Below are positions 1-62,652 of a stretch of DNA of 62,652 nt, piece after piece. A program made the translations under genes and the position numbers. Location: contig JACRNJ010000060.1 in NCBI GenBank assembly GCA_016219285.1, positions 1-62,652 of the forward strand, written 5' to 3'. The stretch comes from Deltaproteobacteria bacterium (lineage in GTDB: Bacteria > Desulfobacterota > GWC2-55-46 > UBA9637). The notes under the pieces are model-generated. The model was given only the letters and a program-made list of their open reading frames with translations, had not been told where the DNA came from and did no database searches. The first letter of the stretch is position 1. Every line of letters starts with the position of its first letter.

Positions 1-204
1 CGGACGAACTGGCTTGGGCGCACGTTAAGGCGAAAATAGCAAAGGCGACTACACAGACTAAGGCTGAACTCAAAAATACGGTTAAACGCGTAATGAGGAG
101 ATTGCAGAAAATGCCGCATATTGTTAAAAGTTTCTTTCATGCCCCTTCCTGTGCATATGCAATTTTATGAGGCTTTGTCATGTTAGTTCTTAGTAAGCTG
201 AGTA
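1..204 (+). mobile_element. IS630-family element, right end (transposase C-terminus 3..170 plus putative terminal IR ending in TA)
   Basis: Frame 3 reads DELAWAHVKAKIAK...MRRLQKMPHIVKSFFHAPSCAYAIL*, matching the IS630 C-terminal (NP)DExxWxxxK...LQxxPxxVxSFFxxPxxxYA pattern. Truncated by the window edge; right boundary approximate. Confidence 0.75.
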
Positions 205-425
205 GGTTATTCATAGGGGCTCACTCATTTGAATCTATAATTTTGCACAATGGTCAAGCACAAACGAAGTGTTTTAGCATTTACTCAAAAAAAGGAAGAC
301 CTGAAAAATCTTCAAAAAAATCAAAAATCTAAATTGAATAGTAACACTATTTGTCATATAATACAAAACTATAAATGGCTTTAACCCAAAAAAACGCAGC
401 TGCATTTTTTGACAAACTCTCAAAT

Positions 426-1619
426 ATGCCAAAAACTATAAGTTCTTACATATTCAAAGAAACAGCCGTTACTTTTGCATTAACTGTTGCCATTTTCGCC
501 GCCACATCTCTCCTGAGCAAGGTCCTAAAACTTGTAGATCTGATGGTCAGTTATGGAGTGGGGCCGTTCATCATCCTGAAGTTCATTTTATTCATCATGC
601 CATCCTTCCTGATATATATTATCCCAATGTCATTTCTCATATCCGTGCTTATCGTATACAACAGGCTTTCGAGCGACAATGAAATAACAGCAATGAAGGC
701 ATCCGGATTAAGCATAGTAAGAATAAGCATGCCTGTCGCATTTATAGCATGCCTTGCATATATCATATCAAGTTTTTTTACCCTCTATGCCTTTCCATTA
801 GGGAATCTATCATCTAAAAAGCTGCTTTATGATGTGGCAAAAACAAAGGCCTCTATAGGTTTGAAGGAAATGGCATTCAACGACCTGTTTGACGGGCTGA
901 TATTGTATGCAAATCGTATCAAAGCGGAAACAGGAAAAATGCATGGGGTTTTTATTTCTGACCGCAGGGATGAAAAAAGCAGCTACATTATAGCGGCAAA
1001 TACCGGCCTTCTTTCATCTGACCCTCAAGGCATGAAGTTAATTTTAAATCTTTCTAACGGCACAATCCACAGGGCAGAGGAAAACGGGCTTTATAAGGTA
1101 ATTACATTCAATACATACAGTTTAAACCTGAGCTCAAAAGAAAATAAAACAGAAGATACAGCCGCCTCAAAAACCAACTATGAGCTGACCGTAGGGCAAC
1201 TTCAAAACAGGATAACCGACATAAAAAAAGCCGGTCATAACCCTGCGCAATACATAGTAGATCTTCATACAAGATTTGCGCTGCCTGCCTCCATATTTGT
1301 TTTCGGCCTTTTCGGCATTCCATTAGGCATCCAAGGTGTTAGAACCACAAGGTTTACCAGTTTCACTGTCGGCATGGTGATTGCTCTTTTTTATTACATG
1401 TTGTCAACTGTCATGGAGTCACTTGGAAAAAAAGATATAATAAATCCAATATTAGCAGTATGGGTAACAGATATATTATTTGGCATAGTGGGCGCTGTTA
1501 TATTTTATAAGGCAAGCAAAGATTCTCCTGTGCAGTTACTGTCATGGCTGCAAGAAAAAAAAGATGCCGCAGCTTTTCATGTTAAAGGCATGTTGATGAG
1601 GCCCAAAAATAGACATTGA
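426..1619 (+). CDS. lptF: LPS export ABC transporter permease LptF
   Basis: YjgP/YjgQ features: N-terminal TMs, RLSSDNEITAMKASG motif, periplasmic beta region, C-terminal TMs with P-LAVW. Start taken at ATG 426 (ORF open from 375). Confidence 0.9.
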   Translation: MPKTISSYIFKETAVTFALTVAIFAATSLLSKVLKLVDLMVSYGVGPFIILKFILFIMPSFLIYIIPMSFLISVLIVYNRLSSDNEITAMKASGLSIVRISMPVAFIACLAYIISSFFTLYAFPLGNLSSKKLLYDVAKTKASIGLKEMAFNDLFDGLILYANRIKAETGKMHGVFISDRRDEKSSYIIAANTGLLSSDPQGMKLILNLSNGTIHRAEENGLYKVITFNTYSLNLSSKENKTEDTAASKTNYELTVGQLQNRITDIKKAGHNPAQYIVDLHTRFALPASIFVFGLFGIPLGIQGVRTTRFTSFTVGMVIALFYYMLSTVMESLGKKDIINPILAVWVTDILFGIVGAVIFYKASKDSPVQLLSWLQEKKDAAAFHVKGMLMRPKNRH

Positions 1620-1817
1620 TTTTTGGGTAAACTGGCAAGTCCTTGACAGACGTTTCACCTGTCAAGGGCAAGTTGGCTGCCAGACAAGGCAGAGGCCATT
1701 TTTACGACGAGCCGTATGTCATCAATACGGTGAGGAGAAAAAATGCGCCGATAACAAAGTATGGCAGCCAAATCGCCAGTTTGTAAAATAGCGAAGTCTT
1801 CAATCGCTATTTTACGG
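1602..1817 (+). repeat. MITE-like structured element, family A copy 1
   Basis: Begins with hairpin CCCAAAAATAGACATTGATTTTTGGG, contains CCTTGACAG..CTGTCAAGG, ends GTAAAATAGCGA..TCGCTATTTTACGG. Closely similar to 20997-21248 and (reversed) 47087-47305. Confidence 0.85.
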
Positions 1818-1831
1818 ATGAGGAGGAAATA

Positions 1832-2470
1832 TTGACAACAACTGCTCCAGTAAAGAAATCAAATTTTTTCAAGCTGCTTTATTACATTATCAGAAGCAGA
1901 ACAGCCCCGTTTGAAAAGGTCTTAAAATACATTCCAGATAACGCAAATATCCTTGATATTGGATGCGGCTATGGAATCTTAATAGACTTAATTAATGCAA
2001 AAAAGGATAATTGCAAAATCATTGGGATTGACATAGACCATAAGAGAATAAAGGAATTGCAAAAGGCATATCCTCATAATAACTTTATTGCAGGAGATGC
2101 CCTTGCAGAGGCAAAGAAACTGCTGGTTGGGAAACGTACGTTTGACTGCATCATTATATTTGATGTCATATATCTCTTTAAACACGAAAAACAGAAAGAA
2201 CTTATACGGATTGCCTCAGAATTATTGAAGCCATCGGGCATCTTCTTAATAAAGGAGATAGACACTGAGGCAGGATTAAGGTTTTTATTTTCTTATTTAC
2301 AGGAGCTTTTTTCCGTTAAGATTGTCAAAATGACAAAGGGGGACGGCCTGCACTTTATGAGCAAAGAGGCTATATCAAAAGAACTTTACAAAAACAACTT
2401 GAATACTGAAATTATCAGGATGGGGAGTATATTGCACCCCCACACATTGATTATCGGCAAAAAATATTAG
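1832..2470 (+). CDS. class I SAM-dependent methyltransferase
   Basis: ILDIGCGYG motif I, GIDID, FDCIIIFDVIY, LKPSG. Strong RBS GAGGAGG before a TTG start. Confidence 0.85.
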   Translation: MTTTAPVKKSNFFKLLYYIIRSRTAPFEKVLKYIPDNANILDIGCGYGILIDLINAKKDNCKIIGIDIDHKRIKELQKAYPHNNFIAGDALAEAKKLLVGKRTFDCIIIFDVIYLFKHEKQKELIRIASELLKPSGIFLIKEIDTEAGLRFLFSYLQELFSVKIVKMTKGDGLHFMSKEAISKELYKNNLNTEIIRMGSILHPHTLIIGKKY

Positions 2471-2481
2471 GAGGCTGTTAA

Positions 2482-3228
2482 ATGGAGAATATTACAATTT
2501 TTTACCCTATGTATAATGAAGAACTATATATAAAAAGGGCGGTTGAGGCGGCAAAAGAAGCAGGCGACCGGATGCTAAAAGACAACGAGATAGGAGATTA
2601 TGAGGTTTTACTCGTGAATGATGCCTCAACAGATGCTACAGCCATGATTGCAAACGAGCTTGCGGCAAAAGACCGCCGCATACGGGTAATCCATCACGAT
2701 GTAAACAGGGGACTTGGAGGTTCTTTAAAAACAGGCTTTTATAATGCAAAAGCGGATGTAATACTTTATTCCGACGCCGACTTGCCTTTTGACATGATGG
2801 AGCTTAAAAAGGCCTATAGGTTTATGAGATATTATGAGGCTGATATTGTATCTGCCTTCAGGTTTGACAGGACAGGTGAAGGAACCCGCAGGCTTATCTA
2901 CTCATATATTTACAACACGTTAATAGCCATCCTCTTTGGCCTGAGGGTGAAGGATGTCAATTTTGCCTTTAAGCTTGTCAGAAGAGAGGTATTGAAGCAT
3001 GTGTCGCTGAGGTCAGAAGGAAGTTTCATAGATGCCGAACTGCTTATTAAGGCTAATAAATACGGCTTCAAGATTATCCAGTTTGGAACAAATTATTTTC
3101 CCCGCACCCGGGGTGTTTCAACCCTGTCCAGCCCATCCGTCATCGTAAAGATTTCTAAGGAGCTTTTTTCTCTGCGCAAAGAAATAAATTCCATCCAGCC
3201 TGTGGTAAAAGAGGATGAACACCGTTAA
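2482..3228 (+). CDS. GT2 polyprenyl-phosphate glycosyltransferase (DPM1/ArnC-like)
   Basis: PMYNEE, VNDASTD, NRGLG, DADL (DXD), AFKL, DAELL, R-G-S motifs. Confidence 0.9.
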   Translation: MENITIFYPMYNEELYIKRAVEAAKEAGDRMLKDNEIGDYEVLLVNDASTDATAMIANELAAKDRRIRVIHHDVNRGLGGSLKTGFYNAKADVILYSDADLPFDMMELKKAYRFMRYYEADIVSAFRFDRTGEGTRRLIYSYIYNTLIAILFGLRVKDVNFAFKLVRREVLKHVSLRSEGSFIDAELLIKANKYGFKIIQFGTNYFPRTRGVSTLSSPSVIVKISKELFSLRKEINSIQPVVKEDEHR

Positions 3229-3246
3229 CCCCCAAAAAGCGCAGTT

Positions 3247-3432
3247 GCATTACGGCATACAGCAGGCCTGAAAACAAAGTATCGTTGGGATTTGTAGATG
3301 GGTTAAATAACAAAATCAGGATTATTCAGAGAAGGGCTTACGGTCTTCGTGATGAGGAATATCTGAGGCTCAAAATCTTTACCTGCATGCTCAAGGAGAT
3401 ATAAAATGACCAACACGATTACGCGAAGAGCC
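3247..3432 (+). pseudogene. ISL3-family transposase C-terminal remnant with right terminal IR
   Basis: Reads ITAYSRPENKVSLGFVDGLNNKIRIIQRRAYGLRDEEYLRLKIFTCMLKEI* (stop 3402-3404), then ...CACGATTACGCGAAGAGCC, the typical ISL3 end (GGCTCTTCG on the other strand). Confidence 0.85.
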
Positions 3433-3441
3433 AACAAAAAT

Positions 3442-4407
3442 ATGGCACACAAAATTAATCTATTTAAGCATCATCATTCTTTAACTGATTTTTATCTCTC
3501 TTACATTGATAATTTATATCAAAATCCCATTATACAAAAGCAAATATTAGATTATTCATCATTCTTAAAATATAGTAGTATGCTAAGCGAAAGAGAGCTA
3601 TTTAAAAAGATACTCATACATTATCTTGAAGAAGCAGAATTGACTTTATCTCTGATAAAATATCTTAATTTTAAAAAAAATGATTTGTTATTAGAAATTG
3701 GAGGAGGACTTGGTTTTGTTTATGGTTTTCTTAAAAAACAGGGTTTTAATGTATATGGAATAGAACCTTCAGATTTAGGTTTTGATGGATATTTTAATGC
3801 TGCTATTCAGATATTTAAAATAATAGACGTTGATAAATCTAATTTTTATCCTTTTCCAGCAAAAGAATGTGTAAAAATAAATAAACAATTTGATATAATA
3901 TTTTCAAATAATGTTTTGGAACACATACCTGAATTGGAAAAATCATTTTTTGCTATGAAGCATATTTTAAAATCTAATGGTGTAATGGTTCACAATACTG
4001 TTAACTACTTTGTTCCTTATGAAGCACATTTGAAAATATTATTAGTTCCTTTTTTCCCAAAACTTACTGAATTTTTTAAACCAAGTCTAAAAAAATCCTC
4101 TCTGTGGAATGGTTTGAGATTTATTACATCTAATCAATTGAAGAATATATGCAAATCTGAAAATCTACATATAACATTCAGAAAAGATACACTACAAAAA
4201 ACATTTCTTAGGTTGGACAGTGATCCAGAGTTTGCTACACGGCAAAAATATTTTATTTATATACATAGAATTCTGAAATTAACAAGATTAATTAGAATAC
4301 TTGACAAAATTCCGATTGCTCTTACAACTCCTATTGAATTCACTATTAGAAAAAATTCTTTGTGGTACGAGAAAAGGCCTGCTGGGGCCGGAGGTCTAAC
4401 GGGATGA
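3442..4407 (+). CDS. class I SAM-dependent methyltransferase, very AT-rich
   Basis: LLEIGGGLG, YGIEP, FDIIFSNNVLEHI, LKSNG motifs. ATG 3442 lies just past the ISL3 end. Confidence 0.8.
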   Translation: MAHKINLFKHHHSLTDFYLSYIDNLYQNPIIQKQILDYSSFLKYSSMLSERELFKKILIHYLEEAELTLSLIKYLNFKKNDLLLEIGGGLGFVYGFLKKQGFNVYGIEPSDLGFDGYFNAAIQIFKIIDVDKSNFYPFPAKECVKINKQFDIIFSNNVLEHIPELEKSFFAMKHILKSNGVMVHNTVNYFVPYEAHLKILLVPFFPKLTEFFKPSLKKSSLWNGLRFITSNQLKNICKSENLHITFRKDTLQKTFLRLDSDPEFATRQKYFIYIHRILKLTRLIRILDKIPIALTTPIEFTIRKNSLWYEKRPAGAGGLTG

Positions 4408-5207
4408 AGCATTTTCTCATTGTTAATGCTGATGATTTTGGTCTATGCGAGGAAATAACCAAGGGCATCATAAAGGCATATCAAGAAGGCATTGTCACAT
4501 CTACCACGGTCGTAGTTAATGGCGCTTATTTTGATAAAAGCGTATACCTATTAAAAGATTCAGGCATTGATGCCGGCATACACCTTACCCTTGTTGGAGG
4601 TGAAAAACCTGTTTCAGGATATATTGACGGCCTTGTGGATGAAAGGGGTTTCTTTTTAAAGAGTTATGGAGAGGTCATAAGGAGAATTGTATCAGGCAGA
4701 TTTGATAAAAAGGCGCTTAAAAGGGAATTGTATGGGCAGATAAACATTCTCATGGATACAAAGGTAAAAATAACTCATATAGACAGCCACCAACATTTGC
4801 ACCTCTTGCCGCCTGTAAGAAACATAATCATAGATGCGGCGAAGGAATTTAAAATAAAGTGGATACGAGCGCCCCGCTCAGGTTTTTCTGATATAAATTG
4901 CATCGGCATAAATATATTAGCCTCCCTATTAAAAAGAAAACTTAAAAAAAATCAGCTTGGGTTTACTGATAATTTCATCGGCTTTGAAGAGAGGGGCCAC
5001 TTGAACCAAGAGAGATTACTTGCCCTGCTTAAAAATCTAAAAAGCGGCGTTACAGAGCTGATGGTTCATCCCGGGTATGACGCATCTCATAGATACGATT
5101 GGAAATACTCATGGGAAGAAGAGTTGAATGCCCTTACCTCAGATATTGCAAAATATAAACTTAAAGAGTCCGGTATAATATTAACAAATTTTAGCGAGAT
5201 AAAATGA
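4404..5207 (+). CDS. YdjC/ChbG/HpnK-family deacetylase (NaxD/LgmC-like)
   Basis: LIVNADDFG, GIHLTL, HIDSHQHLH, ELMVHPG. ATG overlaps the upstream stop (ATGA). Confidence 0.9.
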   Translation: MKHFLIVNADDFGLCEEITKGIIKAYQEGIVTSTTVVVNGAYFDKSVYLLKDSGIDAGIHLTLVGGEKPVSGYIDGLVDERGFFLKSYGEVIRRIVSGRFDKKALKRELYGQINILMDTKVKITHIDSHQHLHLLPPVRNIIIDAAKEFKIKWIRAPRSGFSDINCIGINILASLLKRKLKKNQLGFTDNFIGFEERGHLNQERLLALLKNLKSGVTELMVHPGYDASHRYDWKYSWEEELNALTSDIAKYKLKESGIILTNFSEIK

Positions 5208-6706
5208 AAAAATATAGCTATTTAACCTATATAACTATAATAGCCTTTTTTATATTCAGAATTTTCTACATTGCCACAACAGAGTATAATCTTGTCGCGG
5301 ACGAGGCATATTTCTGGGATTGGTCAAGGCATCCTGCATTAAGTTATCATGATATGGGTCCCATGGTTGCATGGATAATTTGGTTTTTTACCCATATCTT
5401 TCCCGTGTCAGAATTTTCTGTAAGAATTGGGGCGGCTGTATTAGCCGCCATGACTGTGATTGTAATATACCGGCTTGCGGTTGAACTCACCGCATCATAC
5501 TTGTTGGGATTTATCGTAGTTCTTCTCTTTCATGTCACGCCCATCGGCACAGCAGGCGGCGTCATTATGACCTACTATTCTCCGCAGGTGTTTTTTATGT
5601 CCCTTACGGCCTTTTTCTTGTGGCGTCTCGTAAAGGAGAATAAGGCATGGTGGTTGTATCTTATTGGTTTGAGCCTTGGGTTGGGAATATTATCTCATCA
5701 CATGTTTATATTTTTTACCGGGGAGGTTGGCCTTTTTCTCCTTGTTTCTGCAACACAGAGAAAATGGTTTCAACGTAAAGAGCTTTATATTGCAATGGTT
5801 ATAGAGCTCCTGGCGGCAAGCCCGGTATTTGTATGGAATCTAACGCACGATATTGTCATGTTCAGACATGCCATCGGTTTAATGGGCAAGGTTCATACCT
5901 TTACAAGCACCTTATTGAAGTATATTGGCGGACAGGCAGGGGTGCATACGCCTTTGCTCTTTATTGCAGTTATTTACGGGATAACGGTCAGCGGTTATCG
6001 CGGTATAAGGTTTAAAGATGATAAACACCTTTTACTTTTTTCTCTTTCGGCTCCGCTCATTGTATTCATAGCCTTTTTGAGTATCGGAGGAAGGACAGAG
6101 GCAAATTGGCCCATTTCTGCCTATGTAACAGGCATCATCAGCGCAGTATATGTCGTATACGAAAAGTATAAAAAAGGCTCGCCTATTTTAAAATTTATTA
6201 TAAATGCCTCTCTTGTAGTAACAATATCAATAAGCCTGTTTGTATCTGCCATTGCATATTATCCGTCATTGATAGATAAACTCGGTTACAGGCTTCCCCC
6301 GCAACAAGAACCTGCTGGGAGGCTTTATGGATGGAAAGAGTTGGGTAACGAGGTGTCAGGGGTGTTGGCTGCATTACCCCCTGGCAGTTTTGTGGCGGCA
6401 AATGAATACGGTCTTGCTGCGCAGCTTGCATTTTATGTAGATGGCCATCCGGAGGTTTATATTCTCGCGCAAAGGCGTTATTATAGCCAGTATGATTTCT
6501 GGAATAATTTTAATGTTGTAAAGGGGAAAGATGCCGTATTTGTAAAAACCGGTACTATAGATAGGAATATTGAAGCCTTATTTGACAGGGTTGAATTATC
6601 AAGTCATTTGATAAACAAAACCAAATACGGCGATATCAGACGAGAGTTTTATCTCTATAAATGTTATGGCTATAAAGGCGCCAAAACAGAAATTGTAGCA
6701 TTCTGA
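5204..6706 (+). CDS. ArnT/PMT-2-like (GT83/GT39) membrane glycosyltransferase
   Basis: DEAYFWDWS..Y.D.GP.VAW motif, many TM helices, C-terminal periplasmic domain. Confidence 0.85.
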   Translation: MKKYSYLTYITIIAFFIFRIFYIATTEYNLVADEAYFWDWSRHPALSYHDMGPMVAWIIWFFTHIFPVSEFSVRIGAAVLAAMTVIVIYRLAVELTASYLLGFIVVLLFHVTPIGTAGGVIMTYYSPQVFFMSLTAFFLWRLVKENKAWWLYLIGLSLGLGILSHHMFIFFTGEVGLFLLVSATQRKWFQRKELYIAMVIELLAASPVFVWNLTHDIVMFRHAIGLMGKVHTFTSTLLKYIGGQAGVHTPLLFIAVIYGITVSGYRGIRFKDDKHLLLFSLSAPLIVFIAFLSIGGRTEANWPISAYVTGIISAVYVVYEKYKKGSPILKFIINASLVVTISISLFVSAIAYYPSLIDKLGYRLPPQQEPAGRLYGWKELGNEVSGVLAALPPGSFVAANEYGLAAQLAFYVDGHPEVYILAQRRYYSQYDFWNNFNVVKGKDAVFVKTGTIDRNIEALFDRVELSSHLINKTKYGDIRREFYLYKCYGYKGAKTEIVAF

Positions 6707-6832
6707 TATGGTTTTCCTTTCCGCAAAAAAATATCGGCAAAGTTTAAACTTATAAAAAAATCAATATGCCAAGCCCAGGGGGCAGGCTTATTGGACGGAG
6801 CAATTCTGTCCCCGGCAACACAAAAGGCAAAG

Positions 6833-7915
6833 ATGCTAATGAGAATACTGACCCGCTATATCCTTGTAGAGTTTCTTAAAATATTTATGCTGGCGCTCAC
6901 TGCCTCTATCTCTCTATATATCATAATAGATATAGTTGAAAACATTGGAAATCTTATACATCATCGCATACAGTTTTGGGACGGCCTTATTTTTTTTCTA
7001 TGCAAAGCGCCGTTTATTTTCTATCAGATAAGTCCTGTTGCTGTTCTTATGGCTACACTTCTATCTGTCAGCATCTTTGCCAGATCCAATGAAATCATTG
7101 CGGCAATGGCAAACGGCATTAATATATTAAGATTATCCTTTCCATTCTTTGCAAGCGCCTTGGTTATTTGCGGGCTTAATTTTATACTGAGTGAATCAAT
7201 CATCCCTCTGGCCAACCAAAAGGTCTTGGCAATCAATCAAGTGATAGACGGCTCAATTAAAAAGACTCAATTTGCACAGAATAACATCTGGTTTAGAAAT
7301 AATATGAATATTTATAGCATCATATATATAGAACCGCAAAAGGGAGTTTTAAAAGGCCTGACCATTTATAATTTTGACAGTGATTTTAATATTATTAAAA
7401 GGATTGATGCCAAAGAAGTAAACTGGATTGATGGAAGGTGGATTGCCGGAGAAAGCGAATTGTTTAACTTTCAAGAAGGCAAGCTGCTTGATAAATCAAA
7501 AACAGCAGGCAGCACAATACCGCTTGCAGAAAAACCTGAAGATCTTAAAAATATTGAGAGGCTTGCAGATGAAATGAGTTTTAGAGAGCTTATGAGATAT
7601 GTCAATAAGCTGAAGAGCGAGGGCTATGCTGCTACCAGATATATTGTGGATTTGCATTCAAAAATCTCGTTTCCGCTGGTAAGCATTATCATGGTAATGC
7701 TGGGAATTCCATTTGCATTGAAGAGCGGAAGGCACGGCGGCATAGCTGTTGGAATAGGCGCCAGTATTGTTATAGCTTTTAGCTACTGGGTTATCTTTGC
7801 AGTTAATACCTCTCTCGGATACAATGACATAATTCCGCCAATACTGGCTGCATGGCTTACGAATTTTATCTTTGCCGGATTGGGAGTTTTGATGCTTGCG
7901 TATGTAAGACAATAA
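6833..7915 (+). CDS. lptG: LPS export ABC transporter permease LptG
   Basis: MRILTRYI N-terminus, RSNEIIAAMANG, KISFP, PPILAAW motifs. Start 6833 or 6839. Confidence 0.9.
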   Translation: MLMRILTRYILVEFLKIFMLALTASISLYIIIDIVENIGNLIHHRIQFWDGLIFFLCKAPFIFYQISPVAVLMATLLSVSIFARSNEIIAAMANGINILRLSFPFFASALVICGLNFILSESIIPLANQKVLAINQVIDGSIKKTQFAQNNIWFRNNMNIYSIIYIEPQKGVLKGLTIYNFDSDFNIIKRIDAKEVNWIDGRWIAGESELFNFQEGKLLDKSKTAGSTIPLAEKPEDLKNIERLADEMSFRELMRYVNKLKSEGYAATRYIVDLHSKISFPLVSIIMVMLGIPFALKSGRHGGIAVGIGASIVIAFSYWVIFAVNTSLGYNDIIPPILAAWLTNFIFAGLGVLMLAYVRQ

Positions 7916-7943
7916 GAAGTGATAACGCATATCAATAGCTGTT

Positions 7944-8621
7944 TTACTCTTCTCCCCCTTCCTTTAAAATATATCCTATACCCCTTACTGTATGTATCAG
8001 CTTTTTAAATGTGTCTTTGTCTATTTTATTTCTCAGATGATTCACATACACATCAATAACATTGGTATCGCTGTCAAAGGTATAATCCCATACATGTTCT
8101 GCTATCATCGTTCTTGTAAGAACCTTATTGGGATTTCTCAAGAAATACTCCAGAAGCCCGTATTCCTTTACAGTTAAATCTATTACAGTATCGCCTCTTT
8201 TAGCCTTTCTCGTTGCCTGATCAAGAATAATGTCAGCAAACTTAAGCTCAGCAAGGCCATAATCCTTCCTTCGCATAAGCGCCCTTACCCTGGCCACAAG
8301 TTCTTCAAATGCAAATGGTTTACTCATATAATCGTCAGCCCCGCTATCAAGCCCTCTTACCTTATCGTCTACAGTATCCCTTGCTGTAAGAAGCAGTACC
8401 TGGGTTTTTATGCCCTTAACCCTTAAGTCCCTCACCACATCAATGCCGTTCTTTTTAGGAAGCATTATATCCAATATAATGACATCATAATCATTTGTTG
8501 ATGCCATATATTCGCCCTCAACACCGTCAAATACCACATCAACTGCATAGCTCTCCTCTTCAAGCCCTTTTTTAATAAAACCCGCAACTTTCTTTTCGTC
8601 TTCTACAACAAGTATACGCAT
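7944..8621 (-). CDS. OmpR-family response regulator (CusR/CzcR-like)
   Basis: MRILVVEDE, DIMLP, GADDY-KPF, winged helix NVIDVYVNHLRNKID..IHTVRGIGY. Confidence 0.92.
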   Translation of the reverse strand: MRILVVEDEKKVAGFIKKGLEEESYAVDVVFDGVEGEYMASTNDYDVIILDIMLPKKNGIDVVRDLRVKGIKTQVLLLTARDTVDDKVRGLDSGADDYMSKPFAFEELVARVRALMRRKDYGLAELKFADIILDQATRKAKRGDTVIDLTVKEYGLLEYFLRNPNKVLTRTMIAEHVWDYTFDSDTNVIDVYVNHLRNKIDKDTFKKLIHTVRGIGYILKEGGEE

Positions 8622-8638
8622 AGGAACCTCCCTTCTTA

Positions 8639-8697
8639 ATTTACGATTTACGATTTGAGATTTTAAATCGTAATTCGTAAATCTAAAATCGTAAATC
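8639..8697. repeat. inverted heptamer array (TTTACGA)n/(TCGTAAA)n
   Basis: tttacga tttacga tttgaga ttttaaa tcgtaat tcgtaaa tctaaaa tcgtaaa; overlaps the M16 peptidase stop codon. Confidence 0.9.
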
Positions 8698-9936
8698 TTT
8701 TTCCTTTACCTTGCCAATCGCAGCAATGGTTATCTTCTCCGGATTAAAAACTTCGTTAGCCAACTTCATAATATCTTTTGCAGTTACCTTATCTATGCCG
8801 TTTACTATTTCTTTCACAGTAACCGTCCTTTTAAAATATATTTCGTCTCTTGCAAGTTTTGTCATCCTGCTCTCGCTTGTCTCAAGACCAAGCAGCATAC
8901 CCCCTTTGAGCTGTTCTTTTGCAGATTGGAGTTCTGCCTTAGGAACTTCCTTTTTTATAAATACATTGAGTTCTTTTAGAATCAATTCCACTACTTTGCA
9001 GAATGTATCAGGGGCAGTTCCGGCATACACCACAAGCGAGCCCACATCACTGCAAAGGTTTAAATAAGAGTATACAGAATAGGCAAGACCCCTCTTCTCT
9101 CTTATCTCTTGAAATAATCTGGAGCTCATACCTCCGCCCAACAAGGTGTTAAGAAGGTAAACCTTGTATCGGTCAGAATGCGCCTGATTAGGCGAAGGGA
9201 CGCCTAAACAGAGATGCACCTGTTCTAAATTTCTTTGTTCAAGAGCAGTTCCGGAATGCGAGATTGGAGATTTGAGATATTTGATTGGAGGTTTAAGGTC
9301 ATAATCAAGCATTTTCTCAAAAGGCTTCAAAAGCTTTAACAGCCTTTTGTGCTCTATATTTCCTGCGGCAGTGATAATAACAGCATGGGGCAGATAAGAC
9401 TGCTTGAAATATGAAACAATATCATCTCTTTTAATTGAGTTTATAGTCTGAAGAGTGCCAAGCACAGGCATCCCAAGAGGATGTCCTTTCCACAAGGTCA
9501 TTGCAAATATATCGTGGATTAAATCATCAGGTGTATCTTCAACCATCTTTATTTCCTGTAAAACCACCAGCCTTTCTTTTTCAAGTTCTTTTTTGTCAAA
9601 CTTTGAGTTCATGAATATATCTGATAAAAGGTCAACTGCAAGAGGTATATCTTTGCTCAACACCTTTGCATAAAAACATGTATTTTCCCTCCCTGTAAAT
9701 GCATTAAGCATGCCGCCCACAGATTCTATTTCCCGCGCAATATCAAGCGCAGTCCTCTTCTCCGTGCCTTTAAATAAAAGGTGCTCAATGAAATGGGATA
9801 TGCCGTTTTTTACTGTGCTCTCATGCTTTGAGCCGATATTTACCCATATACCAATAGAAGCCGATTGAATATCTGGCATCTCCTCGGTAATAATCTTTAA
9901 ACCGTTTTTTAGTTGGGTTTTATAAATCTTGGACAT
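8683..9936 (-). CDS. M16 (pitrilysin-family) zinc peptidase
   Basis: HFIEH (HXXEH) motif, NAFT, LGGGMSSRLFQEIRE; usual position downstream of pnp. Confidence 0.95.
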   Translation of the reverse strand: MSKIYKTQLKNGLKIITEEMPDIQSASIGIWVNIGSKHESTVKNGISHFIEHLLFKGTEKRTALDIAREIESVGGMLNAFTGRENTCFYAKVLSKDIPLAVDLLSDIFMNSKFDKKELEKERLVVLQEIKMVEDTPDDLIHDIFAMTLWKGHPLGMPVLGTLQTINSIKRDDIVSYFKQSYLPHAVIITAAGNIEHKRLLKLLKPFEKMLDYDLKPPIKYLKSPISHSGTALEQRNLEQVHLCLGVPSPNQAHSDRYKVYLLNTLLGGGMSSRLFQEIREKRGLAYSVYSYLNLCSDVGSLVVYAGTAPDTFCKVVELILKELNVFIKKEVPKAELQSAKEQLKGGMLLGLETSESRMTKLARDEIYFKRTVTVKEIVNGIDKVTAKDIMKLANEVFNPEKITIAAIGKVKEKDLRF

Positions 9937-9959
9937 AATTGGTGGGAGGAAAGAAATAC

Positions 9960-10049
9960 CGTTGCCCGTGTCCGTTATCCGTGTCTGTGAGAAAATATAA
10001 AAAATCGGTCTTGATTTTCACAGTCACGGAACACGGTCACGATTCACGG
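9960..10049. repeat. inverted 6-7 nt array (CCGTGT)n/(TCACGG)n
   Basis: gcccgtgtccgttatccgtgtctgtga ... tcacagtcacggaacacggtcacgattcacgg; same unit at 36802-36873. Confidence 0.85.
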
Positions 10050-10053
10050 TTTC

Positions 10054-12147
10054 TTAACTTGTAACTGCCTTGCCAAGCGCCTCTTTCCTGGAAAGTCTTA
10101 TCTTCCCCTGTTTATCCACTTCCAAAACCTTTACAAGCACCTCGTCGCCTTCCTTTAGCACATCCTTGACATCTTTTACTCTTTCTTCAGACAATTGAGA
10201 TATGTGTATCAGGCCGTCTGTTCCTGGAAATATTTCTACGAATGCGCCGAAGTCCATAATCTTTCTTACCTTGCCAAGATAAATCTTTCCAACCTCCGCC
10301 TCCTGGGTAAGCTCCTTTACCATGGCAATTGCCTTTTGCGCCGCCTCATCGTCAGCAGAGGCAATATTTACCTTTCCTGAATCATCTATATCAATCTTGA
10401 CGCCGGTCTTTTCTATAATACCCTTGATATTCTTTCCACCGGGTCCTATAACATCCTTTATCTTCTCTTGCTTGACATAGATGGTAATAATCCTCGGCGC
10501 ATGTACAGAAAGCTCCGTCCTTGGAGACGATATAGCCTCTTTCATCTTTTTAAGGATATGGAGTCTGCCTTGTTTTGCCTGATATATTGCCTGCCTCAAA
10601 ATCTCTTTTGTCACGCCTGTTATCTTTATGTCCATCTGAAACGCAGTGATTCCGCTTTCTGTGCCGGCAACCTTAAAATCCATATCGCCAAGATGGTCTT
10701 CGTCGCCAAGTATGTCTGAAAGCACAGCAATATTTTCGCCTTCTTTAATCAAGCCCATTGCAATGCCGGCCACAGCGTCTTTTGTAGGAACACCGGCATC
10801 CATCAGGGATAGAGATGCGCCGCATACAGTTGCCATAGATGATGAACCGTTACTCTCCAATATGTCTGAGACAATCCGTATTGTGTAAGGAAACGCGTCA
10901 GCCTCCGGAAGAATCTTTGTTACAGCCCTTTCTGCCAGTGCGCCGTGGCCTACCTCTCTTCTGCCAGGCCCTCTCAGCATCTTCACCTCACCGACAGAGA
11001 ACGGCGGAAAGTTATAATGAAGCATGAAGGTTTTATACTCCCATCCCGATAGGGCATCTATCTTCTGTTCATCTTCTGATGTGCCGAGGGTTGTAACAAC
11101 CATTGCCTGGGTTTCACCTCTGGTAAACAGACCTGATCCATGGGTCCTTGGAAGCAATCCCACCTCGCATGTTATTGGTCTTATATCGGTTAGGCCTCTG
11201 CCGTCTATCCTTATATTTGTAGAAAGCACAGACTTCCTCAATATGTGGTATTTGAGGTCTTCAAATATCTTTGTTATCTCTCCCTCTCTGCCTTCGTAGG
11301 TGGATTTGAGCGCTTGTATCAGTTCTTTGGATATATCGGATAACCTCTGGTATCTGTCCTGTTTGGAGGGGATATTAAGCGCCTCTTTTATTTTAATATC
11401 AGCAAATGCCTTTACCTTTGCTGTCAATTCATTGTCTATGCTGACAGCAGGAACAGGCATCTTTGATTTTCCGATTTCCATGATTATCCTTTGCTGGAGT
11501 TTTATAACCTCCTGCATGGAATCATGGGCAAACATCATGGCATCAAGGAGTTCATCCTCTGACACCATCTTTGCGCCGCCTTCAACCATTATTATTTCAT
11601 CTTGGCTGCCGGCTACTATTAAATCAATATCGCTGCTTTCCTTTTGCTGCTTATATGCAGGGTTGCATATAAACTTTCCGTTTATCCTGCCCACCCGAAC
11701 GGCTGCTATCGGGCTATTAAACGGAATATCAGAAACCATAAGCGCGGTTGAGGCCCCGATCATTGCCGCTATCTCAGGGTCGTTTTCCGGATCGAGCGAA
11801 AGAACTGTGGCAATAATCTGTGTCTCGTTGAAATAACCCTCCGGGAAAAGAGGCCGAAGCGGCCTGTCTATCAGTCTGGAGCAGAGGACTTCTTTTTCGC
11901 TGGGTCTGCCTTCTCTCTTGAAAAACCCGCCAGGAATCTTTCCTGCTGCGTAGGTCATCTCCATATAGTTCACCGTCAGAGGAAGAAAATCTTTGCCTTC
12001 GCTTGCTTGTTTTGCCGCACAAGCAGTAACAAGAACTATTGTATCCCCGTATCTTACTACCGCTGAACCATTCGCCTGCTTGGCCATCTTTCCAATCTCT
12101 ATTGAAATTGGTCTGCCGCCAAAATCTATTTCATACCTCTTTGTCAT
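10054..12147 (-). CDS. pnp: polyribonucleotide nucleotidyltransferase
   Basis: [34 protein letters not shown] and S1 domains. Confidence 0.98.
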
Positions 12148-12167
12148 TTGGTTTTTTCTCTCCTATG

Positions 12168-12297
12168 AAAGTCAAAGGTCAAAAATCAAATATACGGGGT
12201 CAAGGATTCGAGGATTCAAGTAACGAGTGTTTTCCACTTGAATCCTCGACCCCTCGACCCATGGCCCATGGAACCCTTGATTTTGCCTTTTGCCTTT
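12168..12297. repeat. nested inverted heptamer/octamer arrays
   Basis: Outer (TCAAAAG-like)/(TTTTGCC) arms enclose inner (GGATTCGA)/(TCGACCCC) arms. Confidence 0.8.
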
Positions 12298-12564
12298 TTA
12301 TTTTCTTAAGCCTAATTTACCAATAATAGCCTTGTACCTGTTGATATCGTTTTTCTTCAGATACTCAAGCAGCCTTCTTCTTTGACTAACAAGCTTTAAG
12401 AGGCCTCTTCTGGAATGATGGTCATCCACATGCACCTTGAAATGTTCGGTCAAGTAGTTTACCCTCTCGCTTAACAAGGCAATCTGTACCTCTGGCGAAC
12501 CGGTATCTGCCTCTTTTCGCTTGAAGGTTTTTATAACCTCCTGTTTTCTTTCTTGTGTAAGCAT
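12298..12564 (-). CDS. rpsO: 30S ribosomal protein S15
   Basis: [27 protein letters not shown] 12564 with GGAGG RBS. Confidence 0.98.
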
Positions 12565-12595
12565 ACTCTTTTTACCTCCTTTTTTTAACAACATC

Positions 12596-12653
12596 GCGCA
12601 TAGCGACCCACCCCTTCCCCTCCAAGGAGGGGAAGGGGTGGGTCGCTATGCGC
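12596..12653. repeat. perfect 28-bp-arm palindrome (CCCCTCC..GGAGGGG family)
   Basis: GCGCATAGCGACCCACCCCTTCCCCTCC-AA-GGAGGGGAAGGGGTGGGTCGCTATGCGC. Confidence 0.95.
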
Positions 12654-12677
12654 TTCTTCTATTCGCTATTACTTGTT

Positions 12678-13622
12678 CTATTTAAATACCCTCTCCAGTT
12701 TAAAACCGCCACTGCCTTTATATCGGGCAAGGGCAATAATTTTTCCATTGCTGGTAAAGCTTACCATCTCATCGTCTCTAATGGAAGAAGAAAAGTCTAT
12801 TCCTTTAGAAAGGACAGCCGAGGAGGGTCTTACAGCCTTCCCTGCCAGCAGCGTTGGAAGAGGCGCTATGCCATCCATTATTCTGCCCGCTGATGTTGTA
12901 TCAACCTCTATATCATAGATATCTGCAAAAATTCTTTCAATGGAAATAATACTTTTTGCTGCAATATCCTCTTGAAAATTCCTGAGGCTGTCTATTGTAA
13001 TGCTCTGTTTCAGGGAAAACTGCCCGCTCTTTATCCTTCGCAAACTAACGATGTGTGCGCCGCATCCCAGTTTTCTTCCTATGTCAAAGGCAAGGCTTCT
13101 TATATATGTCCCTTTGGAACATACCACCCGAACAGTAACAAATGGAATGGTAATATCATTCACACATATGCTGTAAATCTCTATATCTCTGGGTCTTCTT
13201 TCTACCTCAACTCCCAACCTTGCAAGTTTGTAAAGAGAAATACCATTCATTTTTACCGCTGAAAACATTGGCGGCATCTGCTTTATTTTTCCTTTAAAGC
13301 TATCTATAACAGCAGTTACATTCTTTTTATCCAGAGATGCTGTATCGCATTTTGCCACCACACTGCCTGCGCTATCATAGGTGTCGGTCTCTTCCCCAAG
13401 CTTTATAACAGCGAGGTATTCCTTTTCCCCATCTTCTAAAAATCTGGCAAGCCTTGTAGCATTGTTTATGCAAAGAGGCAGGACACCGCTTGCAATAGGA
13501 TCAAGGGTGCCAATGTGCCCTACCTTTCTTGCCCTTAATATCCTTTTTACAATCATCACAATATCGTGTGATGTAGGCCCTGCCGGTTTATCTATAATCA
13601 AAATACCGTGCTGGCTATCCAT
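12678..13622 (-). CDS. truB: tRNA pseudouridine(55) synthase
   Basis: DKPAGPTSHD, GHIGTLDP, QMPPMFSAVK, CSKGTYIRSL. Confidence 0.96.
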   Translation of the reverse strand: MDSQHGILIIDKPAGPTSHDIVMIVKRILRARKVGHIGTLDPIASGVLPLCINNATRLARFLEDGEKEYLAVIKLGEETDTYDSAGSVVAKCDTASLDKKNVTAVIDSFKGKIKQMPPMFSAVKMNGISLYKLARLGVEVERRPRDIEIYSICVNDITIPFVTVRVVCSKGTYIRSLAFDIGRKLGCGAHIVSLRRIKSGQFSLKQSITIDSLRNFQEDIAAKSIISIERIFADIYDIEVDTTSAGRIMDGIAPLPTLLAGKAVRPSSAVLSKGIDFSSSIRDDEMVSFTSNGKIIALARYKGSGGFKLERVFK

Positions 13623-14595
13623 TTATCTTTCTTTCCGTCGCCTGTATTACCTTTTCCTTAACTTCCTGAAGGCTGCCTTTTATGTTGCACCCTGCAGCAT
13701 TCATGTGGCCGCCGCCGCCAAACTCCTGCGAAATATCAGCCACATCTATTCTGCCTTTAGACCTGAAGCTTATCTTATATTCACCAGGCCTTGCTTCTCT
13801 AAAAAGCACACCAACTTCAACTCCCTCAACAGTCCTCGCATAATTTACAAAACCGTCAACTATGTCCTTAGCTGCATTTACCTTATTCAACATATCAAGT
13901 GTAACAATCAAGGATGCCACCTTACCATCTCCTGTAACCTCTAATGTATTTAAGACTGAGGCAAGGAGTGTTAATTTGTTCAGAGGATTACTCTCATATA
14001 TCCTTTGAGATATATCCCACGGTTTTACTCCAAGCCCAACCATTTCTCCGGCAATCCTAAATGCCTTTGGAGTGCTGCTGCTGTATCTAAATGAGCCTGT
14101 GTCTGTCAGTATTGAAACATATATATCAGTTGCTATATCACTGGTTATCCCAACATTTATTTCCTTTAAAAGGTCATAGACCATCTCCCCGGCGGCACAG
14201 GCATCATCATCTATCACATTTATATCGCCAAAACAGTCATTTGTAGTATGATGGTCAATATTGATAAGCTTTCCTTTATTTTTAATCTTGTTAAAATCCT
14301 CGCCAAGCCTGTCTTTCTGTCCGCAGTCTACAACAAGAACAGCATCGTATATCTTGTCTTCATTTATCCTATTTACTACCTTATCTGCAAAAGGGAGGAA
14401 TTCAAAGACTTTGGGGACAGGGTCGTACAAATACGCGGTTACATCCTTGTTAAGTTCTTTCAATCCAATGGCAAGGGCAAGCGTTGAGCCTACAGCATCC
14501 CCTTCGGGGTTGACATGGGAAGATATTAGAAAGGTTTGCCCATTTTTTATTTCATTGATTACTTGCTCGAATTTGTTGCTCACATTTAATCTCAC
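13615..14595 (-). CDS. nrnA: DHH/DHHA1 phosphoesterase (bifunctional oligoribonuclease/PAP phosphatase)
   Basis: H-NPEGDAVGS, IDHH, DTGSF, GGGHMNAAG. Confidence 0.9.
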   Translation of the reverse strand: MRLNVSNKFEQVINEIKNGQTFLISSHVNPEGDAVGSTLALAIGLKELNKDVTAYLYDPVPKVFEFLPFADKVVNRINEDKIYDAVLVVDCGQKDRLGEDFNKIKNKGKLINIDHHTTNDCFGDINVIDDDACAAGEMVYDLLKEINVGITSDIATDIYVSILTDTGSFRYSSSTPKAFRIAGEMVGLGVKPWDISQRIYESNPLNKLTLLASVLNTLEVTGDGKVASLIVTLDMLNKVNAAKDIVDGFVNYARTVEGVEVGVLFREARPGEYKISFRSKGRIDVADISQEFGGGGHMNAAGCNIKGSLQEVKEKVIQATERKING

Positions 14596-14602
14596 ATGAA
14601 TA

Positions 14603-14730
14603 AATTTCTAATTTCTAAATCCTAATTCCTAATAAAATGTCAAAAAACATAAATTATAAATTGGGTTATCGGACACTTAGTTGGAAACATGTCCCCGAAG
14701 GCCTTCATCGGGGATTAGACATTAGGATTT
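14603..14730. repeat. inverted heptamer array containing a CCCCGA..TCGGGG hairpin (14692-14714)
   Basis: (ATTTCTA/ATCCTA) units ... (TTAGACA/TTAGGAT) units with TCCCCGAAGGCCTTCATCGGGGA inside. Confidence 0.75.
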
Positions 14731-14741
14731 AAAAATTGTAT

Positions 14742-15086
14742 TTAAGCGCCTTTAATCTCCTTGATAATAGTCTCTATGCGGCTGGCATATTCCAGTGAAT
14801 CGTCAAACTTGAATGTAAGCTCCGGCATGCATCTTAATTTAAGCCTTTTCCCAAGTTCTCTTTTGATATAGCCGCTTGCACTCTTAAACCCTTCCATGGT
14901 TTTTTCTTTGTCTTCACCGCTGCCAATCATGCTGAAATAGACCTTAGCCTGACGCAGATCTTTTGAAAGTATTACCTTTGTTATAGTAACAAAACCGACC
15001 CTGGGGTCATGAATCTCTCCGAAGAGCATTGTTGCAACCTCTTTCCTTATCTCTTCGCCAACTCTATCAGAACGGTTGTAAGTCAT
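14742..15086 (-). CDS. rbfA: ribosome-binding factor A
   Basis: RSDRVGEEI, DPRVGFVTIT, DLRQAKVY, LRCMPELTFKFD. Confidence 0.96.
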   Translation of the reverse strand: MTYNRSDRVGEEIRKEVATMLFGEIHDPRVGFVTITKVILSKDLRQAKVYFSMIGSGEDKEKTMEGFKSASGYIKRELGKRLKLRCMPELTFKFDDSLEYASRIETIIKEIKGA

Positions 15087-15091
15087 ATCTC

Positions 15092-15170
15092 AAGAAATCA
15101 GAAGCAAGATGCAAGATGCCATATAGAGAAGATGCTGTTTTTTTCTGGCTTCTTGCCTCTTGCTTCTTGC
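15092..15170. repeat. inverted heptamer array (GCAAGAT)/(TCTTGCT)
   Basis: agaagcaagatgcaagatgc ... tctggcttcttgcctcttgcttcttgc. Confidence 0.85.
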
Positions 15171-15172
15171 AA

Positions 15173-17542
15173 CTATAGCTTAGCTGCCACCTCTTCCATC
15201 TGGTAAGATTCTATAATATCGCCTACCTTAATATCGTTAAATCCTTCTATGGCAATTCCGCATTCATAACCCGATGCAACTTCTTTAACATCATCCTTGA
15301 ATCTCTTCAAAGAGGCCATCTTTCCATCATATATTACTACATTGTCCCTTATAAGTCTTACCCTGCTGCCCCTCGGTATTTTGCCTGCAACTACATAACA
15401 TCCAGCCACAGTTCCCACCTTTGAGACACGGAATGCCTCTCTTACCTCTGCCCGGCCCATGATATTTTCTTTTATGGTTGGCGCCAGCATGCCTTCCATA
15501 GCTTTTTTAATATCATCTATCAATTCGTATATGATGCTGTAAAGCCGTAAGTCCACACCCTCTTTTTCTGCAAGAGACTGAGCCTTTGGTTCAGGCCTTA
15601 CATTGAAGCCAACCACTATTGCATTGGATGCGGCGCCCAGCATCACATCGCCTTCTGTAATACCCCCCACTGCGCTGTGGATAATATTGACTTTTATAGC
15701 ATCTGTTGGAAGCTTATTTATTACCTCCTTTACCGCTTCTACAGAACCCTGAACATCGCCCTTTACAACAACGCCAAGTTCCTTAACCTCGCCCTGTTTA
15801 ATCTTTTCATATAGCTCTGCAAGGCTTATCTTTGCCGTCTTTTTAAGCTCCGCCTCCTGCTTCTTTTTAAACCGTATGCCGGCAATCTGTTTTGCAGTTA
15901 CCTCATCCCGTACAACAGCAAATACATCTCCCGCCTCGGGAACGCCGGAAAGCCCCAACACTTCTACTGGCATAGAGGGGCCGGCATATTCCACCTTTTT
16001 TCCCCAATCGTTTATCATTGCCCTGACCCTTCCTGAATGCGCCCCGCTTACAAATGCATCGCCTGTCCTCACAGTCCCCTCATGTATTAAAACTGTTGCA
16101 ACAGGCCCGCGGCCTTTATCAAGCTTTGCTTCAACAATAGCGCCCTTGCCAGGTTTCTTAGGATTTGCCTTCAATTCTAATACATCGGCCTGCAGAAGGA
16201 TAAGCTCCAGCAGCTCTTTTATGCCAATTCCCTTCTTTGCAGAGACCTCGGCAAATATTGTATCTCCACCCCATGCCTCCGCCACAAGCCCATATTCTGT
16301 CAATGCCTGCCTTATCTTATTAGGTTCAGCGCCAGGGATGTCAATCTTATTTATTGCAACAATTATGGGGACATTTGCAGCTTTGGCATGATTTACCGCC
16401 TCTATTGTCTGCGGCATAACTCCATCATCTGCCGCTACTACAAGCACTACTATATCAGTTACCTTTGCGCCTCTGGCCCTCATGGCTGTGAACGCTTCAT
16501 GACCTGGGGTGTCAAGAAATGTTATATCGCCCTTGTCAAGATGAACGTGGTAGGCGCCTATATGCTGAGTTATCCCTCCTGCCTCGCCAGCTGCAACATT
16601 TGTCTTCCTTATGGCATCAAGAAGGGAGGTCTTGCCGTGGTCAACATGACCCATAACAGTTACAACCGGAGGTCTTGTCTTCAATTCACCATCTACCTCT
16701 GAAATATCCTCAAGGAGCAATTCTTCCTGCGGGGCAATACTCTCCACCTCATATCCAAAATCATGGGCAACCAATGCGGCTGCATCTGCATCTATGAACT
16801 GGTTTATTGTAACCATTATACCGAGGTCCATAAGCTTTTTTATAATATCGCCGGCCTTTATGCCAAGCCTCTGAGAGATATCCCCCACACTTATGGCATC
16901 TGTTACTTTTATAACCCTCTTTGCCGCCTTTGGTGTCGTTATCTCGGTCTTCTTAAGCTCTCTCTCTCTCGGAGGCGGTTTAATTTTATTAAATTTTTCA
17001 AGCCTTTCAAATTTGCCTCTCTTGCCAAAAGTTCCTCTTTTTTCATACTGTTTCTTCTTTACAGGCCTTTCTGTAGAGACAATCTTTATTTCTGTTTTAA
17101 CATGTTTCTCTTTAGATATTTCTCTTGGTACTGCGCCTTCTGGGATAAAAGAAGCAGTTTGCGCCTCCTGTGAAGGAATTTGTTCTGCCTTAATTGGTTT
17201 GGCAGCCGATGCTTCTTTTCCTGCAATCACTGAGACATGCATTTCTCCCTTTTTCTTTGTCTTTGTTGGAGCAGGTTCTCTTACATGTTTCTCTGAGGAA
17301 ATAGTCTCAACAACTTTTTCCACTTTAGCAGTTTTTTTGAACTCCGCCTCTGCCTTAACCTCTGGCTTCTTTGCCGATTCCTTGAATTCACCGGCTTCCT
17401 TGGCAGTCTCTTTTTTCTCGGCCTCGCTAGGCTCTGCCGCCCTCCTTCTGATAACAGTAGGCTTTACCCGTTTTTCTTCTACTTTTTTACCTGCCTGCAC
17501 AGGCAGGTCAGTTTTTTCTTGCTCTTTCTTTTTATCTGGCAT
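15173..17542 (-). CDS. infB: translation initiation factor IF-2
   Basis: [28 protein letters not shown]. Confidence 0.98.
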
Positions 17543-17568
17543 TGTTTTTATATTAACCCCTTAATAAT

Positions 17569-17634
17569 AGTAAGCAGTATGGAGTAAGGAGTATGCATTA
17601 ACTGTTTACTGCCTACTGTTTACTGCTTACTGCT
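17569..17634. repeat. inverted heptamer array (AGTAAGC)/(TACTGCT)
   Basis: agtaagcagtatggagtaaggagta ... actgtttactgcctactgtttactgcttactgc; supplies the nusA stop. Confidence 0.85.
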
Positions 17635-18921
17635 TTCCTGTGCCGCTTCCAATACCTTTTCAGCCTTTTTCAAACCAATACCATCTATTGTGGAAAGCTT
17701 TTCTATCCCTGCATTCAACACATCTGATACTGTATTCAATCCGGCATTCTTAAGAACATCCCTTGTTTTCGGCCCAACACCGGGAAGAGATGATATGTCT
17801 TCGTCATCTGTCTTCCTTGGTTCCTCTTGTTTAGGTGTTTCTTCTGAAGCTCCAGCGCCTTCTATGCCTGCCTGTTCCATTGCAATCTTTTTTACCTCTG
17901 TCTCACTATGGATATCTATCTTCCACCCTGTGAGTTTTGCAGCCAGCCGGACATTTTGCCCTCTCTTGCCTATAGCCAGAGAAAGCTGGTCATCCGGCAC
18001 TATAACCTCCATGGAATGGTCTGTCTCATCCATAATAACTCTGACTATATGGGCAGGCAATAACGCATTGCATATAAATTTTGCAGGCTCGTCAGACCAC
18101 GCAACTATATCAATCTTCTCGCCTCGCAATTCCTGCACAACTGCCTGGACCCTTGAACCCTTAACACCAACACATGCGCCGACAGGGTCAACTGCCTGAT
18201 CATTCGACGATACGGATATCTTTGTCCTGTCTCCAGCCTCCCTCGCAACACCTTTTATATTGATAATACCTTCATATATTTCAGGCACCTCCATCTCAAA
18301 GAGCTTTGCTACCAAATTTGGATGTGTCCTTGAAAGTACAATCTGAGGCCCTTTTTGCACATTTCTGACATCTAATATGAATGTTCTGATCCTGTCACCC
18401 TGTCGGTAATTTTCTCTCTTAATCTGTTCTTCCTTTGGAAGAACCGCCTCAGCCCTTCCCATGTCTATAAGGATATCTCCTCTTTCAAATGTATGAACTA
18501 TCCCTGTTACAATTTCACCTCGTTTATTTGTATACTCATCATATACAATATTTCTTTCAGCCTCCCTCATCTTCTGAATAATAATCTGCTTCGCAGTTTG
18601 CGCAGCAATCCTGCCGAACTCGCTGGTGTCAAGTTTTATGCCAAGGCTGTCTCCGACAGCTGCCTCTGGGTCAAATTCATGCGCCTCTCCTATCGATATC
18701 TCCTTATCATGGTTTGAAATATGTTCAACAACTGTCTTAAATTGAAAAAGCTCTATCTCCCCTAATTCCTCATTAAAATGCGCCTCTATAACCTTATGTG
18801 GCCCATGTTTTTTTTCAGCCGCCTTGACCATAGCAGCTTCAAGGGCTTCTACAAGTATGGCTTTATCAAGCCCCTTATCCTTGCCAACCTGTTCAATTAC
18901 ATTATTAAGATTAAGTCCCAT
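17620..18921 (-). CDS. nusA: transcription termination/antitermination factor NusA
   Basis: FGRIAAQTAKQ, S1, KH domains (DPVGACVG, AIGKRGQNVRLA), C-terminal HhH. Confidence 0.98.
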   Translation of the reverse strand: MGLNLNNVIEQVGKDKGLDKAILVEALEAAMVKAAEKKHGPHKVIEAHFNEELGEIELFQFKTVVEHISNHDKEISIGEAHEFDPEAAVGDSLGIKLDTSEFGRIAAQTAKQIIIQKMREAERNIVYDEYTNKRGEIVTGIVHTFERGDILIDMGRAEAVLPKEEQIKRENYRQGDRIRTFILDVRNVQKGPQIVLSRTHPNLVAKLFEMEVPEIYEGIINIKGVAREAGDRTKISVSSNDQAVDPVGACVGVKGSRVQAVVQELRGEKIDIVAWSDEPAKFICNALLPAHIVRVIMDETDHSMEVIVPDDQLSLAIGKRGQNVRLAAKLTGWKIDIHSETEVKKIAMEQAGIEGAGASEETPKQEEPRKTDDEDISSLPGVGPKTRDVLKNAGLNTVSDVLNAGIEKLSTIDGIGLKKAEKVLEAAQESSKQ

Positions 18922-18939
18922 AAAAAACCTCCCACCCAA

Positions 18940-18993
18940 GATTTACGATTTTAGATTTGAGATTTTTAAATCGTAATTCGTAAATCATAAATC
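18940..18993. repeat. inverted heptamer array (TTTACGA)/(TCGTAAA)
   Basis: gatttacgattttagatttgagattttt aaatcgtaattcgtaaatcataaatc. Confidence 0.9.
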
Positions 18994-19456
18994 ATAATTG
19001 TATCTCCAGCCTTGCCTTATCAATATCGTTAAAGGGTATCTCCCATCTTTTGCCTTCGCTGTCTATCAAAAAAACCATGCCTTCTTTAAAATCATCCAGT
19101 ATTGCCAGAAAGTTTCTCCTGCCCAGTATCGGCTGTTTTGTCTTAATCTTTACCTTTCTGCCCTTATACCTTACGAAATCCTTTTCTCTCGTTAGGGCTC
19201 TGTCAAGGCCGGGAGAGGATACCTCAAGGGTATAACTATGGTGAATAATATCCTTTACTTCCAGTATAGTCCCAAGCTCAGCGCTAACATCACCGCAGTC
19301 GTCAACTGTTATCCCTTCCTGTTTATCTATAAAAAACCTAAGAACCCATCGCCCATGCTCCATTTTATATTCAATATCAACGAGCTCCATCCCTTTTTCC
19401 AGCAGAACAGGCTCTGCTAATTCCCTTACCTGCAATATTACATCTTCTACCTTCAA
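18992..19456 (-). CDS. rimP: ribosome maturation factor RimP
   Basis: GITVDDC, YTLEVSSPGLDR. TTG start at 19456 with GGAG RBS (the ORF-track start at 19507 lies in the leader hairpin). Confidence 0.95.
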   Translation of the reverse strand: MKVEDVILQVRELAEPVLLEKGMELVDIEYKMEHGRWVLRFFIDKQEGITVDDCGDVSAELGTILEVKDIIHHSYTLEVSSPGLDRALTREKDFVRYKGRKVKIKTKQPILGRRNFLAILDDFKEGMVFLIDSEGKRWEIPFNDIDKARLEIQL

Positions 19457-19485
19457 AATACACTCCAAAAACAATGCCCTTAAAT

Positions 19486-19512
19486 AAAAAAGCGGGCATA
19501 AGCCCACTTTTT
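19486..19512 (-). promoter_or_regulatory. rimP-leader hairpin
   Basis: AAAAGTGGGCTTATGCCCGCTTTTTT on the minus strand directly upstream of rimP, resembling the conserved GTGGG..CCCAC rimP leader. Confidence 0.7.
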
Positions 19513-19792
19513 AAAAAACATCAGTTAAGAAAACTATCATAAAAGTTTTTGTATTGCAAGTAAAAAGTTTATTTTTTGTTTTGTTATTTTATTTTGCAGA
19601 AGTTCATTGCTCATTTGTTTTTCAGTGTAGTTTTTCCATTACATTCTGGCTTATAGACCATCTTTACCCTTGCCTTTATTAACACTTATTGATATTTTTA
19701 AAATATTCTGACACATATATAAAAAATATATTGCGGCTAGCCTGAAATATCAGTTTGCCTCACAAAGTGAAACTCTCTCTGCTTTAGAAGAA

Positions 19793-21007
19793 ATGACAAG
19801 TAATGAAATGAATTTTCATATGAAGGATAGAAAAATAGACAGGGTAGTTCTGCTTATTCTTGATAGTGTAGGTATAGGTGAATTGCCGGATGCGAAAGAT
19901 TATAAAGATAAAGGAAGCAATACCCTTGGAAATATAATCAAAACCCTTGGAGGCATTGCTATGCCAAATCTTGAAGCCATGGGCATGGGCCTTATTCAAG
20001 GTGTCGAAGGGCTTAAAAAATTTAGCAATCCAATTGCCTCTTATGGCAGAATGGCGGAGGCATCTCAAGGCAAAGATACTTCTACAGGCCACTGGGAGAT
20101 TACAGGGCTTGTCCTTGATAAACCTTTTCCAACATATCCCAATGGTTTTCCAAAAGAAATAATGAACAGGTTTAAGAAAGCTACGGGCCTTGATTACCTG
20201 GGAAACAGGGCAGCCTCTGGCACAGAGATTATAAAAGAACTTGGCGAGGAACATATTAAAACAGGCAAACCAATCGTATATACCTCTGCCGACAGTGTTT
20301 TCCAGATTGCGGCACACGAAGATATAATACCTGTTGCTCGGCTGTATGAGATATGCAAGATTGCAAGAAAGATTGTTAATAAATATAACATCGGCAGGGT
20401 CATAGCAAGGCCGTTTGCTGGCGGCAAAGGCTCATTTAAAAGAAGCGAACATAGAAAGGATTTTTCTTTAACTCCAACAGGCGAAACAATTTTGGACAAA
20501 TTAAAGGAGAGCGGGTTTCCTGTCATCGGTATTGGCAAGATAGGCGATATATATGGACATCGCGGACTTACACAAGAGATACATACAAAGAATAATATGG
20601 ACGGGGTTAATAAAACCATAGATGCGATAAGGAAAATAAAGAAAGGCCTCATATTCACAAACCTTGTTGACTTCGACATGCTCTATGGCCATAGGAATGA
20701 TGCGATAGGTTATGCAAAGGCGCTGGAGGAAGTTGATAAGCGGATACCTGATATGCTTAATCTTTTAACTGATGGTGATATGCTTATCATAACTGCCGAC
20801 CACGGGTGTGACCCAACAACCCCTTCAACAGACCATTCCAGAGAATATGTTCCACTGCTTGTCTACGGCAAAAAATTAAAACCTGGTATTAACCTTGGAA
20901 CGCGAAAAACCTTTGCCGATGCGGGGCAGACAATTGCAGAGGCGCTTGAGGTAGGCAGGATAAATAACGGAAGTTCGTTCTTACAAAAGATAATCTCCCA
21001 AAAATAG
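19793..21007 (+). CDS. deoB: phosphopentomutase
   Basis: [51 protein letters not shown]. Confidence 0.96.
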
Positions 21008-21248
21008 ACATTGTTTTTTGGGGAAACCTGCAAGTCCTTGACAGACGTTTCACCTGTCAAGGGCAAGTTGCCTGCCAGACAACACACCCCTAAATCCCCT
21101 ATCGAGAGGGGACTAAAGGGGTGGGTTGTGAGGAGTAAAAATTGGCCGATAACGAAGTATGGCAGGCAAATCGACTGGCTCCACTTGCTGCGAAGCGATT
21201 GCAAGTGGAAGATGTAAAATAGCGAGTGTTTCAATCGCTATTTTACGG
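20997..21248 (+). repeat. MITE-like structured element, family A copy 2
   Basis: Same ends and CCTTGACAG hairpin as 1602-1817, plus inserted CCCCT..AGGGG and CCACTTGC..GCAAGTGG hairpins. Contains the deoB stop. Confidence 0.85.
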
Positions 21249-21362
21249 TAATCTGAATCTATTTTAAAAGTATCTATTAACGTGCCATATTGTCATTCCT
21301 GTAAAAATTGTTGATGCAAAAGCAGGGAAAGCACATCCATAGGGTGTTGAATTTACTGTTAC

Positions 21363-21974
21363 CTAAAACCTTACATATCCTTTTTTTTCAAGGTAACTAA
21401 TTATAGCCCTTGTTGATTCCTCGACAGACATCTCTGATGTATTAATTATAATCTCTGGGTTTAAAGGTTCTTCATACGGCGCTGATATGCCTGTAAATTC
21501 CTTTACCTCGCCTGCCCTGGCTTTTTTATACAGCCCTTTGGTGTCTCTCTGCTCGCACACCTCTATTGGGCATTTCACATATACCTCAATAAATTCATCC
21601 TCTTTTTGAAGTTTTCTGGCATTTTCCCTGTCCTGCCTATCGGGTGATATAAAGGCTGTTATCGTTATGATGTTTGCATCTGTAAAAAGCTTTGCCACCT
21701 CGCCAATTCTGCGGATATTTTCGGAACGGTCTTCTGGTGAAAAACCAAGGTTTTTATTCAGGCCGTGACGAATATTGTCGCCGTCAAGTATATATGCCTG
21801 ATGTCTGTTTTCAAGCAAGGCATGCTCTAATTCAACTGCAATGGTTGACTTTCCTGAACCTGACAAACCGGTCAGCCATATAGTCACGCCCTTTTGTTTC
21901 ATCAGATTTATCCTGTCCTGTTTTGTAATCTTTCCATGATGCCATTTGATGTTCGTAGCCTTTTGCTGTGTCAT
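21363..21974 (-). CDS. cysC: adenylyl-sulfate kinase
   Basis: [41 protein letters not shown]. Confidence 0.96.
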
Positions 21975-22020
21975 GTCTTCTCCTTTTCTTTGAAGTATGT
22001 ATACATTTTGCAGCATTTAA

Positions 22021-22196
22021 AGTTCACGCTCAAAAATTGCCCAGATGCAAGGCGATTGTAGTCTGCCGATTTATCGGCGCTTTTAAAAACGCCCATAAAT
22101 GGGCAATCTACAGGTATGTTGAGCGAAGAAGCAGCAGCGACAACGTCGCGGGCGCCCATGACAGAGTCATGGGTCAGGCATTTCTCAACATGAACT
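22021..22196 (+). repeat. MITE-like element family B copy 1 with nested GTAG..CTAC REP doublet (22058-22111)
   Basis: Imperfect ~20-bp TIRs AGTTCACGCTCAAAAATTGCC / GGCATTTCTCAACATGAACT; CCAGATGCAAGGCG core; near-copy at 35622-35770. Confidence 0.8.
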
Positions 22197-22198
22197 AG

Positions 22199-22663
22199 TT
22201 ACTCCTCAAACACCTCCACCTTGCATGGCGCCCTTTCAGCAAGTTCATCAACCATTGATTTTGAAAAGTATTTTAAAAATACCGACCGTTTTCTTTTTAT
22301 TGCAACCGCCGTATCAATCTTGTATCTTCCAATTACCTCAATGGCCTTTTCAACAAAATCGCCCTGTGTTGTGACTGCGTCAAAATCAACATTCTCTTCC
22401 ATCGCCCTTATCTGAACCTTGCCCATCTCTTCGTAGCCGCGCTGACGATATTCCTTCATTATGGCCTCTGTAAGCTGAGTTGAAGGCTTGTCTCCGATAA
22501 AACCTATGTCGGTAAATTTATCAAACACCTCATTGGTAAGTTCAGTCTCAATTATATAAAGGACAACAAGTTTTGCCTTTTCTTTCTTAGCCAAATGAAC
22601 AGAATACTCTATTGCATCTTCTGATGTCCTTGATGTGGAGAGTATGAGAAGTATGTTTTTCAT
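22199..22663 (-). CDS. universal stress protein (USP family)
   Basis: MKNILL..S..SEDAIEY, C-terminal AERAPCKVEV. Confidence 0.8.
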   Translation of the reverse strand: MKNILLILSTSRTSEDAIEYSVHLAKKEKAKLVVLYIIETELTNEVFDKFTDIGFIGDKPSTQLTEAIMKEYRQRGYEEMGKVQIRAMEENVDFDAVTTQGDFVEKAIEVIGRYKIDTAVAIKRKRSVFLKYFSKSMVDELAERAPCKVEVFEE

Positions 22664-22682
22664 TTGAAATCCTATGAACAAC

Positions 22683-22787
22683 GTAGTTGCCCAATTTATT
22701 GGGCGGTTTTGTAACTCAAGGCTTTAGCTTTGAGAAATCTCAAACCTGAAGGTTTGAGTTACAACCGCCGATAAATCGGCAAACTAC
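22683..22787. repeat. REP-like doublet (GTAGTTGCCC..GGCAAACTAC) enclosing a second doublet (TGTAACTCAA..TTGAGTTACA, 22710-22763)
   Basis: Two nested pairs of hairpins with GTAG/GTAA tetranucleotide ends. The terminal CTAC supplies the transporter's TAG stop. Confidence 0.85.
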
Positions 22788-24211
22788 AATTTTATTCCTA
22801 TCATCGGCCAATAAAATCTGGCTGTCATATTAAATACTACCCATGCCAGTATCATCATGACAATCCCTGCCTTTGCCATATCCTTTGTAGTTATGTAACC
22901 CGATGAAACCGCTATAGCATTTGCAGGTGTTGCCATTGGGAAGCAAAAAGCTAATCCTGCCGGAACCGCAATCGCATAGGTAATAAGCTTTGGCTCTATG
23001 TTAAATTGAGAAGCCATGCCTATGCCAACTGGCAGCAAGATTGCTATAACAGCGGCATTACTCATGCCTTCAGTAAGAAGTATTGTTAAAAGAGAAAATA
23101 TGGCTATAACCAATAAAGGGCTGTTTGCCCAATCGCCGATAATCGTATTTGCTATCCACGCTGCAGCGCCTGACTTTTCCATTGATGCGCCAAGTGTTAT
23201 AGCGCCGCCATACATAAGGATTATACCCCAGTTTACATACTCCTCAATATCCTTCCACCTTACCAGCTTTAATATAAAAAGGGCTACAACAGAAACAATG
23301 GCTATATTGGCAATACCGAGGCTTTTGCCAAAAAACAGCCAAAACAGTATTGTTATTATCATTACAAAACCCACAGCATATTCCATATATCCTGTCTTCC
23401 CAATCTCCTTCATTTTTCTTTCAAACACGGATTTTGCCAGATGTATATCTTCTATATCCGATGGAAAAAATCTGGTGAGCCAAAAATAGCCTATCAGGAG
23501 CATTATCAGCACGGTTGGAAACACCATCACAGTATATTCAAAGAAATCAATATTTATGCCTGTAGCCTCTTTCAGCATACCGACAGCTAGTGGAACCCTT
23601 GCCCCTCCCAGAAATGTTGCAATACCGCCGATTATACATCCCCACGCAAGCGCAAGAAAAAGCGATTTTGCATAATTTGACTTCCCTGGCTTGAGATTTA
23701 AACCCTTTGCTATTTCAAGCACAATGGGAAAAAGCATTGCTGCCACCGCATGCTCTGACATAAAAAATGAAAGCACAGCAGCTAATATAAATATGCTGAA
23801 AACAAGGCCTGCCGGTGTATTCCCAAACCTATTCATGATAGCCAGAGCTATTCTGCTGGATAGCCCGGAATGCATAGCTGCGCCGGCAAGAATAAACGCG
23901 CCTAGTATAAAAAAAACCGCCTCGTTCCCGAACAGGGCATATGTCTCTTTCTTATCCAGTATTCCAAGCAGAGGCACTGTTACAATGGCCAGAAGGCTTG
24001 TTATGGCAAGGGGAAGCAGGCCTGTAACCCATAGGATAAGGCAAACAACAAATAAAGCAATTGCCCTTTGCCCTTGGATTGTCAATCCATCTGGTGTGGG
24101 AAGATTTATAATATAAAAGAAGAACAGCCCAGTTGCCAAGAAAAATACAGGTCTGAAACTTTTTAAGATAATAATAAGCCAAATGCGGCGCCTGTCTATC
24201 TGTACCTTCAT
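22784..24211 (-). CDS. DASS/SLC13-family anion:sodium symporter (possible sulfate/thiosulfate transporter)
   Basis: LPLAITSL, SGLSSRIA, IGGIATFLGG, TEGMSNAA, FPMATPANAI; many TMs. Confidence 0.85.
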   Translation of the reverse strand: MKVQIDRRRIWLIIILKSFRPVFFLATGLFFFYIINLPTPDGLTIQGQRAIALFVVCLILWVTGLLPLAITSLLAIVTVPLLGILDKKETYALFGNEAVFFILGAFILAGAAMHSGLSSRIALAIMNRFGNTPAGLVFSIFILAAVLSFFMSEHAVAAMLFPIVLEIAKGLNLKPGKSNYAKSLFLALAWGCIIGGIATFLGGARVPLAVGMLKEATGINIDFFEYTVMVFPTVLIMLLIGYFWLTRFFPSDIEDIHLAKSVFERKMKEIGKTGYMEYAVGFVMIITILFWLFFGKSLGIANIAIVSVVALFILKLVRWKDIEEYVNWGIILMYGGAITLGASMEKSGAAAWIANTIIGDWANSPLLVIAIFSLLTILLTEGMSNAAVIAILLPVGIGMASQFNIEPKLITYAIAVPAGLAFCFPMATPANAIAVSSGYITTKDMAKAGIVMMILAWVVFNMTARFYWPMIGIKL

Positions 24212-24233
24212 ATTTCTTTACTTGTTCCACAAG

Positions 24234-24333
24234 AATTGCAAAATGAAATTATGAATTCTAAACTGTAAATTTATTGAAATAAAGCGCTACCTTAAAATTT
24301 TCTTTTACAAATTTAAAACCTTAAATTTGCAAT
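24234..24333. repeat. degenerate inverted heptamer array
   Basis: aattgcaaaatgaaattatgaattctaaactgtaaa ... aattttcttttacaaatttaaaaccttaaatttgcaat; related to 55126-55209. Confidence 0.6.
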
Positions 24334-24370
24334 GCAGCATTATTTGAAATACTGCCTGCTGCATCCTCAA

Positions 24371-25606
24371 TCAGTCTGAGTGTTCCAGCTTCACCCTCAA
24401 TTTTCGCCGCAAAGTTGCCAAACTCCATGCTGCCTTTAATCCCAATCTGGATTTGTAAAAATTTTGTGCAAATGTTTGCATCCTCGCATTATCGTCAACA
24501 AAAAATCTTCCTTCTAACGGTGTTGTCACTACGCTTATGTCCCTAACCCAGCTGGTATTTATTTTGTTCGTTGTAACCGCCCTGTAAAGATAGCCGTATA
24601 CAGGCGCAATAACTTCGGTAGACGGCATCTTATAGTGCGGCAGTTTTGCCCTCGGCGACGGACGGTAGACAGGCAGTATCGGTATAACCCCCATATTTGT
24701 CAAAAAATCTATGCCTGTTACCGTGGATTCTATGGGTTCCAATCCAACAATCAGATGCGATGCGACAGTGCCGCTGGGAAATACAGTTGCGGCGTATTCC
24801 AGGGCATCAAGATGCCTTTTCCTGCCGATAATAGCAGCCCGGCCCGGGCATATATCTTCAAATAATTTCGGATCAAATATCTCCAAGTTATACAATACGG
24901 AATCCGCCCCTATTGCATAAGTCTCATCTATCCATTTATTTTCCTTTGGCGGAAGCGCCTCCACAGCAATCAGGGTATTAAAATGCTTTTTTATTGCCTT
25001 GATATACGGTTTCAGAAATTCTATACCGCCGTCAGCCGTTTCTGAAAAACCTATGGAGAGATATACAATTTCTGCCTTACCTTCCTTGTACGCAGCCTCA
25101 ACAGTTTCCAGCACATCTTCAACTGTATAAACACTTGCTTTTCCCTTCTTAATATCCGGATTTCCAGCACAGTACCTGCATTCTATCTCTTTATTAAAAA
25201 AATCACACTGGGTTGCAGGGGTTATTGCGACATGGCCGCCGTGAACAATGCCGATTTTTGACAACGAAATGCCTGTTGTCGTTTTAAGCCTGTAAAATTT
25301 AGGTGTTGGAACAACAGACACATTAACAGATTCGGCGCCTTCTCTTACAAAAAACTTACCCTCACTTTCTATCAGTTCATAAGGTGAATCATTAACAAAA
25401 TCATCAGCATACGGAACAGTCACCCATGTATTATGAGGCAGGATAATATCCAATCCGCATGTAATATTTGCAACATCACGGCATTTGTCCAGATTCGCCT
25501 TTTTCAGCGCCTTCCCATCAACCCTTATACCCTTGAGCATAAGTTCTACCTTAAGATAGCCAGGATTGTGGAGATATGTTTTAGTTTTTTCCTTCATGAT
25601 AGCCAT
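24371..25606 (-). CDS. radical SAM protein with noncanonical CX8CX2C motif (MSMEG_0568/NitD-like)
   Basis: TQCDFFNKEIECRYC; N-terminal LKVELMLKG..SPY..PKFY..T..G pattern; YNLEIFD...ICPG, SHLIVGLE. Confidence 0.75.
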   Translation of the reverse strand: MAIMKEKTKTYLHNPGYLKVELMLKGIRVDGKALKKANLDKCRDVANITCGLDIILPHNTWVTVPYADDFVNDSPYELIESEGKFFVREGAESVNVSVVPTPKFYRLKTTTGISLSKIGIVHGGHVAITPATQCDFFNKEIECRYCAGNPDIKKGKASVYTVEDVLETVEAAYKEGKAEIVYLSIGFSETADGGIEFLKPYIKAIKKHFNTLIAVEALPPKENKWIDETYAIGADSVLYNLEIFDPKLFEDICPGRAAIIGRKRHLDALEYAATVFPSGTVASHLIVGLEPIESTVTGIDFLTNMGVIPILPVYRPSPRAKLPHYKMPSTEVIAPVYGYLYRAVTTNKINTSWVRDISVVTTPLEGRFFVDDNARMQTFAQNFYKSRLGLKAAWSLATLRRKLRVKLEHSD

Positions 25607-25616
25607 AGGAAAGTAT

Positions 25617-25760
25617 GAAATTCCAAATTACAAATTTCAAATTTCAAATTTCAAATAAATCTCAATGACCAATACCCAAAAGTCTAAACAATATTTTGGG
25701 GTCATTTGGACATTGCAATTTGGAATTTATTTGTTATTTGGTGCTTGAAATTTGGTGCTT
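25617..25760. repeat. inverted heptamer array (AAATTTC)/(TTTGGAA)
   Basis: aaattccaaattacaaatttcaaatttcaaatttcaaat ... atttggaatttatttgttatttggtgcttgaaatttgg; related to 40193-40317. Confidence 0.85.
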
Positions 25761-26587
25761 TAAAAGCTATGCCCGCACTTTGCAGCTTGTATCTCGCATG
25801 CCTCTTCGTAAGTAATAAGTTCTTTAATGGTTGCCTTGTCGCTGCAAAGCGCGCATTCCGGGTCTCTCCTTACTTTCACCTTCCTGAAGTTCATGCCGAG
25901 CGCGTCAAAGATGAGCAGATGGCCTGCGAGACCGTTGCCGATGCCGAGAATTTCTTTGACGGTCTCGACCGCCTGAATAACCCCGACAACGCCTGCCAGC
26001 GCTCCAAGAACACCCGCCTCCTGACAGCTTGGCACAAGGCCTTTTGGCGGAGGTTCGGGATAAAGGCAGCGATAGCACGGCTGGCCTTCATGCGGTTTGA
26101 AGATGGTAACCTGTCCGTCAAACCTGAACATACTCCCTGATATCAATGTCTTCTTCTCAAAAAACGCCGCATCGTTCATCAAATATCTTGTAGGGAAATT
26201 GTCGCTTCCATCCAGAAGGATATCATAGTCTTTTATGATACCCCTTATGTTATCCGCATTCAGCCTTTCCTCGTAGGTTACAACATTTATGTCAGGGTTA
26301 ATGGCCTCAATAGATTTCTTGGCAGATAAGGCTTTATGCGTGCCGACCCTGCTGGTATCGTGAATTATCTGCCTCTGCAGATTACTCAAATCAACACAGT
26401 CTCCATCAGCTATGCCAATGGTGCCGACACCGGCAGCAGCCAGATATAGTAAGATAGGGGACCCAAGCCCTCCTGCGCCAAGCACAAAAACCTTTGAATT
26501 CAGAAGCTTGGCCTGCCCCTTTCCCCCAACCTCTGGAAGTATTATATGCCTGGAATAGCGCTCTATCTGTTCTTCAGTAAAGTTCAT
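25760..26587 (-). CDS. MoeB/ThiF-family adenylyltransferase (E1-like, no rhodanese domain)
   Basis: RYSRHIILPEVG, GAGGLG, SNLQRQ, DNFPTRY, CYRC and CALC Zn sites. Confidence 0.93.
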   Translation of the reverse strand: MNFTEEQIERYSRHIILPEVGGKGQAKLLNSKVFVLGAGGLGSPILLYLAAAGVGTIGIADGDCVDLSNLQRQIIHDTSRVGTHKALSAKKSIEAINPDINVVTYEERLNADNIRGIIKDYDILLDGSDNFPTRYLMNDAAFFEKKTLISGSMFRFDGQVTIFKPHEGQPCYRCLYPEPPPKGLVPSCQEAGVLGALAGVVGVIQAVETVKEILGIGNGLAGHLLIFDALGMNFRKVKVRRDPECALCSDKATIKELITYEEACEIQAAKCGHSF

Positions 26588-26588
26588 A

Positions 26589-26663
26589 TCAGTTATCAGT
26601 TGTAAGATTAAAGATTAAAGTTGTAAGTTGAAACTTAAATCTTACAACCTAAAACTTTCAACT
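26589..26663. repeat. inverted heptamer array
   Basis: agttatcagttgtaagattaaagattaaagttgtaagttg ... aacttaaatcttacaacctaaaactttcaact. Confidence 0.8.
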
Positions 26664-27107
26664 TACTCTTACCTCCTCCTCTTTAAATGCTTCTTTCTCA
26701 TCCTCAAATGTCCATGATTTGACCGAAGCAGTTTTTCCATTCTGGACAGAAATAATTACATACGAATACAATGGCCATGCCCTTTCCCTGTCAAAAGAAG
26801 ACGGCCTGTCTGGATGGTCTGGATGAGAGTGATAAAAACCAATTATCTCCAGACCGTTTAATGAAGCTTCTTTTTCTACCTGTAATAACTCTTTCGGATT
26901 TATTTCATATCTGTCATTTGCCCTGTCCTTATTCATATTTTCCAACCTGCGGGACTTCAAAACATTTTTTCCAATCCCTGACCTCTGAGCGCTCTCTCCT
27001 ACCCCTTGCTTTTGCTCCCCAACCAGTGCACCACAGGCTTCGTGGGGATAGGATTCCTCGGCATGGCTGATTATTTCATTATAAATTTCTTTAGAAAAAT
27101 AAAGCAT
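26658..27107 (-). CDS. Mov34/MPN/JAB metallopeptidase (Mec-like CysO-cysteine peptidase)
   Basis: YPHEACG, GFYHSHPDHPDRPSSFD JAMM motif. Confidence 0.92.
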   Translation of the reverse strand: MLYFSKEIYNEIISHAEESYPHEACGALVGEQKQGVGESAQRSGIGKNVLKSRRLENMNKDRANDRYEINPKELLQVEKEASLNGLEIIGFYHSHPDHPDRPSSFDRERAWPLYSYVIISVQNGKTASVKSWTFEDEKEAFKEEEVRVS

Positions 27108-27117
27108 TTTTAAATAT

Positions 27118-27187
27118 AGGTTAAGGCTGAGGTTAAGGTTGAGGATAAAGATTTGTCCTTCTTAACCTAAACCTTAACCTCAACCTT
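27118..27187. repeat. inverted hexamer array (AGGTTA/AGGTTG)/(TAACCT)
   Basis: aggttaaggctgaggttaaggttgagg ... cttaacctaaaccttaacctcaacct. Confidence 0.9.
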
Positions 27188-27191
27188 GTTT

Positions 27192-28142
27192 TTAATCCCA
27201 CAACCTCGTAGACAAATACCTGTCTCCGCCATCAGGAAACAGAACTACTATAACCCCTTGCTTTAACTTCTTTGCCACTTCAAGGGTGCTCCACATGGCA
27301 GCACCTGATGATTGGCCGACAAAAAGCCCTTCCTCCCGTGCAAGCCTCTTTGCCATATCATATGACTCCTCAGTTGGCGCAGATATCTTGCTGTCAAGTT
27401 TTTCAGGATGATATATGCCTGGGACTATGGATGTAGCCATATGTTTCAAACCTTCAAGACCGTGCAGCGGGGTTGCAGGCTCTATCTGTATTATCTGTAT
27501 ATCAGGGTTAAACTCTTTAAGCCTTCTGCCTGTGCCCATGATAGTACCGCTTGTTCCGATGCTTGCTACAAAATGGGTGATTTTGCCGCCTGTCTGCTCT
27601 ATTATCTCCGGACCTGTGGTATCATAATGCGCCTGAGGATTAGACGGATTATTATACTGGTCAAGCTTGCAGTATTTATCAGGGCTTTCCACATAGAGTT
27701 TCCATGCAAGCCTTATAGCGCCGTCAGAACCTTCCAGTGGATTAGAAAACACAACCTTGGCGCCAAATGCCTTTAATATCTTCTTTCTCTCTTCACTCAC
27801 ATTTGCAGGCACAACCAACTCAACAGCATAACCTTTTACAGCGCCAATCCATGCATATGCAATACCGGTATTACCTGATGTTGAATCAAGGATTATCTTA
27901 TCTTTTGTAAGCCTGCCTGCCTTTTCTGCATCCTCTATCATCCTCTTTGCCGCCCTGTCTTTTACAGAGCCGCCTGGATTATAACTCTCAAGTTTTGCAT
28001 AAACCTCTACATATTCCGGCAGATGTTTTGCAATTCTATTTATCTTAATGAGGGGGGTGTTGCCAACCATGTCGACAATAGACTGCTTTGGCGAACTTAA
28101 ATCCCATTTGGTTTGCGGTAAATCAGAAGTAAGCCTGCTCAC
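27192..28142 (-). CDS. cysM: PLP-dependent cysteine synthase (CysM-type)
   Basis: GNTPL, KLESYNPGGSVKDR, TSGNTG, GTSGT, GQSSGAA, DGGDRYLS. Confidence 0.9.
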   Translation of the reverse strand: MSRLTSDLPQTKWDLSSPKQSIVDMVGNTPLIKINRIAKHLPEYVEVYAKLESYNPGGSVKDRAAKRMIEDAEKAGRLTKDKIILDSTSGNTGIAYAWIGAVKGYAVELVVPANVSEERKKILKAFGAKVVFSNPLEGSDGAIRLAWKLYVESPDKYCKLDQYNNPSNPQAHYDTTGPEIIEQTGGKITHFVASIGTSGTIMGTGRRLKEFNPDIQIIQIEPATPLHGLEGLKHMATSIVPGIYHPEKLDSKISAPTEESYDMAKRLAREEGLFVGQSSGAAMWSTLEVAKKLKQGVIVVLFPDGGDRYLSTRLWD

Positions 28143-28177
28143 AATTTATATATCTCCAAAAAATATATTAAAAGTTG

Positions 28178-28266
28178 ACCATTGACAAAATAACTGATTT
28201 TATCTTTACAATAAAATCACAAAACGAGGTTTAGTCACAGACTAAACATCCTATTTTGTCAATGGT
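28178..28266. repeat. 89-bp element bounded by 15-bp perfect inverted repeats
   Basis: ACCATTGACAAAATA ... TATTTTGTCAATGGT with internal GTTTAGTC-ACA-GACTAAAC hairpin. Confidence 0.75.
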
Positions 28267-28279
28267 TGAGTCTTTTACT

Positions 28280-28308
28280 CTTGTATAATACTTTAGTATA
28301 TTTGTCAA
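28280..28308 (-). promoter_or_regulatory. putative sigma70 promoter of the cysM operon
   Basis: Minus strand TTGACA-17 nt-TACAAG; spacer contains the palindrome ATACT-AA-AGTAT. Confidence 0.45.
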
Positions 28309-28456
28309 GATAAAATTAGCCTCTTTTTTGCCTCTTTTATATCTTACTTATAAACTCAACAATATCTGAAACAATTTAAAAAGGCCTAATACAATTAACA
28401 TATTAGGCCCGATTCTGAATAAGTTACCGGTAATGAAATAAAGAAAGATTATAGCC

Positions 28457-29293
28457 CTAACCCCTATTTTTCACAGCTTCTATCACCTTTTCTATTATCC
28501 AGTTCGGGGTAGAAGCGCCGGCAGTTATACCTACATTTTTTGCGCCGTTAAAATGTATTTGATTTAACTCCTCCGGCACCTCTATATGATAGGTTTTAGG
28601 CTGAATCTTTCTGCAAATCTCCGCCAGGCGGTTGGTATTTGCGCTGTTCCTGCCGCCGACTACAATCATGCAGTCCACTTGTTTTGCAAGCTCTATTGAT
28701 TCCTGCTGCCTCACAGATGTTGCATTACATATGGTATTAAATATCTTAAGCTCTGATGCTTTTTTGAGGCAGTGGGCGACTACCGCCTGAAGGTTTTCTA
28801 TGGATTGGGTTGTCTGCGCCACTATGCCTATCTTTTTCCTTCTCGGCATATGCTTTAAATCTTCTACAGAAGCGGCTGCAATTATATCCTTTGCGCCGTA
28901 ACTCAAAATACCCCTGACCTCAGGATGCTCCTTTTCCCCCACAACAATCACGGAATACCCTTCTCTTGTTAACAACTCTACATAGTCATGGGTCTTTTTA
29001 ACAAAAGGACATGTTGCATCAACAACCTTGAGCCTCTTTTCTCTTATAGTCGCCATTTCATGCGATGTAACTCCGTGAGAGCGCACTATAACAGTCCCAT
29101 TATTTATTTCTTCAACCTTATCTGCCTTGGATATGCCCGACTCCTCCAACTCTTTAACAACCTGAGGGTTATGAATAATCGGGCCGAGTGTATAAATATT
29201 GCCGTTGGCCTCTTTGACACAATCATGAGCCAGATTTATCGCCCTCTTAACCCCAAAGCAAAACCCTGCATTTTTAGCAACAAGTATTTCCAT
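28457..29293 (-). CDS. ispH: 4-hydroxy-3-methylbut-2-enyl diphosphate reductase
   Basis: GFCFGVKRA, IIHNP, DATCPFV, AQTT, TICNAT, GITAGASTP. Confidence 0.97.
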   Translation of the reverse strand: MEILVAKNAGFCFGVKRAINLAHDCVKEANGNIYTLGPIIHNPQVVKELEESGISKADKVEEINNGTVIVRSHGVTSHEMATIREKRLKVVDATCPFVKKTHDYVELLTREGYSVIVVGEKEHPEVRGILSYGAKDIIAAASVEDLKHMPRRKKIGIVAQTTQSIENLQAVVAHCLKKASELKIFNTICNATSVRQQESIELAKQVDCMIVVGGRNSANTNRLAEICRKIQPKTYHIEVPEELNQIHFNGAKNVGITAGASTPNWIIEKVIEAVKNRG

Positions 29294-29314
29294 AATACGA
29301 TTTATGATTTAAAT

Positions 29315-30025
29315 CTAAAATATTTTTCTTTGCTTTATTATTTCCAACATCTTTGCGACTACTTCTCTTATTGTCATATCGCTTGTATCTATATACACAG
29401 CGTCGTCCGCCTTTTTTAACGGCGCATGTTCCCGCGTGGAATCCATCAGGTCTCTTTTCTTTTCATCTTCAATGATTTTTTCAAGCGAAACATCTTGCCC
29501 TTTTTCCTGTAATTCCGAATGGCGCCTTTTACCGCGAACCTCCGGAGACGCATCTATATAAAACTTGATATCTGCATCCGGAAAAACAACTGTGCCGATG
29601 TCTCTGCCTTCCATTATAACAGAACCTTTTGCTGCAAGTAAACGTTGAAGCCTGACCATTGCATCACGTACAGCTTTTTTGGATGACACCTTGGAAGAAA
29701 GTTGGCTTACAAAAGACGTTCGTATCTTTTCGGAATAATCATCGCCATCAATGGATATCCTGTTTATTCCATTTTTATTTTCGAAACACAAATTTATCTT
29801 TGAACAAAAATCTTTTAATACATTTGTATCCTCAATATCAATTACAAGCTCGTGCATCTTGAGCGCAACAGCGCGATACATGGCGCCTGTGTCAATGTAG
29901 GTGTAGGCTAATTCCTTTGCCAGAAGTTTTGCCAATGTGGATTTGCCCGAACCGGCAGGTCCGTCTATGGCGATGATATGCCCGGGACGCGATTTTCGAT
30001 TTTCGATTTTCGATTTTTGATTCAT
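29315..30025 (-). CDS. cmk: cytidylate kinase (N-terminus encoded by a CGATTTT heptamer array)
   Basis: IAIDGPAGSGKST, DTGAMYR, EGRDIGTVVFP. Confidence 0.96.
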   Translation of the reverse strand: MNQKSKIENRKSRPGHIIAIDGPAGSGKSTLAKLLAKELAYTYIDTGAMYRAVALKMHELVIDIEDTNVLKDFCSKINLCFENKNGINRISIDGDDYSEKIRTSFVSQLSSKVSSKKAVRDAMVRLQRLLAAKGSVIMEGRDIGTVVFPDADIKFYIDASPEVRGKRRHSELQEKGQDVSLEKIIEDEKKRDLMDSTREHAPLKKADDAVYIDTSDMTIREVVAKMLEIIKQRKIF

Positions 30026-31335
30026 TCCTGCGATTCAGAAACAGCGCATCCGAGACCGGAAAGCGTTTTGACAAAACCGGGAAACGATGTGTCTATGCAG
30101 TCTGTATTTGAAACAGTTATCCCTTTTTCTACTGCCAGCCCCGCAACAATCATAGACATAGCAACCCTGTGGTCGCCCCAGCTTGTGCAACTGTCATTCC
30201 CTATTGGTTTTTTCCCGCCTTCTATAGTCATACCATCTTGCAACGGAGTAACCTTAACGCCTATCTTCCTAAGTTCACTTGTCATTGATTCAATCCTGTC
30301 TGTCTCCTTTACCTTTAGTTCTTTAGCATCTTTTATGGTCGTGATTCCATCCGCAAATGCAGCGGCAACGGCAATAACTGGCAATTCATCAATGGCCCTC
30401 GGAATTATATCTCCCTTTATCTCTATGCCTTTGAGCCTGCTTGATTTTATAAGAATATCTCCGACAGGTTCGCCGGAAATTTCTCTTTGATTTGCTATTT
30501 TCAGATCTCCGCCCATTGCCTGTAATATATCAATAATCCCTGTCCTTGTTGGATTTATGCCGGCATTTTTTATCAGCAGCTCCGAATCCTTTGTGATAAG
30601 CGCGGCAACCATAAAAAATGCGGCAGACGAAATATCGCCCGGGACTTCAATCTTCTTGCCTACAAGTTTCTGCCCGCCCTTGATGCTGACGGTTGCTCCA
30701 TTGCGTTTTACATCTGCGCCGAAATATGCAAGCATTCGTTCCGTGTGGTCTCTTGAAATGGTCGGCTCAATAACGGTAGTAACTCCGTCTGCATAGAGAC
30801 CTGCCATAAGGATGGCGGATTTTATCTGTGCGCTGGCAACCGGAGAATTGTAAGTCATCCCCTTCAGTTTTGAGCCAACAATAGCAAGAGGCGCCTTATT
30901 CCCATCCTCCCGTCCGAATATCTTAGCGCCCATTAGGTTCAATGGTTCCACAACCCTTTTCATCGGCCTCTTTCTCAGATATTGATCTCCGGTGAGGACA
31001 GAAAAAAACTTCTGGCCTGAAAGCAGCCCTGTTAAAAGTCTCATGGTGGTTCCAGAATTTCCCGCGTCTATAAAATCTTCCGGCTCTTTCAGTCCGTGAA
31101 GGCCCTTGCCCTGAATGGCAACTATACCGTTTTCATGCTCATCAATGCGAATTCCCATCTGCCTGAAGGCCTTGAGCGTAGCCATATTGTCTTCGCCCTT
31201 CAAAAGCCCTTTTATTGTCGTATCCCCTTCTGCAATAGAACCGAGCATAATCGCCCTGTGAGAGATGCTCTTGTCCCCCGGAACGGTTATCTCGCCCTTG
31301 AGGGATTGGGTTTTTTTTATGGTTATGGATTTCAT
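30022..31335 (-). CDS. aroA: 3-phosphoshikimate 1-carboxyvinyltransferase
   Basis: PGDKSISHR, GNSGTT, ASAQIKS, RDHTE, KETDRI, DHRVAM. Confidence 0.97.
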   Translation of the reverse strand: MKSITIKKTQSLKGEITVPGDKSISHRAIMLGSIAEGDTTIKGLLKGEDNMATLKAFRQMGIRIDEHENGIVAIQGKGLHGLKEPEDFIDAGNSGTTMRLLTGLLSGQKFFSVLTGDQYLRKRPMKRVVEPLNLMGAKIFGREDGNKAPLAIVGSKLKGMTYNSPVASAQIKSAILMAGLYADGVTTVIEPTISRDHTERMLAYFGADVKRNGATVSIKGGQKLVGKKIEVPGDISSAAFFMVAALITKDSELLIKNAGINPTRTGIIDILQAMGGDLKIANQREISGEPVGDILIKSSRLKGIEIKGDIIPRAIDELPVIAVAAAFADGITTIKDAKELKVKETDRIESMTSELRKIGVKVTPLQDGMTIEGGKKPIGNDSCTSWGDHRVAMSMIVAGLAVEKGITVSNTDCIDTSFPGFVKTLSGLGCAVSESQE

Positions 31336-31367
31336 AAGATGGCCGCGCCTGCAGAAAAACTGCTTTT

Positions 31368-31553
31368 TTACTTTTTAAAATATGCCTCAGCCTTGTTACT
31401 CCTTTTACTCCTTAAATTTCTTATAACCTCTACCCTGTCTCTAAGTCCTTCCACTATTTTTATTTTCTCGTCAATAGATAATTTTACCAATTCCTTTCGC
31501 CTTTCCTCTTTTATTTTCAAGCAATTCTCTTTTGTCCATTCCATAATATTCAA
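31368..31553 (-). CDS. small basic hypothetical protein, coupled to the upstream nucleotidyltransferase
   Basis: 61 aa, ATG overlaps the upstream stop; KEERRKELVKLSIDEKIKIV helical pattern. Confidence 0.6.
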   Translation of the reverse strand: MNIMEWTKENCLKIKEERRKELVKLSIDEKIKIVEGLRDRVEVIRNLRSKRSNKAEAYFKK

Positions 31554-32062
31554 ACCTCTATCAGTTTTTTTATTTTTTCATATTTAACCGTTAGGTTATG
31601 TCTTGAAATTATATCCGCGAATACCGCTTCTTCATAGCATTTTTCTTTTATAAATTGTTCCAACCTTATCTTGTCTTTAGGTCTTCCGACATGTATACAT
31701 ATTGCCATCAGGTATTCTGCAGAAAATACCCTGACTGCTTGTCCCTCTATTACTTCTATTCTTGCTTTTTCCAATGCCTCTTTTTCCAAACTTGTTGTTG
31801 CCGGTAAAAATTGAACAGGCCAACCATCTATTACCAGCCCTCCTTTTTTAAATTCTTTATATCCTTCTTCAGCCAAACTTCCGAACAGCGATGACAATGT
31901 AATGATTCCGCCTTCATGAGATTCAATATTTATAAATACATCCAAGTCTTCCGTTAATGCGGCTTCCAAATAAAAAAATGACGCCACCGCGCCGCCTATG
32001 GCGTAGTCTTTTATTACGCCTTTTTCTTTTAGCTTATTGATTGCCTGTATAGTGCGTTTCAT
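31550..32062 (-). CDS. Pol-beta-superfamily nucleotidyltransferase
   Basis: YAIGGAVA (GG/GS motif), TEDLDVF (DxD), C-terminal GRPKD. Confidence 0.75.
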   Translation of the reverse strand: MKRTIQAINKLKEKGVIKDYAIGGAVASFFYLEAALTEDLDVFINIESHEGGIITLSSLFGSLAEEGYKEFKKGGLVIDGWPVQFLPATTSLEKEALEKARIEVIEGQAVRVFSAEYLMAICIHVGRPKDKIRLEQFIKEKCYEEAVFADIISRHNLTVKYEKIKKLIEV

Positions 32063-32223
32063 CCTACTCCCTCAACATAATGTCTGCCGACATTGAAGTT
32101 TTGGATATGCTCGGCAAGTTTGTCAAGATTCATATCCTCTACTATTTCTTTAGCCTTTTCCTCATTTTGAGCCTCAACTTCAACATGTCCAGCGAATTCA
32201 AAATCTACAAAGAATTTGGGCAT
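32059..32223 (-). CDS. 54-aa small protein, DpnD/PcfM-like (not in ORF track)
   Basis: MPKFFVDFEFAGHVEVEAQNEEKAKEIVEDMNLDKLAEHIQNFNVGRHYVEGVG*; GGAGG RBS; stop overlaps the next ATG (ATGA). Confidence 0.7.
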   Translation of the reverse strand: MPKFFVDFEFAGHVEVEAQNEEKAKEIVEDMNLDKLAEHIQNFNVGRHYVEGVG

Positions 32224-32245
32224 AAAACACCTCCATAATAATTGC

Positions 32246-32497
32246 TTATGACATTAACCCACCGCCACCCTCATCGCCTCTTGTTTTTGCACTTTCCCAT
32301 CCAGTCTGGCCAAGTATACTTATAGATTTTGGTGGGTTTAGTTTTTTAAAAATATCAGTTTTGGGTTTGCATGCAACTTCAAAAGGACATTCTTTGAGAT
32401 TTGGCAATAATGGATTATCACCGGAAACAAAATTAGATTTTTCAATTACTATATATCCTTGAGTATCTGTACAAGGCAATATTTTATATGATTTCAT
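32246..32497 (-). CDS. hypothetical protein (83 aa)
   Basis: Co-oriented ORF starting 3 nt after the upstream stop; no recognisable motif. Confidence 0.4.
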   Translation of the reverse strand: MKSYKILPCTDTQGYIVIEKSNFVSGDNPLLPNLKECPFEVACKPKTDIFKKLNPPKSISILGQTGWESAKTRGDEGGGGLMS

Positions 32498-32500
32498 AAT

Positions 32501-33235
32501 TTACAAGGCAAGACTGCTTTCTAATGTCGCAAGTTCATTCATTCTTGCATGCCAACTTGAAACATCATCATAGCTAAGAAATTTAGCTCTATTGTGAATA
32601 GGCCTAAAAACTTCTAAAGACAATTTTGCTTCAAATTCTTTTTTCCTGACTTCAGCAGCCACTATGCGAAAGTCAGTATAGAAATCTTGGAGTTCGACAA
32701 ACTTTGAAAGAGAATTCTTAATATCAGTTGAATGTTCAACCTCAAAAAGCATGGTAGGCATTTTCCGGACATTAAACCATATCACATCCACTGAACGTAT
32801 CCTTTGTATGATGTGTTCATATGTAAATCTATAACATTCGGCAGCAGTAGTAATTTCTCCGAGTTTTTTACCCAAATATGCATTATTCTTATCTTGATTT
32901 GGCACAAAGGTTTCATATTTCTTTAAATTGCCAATTTCTACAATTATGCCCTGAAAGTAAGTATGATTGAACTCTTCCTGTTTTTGTTTAGGAACATCTC
33001 GTGGAGGCAATATGTCAAAAGGCAACTTGTTTTTATAAGAGTTTAGTGCCCAAAGTCCAGGTCTTATCTTGAAGAAATATCTTTCATTCTGTACTATCCT
33101 TCTAATACTTGCAAATGGAGTTTTTGTTTTCCATTCGCAACCTGCTATTTTCAAGACATTTTGATTAAGAAAGCCCAGCGTGGCATAGCCCCCCTTTTCT
33201 TCCATAACTTTTATAACTGCTTCATGTTGTCGCAT
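32501..33235 (-). CDS. winged-HTH (HARE-HTH-like) plus PD-(D/E)XK restriction-endonuclease-like protein
   Basis: N-terminal KTKTPFASIRRIVQ..FFKIRPGLWAL; C-terminal H..FQG, VDVIWF..FEVEHST nuclease-type motif. Confidence 0.7.
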   Translation of the reverse strand: MRQHEAVIKVMEEKGGYATLGFLNQNVLKIAGCEWKTKTPFASIRRIVQNERYFFKIRPGLWALNSYKNKLPFDILPPRDVPKQKQEEFNHTYFQGIIVEIGNLKKYETFVPNQDKNNAYLGKKLGEITTAAECYRFTYEHIIQRIRSVDVIWFNVRKMPTMLFEVEHSTDIKNSLSKFVELQDFYTDFRIVAAEVRKKEFEAKLSLEVFRPIHNRAKFLSYDDVSSWHARMNELATLESSLAL

Positions 33236-33238
33236 TAT

Positions 33239-33541
33239 TTAGAACCCCAAAATCAAATCATTAAAATTATCATCTTCTATAAATAATGTTCCTGATACAT
33301 TATTAAGATGTGTGTTCATTTGTATTGGGTTTGACAAATCAGCATATATAGTTTTTTCTTCTATAAAGTTGCCAATAAAATCTACTGCAATGGTATCAAA
33401 CTCTTTTCGTTTGTTTAACATGCGAATATCTTTCTTCTTTTTATAAACAATGCTTACTTCTTGTATTGGACCAGCAGCCCCACAATATTTATTAAATAAC
33501 CCTTCGTTTAATAATTTGTAAAATTCACTTTTCTTTATCAT
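33239..33541 (-). CDS. hypothetical protein (100 aa, AT-rich)
   Basis: ORF ends 3 nt before the nuclease gene start; no motif recognised. Confidence 0.5.
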   Translation of the reverse strand: MIKKSEFYKLLNEGLFNKYCGAAGPIQEVSIVYKKKKDIRMLNKRKEFDTIAVDFIGNFIEEKTIYADLSNPIQMNTHLNNVSGTLFIEDDNFNDLILGF

Positions 33542-33581
33542 GTAGCTATAGTGAAAGTAATAAATAACTTGCCATTTTTTC

Positions 33582-33750
33582 TGTCATTCCCACAGTCTTT
33601 AAGCGGGAACCCAGAGTCTTTCTGTTTTCGCCAGTATCGCAAAAGACACTGGATGCCTCCCCGAATGTCTCTATCGGGGATAGAAGCATTCGGGCATGAC
33701 AGTTATTAAATTTTCATCCCTCTTTGTGAGCCAACGGCTCATGGATGTTT
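33582..33750. repeat. composite REP-like palindromes (TGTCATTCCC..GGGCATGACA with nested CCCCGA..TCGGGG)
   Basis: TGTCATTCCC-N-GCGGGAACCCAG ... CTGGATGCC ... GGGCATGACA, inner TCCCCGAATGTCTCTATCGGGGA (33658-33680), then TGAGCCAACGGCTCA. Confidence 0.75.
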
Positions 33751-33839
33751 CATAATACCAATCTTATTTAGTTCACACCTTTAACTTAAAAGTCTTGTAA
33801 TAGAAAAATTGGGACAGCGCAACCATTCATTACCAGTCA

Positions 33840-34250
33840 TCAAATCAGTTTGCTCTCCGACAAATAATTCCGAATGGCCTTGATAAATCCCTCGGCTTTA
33901 TCTATGAAAGGTTCTACCTGTTCATAAGTAAGCTCTACATATTCCCTATAATCTCCTCGTTGGCGCATGTCAAAGGCAATATTCACAGCTTCGCCAATAT
34001 CATTTGGCAATAGACCACTTTTGATAAATCTACTGTTAAAGTAGGATAAAACTCCGCTGTGTTTTGAGGATGTATAAGGCTCAAATATAAGTAGGCCGAG
34101 GATGGCATAAAACATTGCATAGTAAACTCTATTTATTACAGACCTTGAACTTTTTCTGCCGGATAAAAGATATTTCGCCTCATCAAGGGTTTCTGAGGCT
34201 TGTTTCAGGCGATAAATGGCCAGTTCGCGCCTTTTCTCATCGGAGGTCAA
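33840..34250 (-). CDS. HEPN domain protein (UPF0332-like)
   Basis: NRVYYAMFYA, SKHSGV, MRQRGDY; overlaps the MNT stop by 4 nt. Confidence 0.88.
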   Translation of the reverse strand: MTSDEKRRELAIYRLKQASETLDEAKYLLSGRKSSRSVINRVYYAMFYAILGLLIFEPYTSSKHSGVLSYFNSRFIKSGLLPNDIGEAVNIAFDMRQRGDYREYVELTYEQVEPFIDKAEGFIKAIRNYLSESKLI

Positions 34251-34570
34251 AGAGGGATTCCCTCCCTTTCTATAATCCTGTATAACGGCGATTGGTCAAG
34301 CGGACCTTCTTCTAACTCCTTCTTGCTGAAAAGCACTGCGGATATAAAACAGTCATATTGTAAATTGATATTGAATATAGCTTTATCAACATCAGCCTCA
34401 ATCCGCGGGTTTAATTCAGATAGTTCAATCATTATGTCTATATCAGATTCAGGGGTGTCATCCTCCCTTGCTTTTGAGCCGAACACGCGAAAATCGAGAA
34501 GGCTATATTTTTCGCTTAAAATCTTCTTTAGCTCCCCAATAGCACTTTTTTCTGATTGTTTTAATGACAT
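34247..34570 (-). CDS. minimal nucleotidyltransferase (MNT) antitoxin
   Basis: VFGSKARED..ESDIDI, IEREGI. Confidence 0.9.
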   Translation of the reverse strand: MSLKQSEKSAIGELKKILSEKYSLLDFRVFGSKAREDDTPESDIDIMIELSELNPRIEADVDKAIFNINLQYDCFISAVLFSKKELEEGPLDQSPLYRIIEREGIPL

Positions 34571-34657
34571 AGGATACCTTTTTAGATACCGGTAAAGTAA
34601 AGATTACCACATCGTTATCGTGCTAATCAATCTGAAGCAGCTCCTTACAACCTCTCC

Positions 34658-35560
34658 CTACCCCCTCTTCAAGCCATCCCTTACTGTTTTTGCCTTTTCA
34701 AATTCCTTTTGAAGCCCCTCTCCATCGCTATCTTTTATCATCTCCTCCAGCCCTTTAAGCGTCTCCTGAAATCTCCGGACAACATCAAGTATGGCATCTT
34801 TGTTTAAAAGGCAGATGTCCCGCCACATCTCAGGCGGGCTTGAGGCAATGCGGGTAAAATCCTTAAAGCCACCTGCCGAATATTTTATAATGCTTTCATT
34901 GAAATCATTTCCCCGATTAAAGCCTTCGGGGACATGTATATTGCTTACAGTGTTTACAAGGCCGTAGGCAACCACATGCGGCAGATGGCTTACAGCGGCA
35001 AGGATTTTGTCGTGTTTTTCGGCATCCATGACGATTACTTCAGAGCCTGCAATCTCCCATAACCTTTTTACCTTTTGAAGCGCGGTCTTGTTCGTTTTTT
35101 TTGTCGGGGTAATAATACATTTTCTGTTTTGAAATAACGCGGGGAATGCCGCCTCTACACCGGCATTTTCAGTGCCTGCTATCGGGTGTCCGCCCACAAA
35201 GCGGATTGTATCAGGAAGGATTTTTTCTATCTCATCAACAATGTTTTTCTTGACGCTTCCGACATCTGTGACTATTGCGCCTTTCTTGAGACAAGGCAGC
35301 GCCTCTTTTATAACCTTTGCAATGCTTGCGACAGGTATGGCAACCACAACAAGGTCTGCATCCCGGACGCCTTCTCTTGCATCCTGCGTATATGAATCAA
35401 CAACACCGAGTTTTTTTGCAGTCTCAAGATTTTTCAGCCCCCTGCCGATGCCGACAATATTTTTTGCAATCCCCCTCTCTCTCAAAATAATTGCAAGAGA
35501 GCCGCCGATAAGACCTACACCGATTATGGCAACTTTATTAAAGTGTATATCTCTTTTCAT
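34658..35560 (-). CDS. tyrA: prephenate/arogenate dehydrogenase
   Basis: GVGLIGGS, TDVGSVK, GGHPIAG, HD..LAAVSHLPH, DFTRIA. Confidence 0.95.
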   Translation of the reverse strand: MKRDIHFNKVAIIGVGLIGGSLAIILRERGIAKNIVGIGRGLKNLETAKKLGVVDSYTQDAREGVRDADLVVVAIPVASIAKVIKEALPCLKKGAIVTDVGSVKKNIVDEIEKILPDTIRFVGGHPIAGTENAGVEAAFPALFQNRKCIITPTKKTNKTALQKVKRLWEIAGSEVIVMDAEKHDKILAAVSHLPHVVAYGLVNTVSNIHVPEGFNRGNDFNESIIKYSAGGFKDFTRIASSPPEMWRDICLLNKDAILDVVRRFQETLKGLEEMIKDSDGEGLQKEFEKAKTVRDGLKRG

Positions 35561-35591
35561 TTCCGTATTATCTTATAATTAACAACTTGCT

Positions 35592-35770
35592 CCAAAAATC
35601 AATGTCTATTTTGGGGTTGCTGGTTCATGCTCAAAAATTGCCCAGATGCAAGGCGCTGTAGTTTGCCGATTTATCGGCGCTTTTAAAGACGCCCATGAAT
35701 GGGCAAGTTACAGATATGTGAGCAGCGCAGCGACGAAGGCAACACGGCAGATGGGTATTCAGCATTAACT
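35592..35770 (+). repeat. isolated family-A end hairpin (35592-35616) followed by MITE family B copy 2 with nested REP doublet
   Basis: CCAAAAATCAATGTCTATTTTGGGG, then GTTCATGCTCAAAAATTGCCCAGATGCAAGGCG-GTAGTTTGCCGATTTATCGGC.. Confidence 0.8.
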
Positions 35771-36782
35771 ACATCTTCCTTCCAACTGCCTCAGCTATCT
35801 TTTTAAGTTCTTTCATCAAAACCGCAAACTTATCCGGTTGTAAAGACTGCGCCCCGTCACAAAGTGCATTTTCAGGGTCTGAGTGAACCTCTATCATAAG
35901 GCCGTCAGCTCCAGCTGCAATCGCAGCCTTTGCCATAGGCGCAACCATACCCCATCTCCCGACAGCATGGCTCGGGTCTACTATTACCGGCAGGTGGGTT
36001 TCCTCCTTGATCACAGGTATTGCGCTTAAATCAAGGGTATTCCTAACCGATGTCTCAAATGTCCTTATGCCCCTTTCACAAAGTATTATTTTGTGATTAC
36101 CTTCTGCAGCAATGTATTCTGCAGACATCAGAAACTCCTTGAGTGTGGCAGATAAACCTCTTTTTAGCAGCACGGGCTTATCCACCCTTCCTACCTCTGT
36201 CAAGAGCCTGAAATTCTGCATATTCCTTGCGCCTATCTGGATTATGTCTGTATGTTGATAGATAATATCAAGATCCCTCGGATCCATAATCTCAGTCACA
36301 ACAGGCATCCCTGTCTTTTTCTTTGCCTCTGCAAGGTATTTCAGACCTTCTTCACCAAGCCCCTGGAACGCATATGGAGATGTCCTCGGCTTGAAAGCCC
36401 CGCCTCGCAAAAACCGCGCCCCTGCTTTTTTCACCTTTTTTGCAGCATCAAACAATAATTCTTTGGTTTCTATACTGCAGGGACCTGCAATTATCTGCAC
36501 CTGTCTGCCTCCAATCTTAATACCATCCACATCTATCACGGTATCCTCTCGCCTAAATTCCCTGCTAACCAATTTATACGGCTTTAGTATAGGCATAACC
36601 TTCTCTACACCTGGCAAAACCTCAAGAGGCAGCCCCTCGAGTACTGACTCATCTCCTATCACACCAAGTATTGTCCTTTCCTTACCCTTTGAGATATGCA
36701 CCGATAGACCAAGGCCCTTAACCCTTTCAACTATATGGTCAATCTGCTCCCTGGTTGCATCAGGTCTTAAAACAATAATCAT
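35769..36782 (-). CDS. aroF: 3-deoxy-7-phosphoheptulonate (DAHP) synthase, type I-beta with ACT domain
   Basis: IAGPCSIE, GGAFKPRTSPY, QIGARNMQN, CERGIRTF, DPSH. Confidence 0.96.
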   Translation of the reverse strand: MIIVLRPDATREQIDHIVERVKGLGLSVHISKGKERTILGVIGDESVLEGLPLEVLPGVEKVMPILKPYKLVSREFRREDTVIDVDGIKIGGRQVQIIAGPCSIETKELLFDAAKKVKKAGARFLRGGAFKPRTSPYAFQGLGEEGLKYLAEAKKKTGMPVVTEIMDPRDLDIIYQHTDIIQIGARNMQNFRLLTEVGRVDKPVLLKRGLSATLKEFLMSAEYIAAEGNHKIILCERGIRTFETSVRNTLDLSAIPVIKEETHLPVIVDPSHAVGRWGMVAPMAKAAIAAGADGLMIEVHSDPENALCDGAQSLQPDKFAVLMKELKKIAEAVGRKM

Positions 36783-36801
36783 AAAGAACCTCCATGTATG
36801 A

Positions 36802-36873
36802 CGTTATCCGTGTCCGTTGTCCGTGTCCGTTAAAGGCTTTTTTACGGTCACGGTTCACGGTCACGATTCACGG
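36802..36873. repeat. inverted array (CCGTGT)/(TCACGG)
   Basis: gttatccgtgtccgttgtccgtgtccgtt ... acggtcacggttcacggtcacgattcacgg; supplies the hisC C-terminus and stop. Confidence 0.85.
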
Positions 36874-37963
36874 TCTTTTTAAGCGCTTTTACAAACCTCT
36901 TATTCTCCTCCGGCAGTCCCACTGTCACACGGATGTATTCTCCAAGCCCGTAACTACCCATCGGTCTGACAATCACACCCTGTCTTAAAAGCGCATCGTA
37001 AATCTCTTTGCCTTTGCCAACTTTTATCAAGAAAAAGTTTGCCTGGGTTGGGATATATTCAAAACCCATGGCCTTAACCTCATTGAAAAGATATTCAAGC
37101 CCATCTTTATTATTCTTATGCGATTTTTTTAAGTGTTCATTATCATCCAGCGCAGCCATTGCCGCAATCTGTGCAAGACTGTTCACATTAAATGGCTGCC
37201 TTACCTTGTTCATATAGAAGTTGAGCTTTTCAGGCGCAATGCCGTAGCCGATGCGCAAGCCTGCAAGACCGTAAATTTTGGAAAATGTCCTGAGTATCAC
37301 CAGATTCTTGCCGCTGTTCAAATAATCCAATGAATCGGGAAAATCCTTGTCTGTAACAAATTCGTAATACGCCTCATCCAGAACAATAATTATGCCATCA
37401 TCACGCAGCCTGCTTATAAATTTATCAACCTGCGCCTTTGTATTCATTGTGCCTGTGGGATTGTTCGGATTAGCAATGAACACCAATTTTGTCTTTTCGG
37501 TTATCGCATTAAACATTGCATCCAAATCGTGCGTCAGATTTTTCAAAGGCACAAGTATACTTTTTCCGCCGGCAGCAGGCACAACCAGCGGATAAACCGC
37601 AAAGGATGGATTGCCCATGACAGCCTCATCGCCAGGCCTTAAAAATGTCCGGATGATAAGTTCAATGATTTCGTTGGAGCCGTTGCCTATTATGAGATTT
37701 TCCGGCCTGACTTTAAGATGCTGTGCAAGTTTTTCCTTTAAATAAAAACACCCTCCGTCAGGATACCTGTGGAGATTCTTCAACGCCTTGGATACAGCAT
37801 CCACGGCCTTTGGTGAAGGCCCAAGAGGATTTTCATTTGAAGCGAGTTTTATGGAATTTTTGATTCCCAGCTCCCGCTCAAGCTCTTCCATAGGCTTGCC
37901 AGGCGGATATGGAACTAAGGCCTCAATTTCATCGGATACGAGTTTTTTTACTGATACTACCAT
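36848..37963 (-). CDS. hisC: histidinol-phosphate aminotransferase
   Basis: KLASNENP, GNGSNE, NPNNPTG, DEAY, RTFSKIYGLAGLRIG. Confidence 0.96.
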   Translation of the reverse strand: MVVSVKKLVSDEIEALVPYPPGKPMEELERELGIKNSIKLASNENPLGPSPKAVDAVSKALKNLHRYPDGGCFYLKEKLAQHLKVRPENLIIGNGSNEIIELIIRTFLRPGDEAVMGNPSFAVYPLVVPAAGGKSILVPLKNLTHDLDAMFNAITEKTKLVFIANPNNPTGTMNTKAQVDKFISRLRDDGIIIVLDEAYYEFVTDKDFPDSLDYLNSGKNLVILRTFSKIYGLAGLRIGYGIAPEKLNFYMNKVRQPFNVNSLAQIAAMAALDDNEHLKKSHKNNKDGLEYLFNEVKAMGFEYIPTQANFFLIKVGKGKEIYDALLRQGVIVRPMGSYGLGEYIRVTVGLPEENKRFVKALKKTVNRDREP

Positions 37964-37974
37964 ACATTGCCTCT

Positions 37975-39075
37975 CTATTGTTTTAAGCCGCCCTTTGGAT
38001 ATGACCCCATTATCTTCATAAAAGAACATTTGGTCTCCAGTTCTTTAATAGACTTGGATACTTTGCTGTCTGATACATGCCCATCCATATCTACAAAAAA
38101 TATATACTCCCACGCCTTGCCCTTCTGCGGTCTGGATTCAATCTTGGTAAGGTTGATTCCTCTCTCAGCGAACGGTTTAAGTATCTCGTATAATGCGCCA
38201 GGCATATCCTTGACTGCAAACATAACCGAGGTCTTATCATCGCCGCTCTTATCAGGATTCTTTTTCCCGATTACAAGAAATCGTGTAAAGTTGTTTGAAT
38301 GGTCCTCTATCTTCCGCTCAACTACTTGCAAGTCATATAACGTGGCAGCAAACTCACTTGCTATGGCCGCACTGGACAGATCTTCACTTGAGGTCTGAGC
38401 CGCCATAGCAGTGGATGACACATCAAACAGAGGAACATCTGGGAAACGCCCCCTTAGCCATTCTTTGCACTCTGCAATAGCGTGGGGATGAGAGTATATT
38501 TTTTTTACATCATGTATCTTGCCTGTCCTGTTTAGAAGAGAGAGTGAGACTTCCATGGTTATCTCACCGCAAATCTTTATATCAGATGTCACAAACATAT
38601 CGATGGTATGGCTCACGACGCCTTCGGTTGTATTTTCTATGGGAACCACGCCGAAATCAACCTTGCCACGTTCAACATCGTCAAAAATGTCTGCAATATC
38701 TTTCTCGGGAATAAATTCAGCGGAAAGGCCAAAAAAGTGCATGCACGCTTGATGGGTAAAGGTAGCCTTTGGCCCAAGATAGGCTACATGCAATGGCTTT
38801 TCCAACGAAAGCGATGCGGACATTATCTCCCTGAATACATTCCTTAATGCCTGATTTGGGAACGGTCCTGTATTATTCCGGATCAACCTCTGGTATATCT
38901 CCTTTTCTCTTGCAGGAACATAGAAATCCCTCTTCCCCTCTAATTTTACTTTGCCAACCTCAATTACAAGAGATGCCCTCTTATTTAAGAGCTCAAGCAG
39001 TTTATCATCAATATTATCTATTTTTGATCTTATATTTTTTATTTTTTTTAAGTCGCCCAAGTCGCTTTGCTCCAT
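37975..39075 (-). CDS. pheA: chorismate mutase/prephenate dehydratase
   Basis: N-terminal CM domain, YLGPKATF, VPIENTTEG, NFTRF, INLTKIESRP. Confidence 0.96.
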   Translation of the reverse strand: MEQSDLGDLKKIKNIRSKIDNIDDKLLELLNKRASLVIEVGKVKLEGKRDFYVPAREKEIYQRLIRNNTGPFPNQALRNVFREIMSASLSLEKPLHVAYLGPKATFTHQACMHFFGLSAEFIPEKDIADIFDDVERGKVDFGVVPIENTTEGVVSHTIDMFVTSDIKICGEITMEVSLSLLNRTGKIHDVKKIYSHPHAIAECKEWLRGRFPDVPLFDVSSTAMAAQTSSEDLSSAAIASEFAATLYDLQVVERKIEDHSNNFTRFLVIGKKNPDKSGDDKTSVMFAVKDMPGALYEILKPFAERGINLTKIESRPQKGKAWEYIFFVDMDGHVSDSKVSKSIKELETKCSFMKIMGSYPKGGLKQ

Positions 39076-39168
39076 TTTAGATTTACGATTTTAGATTTAC
39101 GATTATTCCCACTTATTAAAGGGGGCAAGGGGGTTTATTCGTAATTCGTAAATCGTAATTCGTAAATC
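39076..39168. repeat. inverted heptamer array (TTTACGA)/(TCGTAAA) with central CCC..GGGGG insert
   Basis: tttagatttacgattttagatttacgatt [attcccacttattaaagggggcaagggggttt] attcgtaattcgtaaatcgtaattcgtaaatc. Confidence 0.9.
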
Positions 39169-39187
39169 AGGTTATAATTTGCAATTT

Positions 39188-40174
39188 TTAAATCACTGCC
39201 TCGTAAAACTTTCCCATCTCCCTATATTTCTTATACCTCATATCCAGCAGTTCATCCTGAGAAAATTTCCTCAAATCCTGAAGCAACCTTACAAGCGCCT
39301 CTTTCAAGGTTTTTGCCATTGTTTCTATATCCTGATGAGCGCCGCCAAGCGGCTCTTTTATTATCTCATCACTTATTTCAAGCCTATAAAGGTCTTTTGC
39401 TGTCATCTTGAGAGCCCTTGCAGCAACATCTGCCTTGCTTCCATCTTTCCAGAGTATTGCAGCGCATCCCTCAGGGGAGATTACCGAATATGTTGAATAC
39501 TCCAGCATCAGGACCCGGTCGCCGACACCGATTGCCAACGCACCGCCGCTGCCGCCTTCGCCTATAACTGCAACAATGATAGGAACCTTAAGCCTTGACA
39601 TAACCATAATATTTTTGGCAATCGCCTCTGCCTGTCCCCTCTCCTCTGCGCCTATGCCTGGGAAAGCGCCTGGCGTATCTATAAATGTTATAATTGGTTT
39701 TTTAAGTCTCTCAGCCATGCTCATCAGTCTGATTGCCTTTCTATAACCCTCTGGATTAGGCATACCAAAATTCCTGAAGACCTTTTCCTTTGCTGTCCTC
39801 CCTTTCTGGTGGCCTATAACCATGACAGGCTCATTCTCAAGCATTGCGAGGCCTCCAACTATAGCAGGATCATCCCTGAAATTTCTGTCGCCGTGCAGCT
39901 CAATAAAATCAGTAAATACCCTCTGCGTGTAATCCAGTGTGTATGGCCTGAGCGGATGTCTTGCAAGCTGCATTATCTGCCACGGCGTAAGGTTTGAGAA
40001 TATATCTTCCTGAAGTTTTTTTGCCTCTGCGCTAAGCCTTTCTATCTCGGACAAACAAGATATATGCCCCGCACTATCAGCCTTCTCACCCAAGGCTGTT
40101 TGCTTGAGTTCTTCTATCTTCTTCTCCAGTTCAACCACCGGTTTTTCGAATTCTAAGAATTGCTGAAGCGCCAT
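39188..40174 (-). CDS. accA: acetyl-CoA carboxylase carboxyltransferase alpha subunit
   Basis: [46 protein letters not shown]. Confidence 0.97.
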
Positions 40175-40192
40175 CTTGTCACCCCTGAGAAA

Positions 40193-40317
40193 CAAATTCC
40201 AAATCTCAAATTACAAATAATATCCAATGGCCAAATCACAACAACCAAACTTTTTTTAAAATTGAAATTTTAGTCATTGGAATTTATTTGGGTTTTGGAG
40301 TTTATAATTTGGAATTT
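40193..40317. repeat. inverted heptamer array
   Basis: caaattccaaatctcaaattacaaat ... attggaatttatttgggttttggagtttataatttggaattt. Confidence 0.8.
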
Positions 40318-40328
40318 CTGTTTGCATT

Positions 40329-43300
40329 TTACCTTTTTGTATTTACAACAACACTCCCATCCCCCAAAAGCGCTTCAATGTCTTTTACAAATTTTTCATA
40401 CGGTGCAACCCTAAGATTATCGGATGCTTCAATGACCACCTCTCTGTCATCCAGCAAAATATGGAAATAGACCGTGGTGCTGCCTGAATGGGCATTTAAA
40501 ATTCCCTTTATTTCCTCCAGAGAGCCATTCCCAAATTTAACCGCGCCTGCTTTAATATGAACAGAGGGCTGATTTTGGGATTCATGGTCTCTGTTTTTGC
40601 TGACCCCTGCTCCCTGACCCCCGATAGAAACATTCGGGGGCAGGCCCCTGACCTCAATTTCTTTTGTCTGCGCTGCCGGCTGCTTCAGCTTCACCCCTGC
40701 CAGAGGAAACACGGAACTCGCGATAATCTTTACATTCTCCTCCCCTTTATCAATCTTGCCTTTTACCAGAATAGGCGCATCACCGCTGAAATAGGAAGCG
40801 GCATTTTTATACACATCGGAAAATACAACTACCTCAACAGAGCCTTTGAGGTCTTCCAGGGTAACAAAGGCCATCCGGTCTCCCTTTTTTGTGTTTATCT
40901 CCTTTGCCGCCGTTACTATGCCGGCAATACTTACATCTTCATCGTCCGATTTTTCTTTTAAGCTGTCCGTATCCGCATTTGCTAAATATTTAAGCTCGTT
41001 TGCGTATTTTTCAAGAGGGTGGCCGGTAATGTAAAAACCCAGCGCTTCTTTCTCATAATGTAAGAGCTGGGCCTCATGCCATTCCTCTATGTGCGGAAGC
41101 ATGGGAACAGCTTGCAAATTTATGCCCGGCACCGCACCAAATATGCTTATCTGACCGTTATCCCTGTCTTTCTGCACAGCCTGTGACATATCCATAATCT
41201 TATCCAGTGACGTCATGAGCTGCGCCCTTTTTGCGCCGGTGAAATCAAATGCCCCGCATTTTATCAGGCTTTCTATAACACGTTTGTTCACCTTTCTCAA
41301 GTCAACCCTTGTGCAGAAGTCTGCCATAGAGGTAAACTGTCCGTCCTGCTCTCTTGTCTTGAGTATCACATCTATTGCAGCTTCCCCAACATTCTTTACT
41401 GCGGCCAAACCGAACTTTATCTTATTGCTGACAACGGTAAAATCTTTCCTGCTTTCATTCACGTCCGGCGGCAGTATTCCAATTCCCATATCGCGGCATT
41501 CTCCGATATATTTAATTACCTTGTCGGTATCAGCCGTTTCAGAAGTCAGCATCGCCGCCATAAATTCCACGGGATAGTGCATCTTGAGATATGCAGTTTG
41601 ATACGCAATGAGCGCATATGCTGCGCTGTGAGACTTGTTAAACCCATAACCGGCAAAGTTTGCCATGAGATCAAAAATCTTTTCTGCCTTCTTCTGCTCT
41701 ACCTTATTCTTCTTTGCCCCTTCAATAAATCTTTCCCTTTGGACTACCATCTCTTCGGGAAGTTTTTTGCCCATTGCCTTTCTCAGCACATCGGCGTCAC
41801 CCGGGCTGAAGCCTGCAAGAACCTTGGCTATCTCCATGACCTGCTCCTGATAAACAATTACGCCATAGGTATTGGCCAGTATATCCTTAAGCTGGGGAAG
41901 TTCATATTTTATTGGCGCTTTGCCGTGCTTTCTTTTTATAAAATCATCAACCATGCCGCTTTGGAGCGGTCCAGGCCTATAGAGGGCAACAACCGACATA
42001 ACATCTTCAAACGTCTCAGGTTTCAACTTTCTGAGCAGCTCTTTTATGCCGGAGCTTTCAAGCTGGAATATACAGTTTGTATTGCCGGAACCAAGAAGTT
42101 TATAGGTGCCAACGTCATCAAGCCTTACATTATCTATATCAAGCTCTATCCCCTTATTCTCTTTTACCAGCTTTACCGTACTGTCTATAACCGTCAGGGT
42201 TTTTAAACCAAGAAAATCAAACTTGACAAGGCCTATCTTTTCAACGGCCTTCATATCATACTGCGTTGTCACAACCTCTTCCTTGGGTCCCTTGTAGAGA
42301 GGGAGATATTCTATTAAAGGCTTATTTGCTATGACAACGCCGGCAGCATGGGTGGATGCATGACGGGGAAGACCTTCCAGAGTTTTTGCCACATCCATCA
42401 ATTCTTTAATCCGTATATCCTTGTCAATAAGCTCCTTCAGCCTCGACTCCTGTTTAACGGCATCATCAATGGTTATATTCAATACATTGGGGACAAGCTT
42501 AGCTATTTTATCAACCTCGCTGTAGGGTATATCCATTGCCCTGCCCACATCCCTTATCACCGCCTTCGCCCTCATCTGGCCAAATGTTATTATCTGGCTC
42601 ACATTATCCTTGCCGTATTTTTCCGAAACATATCTTATTACATCGTCTCTGCCTTCAATACAGAAATCTATATCAATATCAGGAAGACTTATCCTGTCAG
42701 GGTTCAAAAATCTTTCAAAAAGGAGATTGTGTTGTATAGGGTCCAGATTGGTAATGCCGAGCGCATAGGCAACAAGACTACCCGCAGCTGACCCCCTGCC
42801 GGGCCCTACCGGTATATGTTGTTTTTTGGCAAAGTTTATGAAATCCGCCACAATAAGAAAATATCCTGCAAACCCCATTGCCTTAACTACCTTAAGTTCT
42901 TTTTCCAGCCTTTCATAATAGTGCCATTTCGTGATTTCGGATTTCGGATTTCGGATTTCGGATTTTACTTCACCTTCCTCTCCCCTTTCTTCCTCCAATC
43001 CCATCGCCCTTAACCGCTTCTCCAGCCCATGCCTTGCTTGATTCTCAAAAAAGGCATCAATATCATTGCCGTCCGGAACAGGAAAAACAGGCAGGTGATG
43101 TTCTTTAAGTTTAAGCTCTAAATTGCACCGCTCGGCAATCTCTATAGTATTCTTTATTGCCTCCGGATAGCTGCTAAACGCCGTTTCCATCTCTTTTGGA
43201 GACTTGAAATAAAACTCATCAGTCCTGAACTTAAGTCTGTCGGTGGCATTTACCGTTTTTCCTGTCTGGATACAGATAAGCACATCATGCGCCCTTGCCT

Positions 43301-43967
43301 CTTCCCTCTTGAGATAATGGCAGTCATTGGTGGCAACCAGAGGTATATCCAGTTTCCTGCTTATTTCCAGAAGCCCTTGGTTCACCTTTTTTTGTTCTTC
43401 AAGTTTATTGTCCTGAAGCTCCAGATAAAATCTCTTGTTATCAAATATTGCCTTATACTCCAGAGCAACCTTTAATGCCTTCTCCTTATTGCCGTTATTC
43501 AAAAGATAGGGAATCTCTCCATGGAGGCAGGAGCTGAGGGCAATCAACCCTTCGTTGTTTGTTTTGAGAAGCTCCTTGTCTATTCTGGGCTTGTAATAGA
43601 AACCTTCAAGATAGGCAGAAGATACAAGCTTGCACAGATTCCTGTACCCCTTTATATTTTTTACCAGAAGTATCAGATGAAACGATACACCTCCGTCTTC
43701 ATCATCCCTGCTTGAGCGATTTATCGCTTTATCAAATCTGCTGCCAGTGGCAACATATGTCTCGCATCCTATGATGGGTTTTATGCCGTAGTGAGATGCC
43801 TTCTCGTAAAACTCAACAGCCCCAAACATGTTCCCGTGGTCAGTCATTGCAAGGGCAGGCATCCTGTATTCCCTGGCAAGATTGAAAAGGTCATCATGCC
43901 TTATAGCCCCGTCAAGCAGACTATACTGCGTGTGCAGATGCAAATGAACAAAATTGGAGTGCTGCAT
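40329..43967 (-). CDS. dnaE: DNA polymerase III alpha subunit
   Basis: FVHLHLHTQYSLLDG, GPGRGSAAGS, PDIDIDF, KFDFLGL, GFNKSH; two repeat-derived in-frame insertions. Confidence 0.98.
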   Translation of the reverse strand: MQHSNFVHLHLHTQYSLLDGAIRHDDLFNLAREYRMPALAMTDHGNMFGAVEFYEKASHYGIKPIIGCETYVATGSRFDKAINRSSRDDEDGGVSFHLILLVKNIKGYRNLCKLVSSAYLEGFYYKPRIDKELLKTNNEGLIALSSCLHGEIPYLLNNGNKEKALKVALEYKAIFDNKRFYLELQDNKLEEQKKVNQGLLEISRKLDIPLVATNDCHYLKREEARAHDVLICIQTGKTVNATDRLKFRTDEFYFKSPKEMETAFSSYPEAIKNTIEIAERCNLELKLKEHHLPVFPVPDGNDIDAFFENQARHGLEKRLRAMGLEEERGEEGEVKSEIRNPKSEITKWHYYERLEKELKVVKAMGFAGYFLIVADFINFAKKQHIPVGPGRGSAAGSLVAYALGITNLDPIQHNLLFERFLNPDRISLPDIDIDFCIEGRDDVIRYVSEKYGKDNVSQIITFGQMRAKAVIRDVGRAMDIPYSEVDKIAKLVPNVLNITIDDAVKQESRLKELIDKDIRIKELMDVAKTLEGLPRHASTHAAGVVIANKPLIEYLPLYKGPKEEVVTTQYDMKAVEKIGLVKFDFLGLKTLTVIDSTVKLVKENKGIELDIDNVRLDDVGTYKLLGSGNTNCIFQLESSGIKELLRKLKPETFEDVMSVVALYRPGPLQSGMVDDFIKRKHGKAPIKYELPQLKDILANTYGVIVYQEQVMEIAKVLAGFSPGDADVLRKAMGKKLPEEMVVQRERFIEGAKKNKVEQKKAEKIFDLMANFAGYGFNKSHSAAYALIAYQTAYLKMHYPVEFMAAMLTSETADTDKVIKYIGECRDMGIGILPPDVNESRKDFTVVSNKIKFGLAAVKNVGEAAIDVILKTREQDGQFTSMADFCTRVDLRKVNKRVIESLIKCGAFDFTGAKRAQLMTSLDKIMDMSQAVQKDRDNGQISIFGAVPGINLQAVPMLPHIEEWHEAQLLHYEKEALGFYITGHPLEKYANELKYLANADTDSLKEKSDDEDVSIAGIVTAAKEINTKKGDRMAFVTLEDLKGSVEVVVFSDVYKNAASYFSGDAPILVKGKIDKGEENVKIIASSVFPLAGVKLKQPAAQTKEIEVRGLPPNVSIGGQGAGVSKNRDHESQNQPSVHIKAGAVKFGNGSLEEIKGILNAHSGSTTVYFHILLDDREVVIEASDNLRVAPYEKFVKDIEALLGDGSVVVNTKR

Positions 43968-44023
43968 GGGAAAAAAGCCTATCATAATTTATGGAGTTTG
44001 AAAAGGGCTAATTCACCTTAATC

Positions 44024-44053
44024 TTGACACTATGGCGTAATAACTGTTAGCAT
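44024..44053 (+). promoter_or_regulatory. putative sigma70 promoter of ppc
   Basis: TTGACA (44024-44029), 18 nt, TAGCAT preceded by TGn. Confidence 0.4.
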
Positions 44054-44116
44054 TTGCAAACAAATCAATAAAAAGCTTACTTCAGAAAGCTTTTTCATAA
44101 ACAAAGAGAGAGGAAG

Positions 44117-47086
44117 GTGGATTATGTGGTAAGAGATAAGAAGAAAAGACCGCCTCGCCAGCTTTCCAATCATCTTATACATGCGAAAGATAAAGCCCTT
44201 CTTGATGATATAGCCTATCTAAAAACAATCCTCCATCAGGTTCTTGAGGAACAGGTTGGGGCAAGGCTGCTCAAGGTCATAGAAGACCTGAGCGCAGCCA
44301 GCGCCCTTCCTGCCAAATACATAAGCCGCTCAATATTATCCAATAAATCCCGGCGCCAAAAATTTTGGTATGGAGGCAGCCTGTTAAAAAAGGTAAAAAG
44401 CCTTAGTCTGAATGAGGCAGTCCGGATTATCCAGGCATACTCAATAAATTTCCAGCTTATCAATCTGGCCGAAGAAAATTTCAGCATGCAGGACAGACGG
44501 GCAACGCAAAGGAACGGCCAGCCTGTCCCCGGCTCTCTGGAGGAATGCATCAAATCGTTTAAGCAAAAAGGCATTGGTCATGATGAAGTGCAGCTTCTCT
44601 TAACCCGACTCGGGGTCATGCCGGTAATAACAGCGCACCCAACAGAGGTGAAAAGAAGAACCGTTCTGGAAAAACACAGAAAGATATATCTTGCAATATT
44701 CAAAAAGGAAAACACTATATGGACAAAGAGAGAAAAAGAGCTTATACGGGAAGACATACTGGGAGAGGTTCAGAAGCTCTGGCAGACCGGAGATATACGG
44801 CTGGCCCGCCCCAGGGTAGAAGAAGAAGTTTTAAACGGTTTTTTTTATTTCAATAAAACATTTTTTGACGTCCTGCCCATGCTGTATGACGAGCTTTTTT
44901 ACCAGCTTCGCAAATATTACCCCGGATATAAATTTTTCATGCCCCGGACGGACGGCAGCCGCCGGACTGCCTTCCTGCCGCTATTCTCATTCGGCAGCTG
45001 GATAGGCGGCGACAGGGATGGAAATCCGTTTGTAACCAGTGAAAAGATAAACTGGACGTTAACGTCGCACAAGGAATTAGTCCTTTCCAAATACGTAGAA
45101 ATCGTATCTGCGCTTATATCCAAATTAAGCATATCCCGGCAGCTTATCTCTCCCAGCAGCGAGCTTCTTACATCCATAAAGCATGATGCGCGAGATATGG
45201 ATGCTGACGGACAAAAGATACTATCAAGAAATCCCCATGAACCATACCGACAGAAACTTTCTCTTATCAAGAGAAAACTTGAAAATACCTTAAAGGCAGG
45301 GGCCAGGGGGCAGGGGTCAGAGGGCAGGTTTGAAGAAACTGTAACTCAAGGCTTTAGCCTTGAAGGCGTCAAACCTGAAGGTTTGAGTTACAGGAACGCT
45401 GAAGAATTTATACAGGATTTGAACATAATAAAGGCAAGCCTTCATGAAAATAAGGGAGAAAGGATTTCAAAACTTGATATTGAGCCGCTGATAAGGCAGG
45501 CAGAAACCTTTGGCTTTCATCTGGCAAAGCTGGATATACGGCAGCACAGTGAAATCCATAGAATGGCTATTGCAGAATTGTTAGAAAAGGCCTGCATTGT
45601 AAAATCAGGATACCTTGCCTTGCCGGAGCATGACAAGGCAAGGATCCTTTCCAAAGAGCTTGCCTCTATAAGACCTTTGGTGCCGGACTATCTGCATCTG
45701 TCACCCGAAACAAAAGAGGTCCTGGATACATTCAGGGTAATCAAACATGCCCAGGAAGAAATAAGCTGGGATGCCGTAGGCTCTTACATAGTCAGTATGA
45801 CGCACAACGCAAGCGATATCCTGGCCGTTCAGCTTCTGGCCAAGGAGGCTGGGCTTTGCGGGGTCGGCGGCGATAACGAGCTGTTTAACAGGCTTGACAT
45901 CGTGCCGCTCTTTGAAACCATAGACGACTTAAGGAGGGCTCCGGCTATACTCAGAGAACTATTTTCAAACCATACCTATAGAAGATATCTTGCAAAAAGA
46001 GATAATATGTATGAGGTTATGCTCGGCTATTCAGACAGCTGCAAAGACGGCGGCATATTAACATCAGGGTGGGAACTCTATCAGGCTCAGAAGATAATAA
46101 CAGAGACGGCAGCGGCATATAAGCTTAAGCTGAAATTCTTTCATGGAAGAGGCGGTACCGTCGGCAGAGGCGGAGGCCCTACGCACAAGGCAATCCTTGC
46201 CCAGCCGCGAGGCACGGTCAACGGCCTTATCAAGATAACGGAACAGGGCGAAGTCATATCCTCCAAATATGCAAATCTCGGCACAGCATTGTATAATTTA
46301 AACATGCTCGTTGCCGGGGTTATGGAGGCAACATTAGACAGTGAACAGTTAACGGTTAACAGTGAACAGTCAAACAAAGAAATTATATTTGAGGAGGCAT
46401 TCAAGGAAATTTCCGAAATATCTTACAGACTCTACCGGGAGCTGGTTGATGATGCGGATTTTTTAACATACTTTTATCAGGCCACTCCCATAGAAGAACT
46501 GGAGCATCTCAATATAGGCTCCCGGCCAACATACAGAAAGGGGGGCGGCAAGGTAGAAGATTTGCGGGCAATCCCATGGGTTTTTAGCTGGAACCAAAGC
46601 AGACATATCGTACCGGGATGGTATCCGTTTGGTTCCAGTCTGGAGACGTTTATCGGCGGCAATGCCGGGCGCAAGAGGCTCCTTCAGGATATGTATGAGC
46701 ATTGGCCATTTTTTAATAATCTCGTAGATAATATTCAGATGGTTATCGCAAAATCAGACATGACAATCGCCGGATTCTACTCTTCATTGGTAAAAGATAA
46801 AAGGATAAGACATAGGATTTATAAAAAAATCAATGCGGAGTTTAACCTTACGGTAAAAATGCTCTTAATGATTACAAAACAAAAGAAGATATTGGATAAC
46901 AGCCAGTTTCTTCAAAAATCTATAGATATGAGAAAACCGAGTATAGACCCCGTAAATTATATTCAGGTCACACTTTTAAAACGACTGCGAAATGGAAGTT
47001 TAACCGGCAATGAAAAAGAAAAATTAATCGCAACGCTCATGATGAGTATCAACTGCATCGCAGCCGGGCTGCGTAACACAGGCTAA
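44117..47086 (+). CDS. ppc: phosphoenolpyruvate carboxylase
   Basis: TAHPTE, GSWIGGDRDGNP, VMLGYSDSCKDGG, FHGRGGTVGRGG, LRAIPW, C-terminal IAAGLRNTG. Confidence 0.97.
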   Translation: MDYVVRDKKKRPPRQLSNHLIHAKDKALLDDIAYLKTILHQVLEEQVGARLLKVIEDLSAASALPAKYISRSILSNKSRRQKFWYGGSLLKKVKSLSLNEAVRIIQAYSINFQLINLAEENFSMQDRRATQRNGQPVPGSLEECIKSFKQKGIGHDEVQLLLTRLGVMPVITAHPTEVKRRTVLEKHRKIYLAIFKKENTIWTKREKELIREDILGEVQKLWQTGDIRLARPRVEEEVLNGFFYFNKTFFDVLPMLYDELFYQLRKYYPGYKFFMPRTDGSRRTAFLPLFSFGSWIGGDRDGNPFVTSEKINWTLTSHKELVLSKYVEIVSALISKLSISRQLISPSSELLTSIKHDARDMDADGQKILSRNPHEPYRQKLSLIKRKLENTLKAGARGQGSEGRFEETVTQGFSLEGVKPEGLSYRNAEEFIQDLNIIKASLHENKGERISKLDIEPLIRQAETFGFHLAKLDIRQHSEIHRMAIAELLEKACIVKSGYLALPEHDKARILSKELASIRPLVPDYLHLSPETKEVLDTFRVIKHAQEEISWDAVGSYIVSMTHNASDILAVQLLAKEAGLCGVGGDNELFNRLDIVPLFETIDDLRRAPAILRELFSNHTYRRYLAKRDNMYEVMLGYSDSCKDGGILTSGWELYQAQKIITETAAAYKLKLKFFHGRGGTVGRGGGPTHKAILAQPRGTVNGLIKITEQGEVISSKYANLGTALYNLNMLVAGVMEATLDSEQLTVNSEQSNKEIIFEEAFKEISEISYRLYRELVDDADFLTYFYQATPIEELEHLNIGSRPTYRKGGGKVEDLRAIPWVFSWNQSRHIVPGWYPFGSSLETFIGGNAGRKRLLQDMYEHWPFFNNLVDNIQMVIAKSDMTIAGFYSSLVKDKRIRHRIYKKINAEFNLTVKMLLMITKQKKILDNSQFLQKSIDMRKPSIDPVNYIQVTLLKRLRNGSLTGNEKEKLIATLMMSINCIAAGLRNTG
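45294..45392. repeat. heptamer run plus REP doublet inserted in frame in ppc
   Basis: (GGCAGG-type heptamers) 45294-45328, then TGTAACTCAAGGCTTTAGCCTTGA..TCAAACCTGAAGGTTTGAGTTACA 45340-45392, near-identical to intergenic 22710-22763. Confidence 0.9.
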
Positions 47087-47305
47087 CAGTGAAATAGCTA
47101 TTAAAAACCTCGCTATTTTACAAACCTGCGATTTGGCTGCCATACTTCGTTATCGAACAATTTTTGTTCCTCACCGTATCGGTGAACATACGGCTCGTCT
47201 CAAATAACACACCCCTTTAGTCCCCTCTCGAGAGGGGATTTAGGGGTGTGTTGTCTAACAGCCAACTTACAGGTTTCCCCGAAAATCAATGTCTATTTTT
47301 TGGGG
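47087..47305 (-). repeat. MITE-like structured element, family A copy 3 (reverse orientation)
   Basis: Reverse complement of the family A ends; has both the CCGTAT..ATACGG hairpin (as copy 1) and the CACACCCCT..AGGGGTGTG hairpin (as copy 2). Confidence 0.85.
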
Positions 47306-47322
47306 CTAATTTAAATACCAGT

Positions 47323-48459
47323 ATGAAAACTGCTTTCTTATATTCTGATGAGTTTGGCAAATACAGCTACGGCTCAAGCCACCCGATGATGCCTGTCAGG
47401 CTCATAATTACCTACGAACTCATAAAGTCATACGGTCTTTTAAACACGCCGGATACCCGGCTGATTGATGCAAGAAAGGCAACAGAGGCGGAACTTCTTT
47501 GCTTTCACACAAAGGAGTATATTAAAACACTGAAACAGGCAGACTCGGGAGATATGCCGGAAAACGGGTGGAGGCACGGCCTCGGATTTGGCGATAATCC
47601 TGTTTTTAAAGGAGTCTATGCATGGTCGCTTTATTCAGCGGGTGCGTCTCTTCAGGCTGCGGAGTTAGTCTCGTCCGGAAAAACCGACATCGCCTTTAAC
47701 ATCTGCGGCGGCCTGCATCACGCAATGGCAGACAAGGCATCGGGCTTTTGCTATCTGAATGACGCTGTCCTTGCAATTAAATATCTGCTCACCAGGGGTA
47801 AAAGGATTGCCTATGTTGACATAGATGCCCATCACGGCGACGGTGTGCAGGCAGCGTTTTATGACACAGACCGGGTTTTAACAATCTCTCTGCATGAGAG
47901 CGGGCATTATCTTTTTCCGGGGACTGGATTTCCCAATGAGGCAGGCGTTGGCAAAGGCAAGGGTTACTCAGTCAATCTTCCTTTGCCGCCGGAGGCGGAT
48001 GATGTGGTTTTTACAAAAAGTTTTAAGGATATCGTGCCGCTGTTTATTGACAGATTCAAACCGGATATAATTGTTACGCAACTTGGCGTAGACACATTCA
48101 GGACTGACCCCATAACCCATCTTAATCTTACAACCAATGGCTTTGAGATATTGATAAACTATTTTAAGTCATGCGGCCTGCCATGGATTGCCCTGGGCGG
48201 AGGTGGTTATAACCTTGACAACGTGGCAAGGGCGTGGACATTGGCATGGACTGTGATGAATGGCGTGAAACTGCAAAACAAGATACCTCATGAATTTGCT
48301 CATATGGCAGAAAAGTTTGGTGTCAGCAGAAATTCGGTCGTTGATGAACCATTTGGACTTGCAGCCGAAAAAAGAGAGCAGCTTTTAGAATCTATGCAAG
48401 GTGATATTGCATTTCTAAAGAAAGATGTGTTACCTTTGATAAAAACAGGCAATAGGTGA
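47323..48459 (+). CDS. acuC: acetoin utilization protein AcuC / class I HDAC-family deacetylase
   Basis: HPMMPVR, GGLHHA, SGFCYLND, DIDAHHGDG, GGGGY. Confidence 0.9.
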   Translation: MKTAFLYSDEFGKYSYGSSHPMMPVRLIITYELIKSYGLLNTPDTRLIDARKATEAELLCFHTKEYIKTLKQADSGDMPENGWRHGLGFGDNPVFKGVYAWSLYSAGASLQAAELVSSGKTDIAFNICGGLHHAMADKASGFCYLNDAVLAIKYLLTRGKRIAYVDIDAHHGDGVQAAFYDTDRVLTISLHESGHYLFPGTGFPNEAGVGKGKGYSVNLPLPPEADDVVFTKSFKDIVPLFIDRFKPDIIVTQLGVDTFRTDPITHLNLTTNGFEILINYFKSCGLPWIALGGGGYNLDNVARAWTLAWTVMNGVKLQNKIPHEFAHMAEKFGVSRNSVVDEPFGLAAEKREQLLESMQGDIAFLKKDVLPLIKTGNR

Positions 48460-48522
48460 TAGACAATAGGCAATAGGACCAACAAAAATCCATAGCCTAT
48501 GGCGGCCCCTTGCCCATAGCCT
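48447..48522. repeat. inverted heptamer array (GGCAATA)/(TAGCCTA)
   Basis: aggcaataggtgatagacaataggcaatagg ... ccatagcctatggc..ccttgcccatagcct. Confidence 0.75.
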
Positions 48523-48530
48523 GTATTCAT

Positions 48531-49640
48531 ATGATAATAGGCATTCCAAAAGAGATTAAAGATAATGAGTATCGTGTTGCCATAACACCAGCAGGCGTCA
48601 ATGTCCTTACCAGGGCAGGGCATAAGATAATAATTGAAAATGGCGCCGGCATTGGCAGCGGAATAAGCAATGAGGAGTATCTAGATGAGGGCGCAAAGAC
48701 GGTTGACACAGCCCACGAGGTATTTAAGTCGGCTGATATGATTGTGAAGGTCAAAGAACCGCTCCCTCAGGAATATCCATTATTACGAAAAGACCAGATG
48801 CTTTTTACCTACCTTCACCTTGCCCCAATGCCTGAACTGACCAGTGCACTGATAAAAAGCGGTATCATCGCTGTTGCCTATGAAACGGTTGAGCTTCAGG
48901 ACGGAAATCTTCCGATACTGACGCCCATGAGCGAGGTTGCGGGAAAAATAGCTGTTCAGGTTGGCGCATATTATCTGATGAAGACAAACGGCGGAAGAGG
49001 AGTGCTGCTTGGCAGCGTGCCGGGCGTAGAAAAAGGGAAGGTGGCGATTATTGGCGGAGGGGTGGTTGGGACAAACGCTGCAAAGATAGCAGTAGGGTTG
49101 GGGGCAAAGGTTGTTATCATAAACCGTGGCCTTGAAAGGCTGCGTTATCTTGACGACATATTTGGAGACAGGATAGAGACCTATGCCTCAAATGCGTATA
49201 ATATTGAAAAGGCGGTTATAGACGCTGACCTCGTCATTGGTGGGGTTCTCATTACCGGCGCCAAGGCACCGCATTTGGTTACAAGAAACATGATTTCAAA
49301 AATGAGAAAGGGCTCTGTAATTGTAGATGTATCTGTTGACCAGGGCGGCTGCGTAGAAACTATTAAGCCAACAACTCACTCAAACCCTGTTTATGAAATC
49401 GATGGTATTATTCATTACGGCGTTACAAATATGCCTGGCGCTGTACCGAGAACATCAACTTTTGCACTTACAAACGCAACTCTGCCATATATTGTAAAAA
49501 TAGCAAATCTCGGAGTTGATGCATTAAAACAAGACGCCGCTTTAGCAAAAGGAGTTAATATATTTAAAGGAAAGATAACACATAGCGCTGTTGCAAGCGC
49601 AATATCAATGAATTTTATTCCTCTTGAAGGGTTGATTTAG
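48531..49640 (+). CDS. ald: alanine dehydrogenase
   Basis: [46 protein letters not shown]. Confidence 0.96.
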
Positions 49641-49812
49641 ATATAATTTAGCAGCGCCTTTTTTCACACAACCTCTATCAATTCTTTCAAACAATTGACA
49701 ATTAATTTTGAATTTTAGCTAACGGACTTAATTTAATTATTGACATATTATACAAAAAATGTTTACTTCTACATTTCAAATTTTTTAATACGGCTAAAGG
49801 AGGCTACTACTT

Positions 49813-50976
49813 ATGGGAATTAAGAACTATCTTTTTACATCAGAATCTGTTACCGAGGGACATCCCGACAAGGTTGCTGATCAGATATCTGATTCTGTCC
49901 TGGATGCAATACTCTCACAAGACCAAAAGAGCAGGGTAGCTTGTGAAACGCTTGTCACAACAGGTCTGGCGCTTGTAGCAGGAGAGATAACCACAAAGGC
50001 TCAGTTAAACTATCCCGATATTATAAGGAATACTATCAGGGATATAGGCTACACCGATGCCAGTATGGGTTTTGATGCGCATACCTGCGCCGTTATGGTA
50101 ACACTGGATAAACAGTCGCCTGATATCGCAATGGGCGTTGACACTACTGAAGGCAAGGAGCAAGGGGCTGGAGACCAGGGACTTATGTTTGGATATGCAT
50201 GCAACCATACACCGGAACTTATGCCCATGCCTATACATTTTGCGCACAAGATAACACAGAGGCTTGCAGAGGCAAGAAAAAGTGGCGAGCTCAAGTTTTT
50301 GAGGCCGGATGGAAAATCTCAGGTTACAATACAATATATTAATAACAGGCCTGTAAAGGTTGATACGGTTGTGGTCTCAAGCCAGCATTCGCCTGATGTT
50401 GATAATAAAAAACTAAGAGAGGCTATAATTGAAGAGGTTGTAAAAAAGGTTATCCCGGCCGAGTTCTTGGATAAAAACACAAAGTATTATATAAACCCCA
50501 CAGGAAGGTTTGTTGTAGGCGGCCCTCAGGGTGACTGCGGGTTGACAGGAAGAAAGATAATAGTTGATACATACGGCGGCCACGGAAGCCACGGCGGCGG
50601 AGCATTTTCAGGCAAAGACCCGTCAAAGGTGGACAGGTCTGCCTCATATATGGCAAGGTATGTTGCAAAGAATGTGGTTGCAGCAGGCCTTGCAGATGAA
50701 TGCGAGGTGCAGCTAGCATATGCAATAGGCGTTGCCGAACCGGTATCAGTTATGGTTGACACATTTGACACAGAAAAGATTGCGCCGGAAAAGATTGTCC
50801 ATCTCATTCAGGAAAGCTTCAAGATGAAGCCGGCAGATATCATAAAAACACTGGATCTTCTCAGACCCATCTATAGAAAAACAGCTTCCAACGGCCATTT
50901 CGGCAGAAATGAGCCCGAATTCACATGGGAGAAAACCGATAAGGCAGCGGCATTGAAGAAAGCAGCAAAACTGTAA
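49813..50976 (+). CDS. metK: methionine adenosyltransferase
   Basis: [35 protein letters not shown]. Confidence 0.98.
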
Positions 50977-50979
50977 TAT

Positions 50980-52352
<1,373 letters not shown>

Positions 52353-52353
52353 T

Positions 52354-52425
52354 ACGATTTTAGATTGTAGATTTAAGATTTTAGATTTTTTAAAATCGTA
52401 AATCTTAATTCGTAAATTGTAAATC
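52354..52425. repeat. inverted heptamer array (TTTAGAT)/(ATCGTAA)
   Basis: acgattttagattgtagatttaagattttagatt ... aatcgtaaatcttaattcgtaaattgtaaatc. Confidence 0.9.
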
Positions 52426-52431
52426 ATTAAC

Positions 52432-52507
<76 letters not shown>

Positions 52508-52558
52508 GATTGGCTGGGGAAATACTACTATAAGTTTTCTTAAGAATGGAGACAGTAT

Positions 52559-53095
52559 ATGAAACTGCAGCTGCAAATCACTTCTCTCAATTTTGAAATA
52601 ACTGATATTATAAAAGAACAGATACGGGAAAAGGTGGAAAAACTGGACAATTTTTACAGCCACATCATGCGATGCAGAGTTGTGATAGAGGTTCCACATC
52701 GCCACAAACATAAAGGCATGTTATACGACATTCACATTTATATGACAGTGCCTGGCGGAGAAATAGTGATAAAACGCGAGCCTGATGAGGATATCTATGT
52801 GGCAATAAGAGACGCCTTTGATGCAGCGCTGCGCAAATTGGAAGACTACGCAAGGAAACAGAGGGGCGATACAAAACGGCACGAGGAAATTCCTCCTGCT
52901 ATGGTAAGCGCCATATTTCCTGACAAAGGGTATGGCTTCATCACTACATTGGATGGCAGGGAAATATATTTTCATGAAAACAGCGTGCTTAACAACGAGT
53001 TTAAGCTCCTGAAGGTTGGCGCAGAAGTGCATTTTGCGGAAGAACAGGGAGAAAAAGGCCCTCAGGCAAGCACGGTAAGGATAATAGGGAAATAA
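52559..53095 (+). CDS. HPF/RaiA ribosome-associated domain fused to a cold-shock domain
   Basis: LQITSLNF..KVEKLD..DIYVAIRDAFD; KGYGFITT..EIYFHENSV..GEKGPQA. Confidence 0.88.
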   Translation: MKLQLQITSLNFEITDIIKEQIREKVEKLDNFYSHIMRCRVVIEVPHRHKHKGMLYDIHIYMTVPGGEIVIKREPDEDIYVAIRDAFDAALRKLEDYARKQRGDTKRHEEIPPAMVSAIFPDKGYGFITTLDGREIYFHENSVLNNEFKLLKVGAEVHFAEEQGEKGPQASTVRIIGK

Positions 53096-53236
53096 GGTTT
53101 GCAGCCAGAATGACTGTTCTTATTGCGCTAGATGGCTTCTCTGGTTTTGGTTTTAAAATTTTGATTGGGCGGGACAAGGCGGCGCTGCATTTTGGGCAGT
53201 TTACGATGTTATAGTGGACGACAAAAATAAGTAGCT

Positions 53237-53338
53237 GTAGTTTGCCCAACCCAACCTTCTGTTGGGTGCCCCATGGGCGTATCCCCGCTTAAAGCCTGCG
53301 GGGACAAGTTTAAAACCGCCGATAAATCGGCAGACTAC
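53237..53338. repeat. REP doublet (GTAG..CTAC) with nested hairpins
   Basis: GTAGTTTGCCCA[ACCCAAC..GTTGGGT]..TGGGC[TCCCCGCTTAAAGCCTGCGGGGA]..GCCGATAAATCGGCAGACTAC. Confidence 0.8.
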
Positions 53339-53395
53339 AAATTTATGTCGCTGCCTATAGCAGGGAAGTTTGTCCCGCATTTTCTACAAAGCAAC

Positions 53396-54109
53396 TTATA
53401 CCTTCTTTCTAATCCTTATGGCGCCAAGGAGCATATTGGCAATTACAGACACAAAATAGAGTTCATCTTCCTGAAATTCTTTTGGGGCAACTGTTTGGAC
53501 ATTCAGTACTCCAAAAAGCTCGTCCTTATGAATGATGGGGTGTGACAACATAGCTGTATAATTTTGTTCCCGGAGTTCGGAAAATTTTTTATACCTGGGA
53601 TCTTTTGATACATCCTCTACATAAATAGGTTTTCCTTGCTTTGCAGCAGCGCCTGTAATACCCTCGCCCAGCTTAAGCCTAACCTTTCCAATAGCCTCTT
53701 TTCTGAAGCTTGTGGTTGCCCGTAAAACAAGTTCATTTCCGTCCCAAAGATATATTGAAGAAACATCCACGCCTAATCTTTTTGCTGTTTTTTCCACAAT
53801 GGATTGAAGCACATCATCAAGCTCATAGTCGGAACTGGCAAGCATGCTTATCTCTTCAAGGGTTATAATCTCCATCCTCTCTCTGTTTGCCTTTTCCATC
53901 TCAAAGACAAGACCGCCTTGCTCGTCAATCTTTACATGTGAAAATGTATCCCTTTGATAATAGGGATTTATCGCCTTGCTGGCCGCAGGCATGGTCTTAA
54001 ATTCCCAGAAGCCGCATGAGCATACCAGTTTTACCCTGTAGTCATCCACCCTCTCACCTTTCATTTTTTTACCGCATTTCCTGCAGCGGGTTATGGTTTC
54101 CATGTACAC
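53396..54109 (-). CDS. Zn-ribbon plus stand-alone GAF domain protein
   Basis: CRKC..CSC N-terminus; PtsP-like GAF (LKLGEGITG, DPRYKKF, GVLNVQT). Confidence 0.75.
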   Translation of the reverse strand: MYMETITRCRKCGKKMKGERVDDYRVKLVCSCGFWEFKTMPAASKAINPYYQRDTFSHVKIDEQGGLVFEMEKANRERMEIITLEEISMLASSDYELDDVLQSIVEKTAKRLGVDVSSIYLWDGNELVLRATTSFRKEAIGKVRLKLGEGITGAAAKQGKPIYVEDVSKDPRYKKFSELREQNYTAMLSHPIIHKDELFGVLNVQTVAPKEFQEDELYFVSVIANMLLGAIRIRKKV

Positions 54110-54182
54110 CTCTCTTTAATAGAAAGAAGCGGAGAACTGGAGAAGCGTGGAAAGTGGGACAAACATTCGCCCATTCGCCTAT

Positions 54183-55112
54183 TCACCGATTCCTAGTTTC
54201 ATCTATCTTTTCACTGCTTGCTTTCTTATCCGGCGGCAGCACCAATTTTACCACCTTACCCTCATCCCCCAAACTGCCAAGCGAATTGTTGTTAAATATC
54301 ACATTAACACCGCCTGCGTTTCCTATAAGAATAGAAAACCTTTCTTTTGCATTCCATTTTATCTTTTCCCCCTGCTTTAGAGACACCTCAAACGGGTTCA
54401 TGCCGTCAACCTCAGCTTTAATCCACGTAGGCTTTGTAGCCTCTATTATTAGTACAAAAGGGCCTTTATCAATAACAACATTGCCTGGCAATACATCCTT
54501 GTTTTCTTTTTTTGTTGACATTTTAGAGGCAGAGATTTCATGGGTTGGATTTGATTGGATTTCAGGTTTTGTTGACAAAGAAGACTCTTCTTTTTTTGCA
54601 ATAACTTCACGTCCCACCCCATTTCCAGTTTGACTCTCTCTTGTTTGGAAATTGGATGAATCGTCAACTTGCTGAACAGAAGAAGCAGTTGTGGCAGATG
54701 GCTGCATCTTTGATTTTGACATAATATACACACCGCCTGCTATTATCAATAGTGCGATAACCGCAACGGCTATAATCGCAAGCTGTGAATAAGGCGCAAG
54801 GCTTTCAGCCACAGACCTAATCAGTGGTTGAGCAATAGTTTCCGGCTTCTGTTTCATTGCAGATGTTTCATCCTCTGCAATACGAATATATGCCTCATAG
54901 CGCAGCAGTGCATCCTGCACATCTAAACCAAGGTATTTACAATATGCCTGTATAAAACCTTTTACAAAAGGCGCTGTCGGCAAGGCATCAAAATCGTTTC
55001 TCTCTATCGCAGCGAGAAGCCCGACTCTTACCTTTATTGTATTAGAAATATCCTTTAATGGGATGCCTCTAATCTCTCTCTCTCTCTTAAGATATTCTCC
55101 GGGGCTTTCCAT
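54183..55112 (-). CDS. rodZ: RodZ-like HTH / DUF4115 membrane protein
   Basis: GEYLKRERE..FVKGFIQAYCKYLGL, single TM, C-terminal IGNAGGV. Confidence 0.85.
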   Translation of the reverse strand: MESPGEYLKREREIRGIPLKDISNTIKVRVGLLAAIERNDFDALPTAPFVKGFIQAYCKYLGLDVQDALLRYEAYIRIAEDETSAMKQKPETIAQPLIRSVAESLAPYSQLAIIAVAVIALLIIAGGVYIMSKSKMQPSATTASSVQQVDDSSNFQTRESQTGNGVGREVIAKKEESSLSTKPEIQSNPTHEISASKMSTKKENKDVLPGNVVIDKGPFVLIIEATKPTWIKAEVDGMNPFEVSLKQGEKIKWNAKERFSILIGNAGGVNVIFNNNSLGSLGDEGKVVKLVLPPDKKASSEKIDETRNR

Positions 55113-55125
55113 GTCGCTTTGCTCC

Positions 55126-55209
55126 ATTGCAAAATGAAAATTGTAAAGTGCAAATTGAAAACTTCTCTTAATTTTGCATTTTTCAATTTGCAATCTTCAA
55201 TCTTAAATT
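55126..55209. repeat. inverted heptamer array (AAATTGC)/(TTTGCAA)
   Basis: attgcaaaatgaaaattgtaaagtgcaaattg ... attttgcatttttcaatttgcaatcttcaatc. Confidence 0.85.
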
Positions 55210-56036
55210 CATTTCAACAAATCTATATATCCTTTCGCAGACCTTGCCATCTCGCTGTCAGGGGCAAGTTTTATAACCTCTTGAAATGCATTGAATGCCC
55301 CTTTTTTATCCTTTAGGTTTATCAAAACAAGACCAAGCCGGTAATGGGCGTCAACATAATTCGGCGCATTCTTTACCGCAAGCTCAAACATATCTGCGGC
55401 CTCTTTATCTCTGTTCATCTTCATATAGGTAAGACCAATATTGTTGTAGGCAACGATATATTTCGGATTGCTCTCTATTGCCTTTTTATAGCTTTCCTCT
55501 GCCTTTGCATAATCAGCCTTCTCATAAAAGGCGCGTCCCATGTTGAAATAGGCAAATTCCGGGGTAGTGTAAAAAATATCGGCGAGCGCAAGATTGGCTT
55601 CTGCTACGGCTAAATCCCACTCCTTTTTTTCAAGATAAACAGCTGCAAGATTTGTATGGGCATCAGAAAACTTCGGGTTTATCCTTGTAGCTTCTTTCAT
55701 ATGTTTTACTGCATCTTCATGCATGCCTTTAGCAAAATATGCCAGGCCAAGCGCATTGTGAAATGAGGCATCTTTGTGATATTTCTCCACAGCATTCGTC
55801 AACTCTTTCATAGCCGCAGTGATGTTCCCTTCATTAAGATGAACAACGCCAATCTTATAATGTATATCTGCATCGTCTTTTCGGCTTGCATCAGAGGCGG
55901 CGCAGCCGTAGAAGACAGCAAACAGCAAGATGCAAGATGCCACATGCAAGATGCAAGATTTTTTCTTGCTTCTTGATTCTAACCTCTGACTTCTAAATCC
56001 TGACTTCTGACTTCCGATTTCTGATTCCTGTATCAT
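55209..56036 (-). CDS. TPR lipoprotein (PilF/Tgl-like)
   Basis: Lipobox FYGC, serial TPRs, YTTPEFAYFNMG motif, adjacent to rodZ. Confidence 0.8.
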   Translation of the reverse strand: MIQESEIGSQKSGFRSQRLESRSKKKSCILHVASCILLFAVFYGCAASDASRKDDADIHYKIGVVHLNEGNITAAMKELTNAVEKYHKDASFHNALGLAYFAKGMHEDAVKHMKEATRINPKFSDAHTNLAAVYLEKKEWDLAVAEANLALADIFYTTPEFAYFNMGRAFYEKADYAKAEESYKKAIESNPKYIVAYNNIGLTYMKMNRDKEAADMFELAVKNAPNYVDAHYRLGLVLINLKDKKGAFNAFQEVIKLAPDSEMARSAKGYIDLLK

Positions 56037-56082
56037 TTTCGCTCTTTTGGCCTATAACCCATAGTCCATTGCCTGTTTCTTG

Positions 56083-56994
56083 TCATATATCCTCAAAATG
56101 GGTCAATTGCTTAAATTGACGGTATCTTTCCCGAATCTCTTTCAGCGTTAAGGTTCTCATCCTGTTCAGGCTGAAATCCTCTACATTGAAAGACGCCATA
56201 ACACTGCCAAAGATAATGGCCTGCCGAATATTTGCCTCGCTTGCATCATCTGTATTTGCTAAATATCCCATTAAGCCGCCGGCAAAACTATCCCCTGCGC
56301 CGGTCGGGTCGAATATTGATTCCAGCGGATAGGCAGGGGCAGAAAATATGGAACCGCCGTTGAACATCAGCGCCCCATACTCACCCCTCTTGATTATAAT
56401 TGTTTTTGGCCCGTAGGATATAATCTTTTTGGCGGCCTTGACCAGATTAGGCTCTTTTGCAAACTCCCTTGCTTCGCCTTCATTTAAAACAAAAAGGTCA
56501 ACCTTTGATAAAAGCCTTTTTAAGGCATCGGGTTTGCCCTCTATCCAAAAGTTCATGGTGTCGCATGCAATAAATTTCGGCCTTTCAACCTGAAGAAGCA
56601 CATTCCATTGGATATCAGGGTCAATATTTGCGAGGAATACATACGATGATTTCCTGTAAGCCTCCGGTATATCAGGCTGAAATTTTTCAAAGACATTCAA
56701 ATGGGTTGCAAGCGTATGGGCTTCATTCAGGTCATAGTCATACCGCCCTTTCCAATGAAATGTCTTCCCCTGCATCCTTTGCAGACCGGTTACATCCACA
56801 CCCTTATCTTTTAAAAAATCTATATGCTCATTCGGAAAATCCTCGCCAACCACAGCCACCAGTTTGACTTCAGAAAAATAGCTGGCAGCGGCAGAAAAAT
56901 AAGTTGCAGAGCCTCCCAGCACATTCTCTGCCTTGCCGAACGGCGTTTCAACCGAATCAAACGCAACAGAACCAACAACAAGAATGCTCATCAA
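56083..56994 (-). CDS. PfkB-family carbohydrate kinase
   Basis: VGSVAFD, LGGSATY, KRGEYGA, DPTGAGDSFAGG. Confidence 0.92.
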   Translation of the reverse strand: MMSILVVGSVAFDSVETPFGKAENVLGGSATYFSAAASYFSEVKLVAVVGEDFPNEHIDFLKDKGVDVTGLQRMQGKTFHWKGRYDYDLNEAHTLATHLNVFEKFQPDIPEAYRKSSYVFLANIDPDIQWNVLLQVERPKFIACDTMNFWIEGKPDALKRLLSKVDLFVLNEGEAREFAKEPNLVKAAKKIISYGPKTIIIKRGEYGALMFNGGSIFSAPAYPLESIFDPTGAGDSFAGGLMGYLANTDDASEANIRQAIIFGSVMASFNVEDFSLNRMRTLTLKEIRERYRQFKQLTHFEDI

Positions 56995-57008
56995 AACCTC
57001 CCATGAAA

Positions 57009-57083
57009 GATTTACGATTGTAGATTTACGATTTCAGATTTTAAAGATTTTAAATCGTAATTCGTAAATCGTAAATCGTAATT
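57009..57083. repeat. inverted heptamer array (TTTACGA)/(TCGTAAA)
   Basis: gatttacgattgtagatttacgatttcagatttt ... aaatcgtaattcgtaaatcgtaaatcgtaatt. Confidence 0.9.
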
Positions 57084-57093
57084 GTATTTACCA

Positions 57094-57981
57094 CTATTCC
57101 TTTATGCTGTCAATCAACGAAGAAACAGCCACCACATCCACATCTTGATTAAGTGTGTGAAACATTTCTTTTATAGCTAAAATAGTAGCCGGGTGAGGAT
57201 GCCCTATGGCAATTGCGCTGCCTCTCTTTTTTGCAATCTCTATAACTTCCTGTATCTGCGCTTTTACATAATTTATGTCTTCTTTATTATCCAGAAACAC
57301 CTGCCTGTTTGCCGCTCTAAGCCCTATATCTTTTGCCAATCTATAGGCAGCCGATTTGCTCGTGGTCTTACTGTCAAGGAAAAAGAGATTTCTCGTTTTT
57401 GCTATCTCCAGCACAACCTTCATCAATCTCTCATCCTCCGTGAACATTGAACCCATGTGGTTGTTTATGCCGGTAATATACGGAACAGCATCAATATCCT
57501 TCTTGACCTGCTCAGCAACTTTAACTTCTGACATGTTCGTAAAAAGCGCCCCCTTCCCGGGGTCATTATTCCTGGAGTCTTTCGGCTCCATGGGGAGATG
57601 CAGCAGGACATCTCTCCCGTGCACATTGGCTTCTTTTGCAACATCTTTTGAATAAGGCAGAAATGGCAATACAGCAATTGATAGAGGCAGATTTATCTCT
57701 AATAACTCCCTCAACTGTTTTATATCCTGTCCCATATCATCAATAACTATTGCGACCTTAGCCTTTGGGACAAAAGTCTTTACGGACGGAAGTGGAGGTT
57801 TTTCTATCTTTGCCACTTGAGGAGGTATAAGTAAATTCTTTTGTTCTCCCTCCTTTGCCTTATAGCCATAATACAGAATAAACCCTACGATGACCATAAT
57901 GAAAAAACCCAGCGCAATTCCAAAAATAAAGAGGGCCTTTGAAAACAAAGACCCTCTTTTACTCGTTTTGTTTTTTGACAT
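57094..57981 (-). CDS. divergent polysaccharide deacetylase (YibQ-like)
   Basis: AIVIDDMG, LLHLPMEP, NNHMGS, FLDSKT, AIAIGHP. Confidence 0.9.
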   Translation of the reverse strand: MSKNKTSKRGSLFSKALFIFGIALGFFIMVIVGFILYYGYKAKEGEQKNLLIPPQVAKIEKPPLPSVKTFVPKAKVAIVIDDMGQDIKQLRELLEINLPLSIAVLPFLPYSKDVAKEANVHGRDVLLHLPMEPKDSRNNDPGKGALFTNMSEVKVAEQVKKDIDAVPYITGINNHMGSMFTEDERLMKVVLEIAKTRNLFFLDSKTTSKSAAYRLAKDIGLRAANRQVFLDNKEDINYVKAQIQEVIEIAKKRGSAIAIGHPHPATILAIKEMFHTLNQDVDVVAVSSLIDSIKE

Positions 57982-58037
57982 TCTCGTGTTCCATTTTGGT
58001 TCTTCTGACTTTCCTGTGGGTAATACAAACATAAAAA

Positions 58038-58170
58038 ACCCTAATGTCTAATTTCCAATAAAATTTCCAATTACCAATTTCCAACCTCCCCCTGTCCCCC
58101 TCCAGAGGGGGGATAAAGGGGGAGGATATTTAGATTTTTATTAGAAATTAGGATTTAGAAATTAGGATTT
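58038..58170. repeat. inverted heptamer array with central CCTCCCCCT..AGGGGGAGG hairpin
   Basis: ctaatgtctaatttccaat..ccaattaccaatttcc [cctccccctgtccccctccagaggggggataaagggggagg] ..ttagaaattaggatttagaaattagg. Confidence 0.85.
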
Positions 58171-58175
58171 AATAT

Positions 58176-59489
58176 CTATGATTTCGGAGCTGTTCCCTTA
58201 AATATATACCAACTCTTTAAATAATCCAATGCCCTCTTAAGTTGGATGTCCTCAGTCTCTTCCTTTGCTTTTTCAGCCTTCTCCTCCACTTTTACTTTTT
58301 TTTCTAACTTCTCTGGTTTTTGAGTCTCTCCGCCCTCCGCCTCAAGATGTCTTTCCAGGTCCTTTTCCTTTATATGGTTTTTTGACACAACATCTTCAAC
58401 TATGATATCAGGCTCAATGCCTTTGGCCTGAATAGACCTGCCTGATGGCGTATAGTATTTAGACGTGGTAAGTTTTATGGCCGAACCATCGCTTAATGGG
58501 ATAATTGTCTGCACAGACCCCTTGCCGAATGTTTGCGCTCCCAGTATTACCGCCCTTTTATTATCCTGCAATGCTCCTGCTACAATCTCTGAGGCGCTTG
58601 CGCTTCCCCCATTAACCAAAACAATTATCATGTATGGAGGCTGAGTGCCTTCAGCCTTGGCTTCAAACCTCATATCCTGACCAGATGCCCTCCCTTTTGT
58701 GTATACAATCAGCCCCTCTTCCAAAAACTTATCTGCAATCTCCACAGCCTGCTGCAAAAGCCCGCCGGGATTATTCCTTAAATCCAGGACAAGCCCTTTC
58801 AGCTTTCCCTCCTTTGAACCAAGCTTATTCAATGCATCTTCAAGGTCATTTGCAGTTTTCTCCTGAAACTGCGAAATACGGAGATAACCAAACCCATCTT
58901 CAAGGGTCTTATACTTTACACTCTTTACCGCAATAATATCCCTTGTAAGTGTAAATTCCTGCGGATCCTTCCAACTCTCCCGAAGTATCCAGATAGTAAC
59001 CTTTGTACCCTTGACCCCACGCATAAGCTTTACAGCGTCATTTATGGTCATATCTTTTGTATATTTTTCGCCAATCTTCACTATCCTGTCCCCTGCCTTT
59101 ATTCCTGCCTTAAATGCAGGTGTATCCTCAATTGGGGCAACAACTGTCAGCATTCCATCTCTCATGCCTATCTCTATGCCAATACCACCGAAACTCCCCT
59201 TGGTTTCAACCTGCATCTCTTTATACTCTTCAGGGGGCATAAAAGATGAATGAGGGTCAAGCCCATGTAGCATGCCTTTTACTGCGCCGTAAATAAGATT
59301 CTTAGAATCTACTTCTTCAGCATAGTTATCCTGCACAATAGAAATAACATCTGTAAATATCCTTATATTTTCATATGCCTTAGGAAGTACAGCAGAAACC
59401 CTGTGATTTATTCCCCATAAAAAAATGCTTATTACTATTGCTATCCCAGTCAACGGAATAAGCCTATTCCCTTTAACCATTTTGAACAT
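58176..59489 (-). CDS. ctpA: S41 C-terminal processing protease
   Basis: LDPHS, PDZ GIGIEI, DLRNNPGG, SASASEI, TFGKGSVQ. Confidence 0.95.
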   Translation of the reverse strand: MFKMVKGNRLIPLTGIAIVISIFLWGINHRVSAVLPKAYENIRIFTDVISIVQDNYAEEVDSKNLIYGAVKGMLHGLDPHSSFMPPEEYKEMQVETKGSFGGIGIEIGMRDGMLTVVAPIEDTPAFKAGIKAGDRIVKIGEKYTKDMTINDAVKLMRGVKGTKVTIWILRESWKDPQEFTLTRDIIAVKSVKYKTLEDGFGYLRISQFQEKTANDLEDALNKLGSKEGKLKGLVLDLRNNPGGLLQQAVEIADKFLEEGLIVYTKGRASGQDMRFEAKAEGTQPPYMIIVLVNGGSASASEIVAGALQDNKRAVILGAQTFGKGSVQTIIPLSDGSAIKLTTSKYYTPSGRSIQAKGIEPDIIVEDVVSKNHIKEKDLERHLEAEGGETQKPEKLEKKVKVEEKAEKAKEETEDIQLKRALDYLKSWYIFKGTAPKS

Positions 59490-59546
59490 GATATTTGCTC
59501 CTCCTTATGAAGTCAATATGCAGTACGCAGTAATTGCCTACTGTCT

Positions 59547-59659
59547 AGTGATCAATAGAAATATCTAAATAAACAATTAAAAAGTAAAATGTGAATGACT
59601 CGTTGCTGTAATTTATTTTAATTTCAAGTTTACTGTTTAGACATTTCTATTTGATTACT
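59547..59659. repeat. MITE-like element with ~25-bp imperfect TIRs, inside a CTGCCTA-type heptamer array (59516-59686)
   Basis: AGTGATCAATAGAAATATCTAAATA ... TGTTTAGACATTTCTATTTGATTACT. Confidence 0.65.
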
Positions 59660-59682
59660 GTCTTCTGCATACTCCTTACTGC

Positions 59683-60960
59683 CTATTTTTTCGCTTCTGT
59701 ATAAGCCAACCAATTTAACGGGTCCAACGGGACACCCTTCTGTCTTACCTCAAAATATAAGTGCGGACCCTTTGTGGAGCCTGTATCACCTACAAGGGCA
59801 ACTATATCTCCTTTTCCCACACTGGAATCCACATCTTTAATAATTTTCGAAAGACGGGCCAACAGGGTAAAATAGCCGTCGCCGTGGTCTATAATCATAA
59901 CCTTTCCATAACCTCTGAACCATCCTGAATACGCCACCTTCCCCTTGTAAACAGACCTAACCTCAGTCCCAATATTAGCAGCTATCTCAATACCATTATT
60001 AAAAGTAATTGTGCGAAATTTAGGATGCTCTACCTTTCCATACATAGAAATAATTTTTCCTGCTACCGGCATAGGCAGACCGCCTCGCATAGCCGCAAAA
60101 CCAAAGGTATGATTCCCTAGAGCATTTTCTGCCATATCCTTTTTGAATTTGTCTAAAAAAGACTGGAGTTCTTTAGAGGCCCCCTCCATTTCCCGTATGG
60201 CAGCAAGCTGTATGTTCTTTTTCTTTTTTATGGCTGTCAAGATAGCTTGCTTTTTATCCTTTTCCTCTTTTATCTCTCCTTTTTTGTGTTCAACCTCATG
60301 CTTTAAGGAAAATACCTCTTCCTGAAATACTTTAAGCCTTTCCCTTTCTGCTTCTAAAAACGATTGATTCTCTTTATAATCCCTTAACAGGTCAACATCA
60401 TACTCTACTATCTTATTTATATATTTATATCTTCTGCCAAAATCATTAACAGAGTTGGATGAAACAAGCGACTGCATTATGCCGCCTTTATTCATCTTAT
60501 ACATGGCAACCAATCGTTGGTTCAAAAACCCTGCAAGCCTTTCACTCTCGCTCACCAATGTTGTAATACGGGCATCCACAACGTTCCTTTTTCCCTTTAG
60601 CTTAACAATATTATCTTCTATATCTGCCAACTCTTCCTCTTTTTTAAATCTTGCCTTATCAAGTCTTTCCAATTCCTCAAGGATATTATTCTCTTTTTTA
60701 ACATTATATTCTAAACTTTTCCTTTTTTCCACAATCTCTCTTTTAAGAGATTCCAGCTGCTTTTCTTTCTTTACAACCTCGCCCTTGGTTTTGGGTGGGT
60801 CGGCATGGGCAGAGACAGCGAACAGCAGGCAACAGGCAGTAAACAGTAGACAGTAGGCAGGAAGCAGTAAAAGGATTTGAGATTTACGATTTACGATTTT
60901 AGATTTTAAATTCGTAATTCGTAATTCGTAATTCGTAATTGCCTGTAGCCTCATCCTCAA
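59683..60960 (-). CDS. envC: murein hydrolase activator EnvC (coiled coil plus M23 domain)
   Basis: Long coiled coil; NNGIEI, GYGKVMIIDHG, HLYFEVR..DPLNWL; upstream of ctpA. Confidence 0.88.
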   Translation of the reverse strand: MRMRLQAITNYELRITNLKSKIVNRKSQILLLLPAYCLLFTACCLLFAVSAHADPPKTKGEVVKKEKQLESLKREIVEKRKSLEYNVKKENNILEELERLDKARFKKEEELADIEDNIVKLKGKRNVVDARITTLVSESERLAGFLNQRLVAMYKMNKGGIMQSLVSSNSVNDFGRRYKYINKIVEYDVDLLRDYKENQSFLEAERERLKVFQEEVFSLKHEVEHKKGEIKEEKDKKQAILTAIKKKKNIQLAAIREMEGASKELQSFLDKFKKDMAENALGNHTFGFAAMRGGLPMPVAGKIISMYGKVEHPKFRTITFNNGIEIAANIGTEVRSVYKGKVAYSGWFRGYGKVMIIDHGDGYFTLLARLSKIIKDVDSSVGKGDIVALVGDTGSTKGPHLYFEVRQKGVPLDPLNWLAYTEAKK

Positions 60961-62486
60961 TTCGCCTTGTCCAACATTACAAGATTCACACTCTTTATCC
61001 TATCCAGTATTGCGCCCATATGAGAGCCTTTGCCAAGTTCAAGGTTTGTTACCACTGCCTTATTGACGGTCTTGAAGCCGTCTTTATCATGATAGCCAAA
61101 AAGCTGATGAAGCGTATAGTAGTTTCCGTTTATATTGCCAAGATAAAGCATTATGTGACCGCTTAAACCAAAAAGCGTAATACCAGGGGCTGCTGAATCC
61201 AACGCCTTGTTTATATCCTCCACCGCAGATGATGATTCACCAATGCCTGCCAGAACTGTTCCAACCATAGCCTGGCGGCTGGAATGCCGCGGCAGGTTGA
61301 TAGCCATTGTTGCAAAGACATCTTTGATAAAACTGGAGCAGTCCCTTAAGCCATTCATCCCCCCCCATCCATATCCTTCCCCTAATATCTTAAATGCCTG
61401 GTTTATTACATTGCGTTTGGTGTATGCAAGCGGCCCAATATGCGCATCTGCCTTTTTTTCAATATAACCATCTATCCATTGGAGACGGCCTTGTTTATTT
61501 TTCTCTGGAAATTTAACAACCCAATAATTTTTATCCTCGCCATTGAATGTCAGCGCAGTTCCCATAGGAACGGTTTCAATAGTTGTTTTTTTCCTGCCCC
61601 CTGCCCCCTGCCCCCCGACCCCTTGTTTCAAGACCTTTACTCTGCTTCCTGTGATTACGATGGAATACGGGATATTAAATACAGAATGAGGATTTACATC
61701 ATCTCTGTTATCCGCAAATGCTATATTGTCAATCTTTATCCAACCCCTTACAAATGATGTCTGAAAGAATCCCCACTTTTCATCCTTGCTTTTATGCAGG
61801 AGCGCAACAGGCTGAGGAGGGTATATGGCAGAGTATTGAAATGCATCAAAACCTTTGGCGGAAGGACTTTTTAAAACAGGCTCATCGGTTGGGAAAGCCC
61901 TCATATCTGCCTTTTTTACAACTACGCCAAAAACCAAATCATTTGTTTGTTTTACCGCTTCAATATTCATATTATCCAAGAGTTTCTTATAAAAAACCAC
62001 ATTTACAGCTTTTCCTTTTTTGTTAAACATATTCTTGTCCTGCGGCATAGGGTCTTTAAGCAGCCATTCAACCAAATCCTGTTTCGAAACTGTGTTTTCC
62101 AACCTTGTAACATCCGCCATTTCATCATTTTCATCAAGGATAGCCTCGTTCAACTCTTTAATTTGCTCTGGCGCGAGCATCAGCTCGTCTGGATTATTCA
62201 GCCTTTCAATCCAGAAACCTGCCTTGTAAATGGGAAAGTATTTATTTGCCATGTCAGAAGCTGTTGCGCCGGCTTTAGCAGCTTTATAATTTTGCCTGGC
62301 TTCGCCAACCTGACTCGCTTCAAGACAATAGCAGGGCAAAAGGAATACGGCAATATAAAACATTACCTTTCTAATCCTAACCCGGTTAAAAATCACATGA
62401 AAATTATTGATTTGTGCTGCGTAGGCAAAACCATGCAAGAGATAGAGATTGTGAAAGATTTTAAAAAAGTTCATAGCATGCTTCAT
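60957..62486 (-). CDS. NlpC/P60 cell-wall peptidase with SH3 domain (start uncertain, possibly near 62363)
   Basis: YGWGG..RDCSS catalytic Cys, GHIMLYLG; RAFPT and GWI SH3-type motifs. Confidence 0.85.
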   Translation of the reverse strand: MKHAMNFFKIFHNLYLLHGFAYAAQINNFHVIFNRVRIRKVMFYIAVFLLPCYCLEASQVGEARQNYKAAKAGATASDMANKYFPIYKAGFWIERLNNPDELMLAPEQIKELNEAILDENDEMADVTRLENTVSKQDLVEWLLKDPMPQDKNMFNKKGKAVNVVFYKKLLDNMNIEAVKQTNDLVFGVVVKKADMRAFPTDEPVLKSPSAKGFDAFQYSAIYPPQPVALLHKSKDEKWGFFQTSFVRGWIKIDNIAFADNRDDVNPHSVFNIPYSIVITGSRVKVLKQGVGGQGAGGRKKTTIETVPMGTALTFNGEDKNYWVVKFPEKNKQGRLQWIDGYIEKKADAHIGPLAYTKRNVINQAFKILGEGYGWGGMNGLRDCSSFIKDVFATMAINLPRHSSRQAMVGTVLAGIGESSSAVEDINKALDSAAPGITLFGLSGHIMLYLGNINGNYYTLHQLFGYHDKDGFKTVNKAVVTNLELGKGSHMGAILDRIKSVNLVMLDKAN

Positions 62487-62536
62487 GCTGGTTTGATATC
62501 ATACTATAAAAACTAACTCAAGTAAAATTGACATTA

Positions 62537-62560
62537 CCAAAAATCAATCTATTTTTGGGG
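62537..62560. repeat. isolated family-A end hairpin
   Basis: CCAAAAATCAATCTATTTTTGGGG, like 35592-35616 and the ends of family A. Confidence 0.6.
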
Positions 62561-62652
62561 ACAAGACAGTTTTACTTATTGAAATTTTGGCGTCATGAAT
62601 GATACCCTCTTGTGAAATGACAGACAATATGCCTTTTAAATCAGGTTTTGTA

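Follow-up and report, generated by a model that had tools for sequence, protein, structure and literature searches.

Inverted pairs of heptamer repeats are already in print for Xanthomonas, and the Geobacter genome paper reports paired hepta- and octanucleotide arrays, interpreted there as regulator sites. In Coxiella, an S23p-bearing 23S rRNA intervening sequence (IVS) is reported whose stem contains strain-variable heptamers and is cut by RNase III. Here, we analysed a 62,652 nt stretch of DNA (the window) from a groundwater bacterium, in which intergenic gaps contain hairpin-forming DNA consisting of a repeated unit of ~7 nt followed by repeats of its reverse complement. A preliminary description had proposed that this architecture was undescribed; given the three precedents, it is not. 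What is likely to be new is that such arrays are tied, in many bacteria, to small genes of the poorly understood four-helix-bundle (4HB) family (TIGR02436/PF05635, Avd-like).

The preliminary description had reported more than 25 junctions with one architecture. Its account of the architecture, period and units specific to each locus was borne out, but the count was somewhat generous. Under a rule requiring a 5' arm with a period of 6–8 nt and a reverse-complement partner scoring at least 10, single testing of the 25 listed start positions identified 19 clear sites (8639, 9960, 14603, 15092, 17569, 18940, 25617, 26589, 27118, 36802, 39076, 40193, 50980, 52354, 55126, 57009, 58038, 59516 and 60873), with arms of 15–34 nt and 76–95% complementarity. 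Two sites were borderline, with a score of 9.5 (55920, and 12168, where visual inspection clearly shows nesting), and four were weak in the array test (24234, 29297, 48447 and 54128). An unbiased genome-wide detector found 15 loci inside the window. The 19 clear and two borderline sites, listed without strand, are as follows.

8639–8697: bipartite array, M16 peptidase to response regulator; GATTTAC then its complement, overlapping the M16 stop codon; arms 8645–8663 and 8679–8697, 95% complementary
9960–10050: bipartite array, pnp to M16; 6/7 nt units alternating CGTGTC and CGTTATC; arms 9967–9993 and 10015–10041, 81% complementary
12168–12298: nested palindrome, rpsO to pnp; AAAGTCA-type outer and GGATTCGA-type inner arms; borderline, the outer pair scoring 9.5
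14603–14737: bipartite array, rbfA to nrnA; 80 nt loop
15092–15170: bipartite array, infB to rbfA; AAGATGC-type
17569–17641: bipartite array, nusA to infB; AGCAGTA-type, overlapping the nusA stop codon
18939–18997: bipartite array, rimP to nusA; GATTTAC family, the rimP 3' end running on into the first unit
25617–25764: bipartite array, radical SAM to ThiF; AAATTTC-type, C>G in the 5' arm; 61 nt loop
26587–26662: bipartite array, ThiF to JAB/Mec
27118–27187: bipartite array, JAB/Mec to PLP enzyme; 6 nt units AGGTTA
36802–36875: bipartite array, aminotransferase to DAHP synthase; 6/7 nt units CGTGTC and CGTTGTC
39074–39168: bipartite array, pheA to accA; GATTTAC family, 14 nt double units; near-copy at C72:24773
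40192–40317: bipartite array, accA to dnaE; CAAATTN-type; 76 nt loop
50980–51067: bipartite array in a + strand operon; 8 nt units GAAACGGA
52354–52425: bipartite array directly 5' of a tRNA gene (52432–52504); GATTTTA-type
55126–55209: bipartite array; ATTGAAA/ATTGCAA-type
55925–56024: two heptamer arrays, GCAAGAT then TTCTGAC, only partly complementary; borderline, score 9.5
57007–57081: bipartite array; GATTTAC family; two further loci, C41:660 and C72:5534, hold near-identical copies
58038–58171: bipartite array; AATTTCC-type; 72 nt loop holding a GC-rich inner hairpin
59516–59671: nested palindrome; outer GCAGTA-type heptamers, inner arms AT-rich, 37 nt
60873–60940: bipartite array at the junction of genes of 509 and 425 aa; GATTTAC family

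Overlap with the upstream stop codon had been described correctly for the M16 peptidase, nusA and rimP genes. TRF returned 88 rows for the window, of which 43 had a period of 7 and 13 a period of 14 (counted from the table). Of the 34 inverted pairs that a repeat search of the window gave at distances of up to 150 nt, the best 25 were mostly the sites of the preliminary description.

The bipartite inverted arrays are real and far above chance. A genome-wide scan placed them in 209 of 1550 intergenic regions, compared with none or one in five dinucleotide-preserving shuffles, and intergenic rows of period 7, 14 or 21 numbered 779 against 10–16 in five such shuffles. Period 7 accounted for 1051 of 2501 TRF rows in the genome, whereas a third-order Markov copy gave 69 of 499. 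Strict inverted pairs numbered 136 (122 loci) genome-wide against none in the control, and direct pairs numbered only 11. The arrays are not an assembly artefact, because contigs from four DNA runs of one study contain the window stretch and separately assembled relatives share the architecture. No 7 nt copy-number variants were seen among the contigs of the four runs, a comparison in which contigs drop rare variants. The stretch was found in no RNA run.

Genome-wide, 312 array loci were detected. They are imperfect DNA palindromes, with arms of two to five units of 6–8 nt, mostly 7 nt (2.1–4.6 units, 10th–90th percentile), that lie past one gene's stop codon and ahead of the ribosome-binding site of the following gene, chiefly within operons. 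Arrays occupied 223 of 1719 co-directional junctions but 28 of the 450 at which genes converge or diverge (odds ratio 2.2, p=3e-5), and the median co-directional array lay 6 nt past the upstream stop and 14 nt ahead of the next start, overlapping the end of the upstream ORF at 47 of 223 loci. The genome contains 112 unit families, and singletons with private units make up approximately 200 of the 307 loci compared. Units show a conserved core with two or three variable positions, double-unit (14 nt) duplications are common in the TRF table, and the order of the arms is fixed within families (59/60 and 22/22; overall, 204 vs 70). The stems showed no excess of G-U over A-C pairs (120 vs 94, p=0.09) and had other mismatches at 646 of 5292 positions, so selection at the RNA level is not demonstrated.

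Comparison with relatives revealed a fast-evolving system, in which arrays arise, swap unit, grow, shrink and vanish on a genus-level time scale. At rimP-nusA, nusA-infB, truB-rpsO and rpsO-pnp, each relative (NusA 78–92% identical) either has a different unit or lacks an array. At rpsO-pnp, the element of the window and that of relative L001 differ by 1 base in 150. The preliminary description had considered the arrays unexpected from slippage, which was too strong: copy number differs among relatives, and some units look seeded by gene ends. The rimP 3' end, ...ATTATGA, is followed by TTTATGA/TTTACGA units in the window and by AATTAGG units in relative L005, and AGCAGTA units follow the 3' end of nusA, AGCAGTGA. 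Some families have also dispersed as near-identical copies, with seven groups at least 95% identical at unrelated junctions and one sequence family comprising 81 loci. In four relatives rbfA and nrnA overlap without a spacer; in the window they are split by an array insertion flanked by a 10–16 nt duplication. At truB-rpsO, a perfect palindrome is inserted at the centre of a small palindrome. Finally, four relatives carry a gene of ~95 aa between two palindromes at infB-rbfA, where the window has a single chimeric palindrome; similar arrays flanking a gene can recombine and delete that gene.

The preliminary description had guessed that small four-helix-bundle (23S_rRNA_IVP-like) genes might be cargo of these arrays, and genes of this family do lie between such arms, both here and in many other genomes. 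The genome has ~9 PF05635 matches, none of which maps to the window. By eye, five or six of seven intact 4HB genes lie between inverted arrays, such as that at C61:39270, with 17 units on the left and nine on the right; a strict rule scored two of seven as array-flanked, compared with nine of 1641 other small genes. Beyond this genome, 14 of 28 4HB genes lay in an array loop, against one of 34 neighbouring control ORFs (p=1.5e-5). The 4HB genes of 12 named plasmid records, which include an Azospirillum lipoferum 23S rRNA IVS as well as insertions that lie between cas genes, had inverted flanks in seven, direct flanks on both sides in two and one-sided flanks in three, and array-flanked 4HB genes also occur in named cyanobacteria. 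Filled and empty states were seen at one orthologous junction, where the gene is present in three genomes (G000, G001 and G006) and absent from a fourth (G002), which retains an arm remnant. Array loci far outnumber 4HB genes, the singletons alone greatly exceeding the ~9 matches.

Across 50 genomes, 4HB genes and arrays co-occurred (Spearman 0.53–0.60). In a second sample, picked by 4HB state, bipartite arrays were present at the nusA locus in eight of 20 4HB-positive genomes and in none of 20 4HB-free genomes (p=0.003). A phylogenetically controlled test, underpowered at five independent pairs, gave three in the same direction, none opposite and two ties (p~0.25), and within-family contrasts at low 4HB counts showed no effect at this locus. 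Many 4HB-rich genomes have few nusA-locus arrays, suggesting that 4HB may be necessary but not sufficient. Unit sequence bore no relation to 4HB protein similarity (rho=-0.02, 276 pairs).

It is possible, though unlikely, that the arrays are functionless by-products of mutation, the replicative polymerase being prone to slip by heptamers, intrastrand template switching perfecting quasi-palindromes, and 4HB genes merely landing or surviving in loops. The seeding at rimP and nusA, the variable copy number, the double-unit duplications, the lack of a wobble signature and the failure of the 4HB protein to predict the unit are all consistent with this, as is the polymerase-footprint idea cited by Rehm 2015. 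However, a universal polymerase property leaves unexplained why the nusA locus lacks bipartite arrays in 20 genomes that have no 4HB gene yet belong to the same phylum, 11 even to the same class; nor does it account for the fixed arm order within families or the near-identical copies at unrelated junctions. Those copies, the 81-locus family, the duplication around the rbfA/nrnA insertion, the palindrome within a palindrome at truB-rpsO and eight Y1_Tnp matches in the genome would suit non-autonomous MITE- or REP-like elements moved in trans by a transposase, for example a REP-associated tyrosine transposase (RAYT), or by some other enzyme encoded elsewhere in the genome. We regard this as improbable, as the loci include ~200 singletons with private units and have neither defined ends nor regular target duplications. 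The suggested co-occurrence with HUH genes also failed: the Y1 genes have GTAG-type palindromes of their own as flanks rather than heptamer arrays, and, with 4HB controlled for, Y1 counts showed no relation to arrays (partial r=-0.04, against 0.46 for 4HB given Y1, 50 genomes); the genome's only reverse transcriptase is a group II intron protein.

Periodic units with a conserved core recall binding sites for a DNA- or RNA-binding protein, whether a global regulator, as in the Geobacter interpretation, a nucleoid protein, or cold-shock proteins covering ~7 nt each, as CspB binds one heptamer per protein (MacGregor 2015). However, the 112 unit families of this one genome cannot represent a single sequence-specific site, units are exchanged freely at orthologous junctions, and divergent, promoter-bearing junctions carry arrays less often (13/223); we give this reading little weight. 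Hairpins directly 3' of stop codons might instead be intrinsic terminators or attenuators, which is very improbable: none of 21 terminator-like sites at 8000–27999 (expected 17.5±4.2) coincided with an array, the stems are AT-rich with no U-tract on the sense strand, and convergent junctions (15/227) carry arrays less often than operon interiors. Integron-like recombination sites (attC analogues) marking mobile cassettes share conserved geometry with free sequence, but attC sites are not known to be periodic. This cassette reading, an idea of the preliminary description, is contradicted by conserved gene order, since the housekeeping genes rimP, nusA, infB, rbfA, truB, rpsO, pnp, ribosomal protein genes and RuvC lie between arrays in the same order across relatives, and we consider it scarcely credible. 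Within the window, the small ORFs flanked by arrays encode RbfA and the JAB/Mec protein, not cargo. None of 64 loops of at least 45 nt held a 4HB remnant.

We favour, with a probability of about 55%, a reading of the window arrays as the ORF-less form of an IVS-like class of imperfect extragenic palindromes and as probable RNase III-type stems within operon mRNAs. Where members of this class bear an ORF, it is a 4HB gene in the loop, the same architecture as the classical helix-45 23S rRNA IVS. An arm may grow by 7 nt slippage, at times seeded from the local gene end, and the second arm may be made or kept through copying or selection for the hairpin. We speculate that the pentameric 4HB protein binds or promotes the arrays. 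Co-transcribed with the operon, the arrays would fold into imperfect stems of 20–35 bp and, by analogy with the IVS stems that are reported to be cut by RNase III, may act as RNase III-type substrates or insulators, favouring the RNA-processing hairpin among the earlier proposals. Such a role may explain why the arrays are tolerated in essential operons.

The preliminary description had listed 25 positions with a bipartite architecture, in which tandem units of 6-8 nt (the 5′ arm) are followed, across a loop, by units of the reverse complement (the 3′ arm). Scored site by site for a 5′ arm of period 6-8 with a reverse-complement partner scoring at least 10, 19 of these positions were clear, two were borderline (12168, which is visibly nested, and 55920) and four were weak (24234, 29297, 48447 and 54128). 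Arms at the clear sites were 15-34 nt long and 76-95% complementary, with predicted folding energies of -11 to -50 kcal/mol. TRF returned 88 arrays in the window, 43 of period 7 and 13 of period 14 by manual count of the table, and 34 inverted repeat pairs lay no more than 150 nt apart; an unbiased genome-wide detector placed 15 loci within the window.

The arrays far exceed chance expectation in the genome as a whole (2.28 Mb in 84 contigs, 42% G+C). Period 7 accounted for 1051 of 2501 TRF rows; in a copy generated by a third-order Markov model, it accounted for 69 of 499. The consensus units of neighbouring arrays formed 136 reverse-complement pairs (122 loci) and 11 direct pairs, compared with none of either in the Markov control, and under a looser rule an inverted partner was found within 200 nt for 336 of 1562 arrays versus 5 of 254 in the control. 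Shuffled intergenic DNA did not reproduce the signal: bipartite arrays were present in 209 of 1550 intergenic regions and in 0-1 of them in each of five dinucleotide-preserving shuffles. The window stretch was recovered in contigs from four DNA runs of a single study, with no RNA run listed as containing it, and independently assembled relatives share the architecture; the arrays are therefore no assembly artefact. The array feature is real and striking. Contigs from the four runs end at arrays; they contained no 7-nt indels, a result that gives no verdict on slippage because contigs drop rare variants. It should be noted that a joint skipping 14638-14703 was seen in all four runs, and may stem from other copies of that array family.

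Genome-wide, we merged the arrays into 312 loci. Arrays occupied 223 of 1719 co-directional gene junctions, compared with 15 of 227 convergent and 13 of 223 divergent junctions (odds ratio for co-directional placement 2.2, P=3×10⁻⁵), and 56 loci lay inside crudely called ORFs, many with over-extended starts. The 5′ arm began at a median of 6 nt past the upstream stop codon, overlapping it at 47 of 223 junctions, and the 3′ arm ended at a median of 14 nt ahead of the next start. Arm length was 2.1-4.6 units (10th-90th percentile) and the loop had a median of 18 nt (90th percentile 80 nt); the loci at 12168-12298 and 59516-59671 are nested. Core genes bound many of the window junctions (rimP-nusA-infB-rbfA-nrnA-truB-rpsO-pnp-M16, ThiF, JAB/Mec, cmk, aroA, pheA, accA, dnaE and ppc), and elsewhere in the genome arrays lie among the genes for ribosomal proteins L14, L18 and S13 and around ruvC. 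The genome holds 112 unit families; about 60-81 of 307 loci fall into the largest. Arm order is biased, with G exceeding C in the 5′ arm at 204 loci and the reverse at 70 (P=2×10⁻¹⁶), and is nearly fixed inside unit families (59/60, 22/22, 16/17 and 12/12). Sense and antisense folding energies were equal, which is uninformative since a palindrome reads alike on both strands. At the gathering threshold, Rfam identified one tRNA only in the window. A role of the 5′ arm in supplying stops in three frames was rejected, as 33 5′ arms and 67 3′ arms carried three-frame stops. Heptamer arrays also occur within coding sequence, where they are read through in frame:

42926-42965, dnaE, between the PHP and polymerase domains; the protein reads VKSEIRNPKSEIT
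45295-45328 and 46338-46370, ppc; PEP carboxylase reads SEQLTVNSEQS
29990-30022, start of cmk
61593-61623, a further array within coding sequence

Other repeats share the window. A multicopy structured element, roughly 200 nt long and with a predicted dG of -68 to -126 kcal/mol, has common blocks that include a GTAAAATAGCGA...TCGCTATTTTAC hairpin and matched no Rfam family at threshold; one copy lies directly 3′ of a four-helix-bundle (4HB) gene. In the DNA-run contigs, two more hairpin repeat families, CTACAG...GCCGATTTATCGGCG and TTGTAACTCAAGGCTTTAGC, were covered at high depth and had numerous alternative joints. The positions are:

1620-1831, 21008-21362 and 47087-47247, copies of the element of about 200 nt; a further copy follows position 29581 of contig C76 of the same genome
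22017-22198, 22682-22783, 35561-35768 and 53096-53395; 22709-22764 and 45339-45393, the two hairpin repeat families

As the preliminary description had advised, we aligned orthologous junctions, using seven relatives (L001-L007) with NusA 78-92% identical. Units differed or vanished between relatives, for example at rimP-nusA, nusA-infB and rpsO-pnp. The rimP-nusA junction carried five distinct units and was empty in L002 and L007. At nusA-infB, the window and L002 had related units (AGCAGTA/AGCAGTG) and L001 a different one; L004 had none, L003 a short trace only, and L005-L007 non-array sequence. The rpsO-pnp array differed from that of L001 at one position in 150 bases, L004, L006 and L007 carried other units, and L003 was empty. 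Two units look as if they were seeded from the 3′ end of their own gene: rimP ends ...ATTATGA, followed by TTTATGA/TTTACGA units in the window and by AATTAGG units in L005, and nusA ends ...AGCAGTGA, followed by AGCAGTA units.

Gains and losses could be read at three further junctions. Between truB and rpsO, the window carries a 47-nt perfect GC-rich palindrome within a small palindrome, at its midpoint; L001 keeps the small palindrome GCGCTATGCGC alone, so about 47 nt were inserted into the middle of GCGCTATGCGC. The GC-rich palindrome of this junction (12596-12653, arms of 28 nt) belongs to a family distinct from the heptamer arrays. In L003, L004, L006 and L007, rbfA and nrnA overlap; the window and L001 have a palindrome between the two genes, with 10-16 nt of the overlap region duplicated on its flanks. 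At infB-rbfA, a gene of about 95 amino acids, with an apparent resemblance to the DUF503/YlxP family, lies between two palindromes in L001, L004, L006 and L007, and is missing from the window and L002. The window palindrome at this junction (15087-15172) starts like the upstream palindrome of L001 and continues like the downstream one, a chimera that suggests recombination between flanking arrays, by which the gene appears to have been deleted. An all-against-all comparison of the 307 loci gave 12 clusters (107 loci), including one GATTTAC-type family of 81, and about 200 singletons. Seven groups were at least 95% identical over at least 90% of their length at unrelated junctions. The presence of near-identical dispersed copies beside singletons indicates that copy-paste spread and in-place growth both occur.

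The architecture had been put forward as undescribed, a claim that does not hold, since similar arrays are already in print for a few taxa. Xanthomonas has (GGGANTN)n heptamers arranged as convergent pairs of inverted arrays (Rehm et al. 2015, PMC4692102), and the text of that paper reports arrays of mostly about four units with some positions conserved and some free, 70-75 pairs with one array per strand and the G-rich arm first (the arm order seen here), about 90% intergenic location, placement near the end of the upstream ORF, mostly co-directional neighbours, and array length and presence that vary among related species, as they do here. In Geobacter metallireducens, multicopy hepta- and octanucleotide arrays are 'mostly found in pairs' (Aklujkar et al. 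2009, PMC2700814); they have four or five tandem units (GGACCGG, MTYCTGA, GTTGCTYN), form opposite-strand pairs at tens of loci in a related phylum, and are interpreted in that text as sites for a global regulator or as regulatory RNAs. Both inverted tandem heptamers and an intergenic, co-directional placement at the upstream 3′ end are common to these genomes and ours. One dominant unit per genome is not: the Xanthomonas arrays are described as a single G-rich family that forms G-quadruplexes, whereas the 112 families here are mostly AT-rich, with no G-quadruplex potential. The text of Rehm et al. consulted here mentions no link to 4HB genes, and states that there was no detailed literature on heptameric repeats at that time. 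The present genome stands out in how diverse its units are and in how densely arrays populate its core operons.

REP/BIME elements are likewise short, high-copy, imperfect extragenic palindromes, found within operons and near stop codons. A REP is conserved in sequence, bears a GTAG/CGTC tag and is paired with a RAYT, whereas the window arrays have periodic arms, free units and no tag; GTAG palindromes surround Y1 genes only, and Y1 counts do not follow array abundance. The Y1 (IS200/RAYT-like) transposase genes of this genome are flanked by inverted palindromes of their own, two of them GTAG-tagged, a separate REP-like system:

Contig C71, 24094-24636, Y1 transposase gene
Contig C75, 53856-54398, Y1 transposase gene
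Contig C57, 28112-28822, Y1 transposase gene

A MITE would be in keeping with the seven near-identical groups and the one duplication-flanked insertion, but the majority of loci are singletons that lack defined ends. Integron attC sites, which follow mobile promoterless cassettes of strain-variable order, do not fit housekeeping genes whose order is conserved between relatives. Nor do the arrays match intrinsic terminators, which have a GC-rich stem and a U-tract: none of the 21 terminator-like sites at 8000-27999 (expected 17.5 ± 4.2) coincided with an array. A DGR, in which an Avd-type protein lies beside a reverse transcriptase and template/variable repeats, does not fit either: the 4HB proteins reached at most 41.9 bits against the Avd model (cut-off 80), and the suggested association with reverse transcriptases found no support, the sole reverse transcriptase of the genome belonging to a group II intron and being encoded on a different contig. 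The STRRs of cyanobacteria, the parallel first proposed, reported for instance from Calothrix, are intergenic tandem heptamers like those of the window, but are described as direct arrays of a few fixed units; on plasmids of Nostoc, Anabaena, Leptolyngbya, Geminocystis and Euhalothece such arrays flank 4HB genes. Our literature search found no account that presents STRRs as bipartite palindromes or connects them with 4HB genes. The TAACTGA repeats of Beggiatoaceae, cyanobacteria and Bacteroidetes (MacGregor 2015, PMC4679880) are also intergenic heptamers of two to six units near gene ends with a patchy phylogeny, but that text describes a single fixed unit, direct (one inverted set in 170) and just before start codons.

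A further parallel lies in the intervening sequences (IVSs) of 23S rRNA. A Leptospira 23S IVS with an S23p (4HB) ORF is said to have been described by Ralph and McClelland in 1993. In Coxiella, the IVS has a 28-bp stem that is cut by RNase III, and strain-variable GACAGAT heptamers (two or three copies) lie upstream of the S23p ORF; the same paper cites a pentameric S23p crystal structure, along with older proposals that these are mobile elements (Warrier et al. 2016, PMC4990558). Other bacteria have ORF-less IVS forms. In an ORF-bearing IVS, as around array-flanked 4HB genes, terminal inverted repeats form a long stem with the ORF inside it. The window arms (15-34 nt) are comparable to the IVS terminal repeats (stem of 20 bp or more), and the ORF, optional in IVSs, is absent from the window loops but present in such loops elsewhere in this genome and in others. 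The two differ in that IVSs lie in rRNA helices (23S helix 9, 25 or 45), with RNase III excision demonstrated, whereas the window elements are ORF-less and lie between protein genes; the assembly contains no 23S rRNA gene. 4HB genes have also been found inside cas loci (18 S23p/4HB genes as given by Zhang 2013) and, in a CPR study, in 16S and 23S insertions, and a 2023 paper described the family as structurally like Avd. Our search of openly accessible articles found no paper tying the 4HB family to heptamer arrays generally. The link between arrays, 4HB genes and IVSs is probably unreported, although the supplementary lists of Rehm et al. (2015) and Aklujkar et al. (2009) may hold 4HB neighbours.

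The genome has about nine PF05635 matches (TIGR02436, 'four helix bundle protein'). An HMM of 35 4HB proteins detected no 4HB gene in the window, no remnant in 64 loops of at least 45 nt, and none in 80 nusA neighbourhoods except for one weak match (L061). By eye, five or six of the seven intact 4HB genes of the genome lie in the loop between inverted arrays; the gene at 39270-39632 of contig C61 has 17 AGAAGCA-type units upstream and nine complementary units downstream. A strict automatic rule scored two of the seven as array-flanked, compared with 9 of 1641 other small genes; in 28 other genomes it scored 14 of 28 4HB genes versus 1 of 34 neighbouring ORFs (P=1.5×10⁻⁵), and by eye about 20 of 30 4HB genes lay between arrays. 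Filled and empty alleles were found at the C61 locus: it is filled in this genome and in two others (G001 and G006), with differing unit numbers, and in a fourth (G002) the gene and 5′ arm are absent and a 3′ arm remnant is left. At 31026-31625 of the same contig, a broken 4HB gene in two frames with internal stops has a complete (GAACATG)n/(CATGCTTC)n palindrome on either side, with arrays of up to 11 units. The unit sequence showed no relation to 4HB protein identity, which argues against a sequence-specific role of the protein.

A tblastn search of 72,556 plasmids with one 4HB protein gave 46 records, nearly all cyanobacterial (Nostoc 22, Calothrix 4). Among the 12 inspected, seven had inverted arrays around the 4HB gene, two had direct-orientation heptamer arrays on both sides (Oscillatoria and Pseudanabaena) and three had a one-sided array. 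The direct arrays of Pseudanabaena galeata and Oscillatoria PCC 7112 are long, with 16 units of AAAAGCT ahead of the gene and 12 of AAAAGCC behind it. The records with inverted arrays are:

Nostoc punctiforme, Leptolyngbya, Geminocystis, Euhalothece and Azospirillum lipoferum, 4HB gene between inverted arrays
Anabaena sp. 90, 4HB gene between cas6 and cas4
Picosynechococcus, 4HB gene between cmr2 and cmr3

By manual reading of the flanks, the Azospirillum 4HB gene would occupy the helix-45 IVS site of a 23S rRNA gene carried on a plasmid, with stems of heptamer arrays around the ORF.

Co-occurrence across genomes was consistent with this physical association. In 50 genomes, whose nusA neighbourhoods were themselves devoid of 4HB genes, period-7 density at the nusA neighbourhood correlated with 4HB count (Spearman 0.53) and with 4HB per Mb (0.60), and without L001-L007 the correlation was 0.46-0.48; other periods gave -0.09 against 4HB count. 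Y1 transposase counts served as a mobile-gene control, and the suggested co-occurrence with HUH genes was not borne out (partial r -0.04 for Y1 versus 0.46 for 4HB, P=7×10⁻⁴). A test on the NusA tree was underpowered, as it offered only five independent pairs: three went the same way, none the opposite way and two were ties (P about 0.25). A second sample comprised 40 genomes of the phylum, picked by 4HB state; its period-7 density per 10 kb was 0.41, 0.73 and 1.74 for 0, 1-3 and at least nine 4HB matches (Spearman 0.30, P=0.06), and bipartite arrays at the nusA locus were found in 8 of 20 4HB-positive and 0 of 20 4HB-free genomes (P=0.003). Contrasts within six families (f6, f9, f14, f20, f21 and f32), with 4HB counts of 1-3, showed no difference. 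Given that no 4HB-free genome of the second sample had bipartite arrays at the nusA locus and that most of the 4HB-rich genomes had few there, 4HB looks necessary, but not sufficient, for arrays. The pervasive array state is a lineage-specific expansion: none of 11 sampled genomes of the same class (families f3-f7, ten of them 4HB-free) had arrays.

The palindromic, periodic anatomy of the arrays, their placement, turnover and dispersal, and the nesting of 4HB genes between them are established by these comparisons, and lead us to propose a mechanism. Transcribed within operons, the arrays would fold into imperfect stems of 20-35 bp that, by analogy with IVS stems, may act as RNase III-type substrates or as insulators, in which case insertions would be harmless even in rRNA and essential operons. 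The arms may grow through slippage by 7 nt (and 14 nt), with the hairpin maintained by copying or selection. More speculatively, the 4HB pentamer could bind or promote the arrays. In its boldest form, to which we would give a probability of roughly one in four, the proposal casts the '23S rRNA IVS protein' as a partner acting in trans on selfish hairpins, which would form a widespread but unrecognized class; the pentamer would read one heptamer per subunit and promote array formation, expansion or spread, and STRRs, the Xanthomonas and Geobacter pairs, IVSs and the window arrays would be one system with a single protein cofactor. One heptamer per subunit would account for arms that reach about five units.

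Heptamer repeats have been known in bacteria since 1990, to our knowledge without an explanation, and we know of no function for S23p/4HB, whose structure has been solved. As arrays and 4HB genes are physically nested in four phyla and co-distributed across genomes, they offer a joint experimental handle on both puzzles. The arrays account for odd C-terminal extensions and artificially long ORF starts in annotation, and for contig breaks in such genomes, and recombination between arrays that flank a gene is a route to gene loss. Our findings suggest that 23S IVSs are the rRNA-resident members of a much larger intergenic population.
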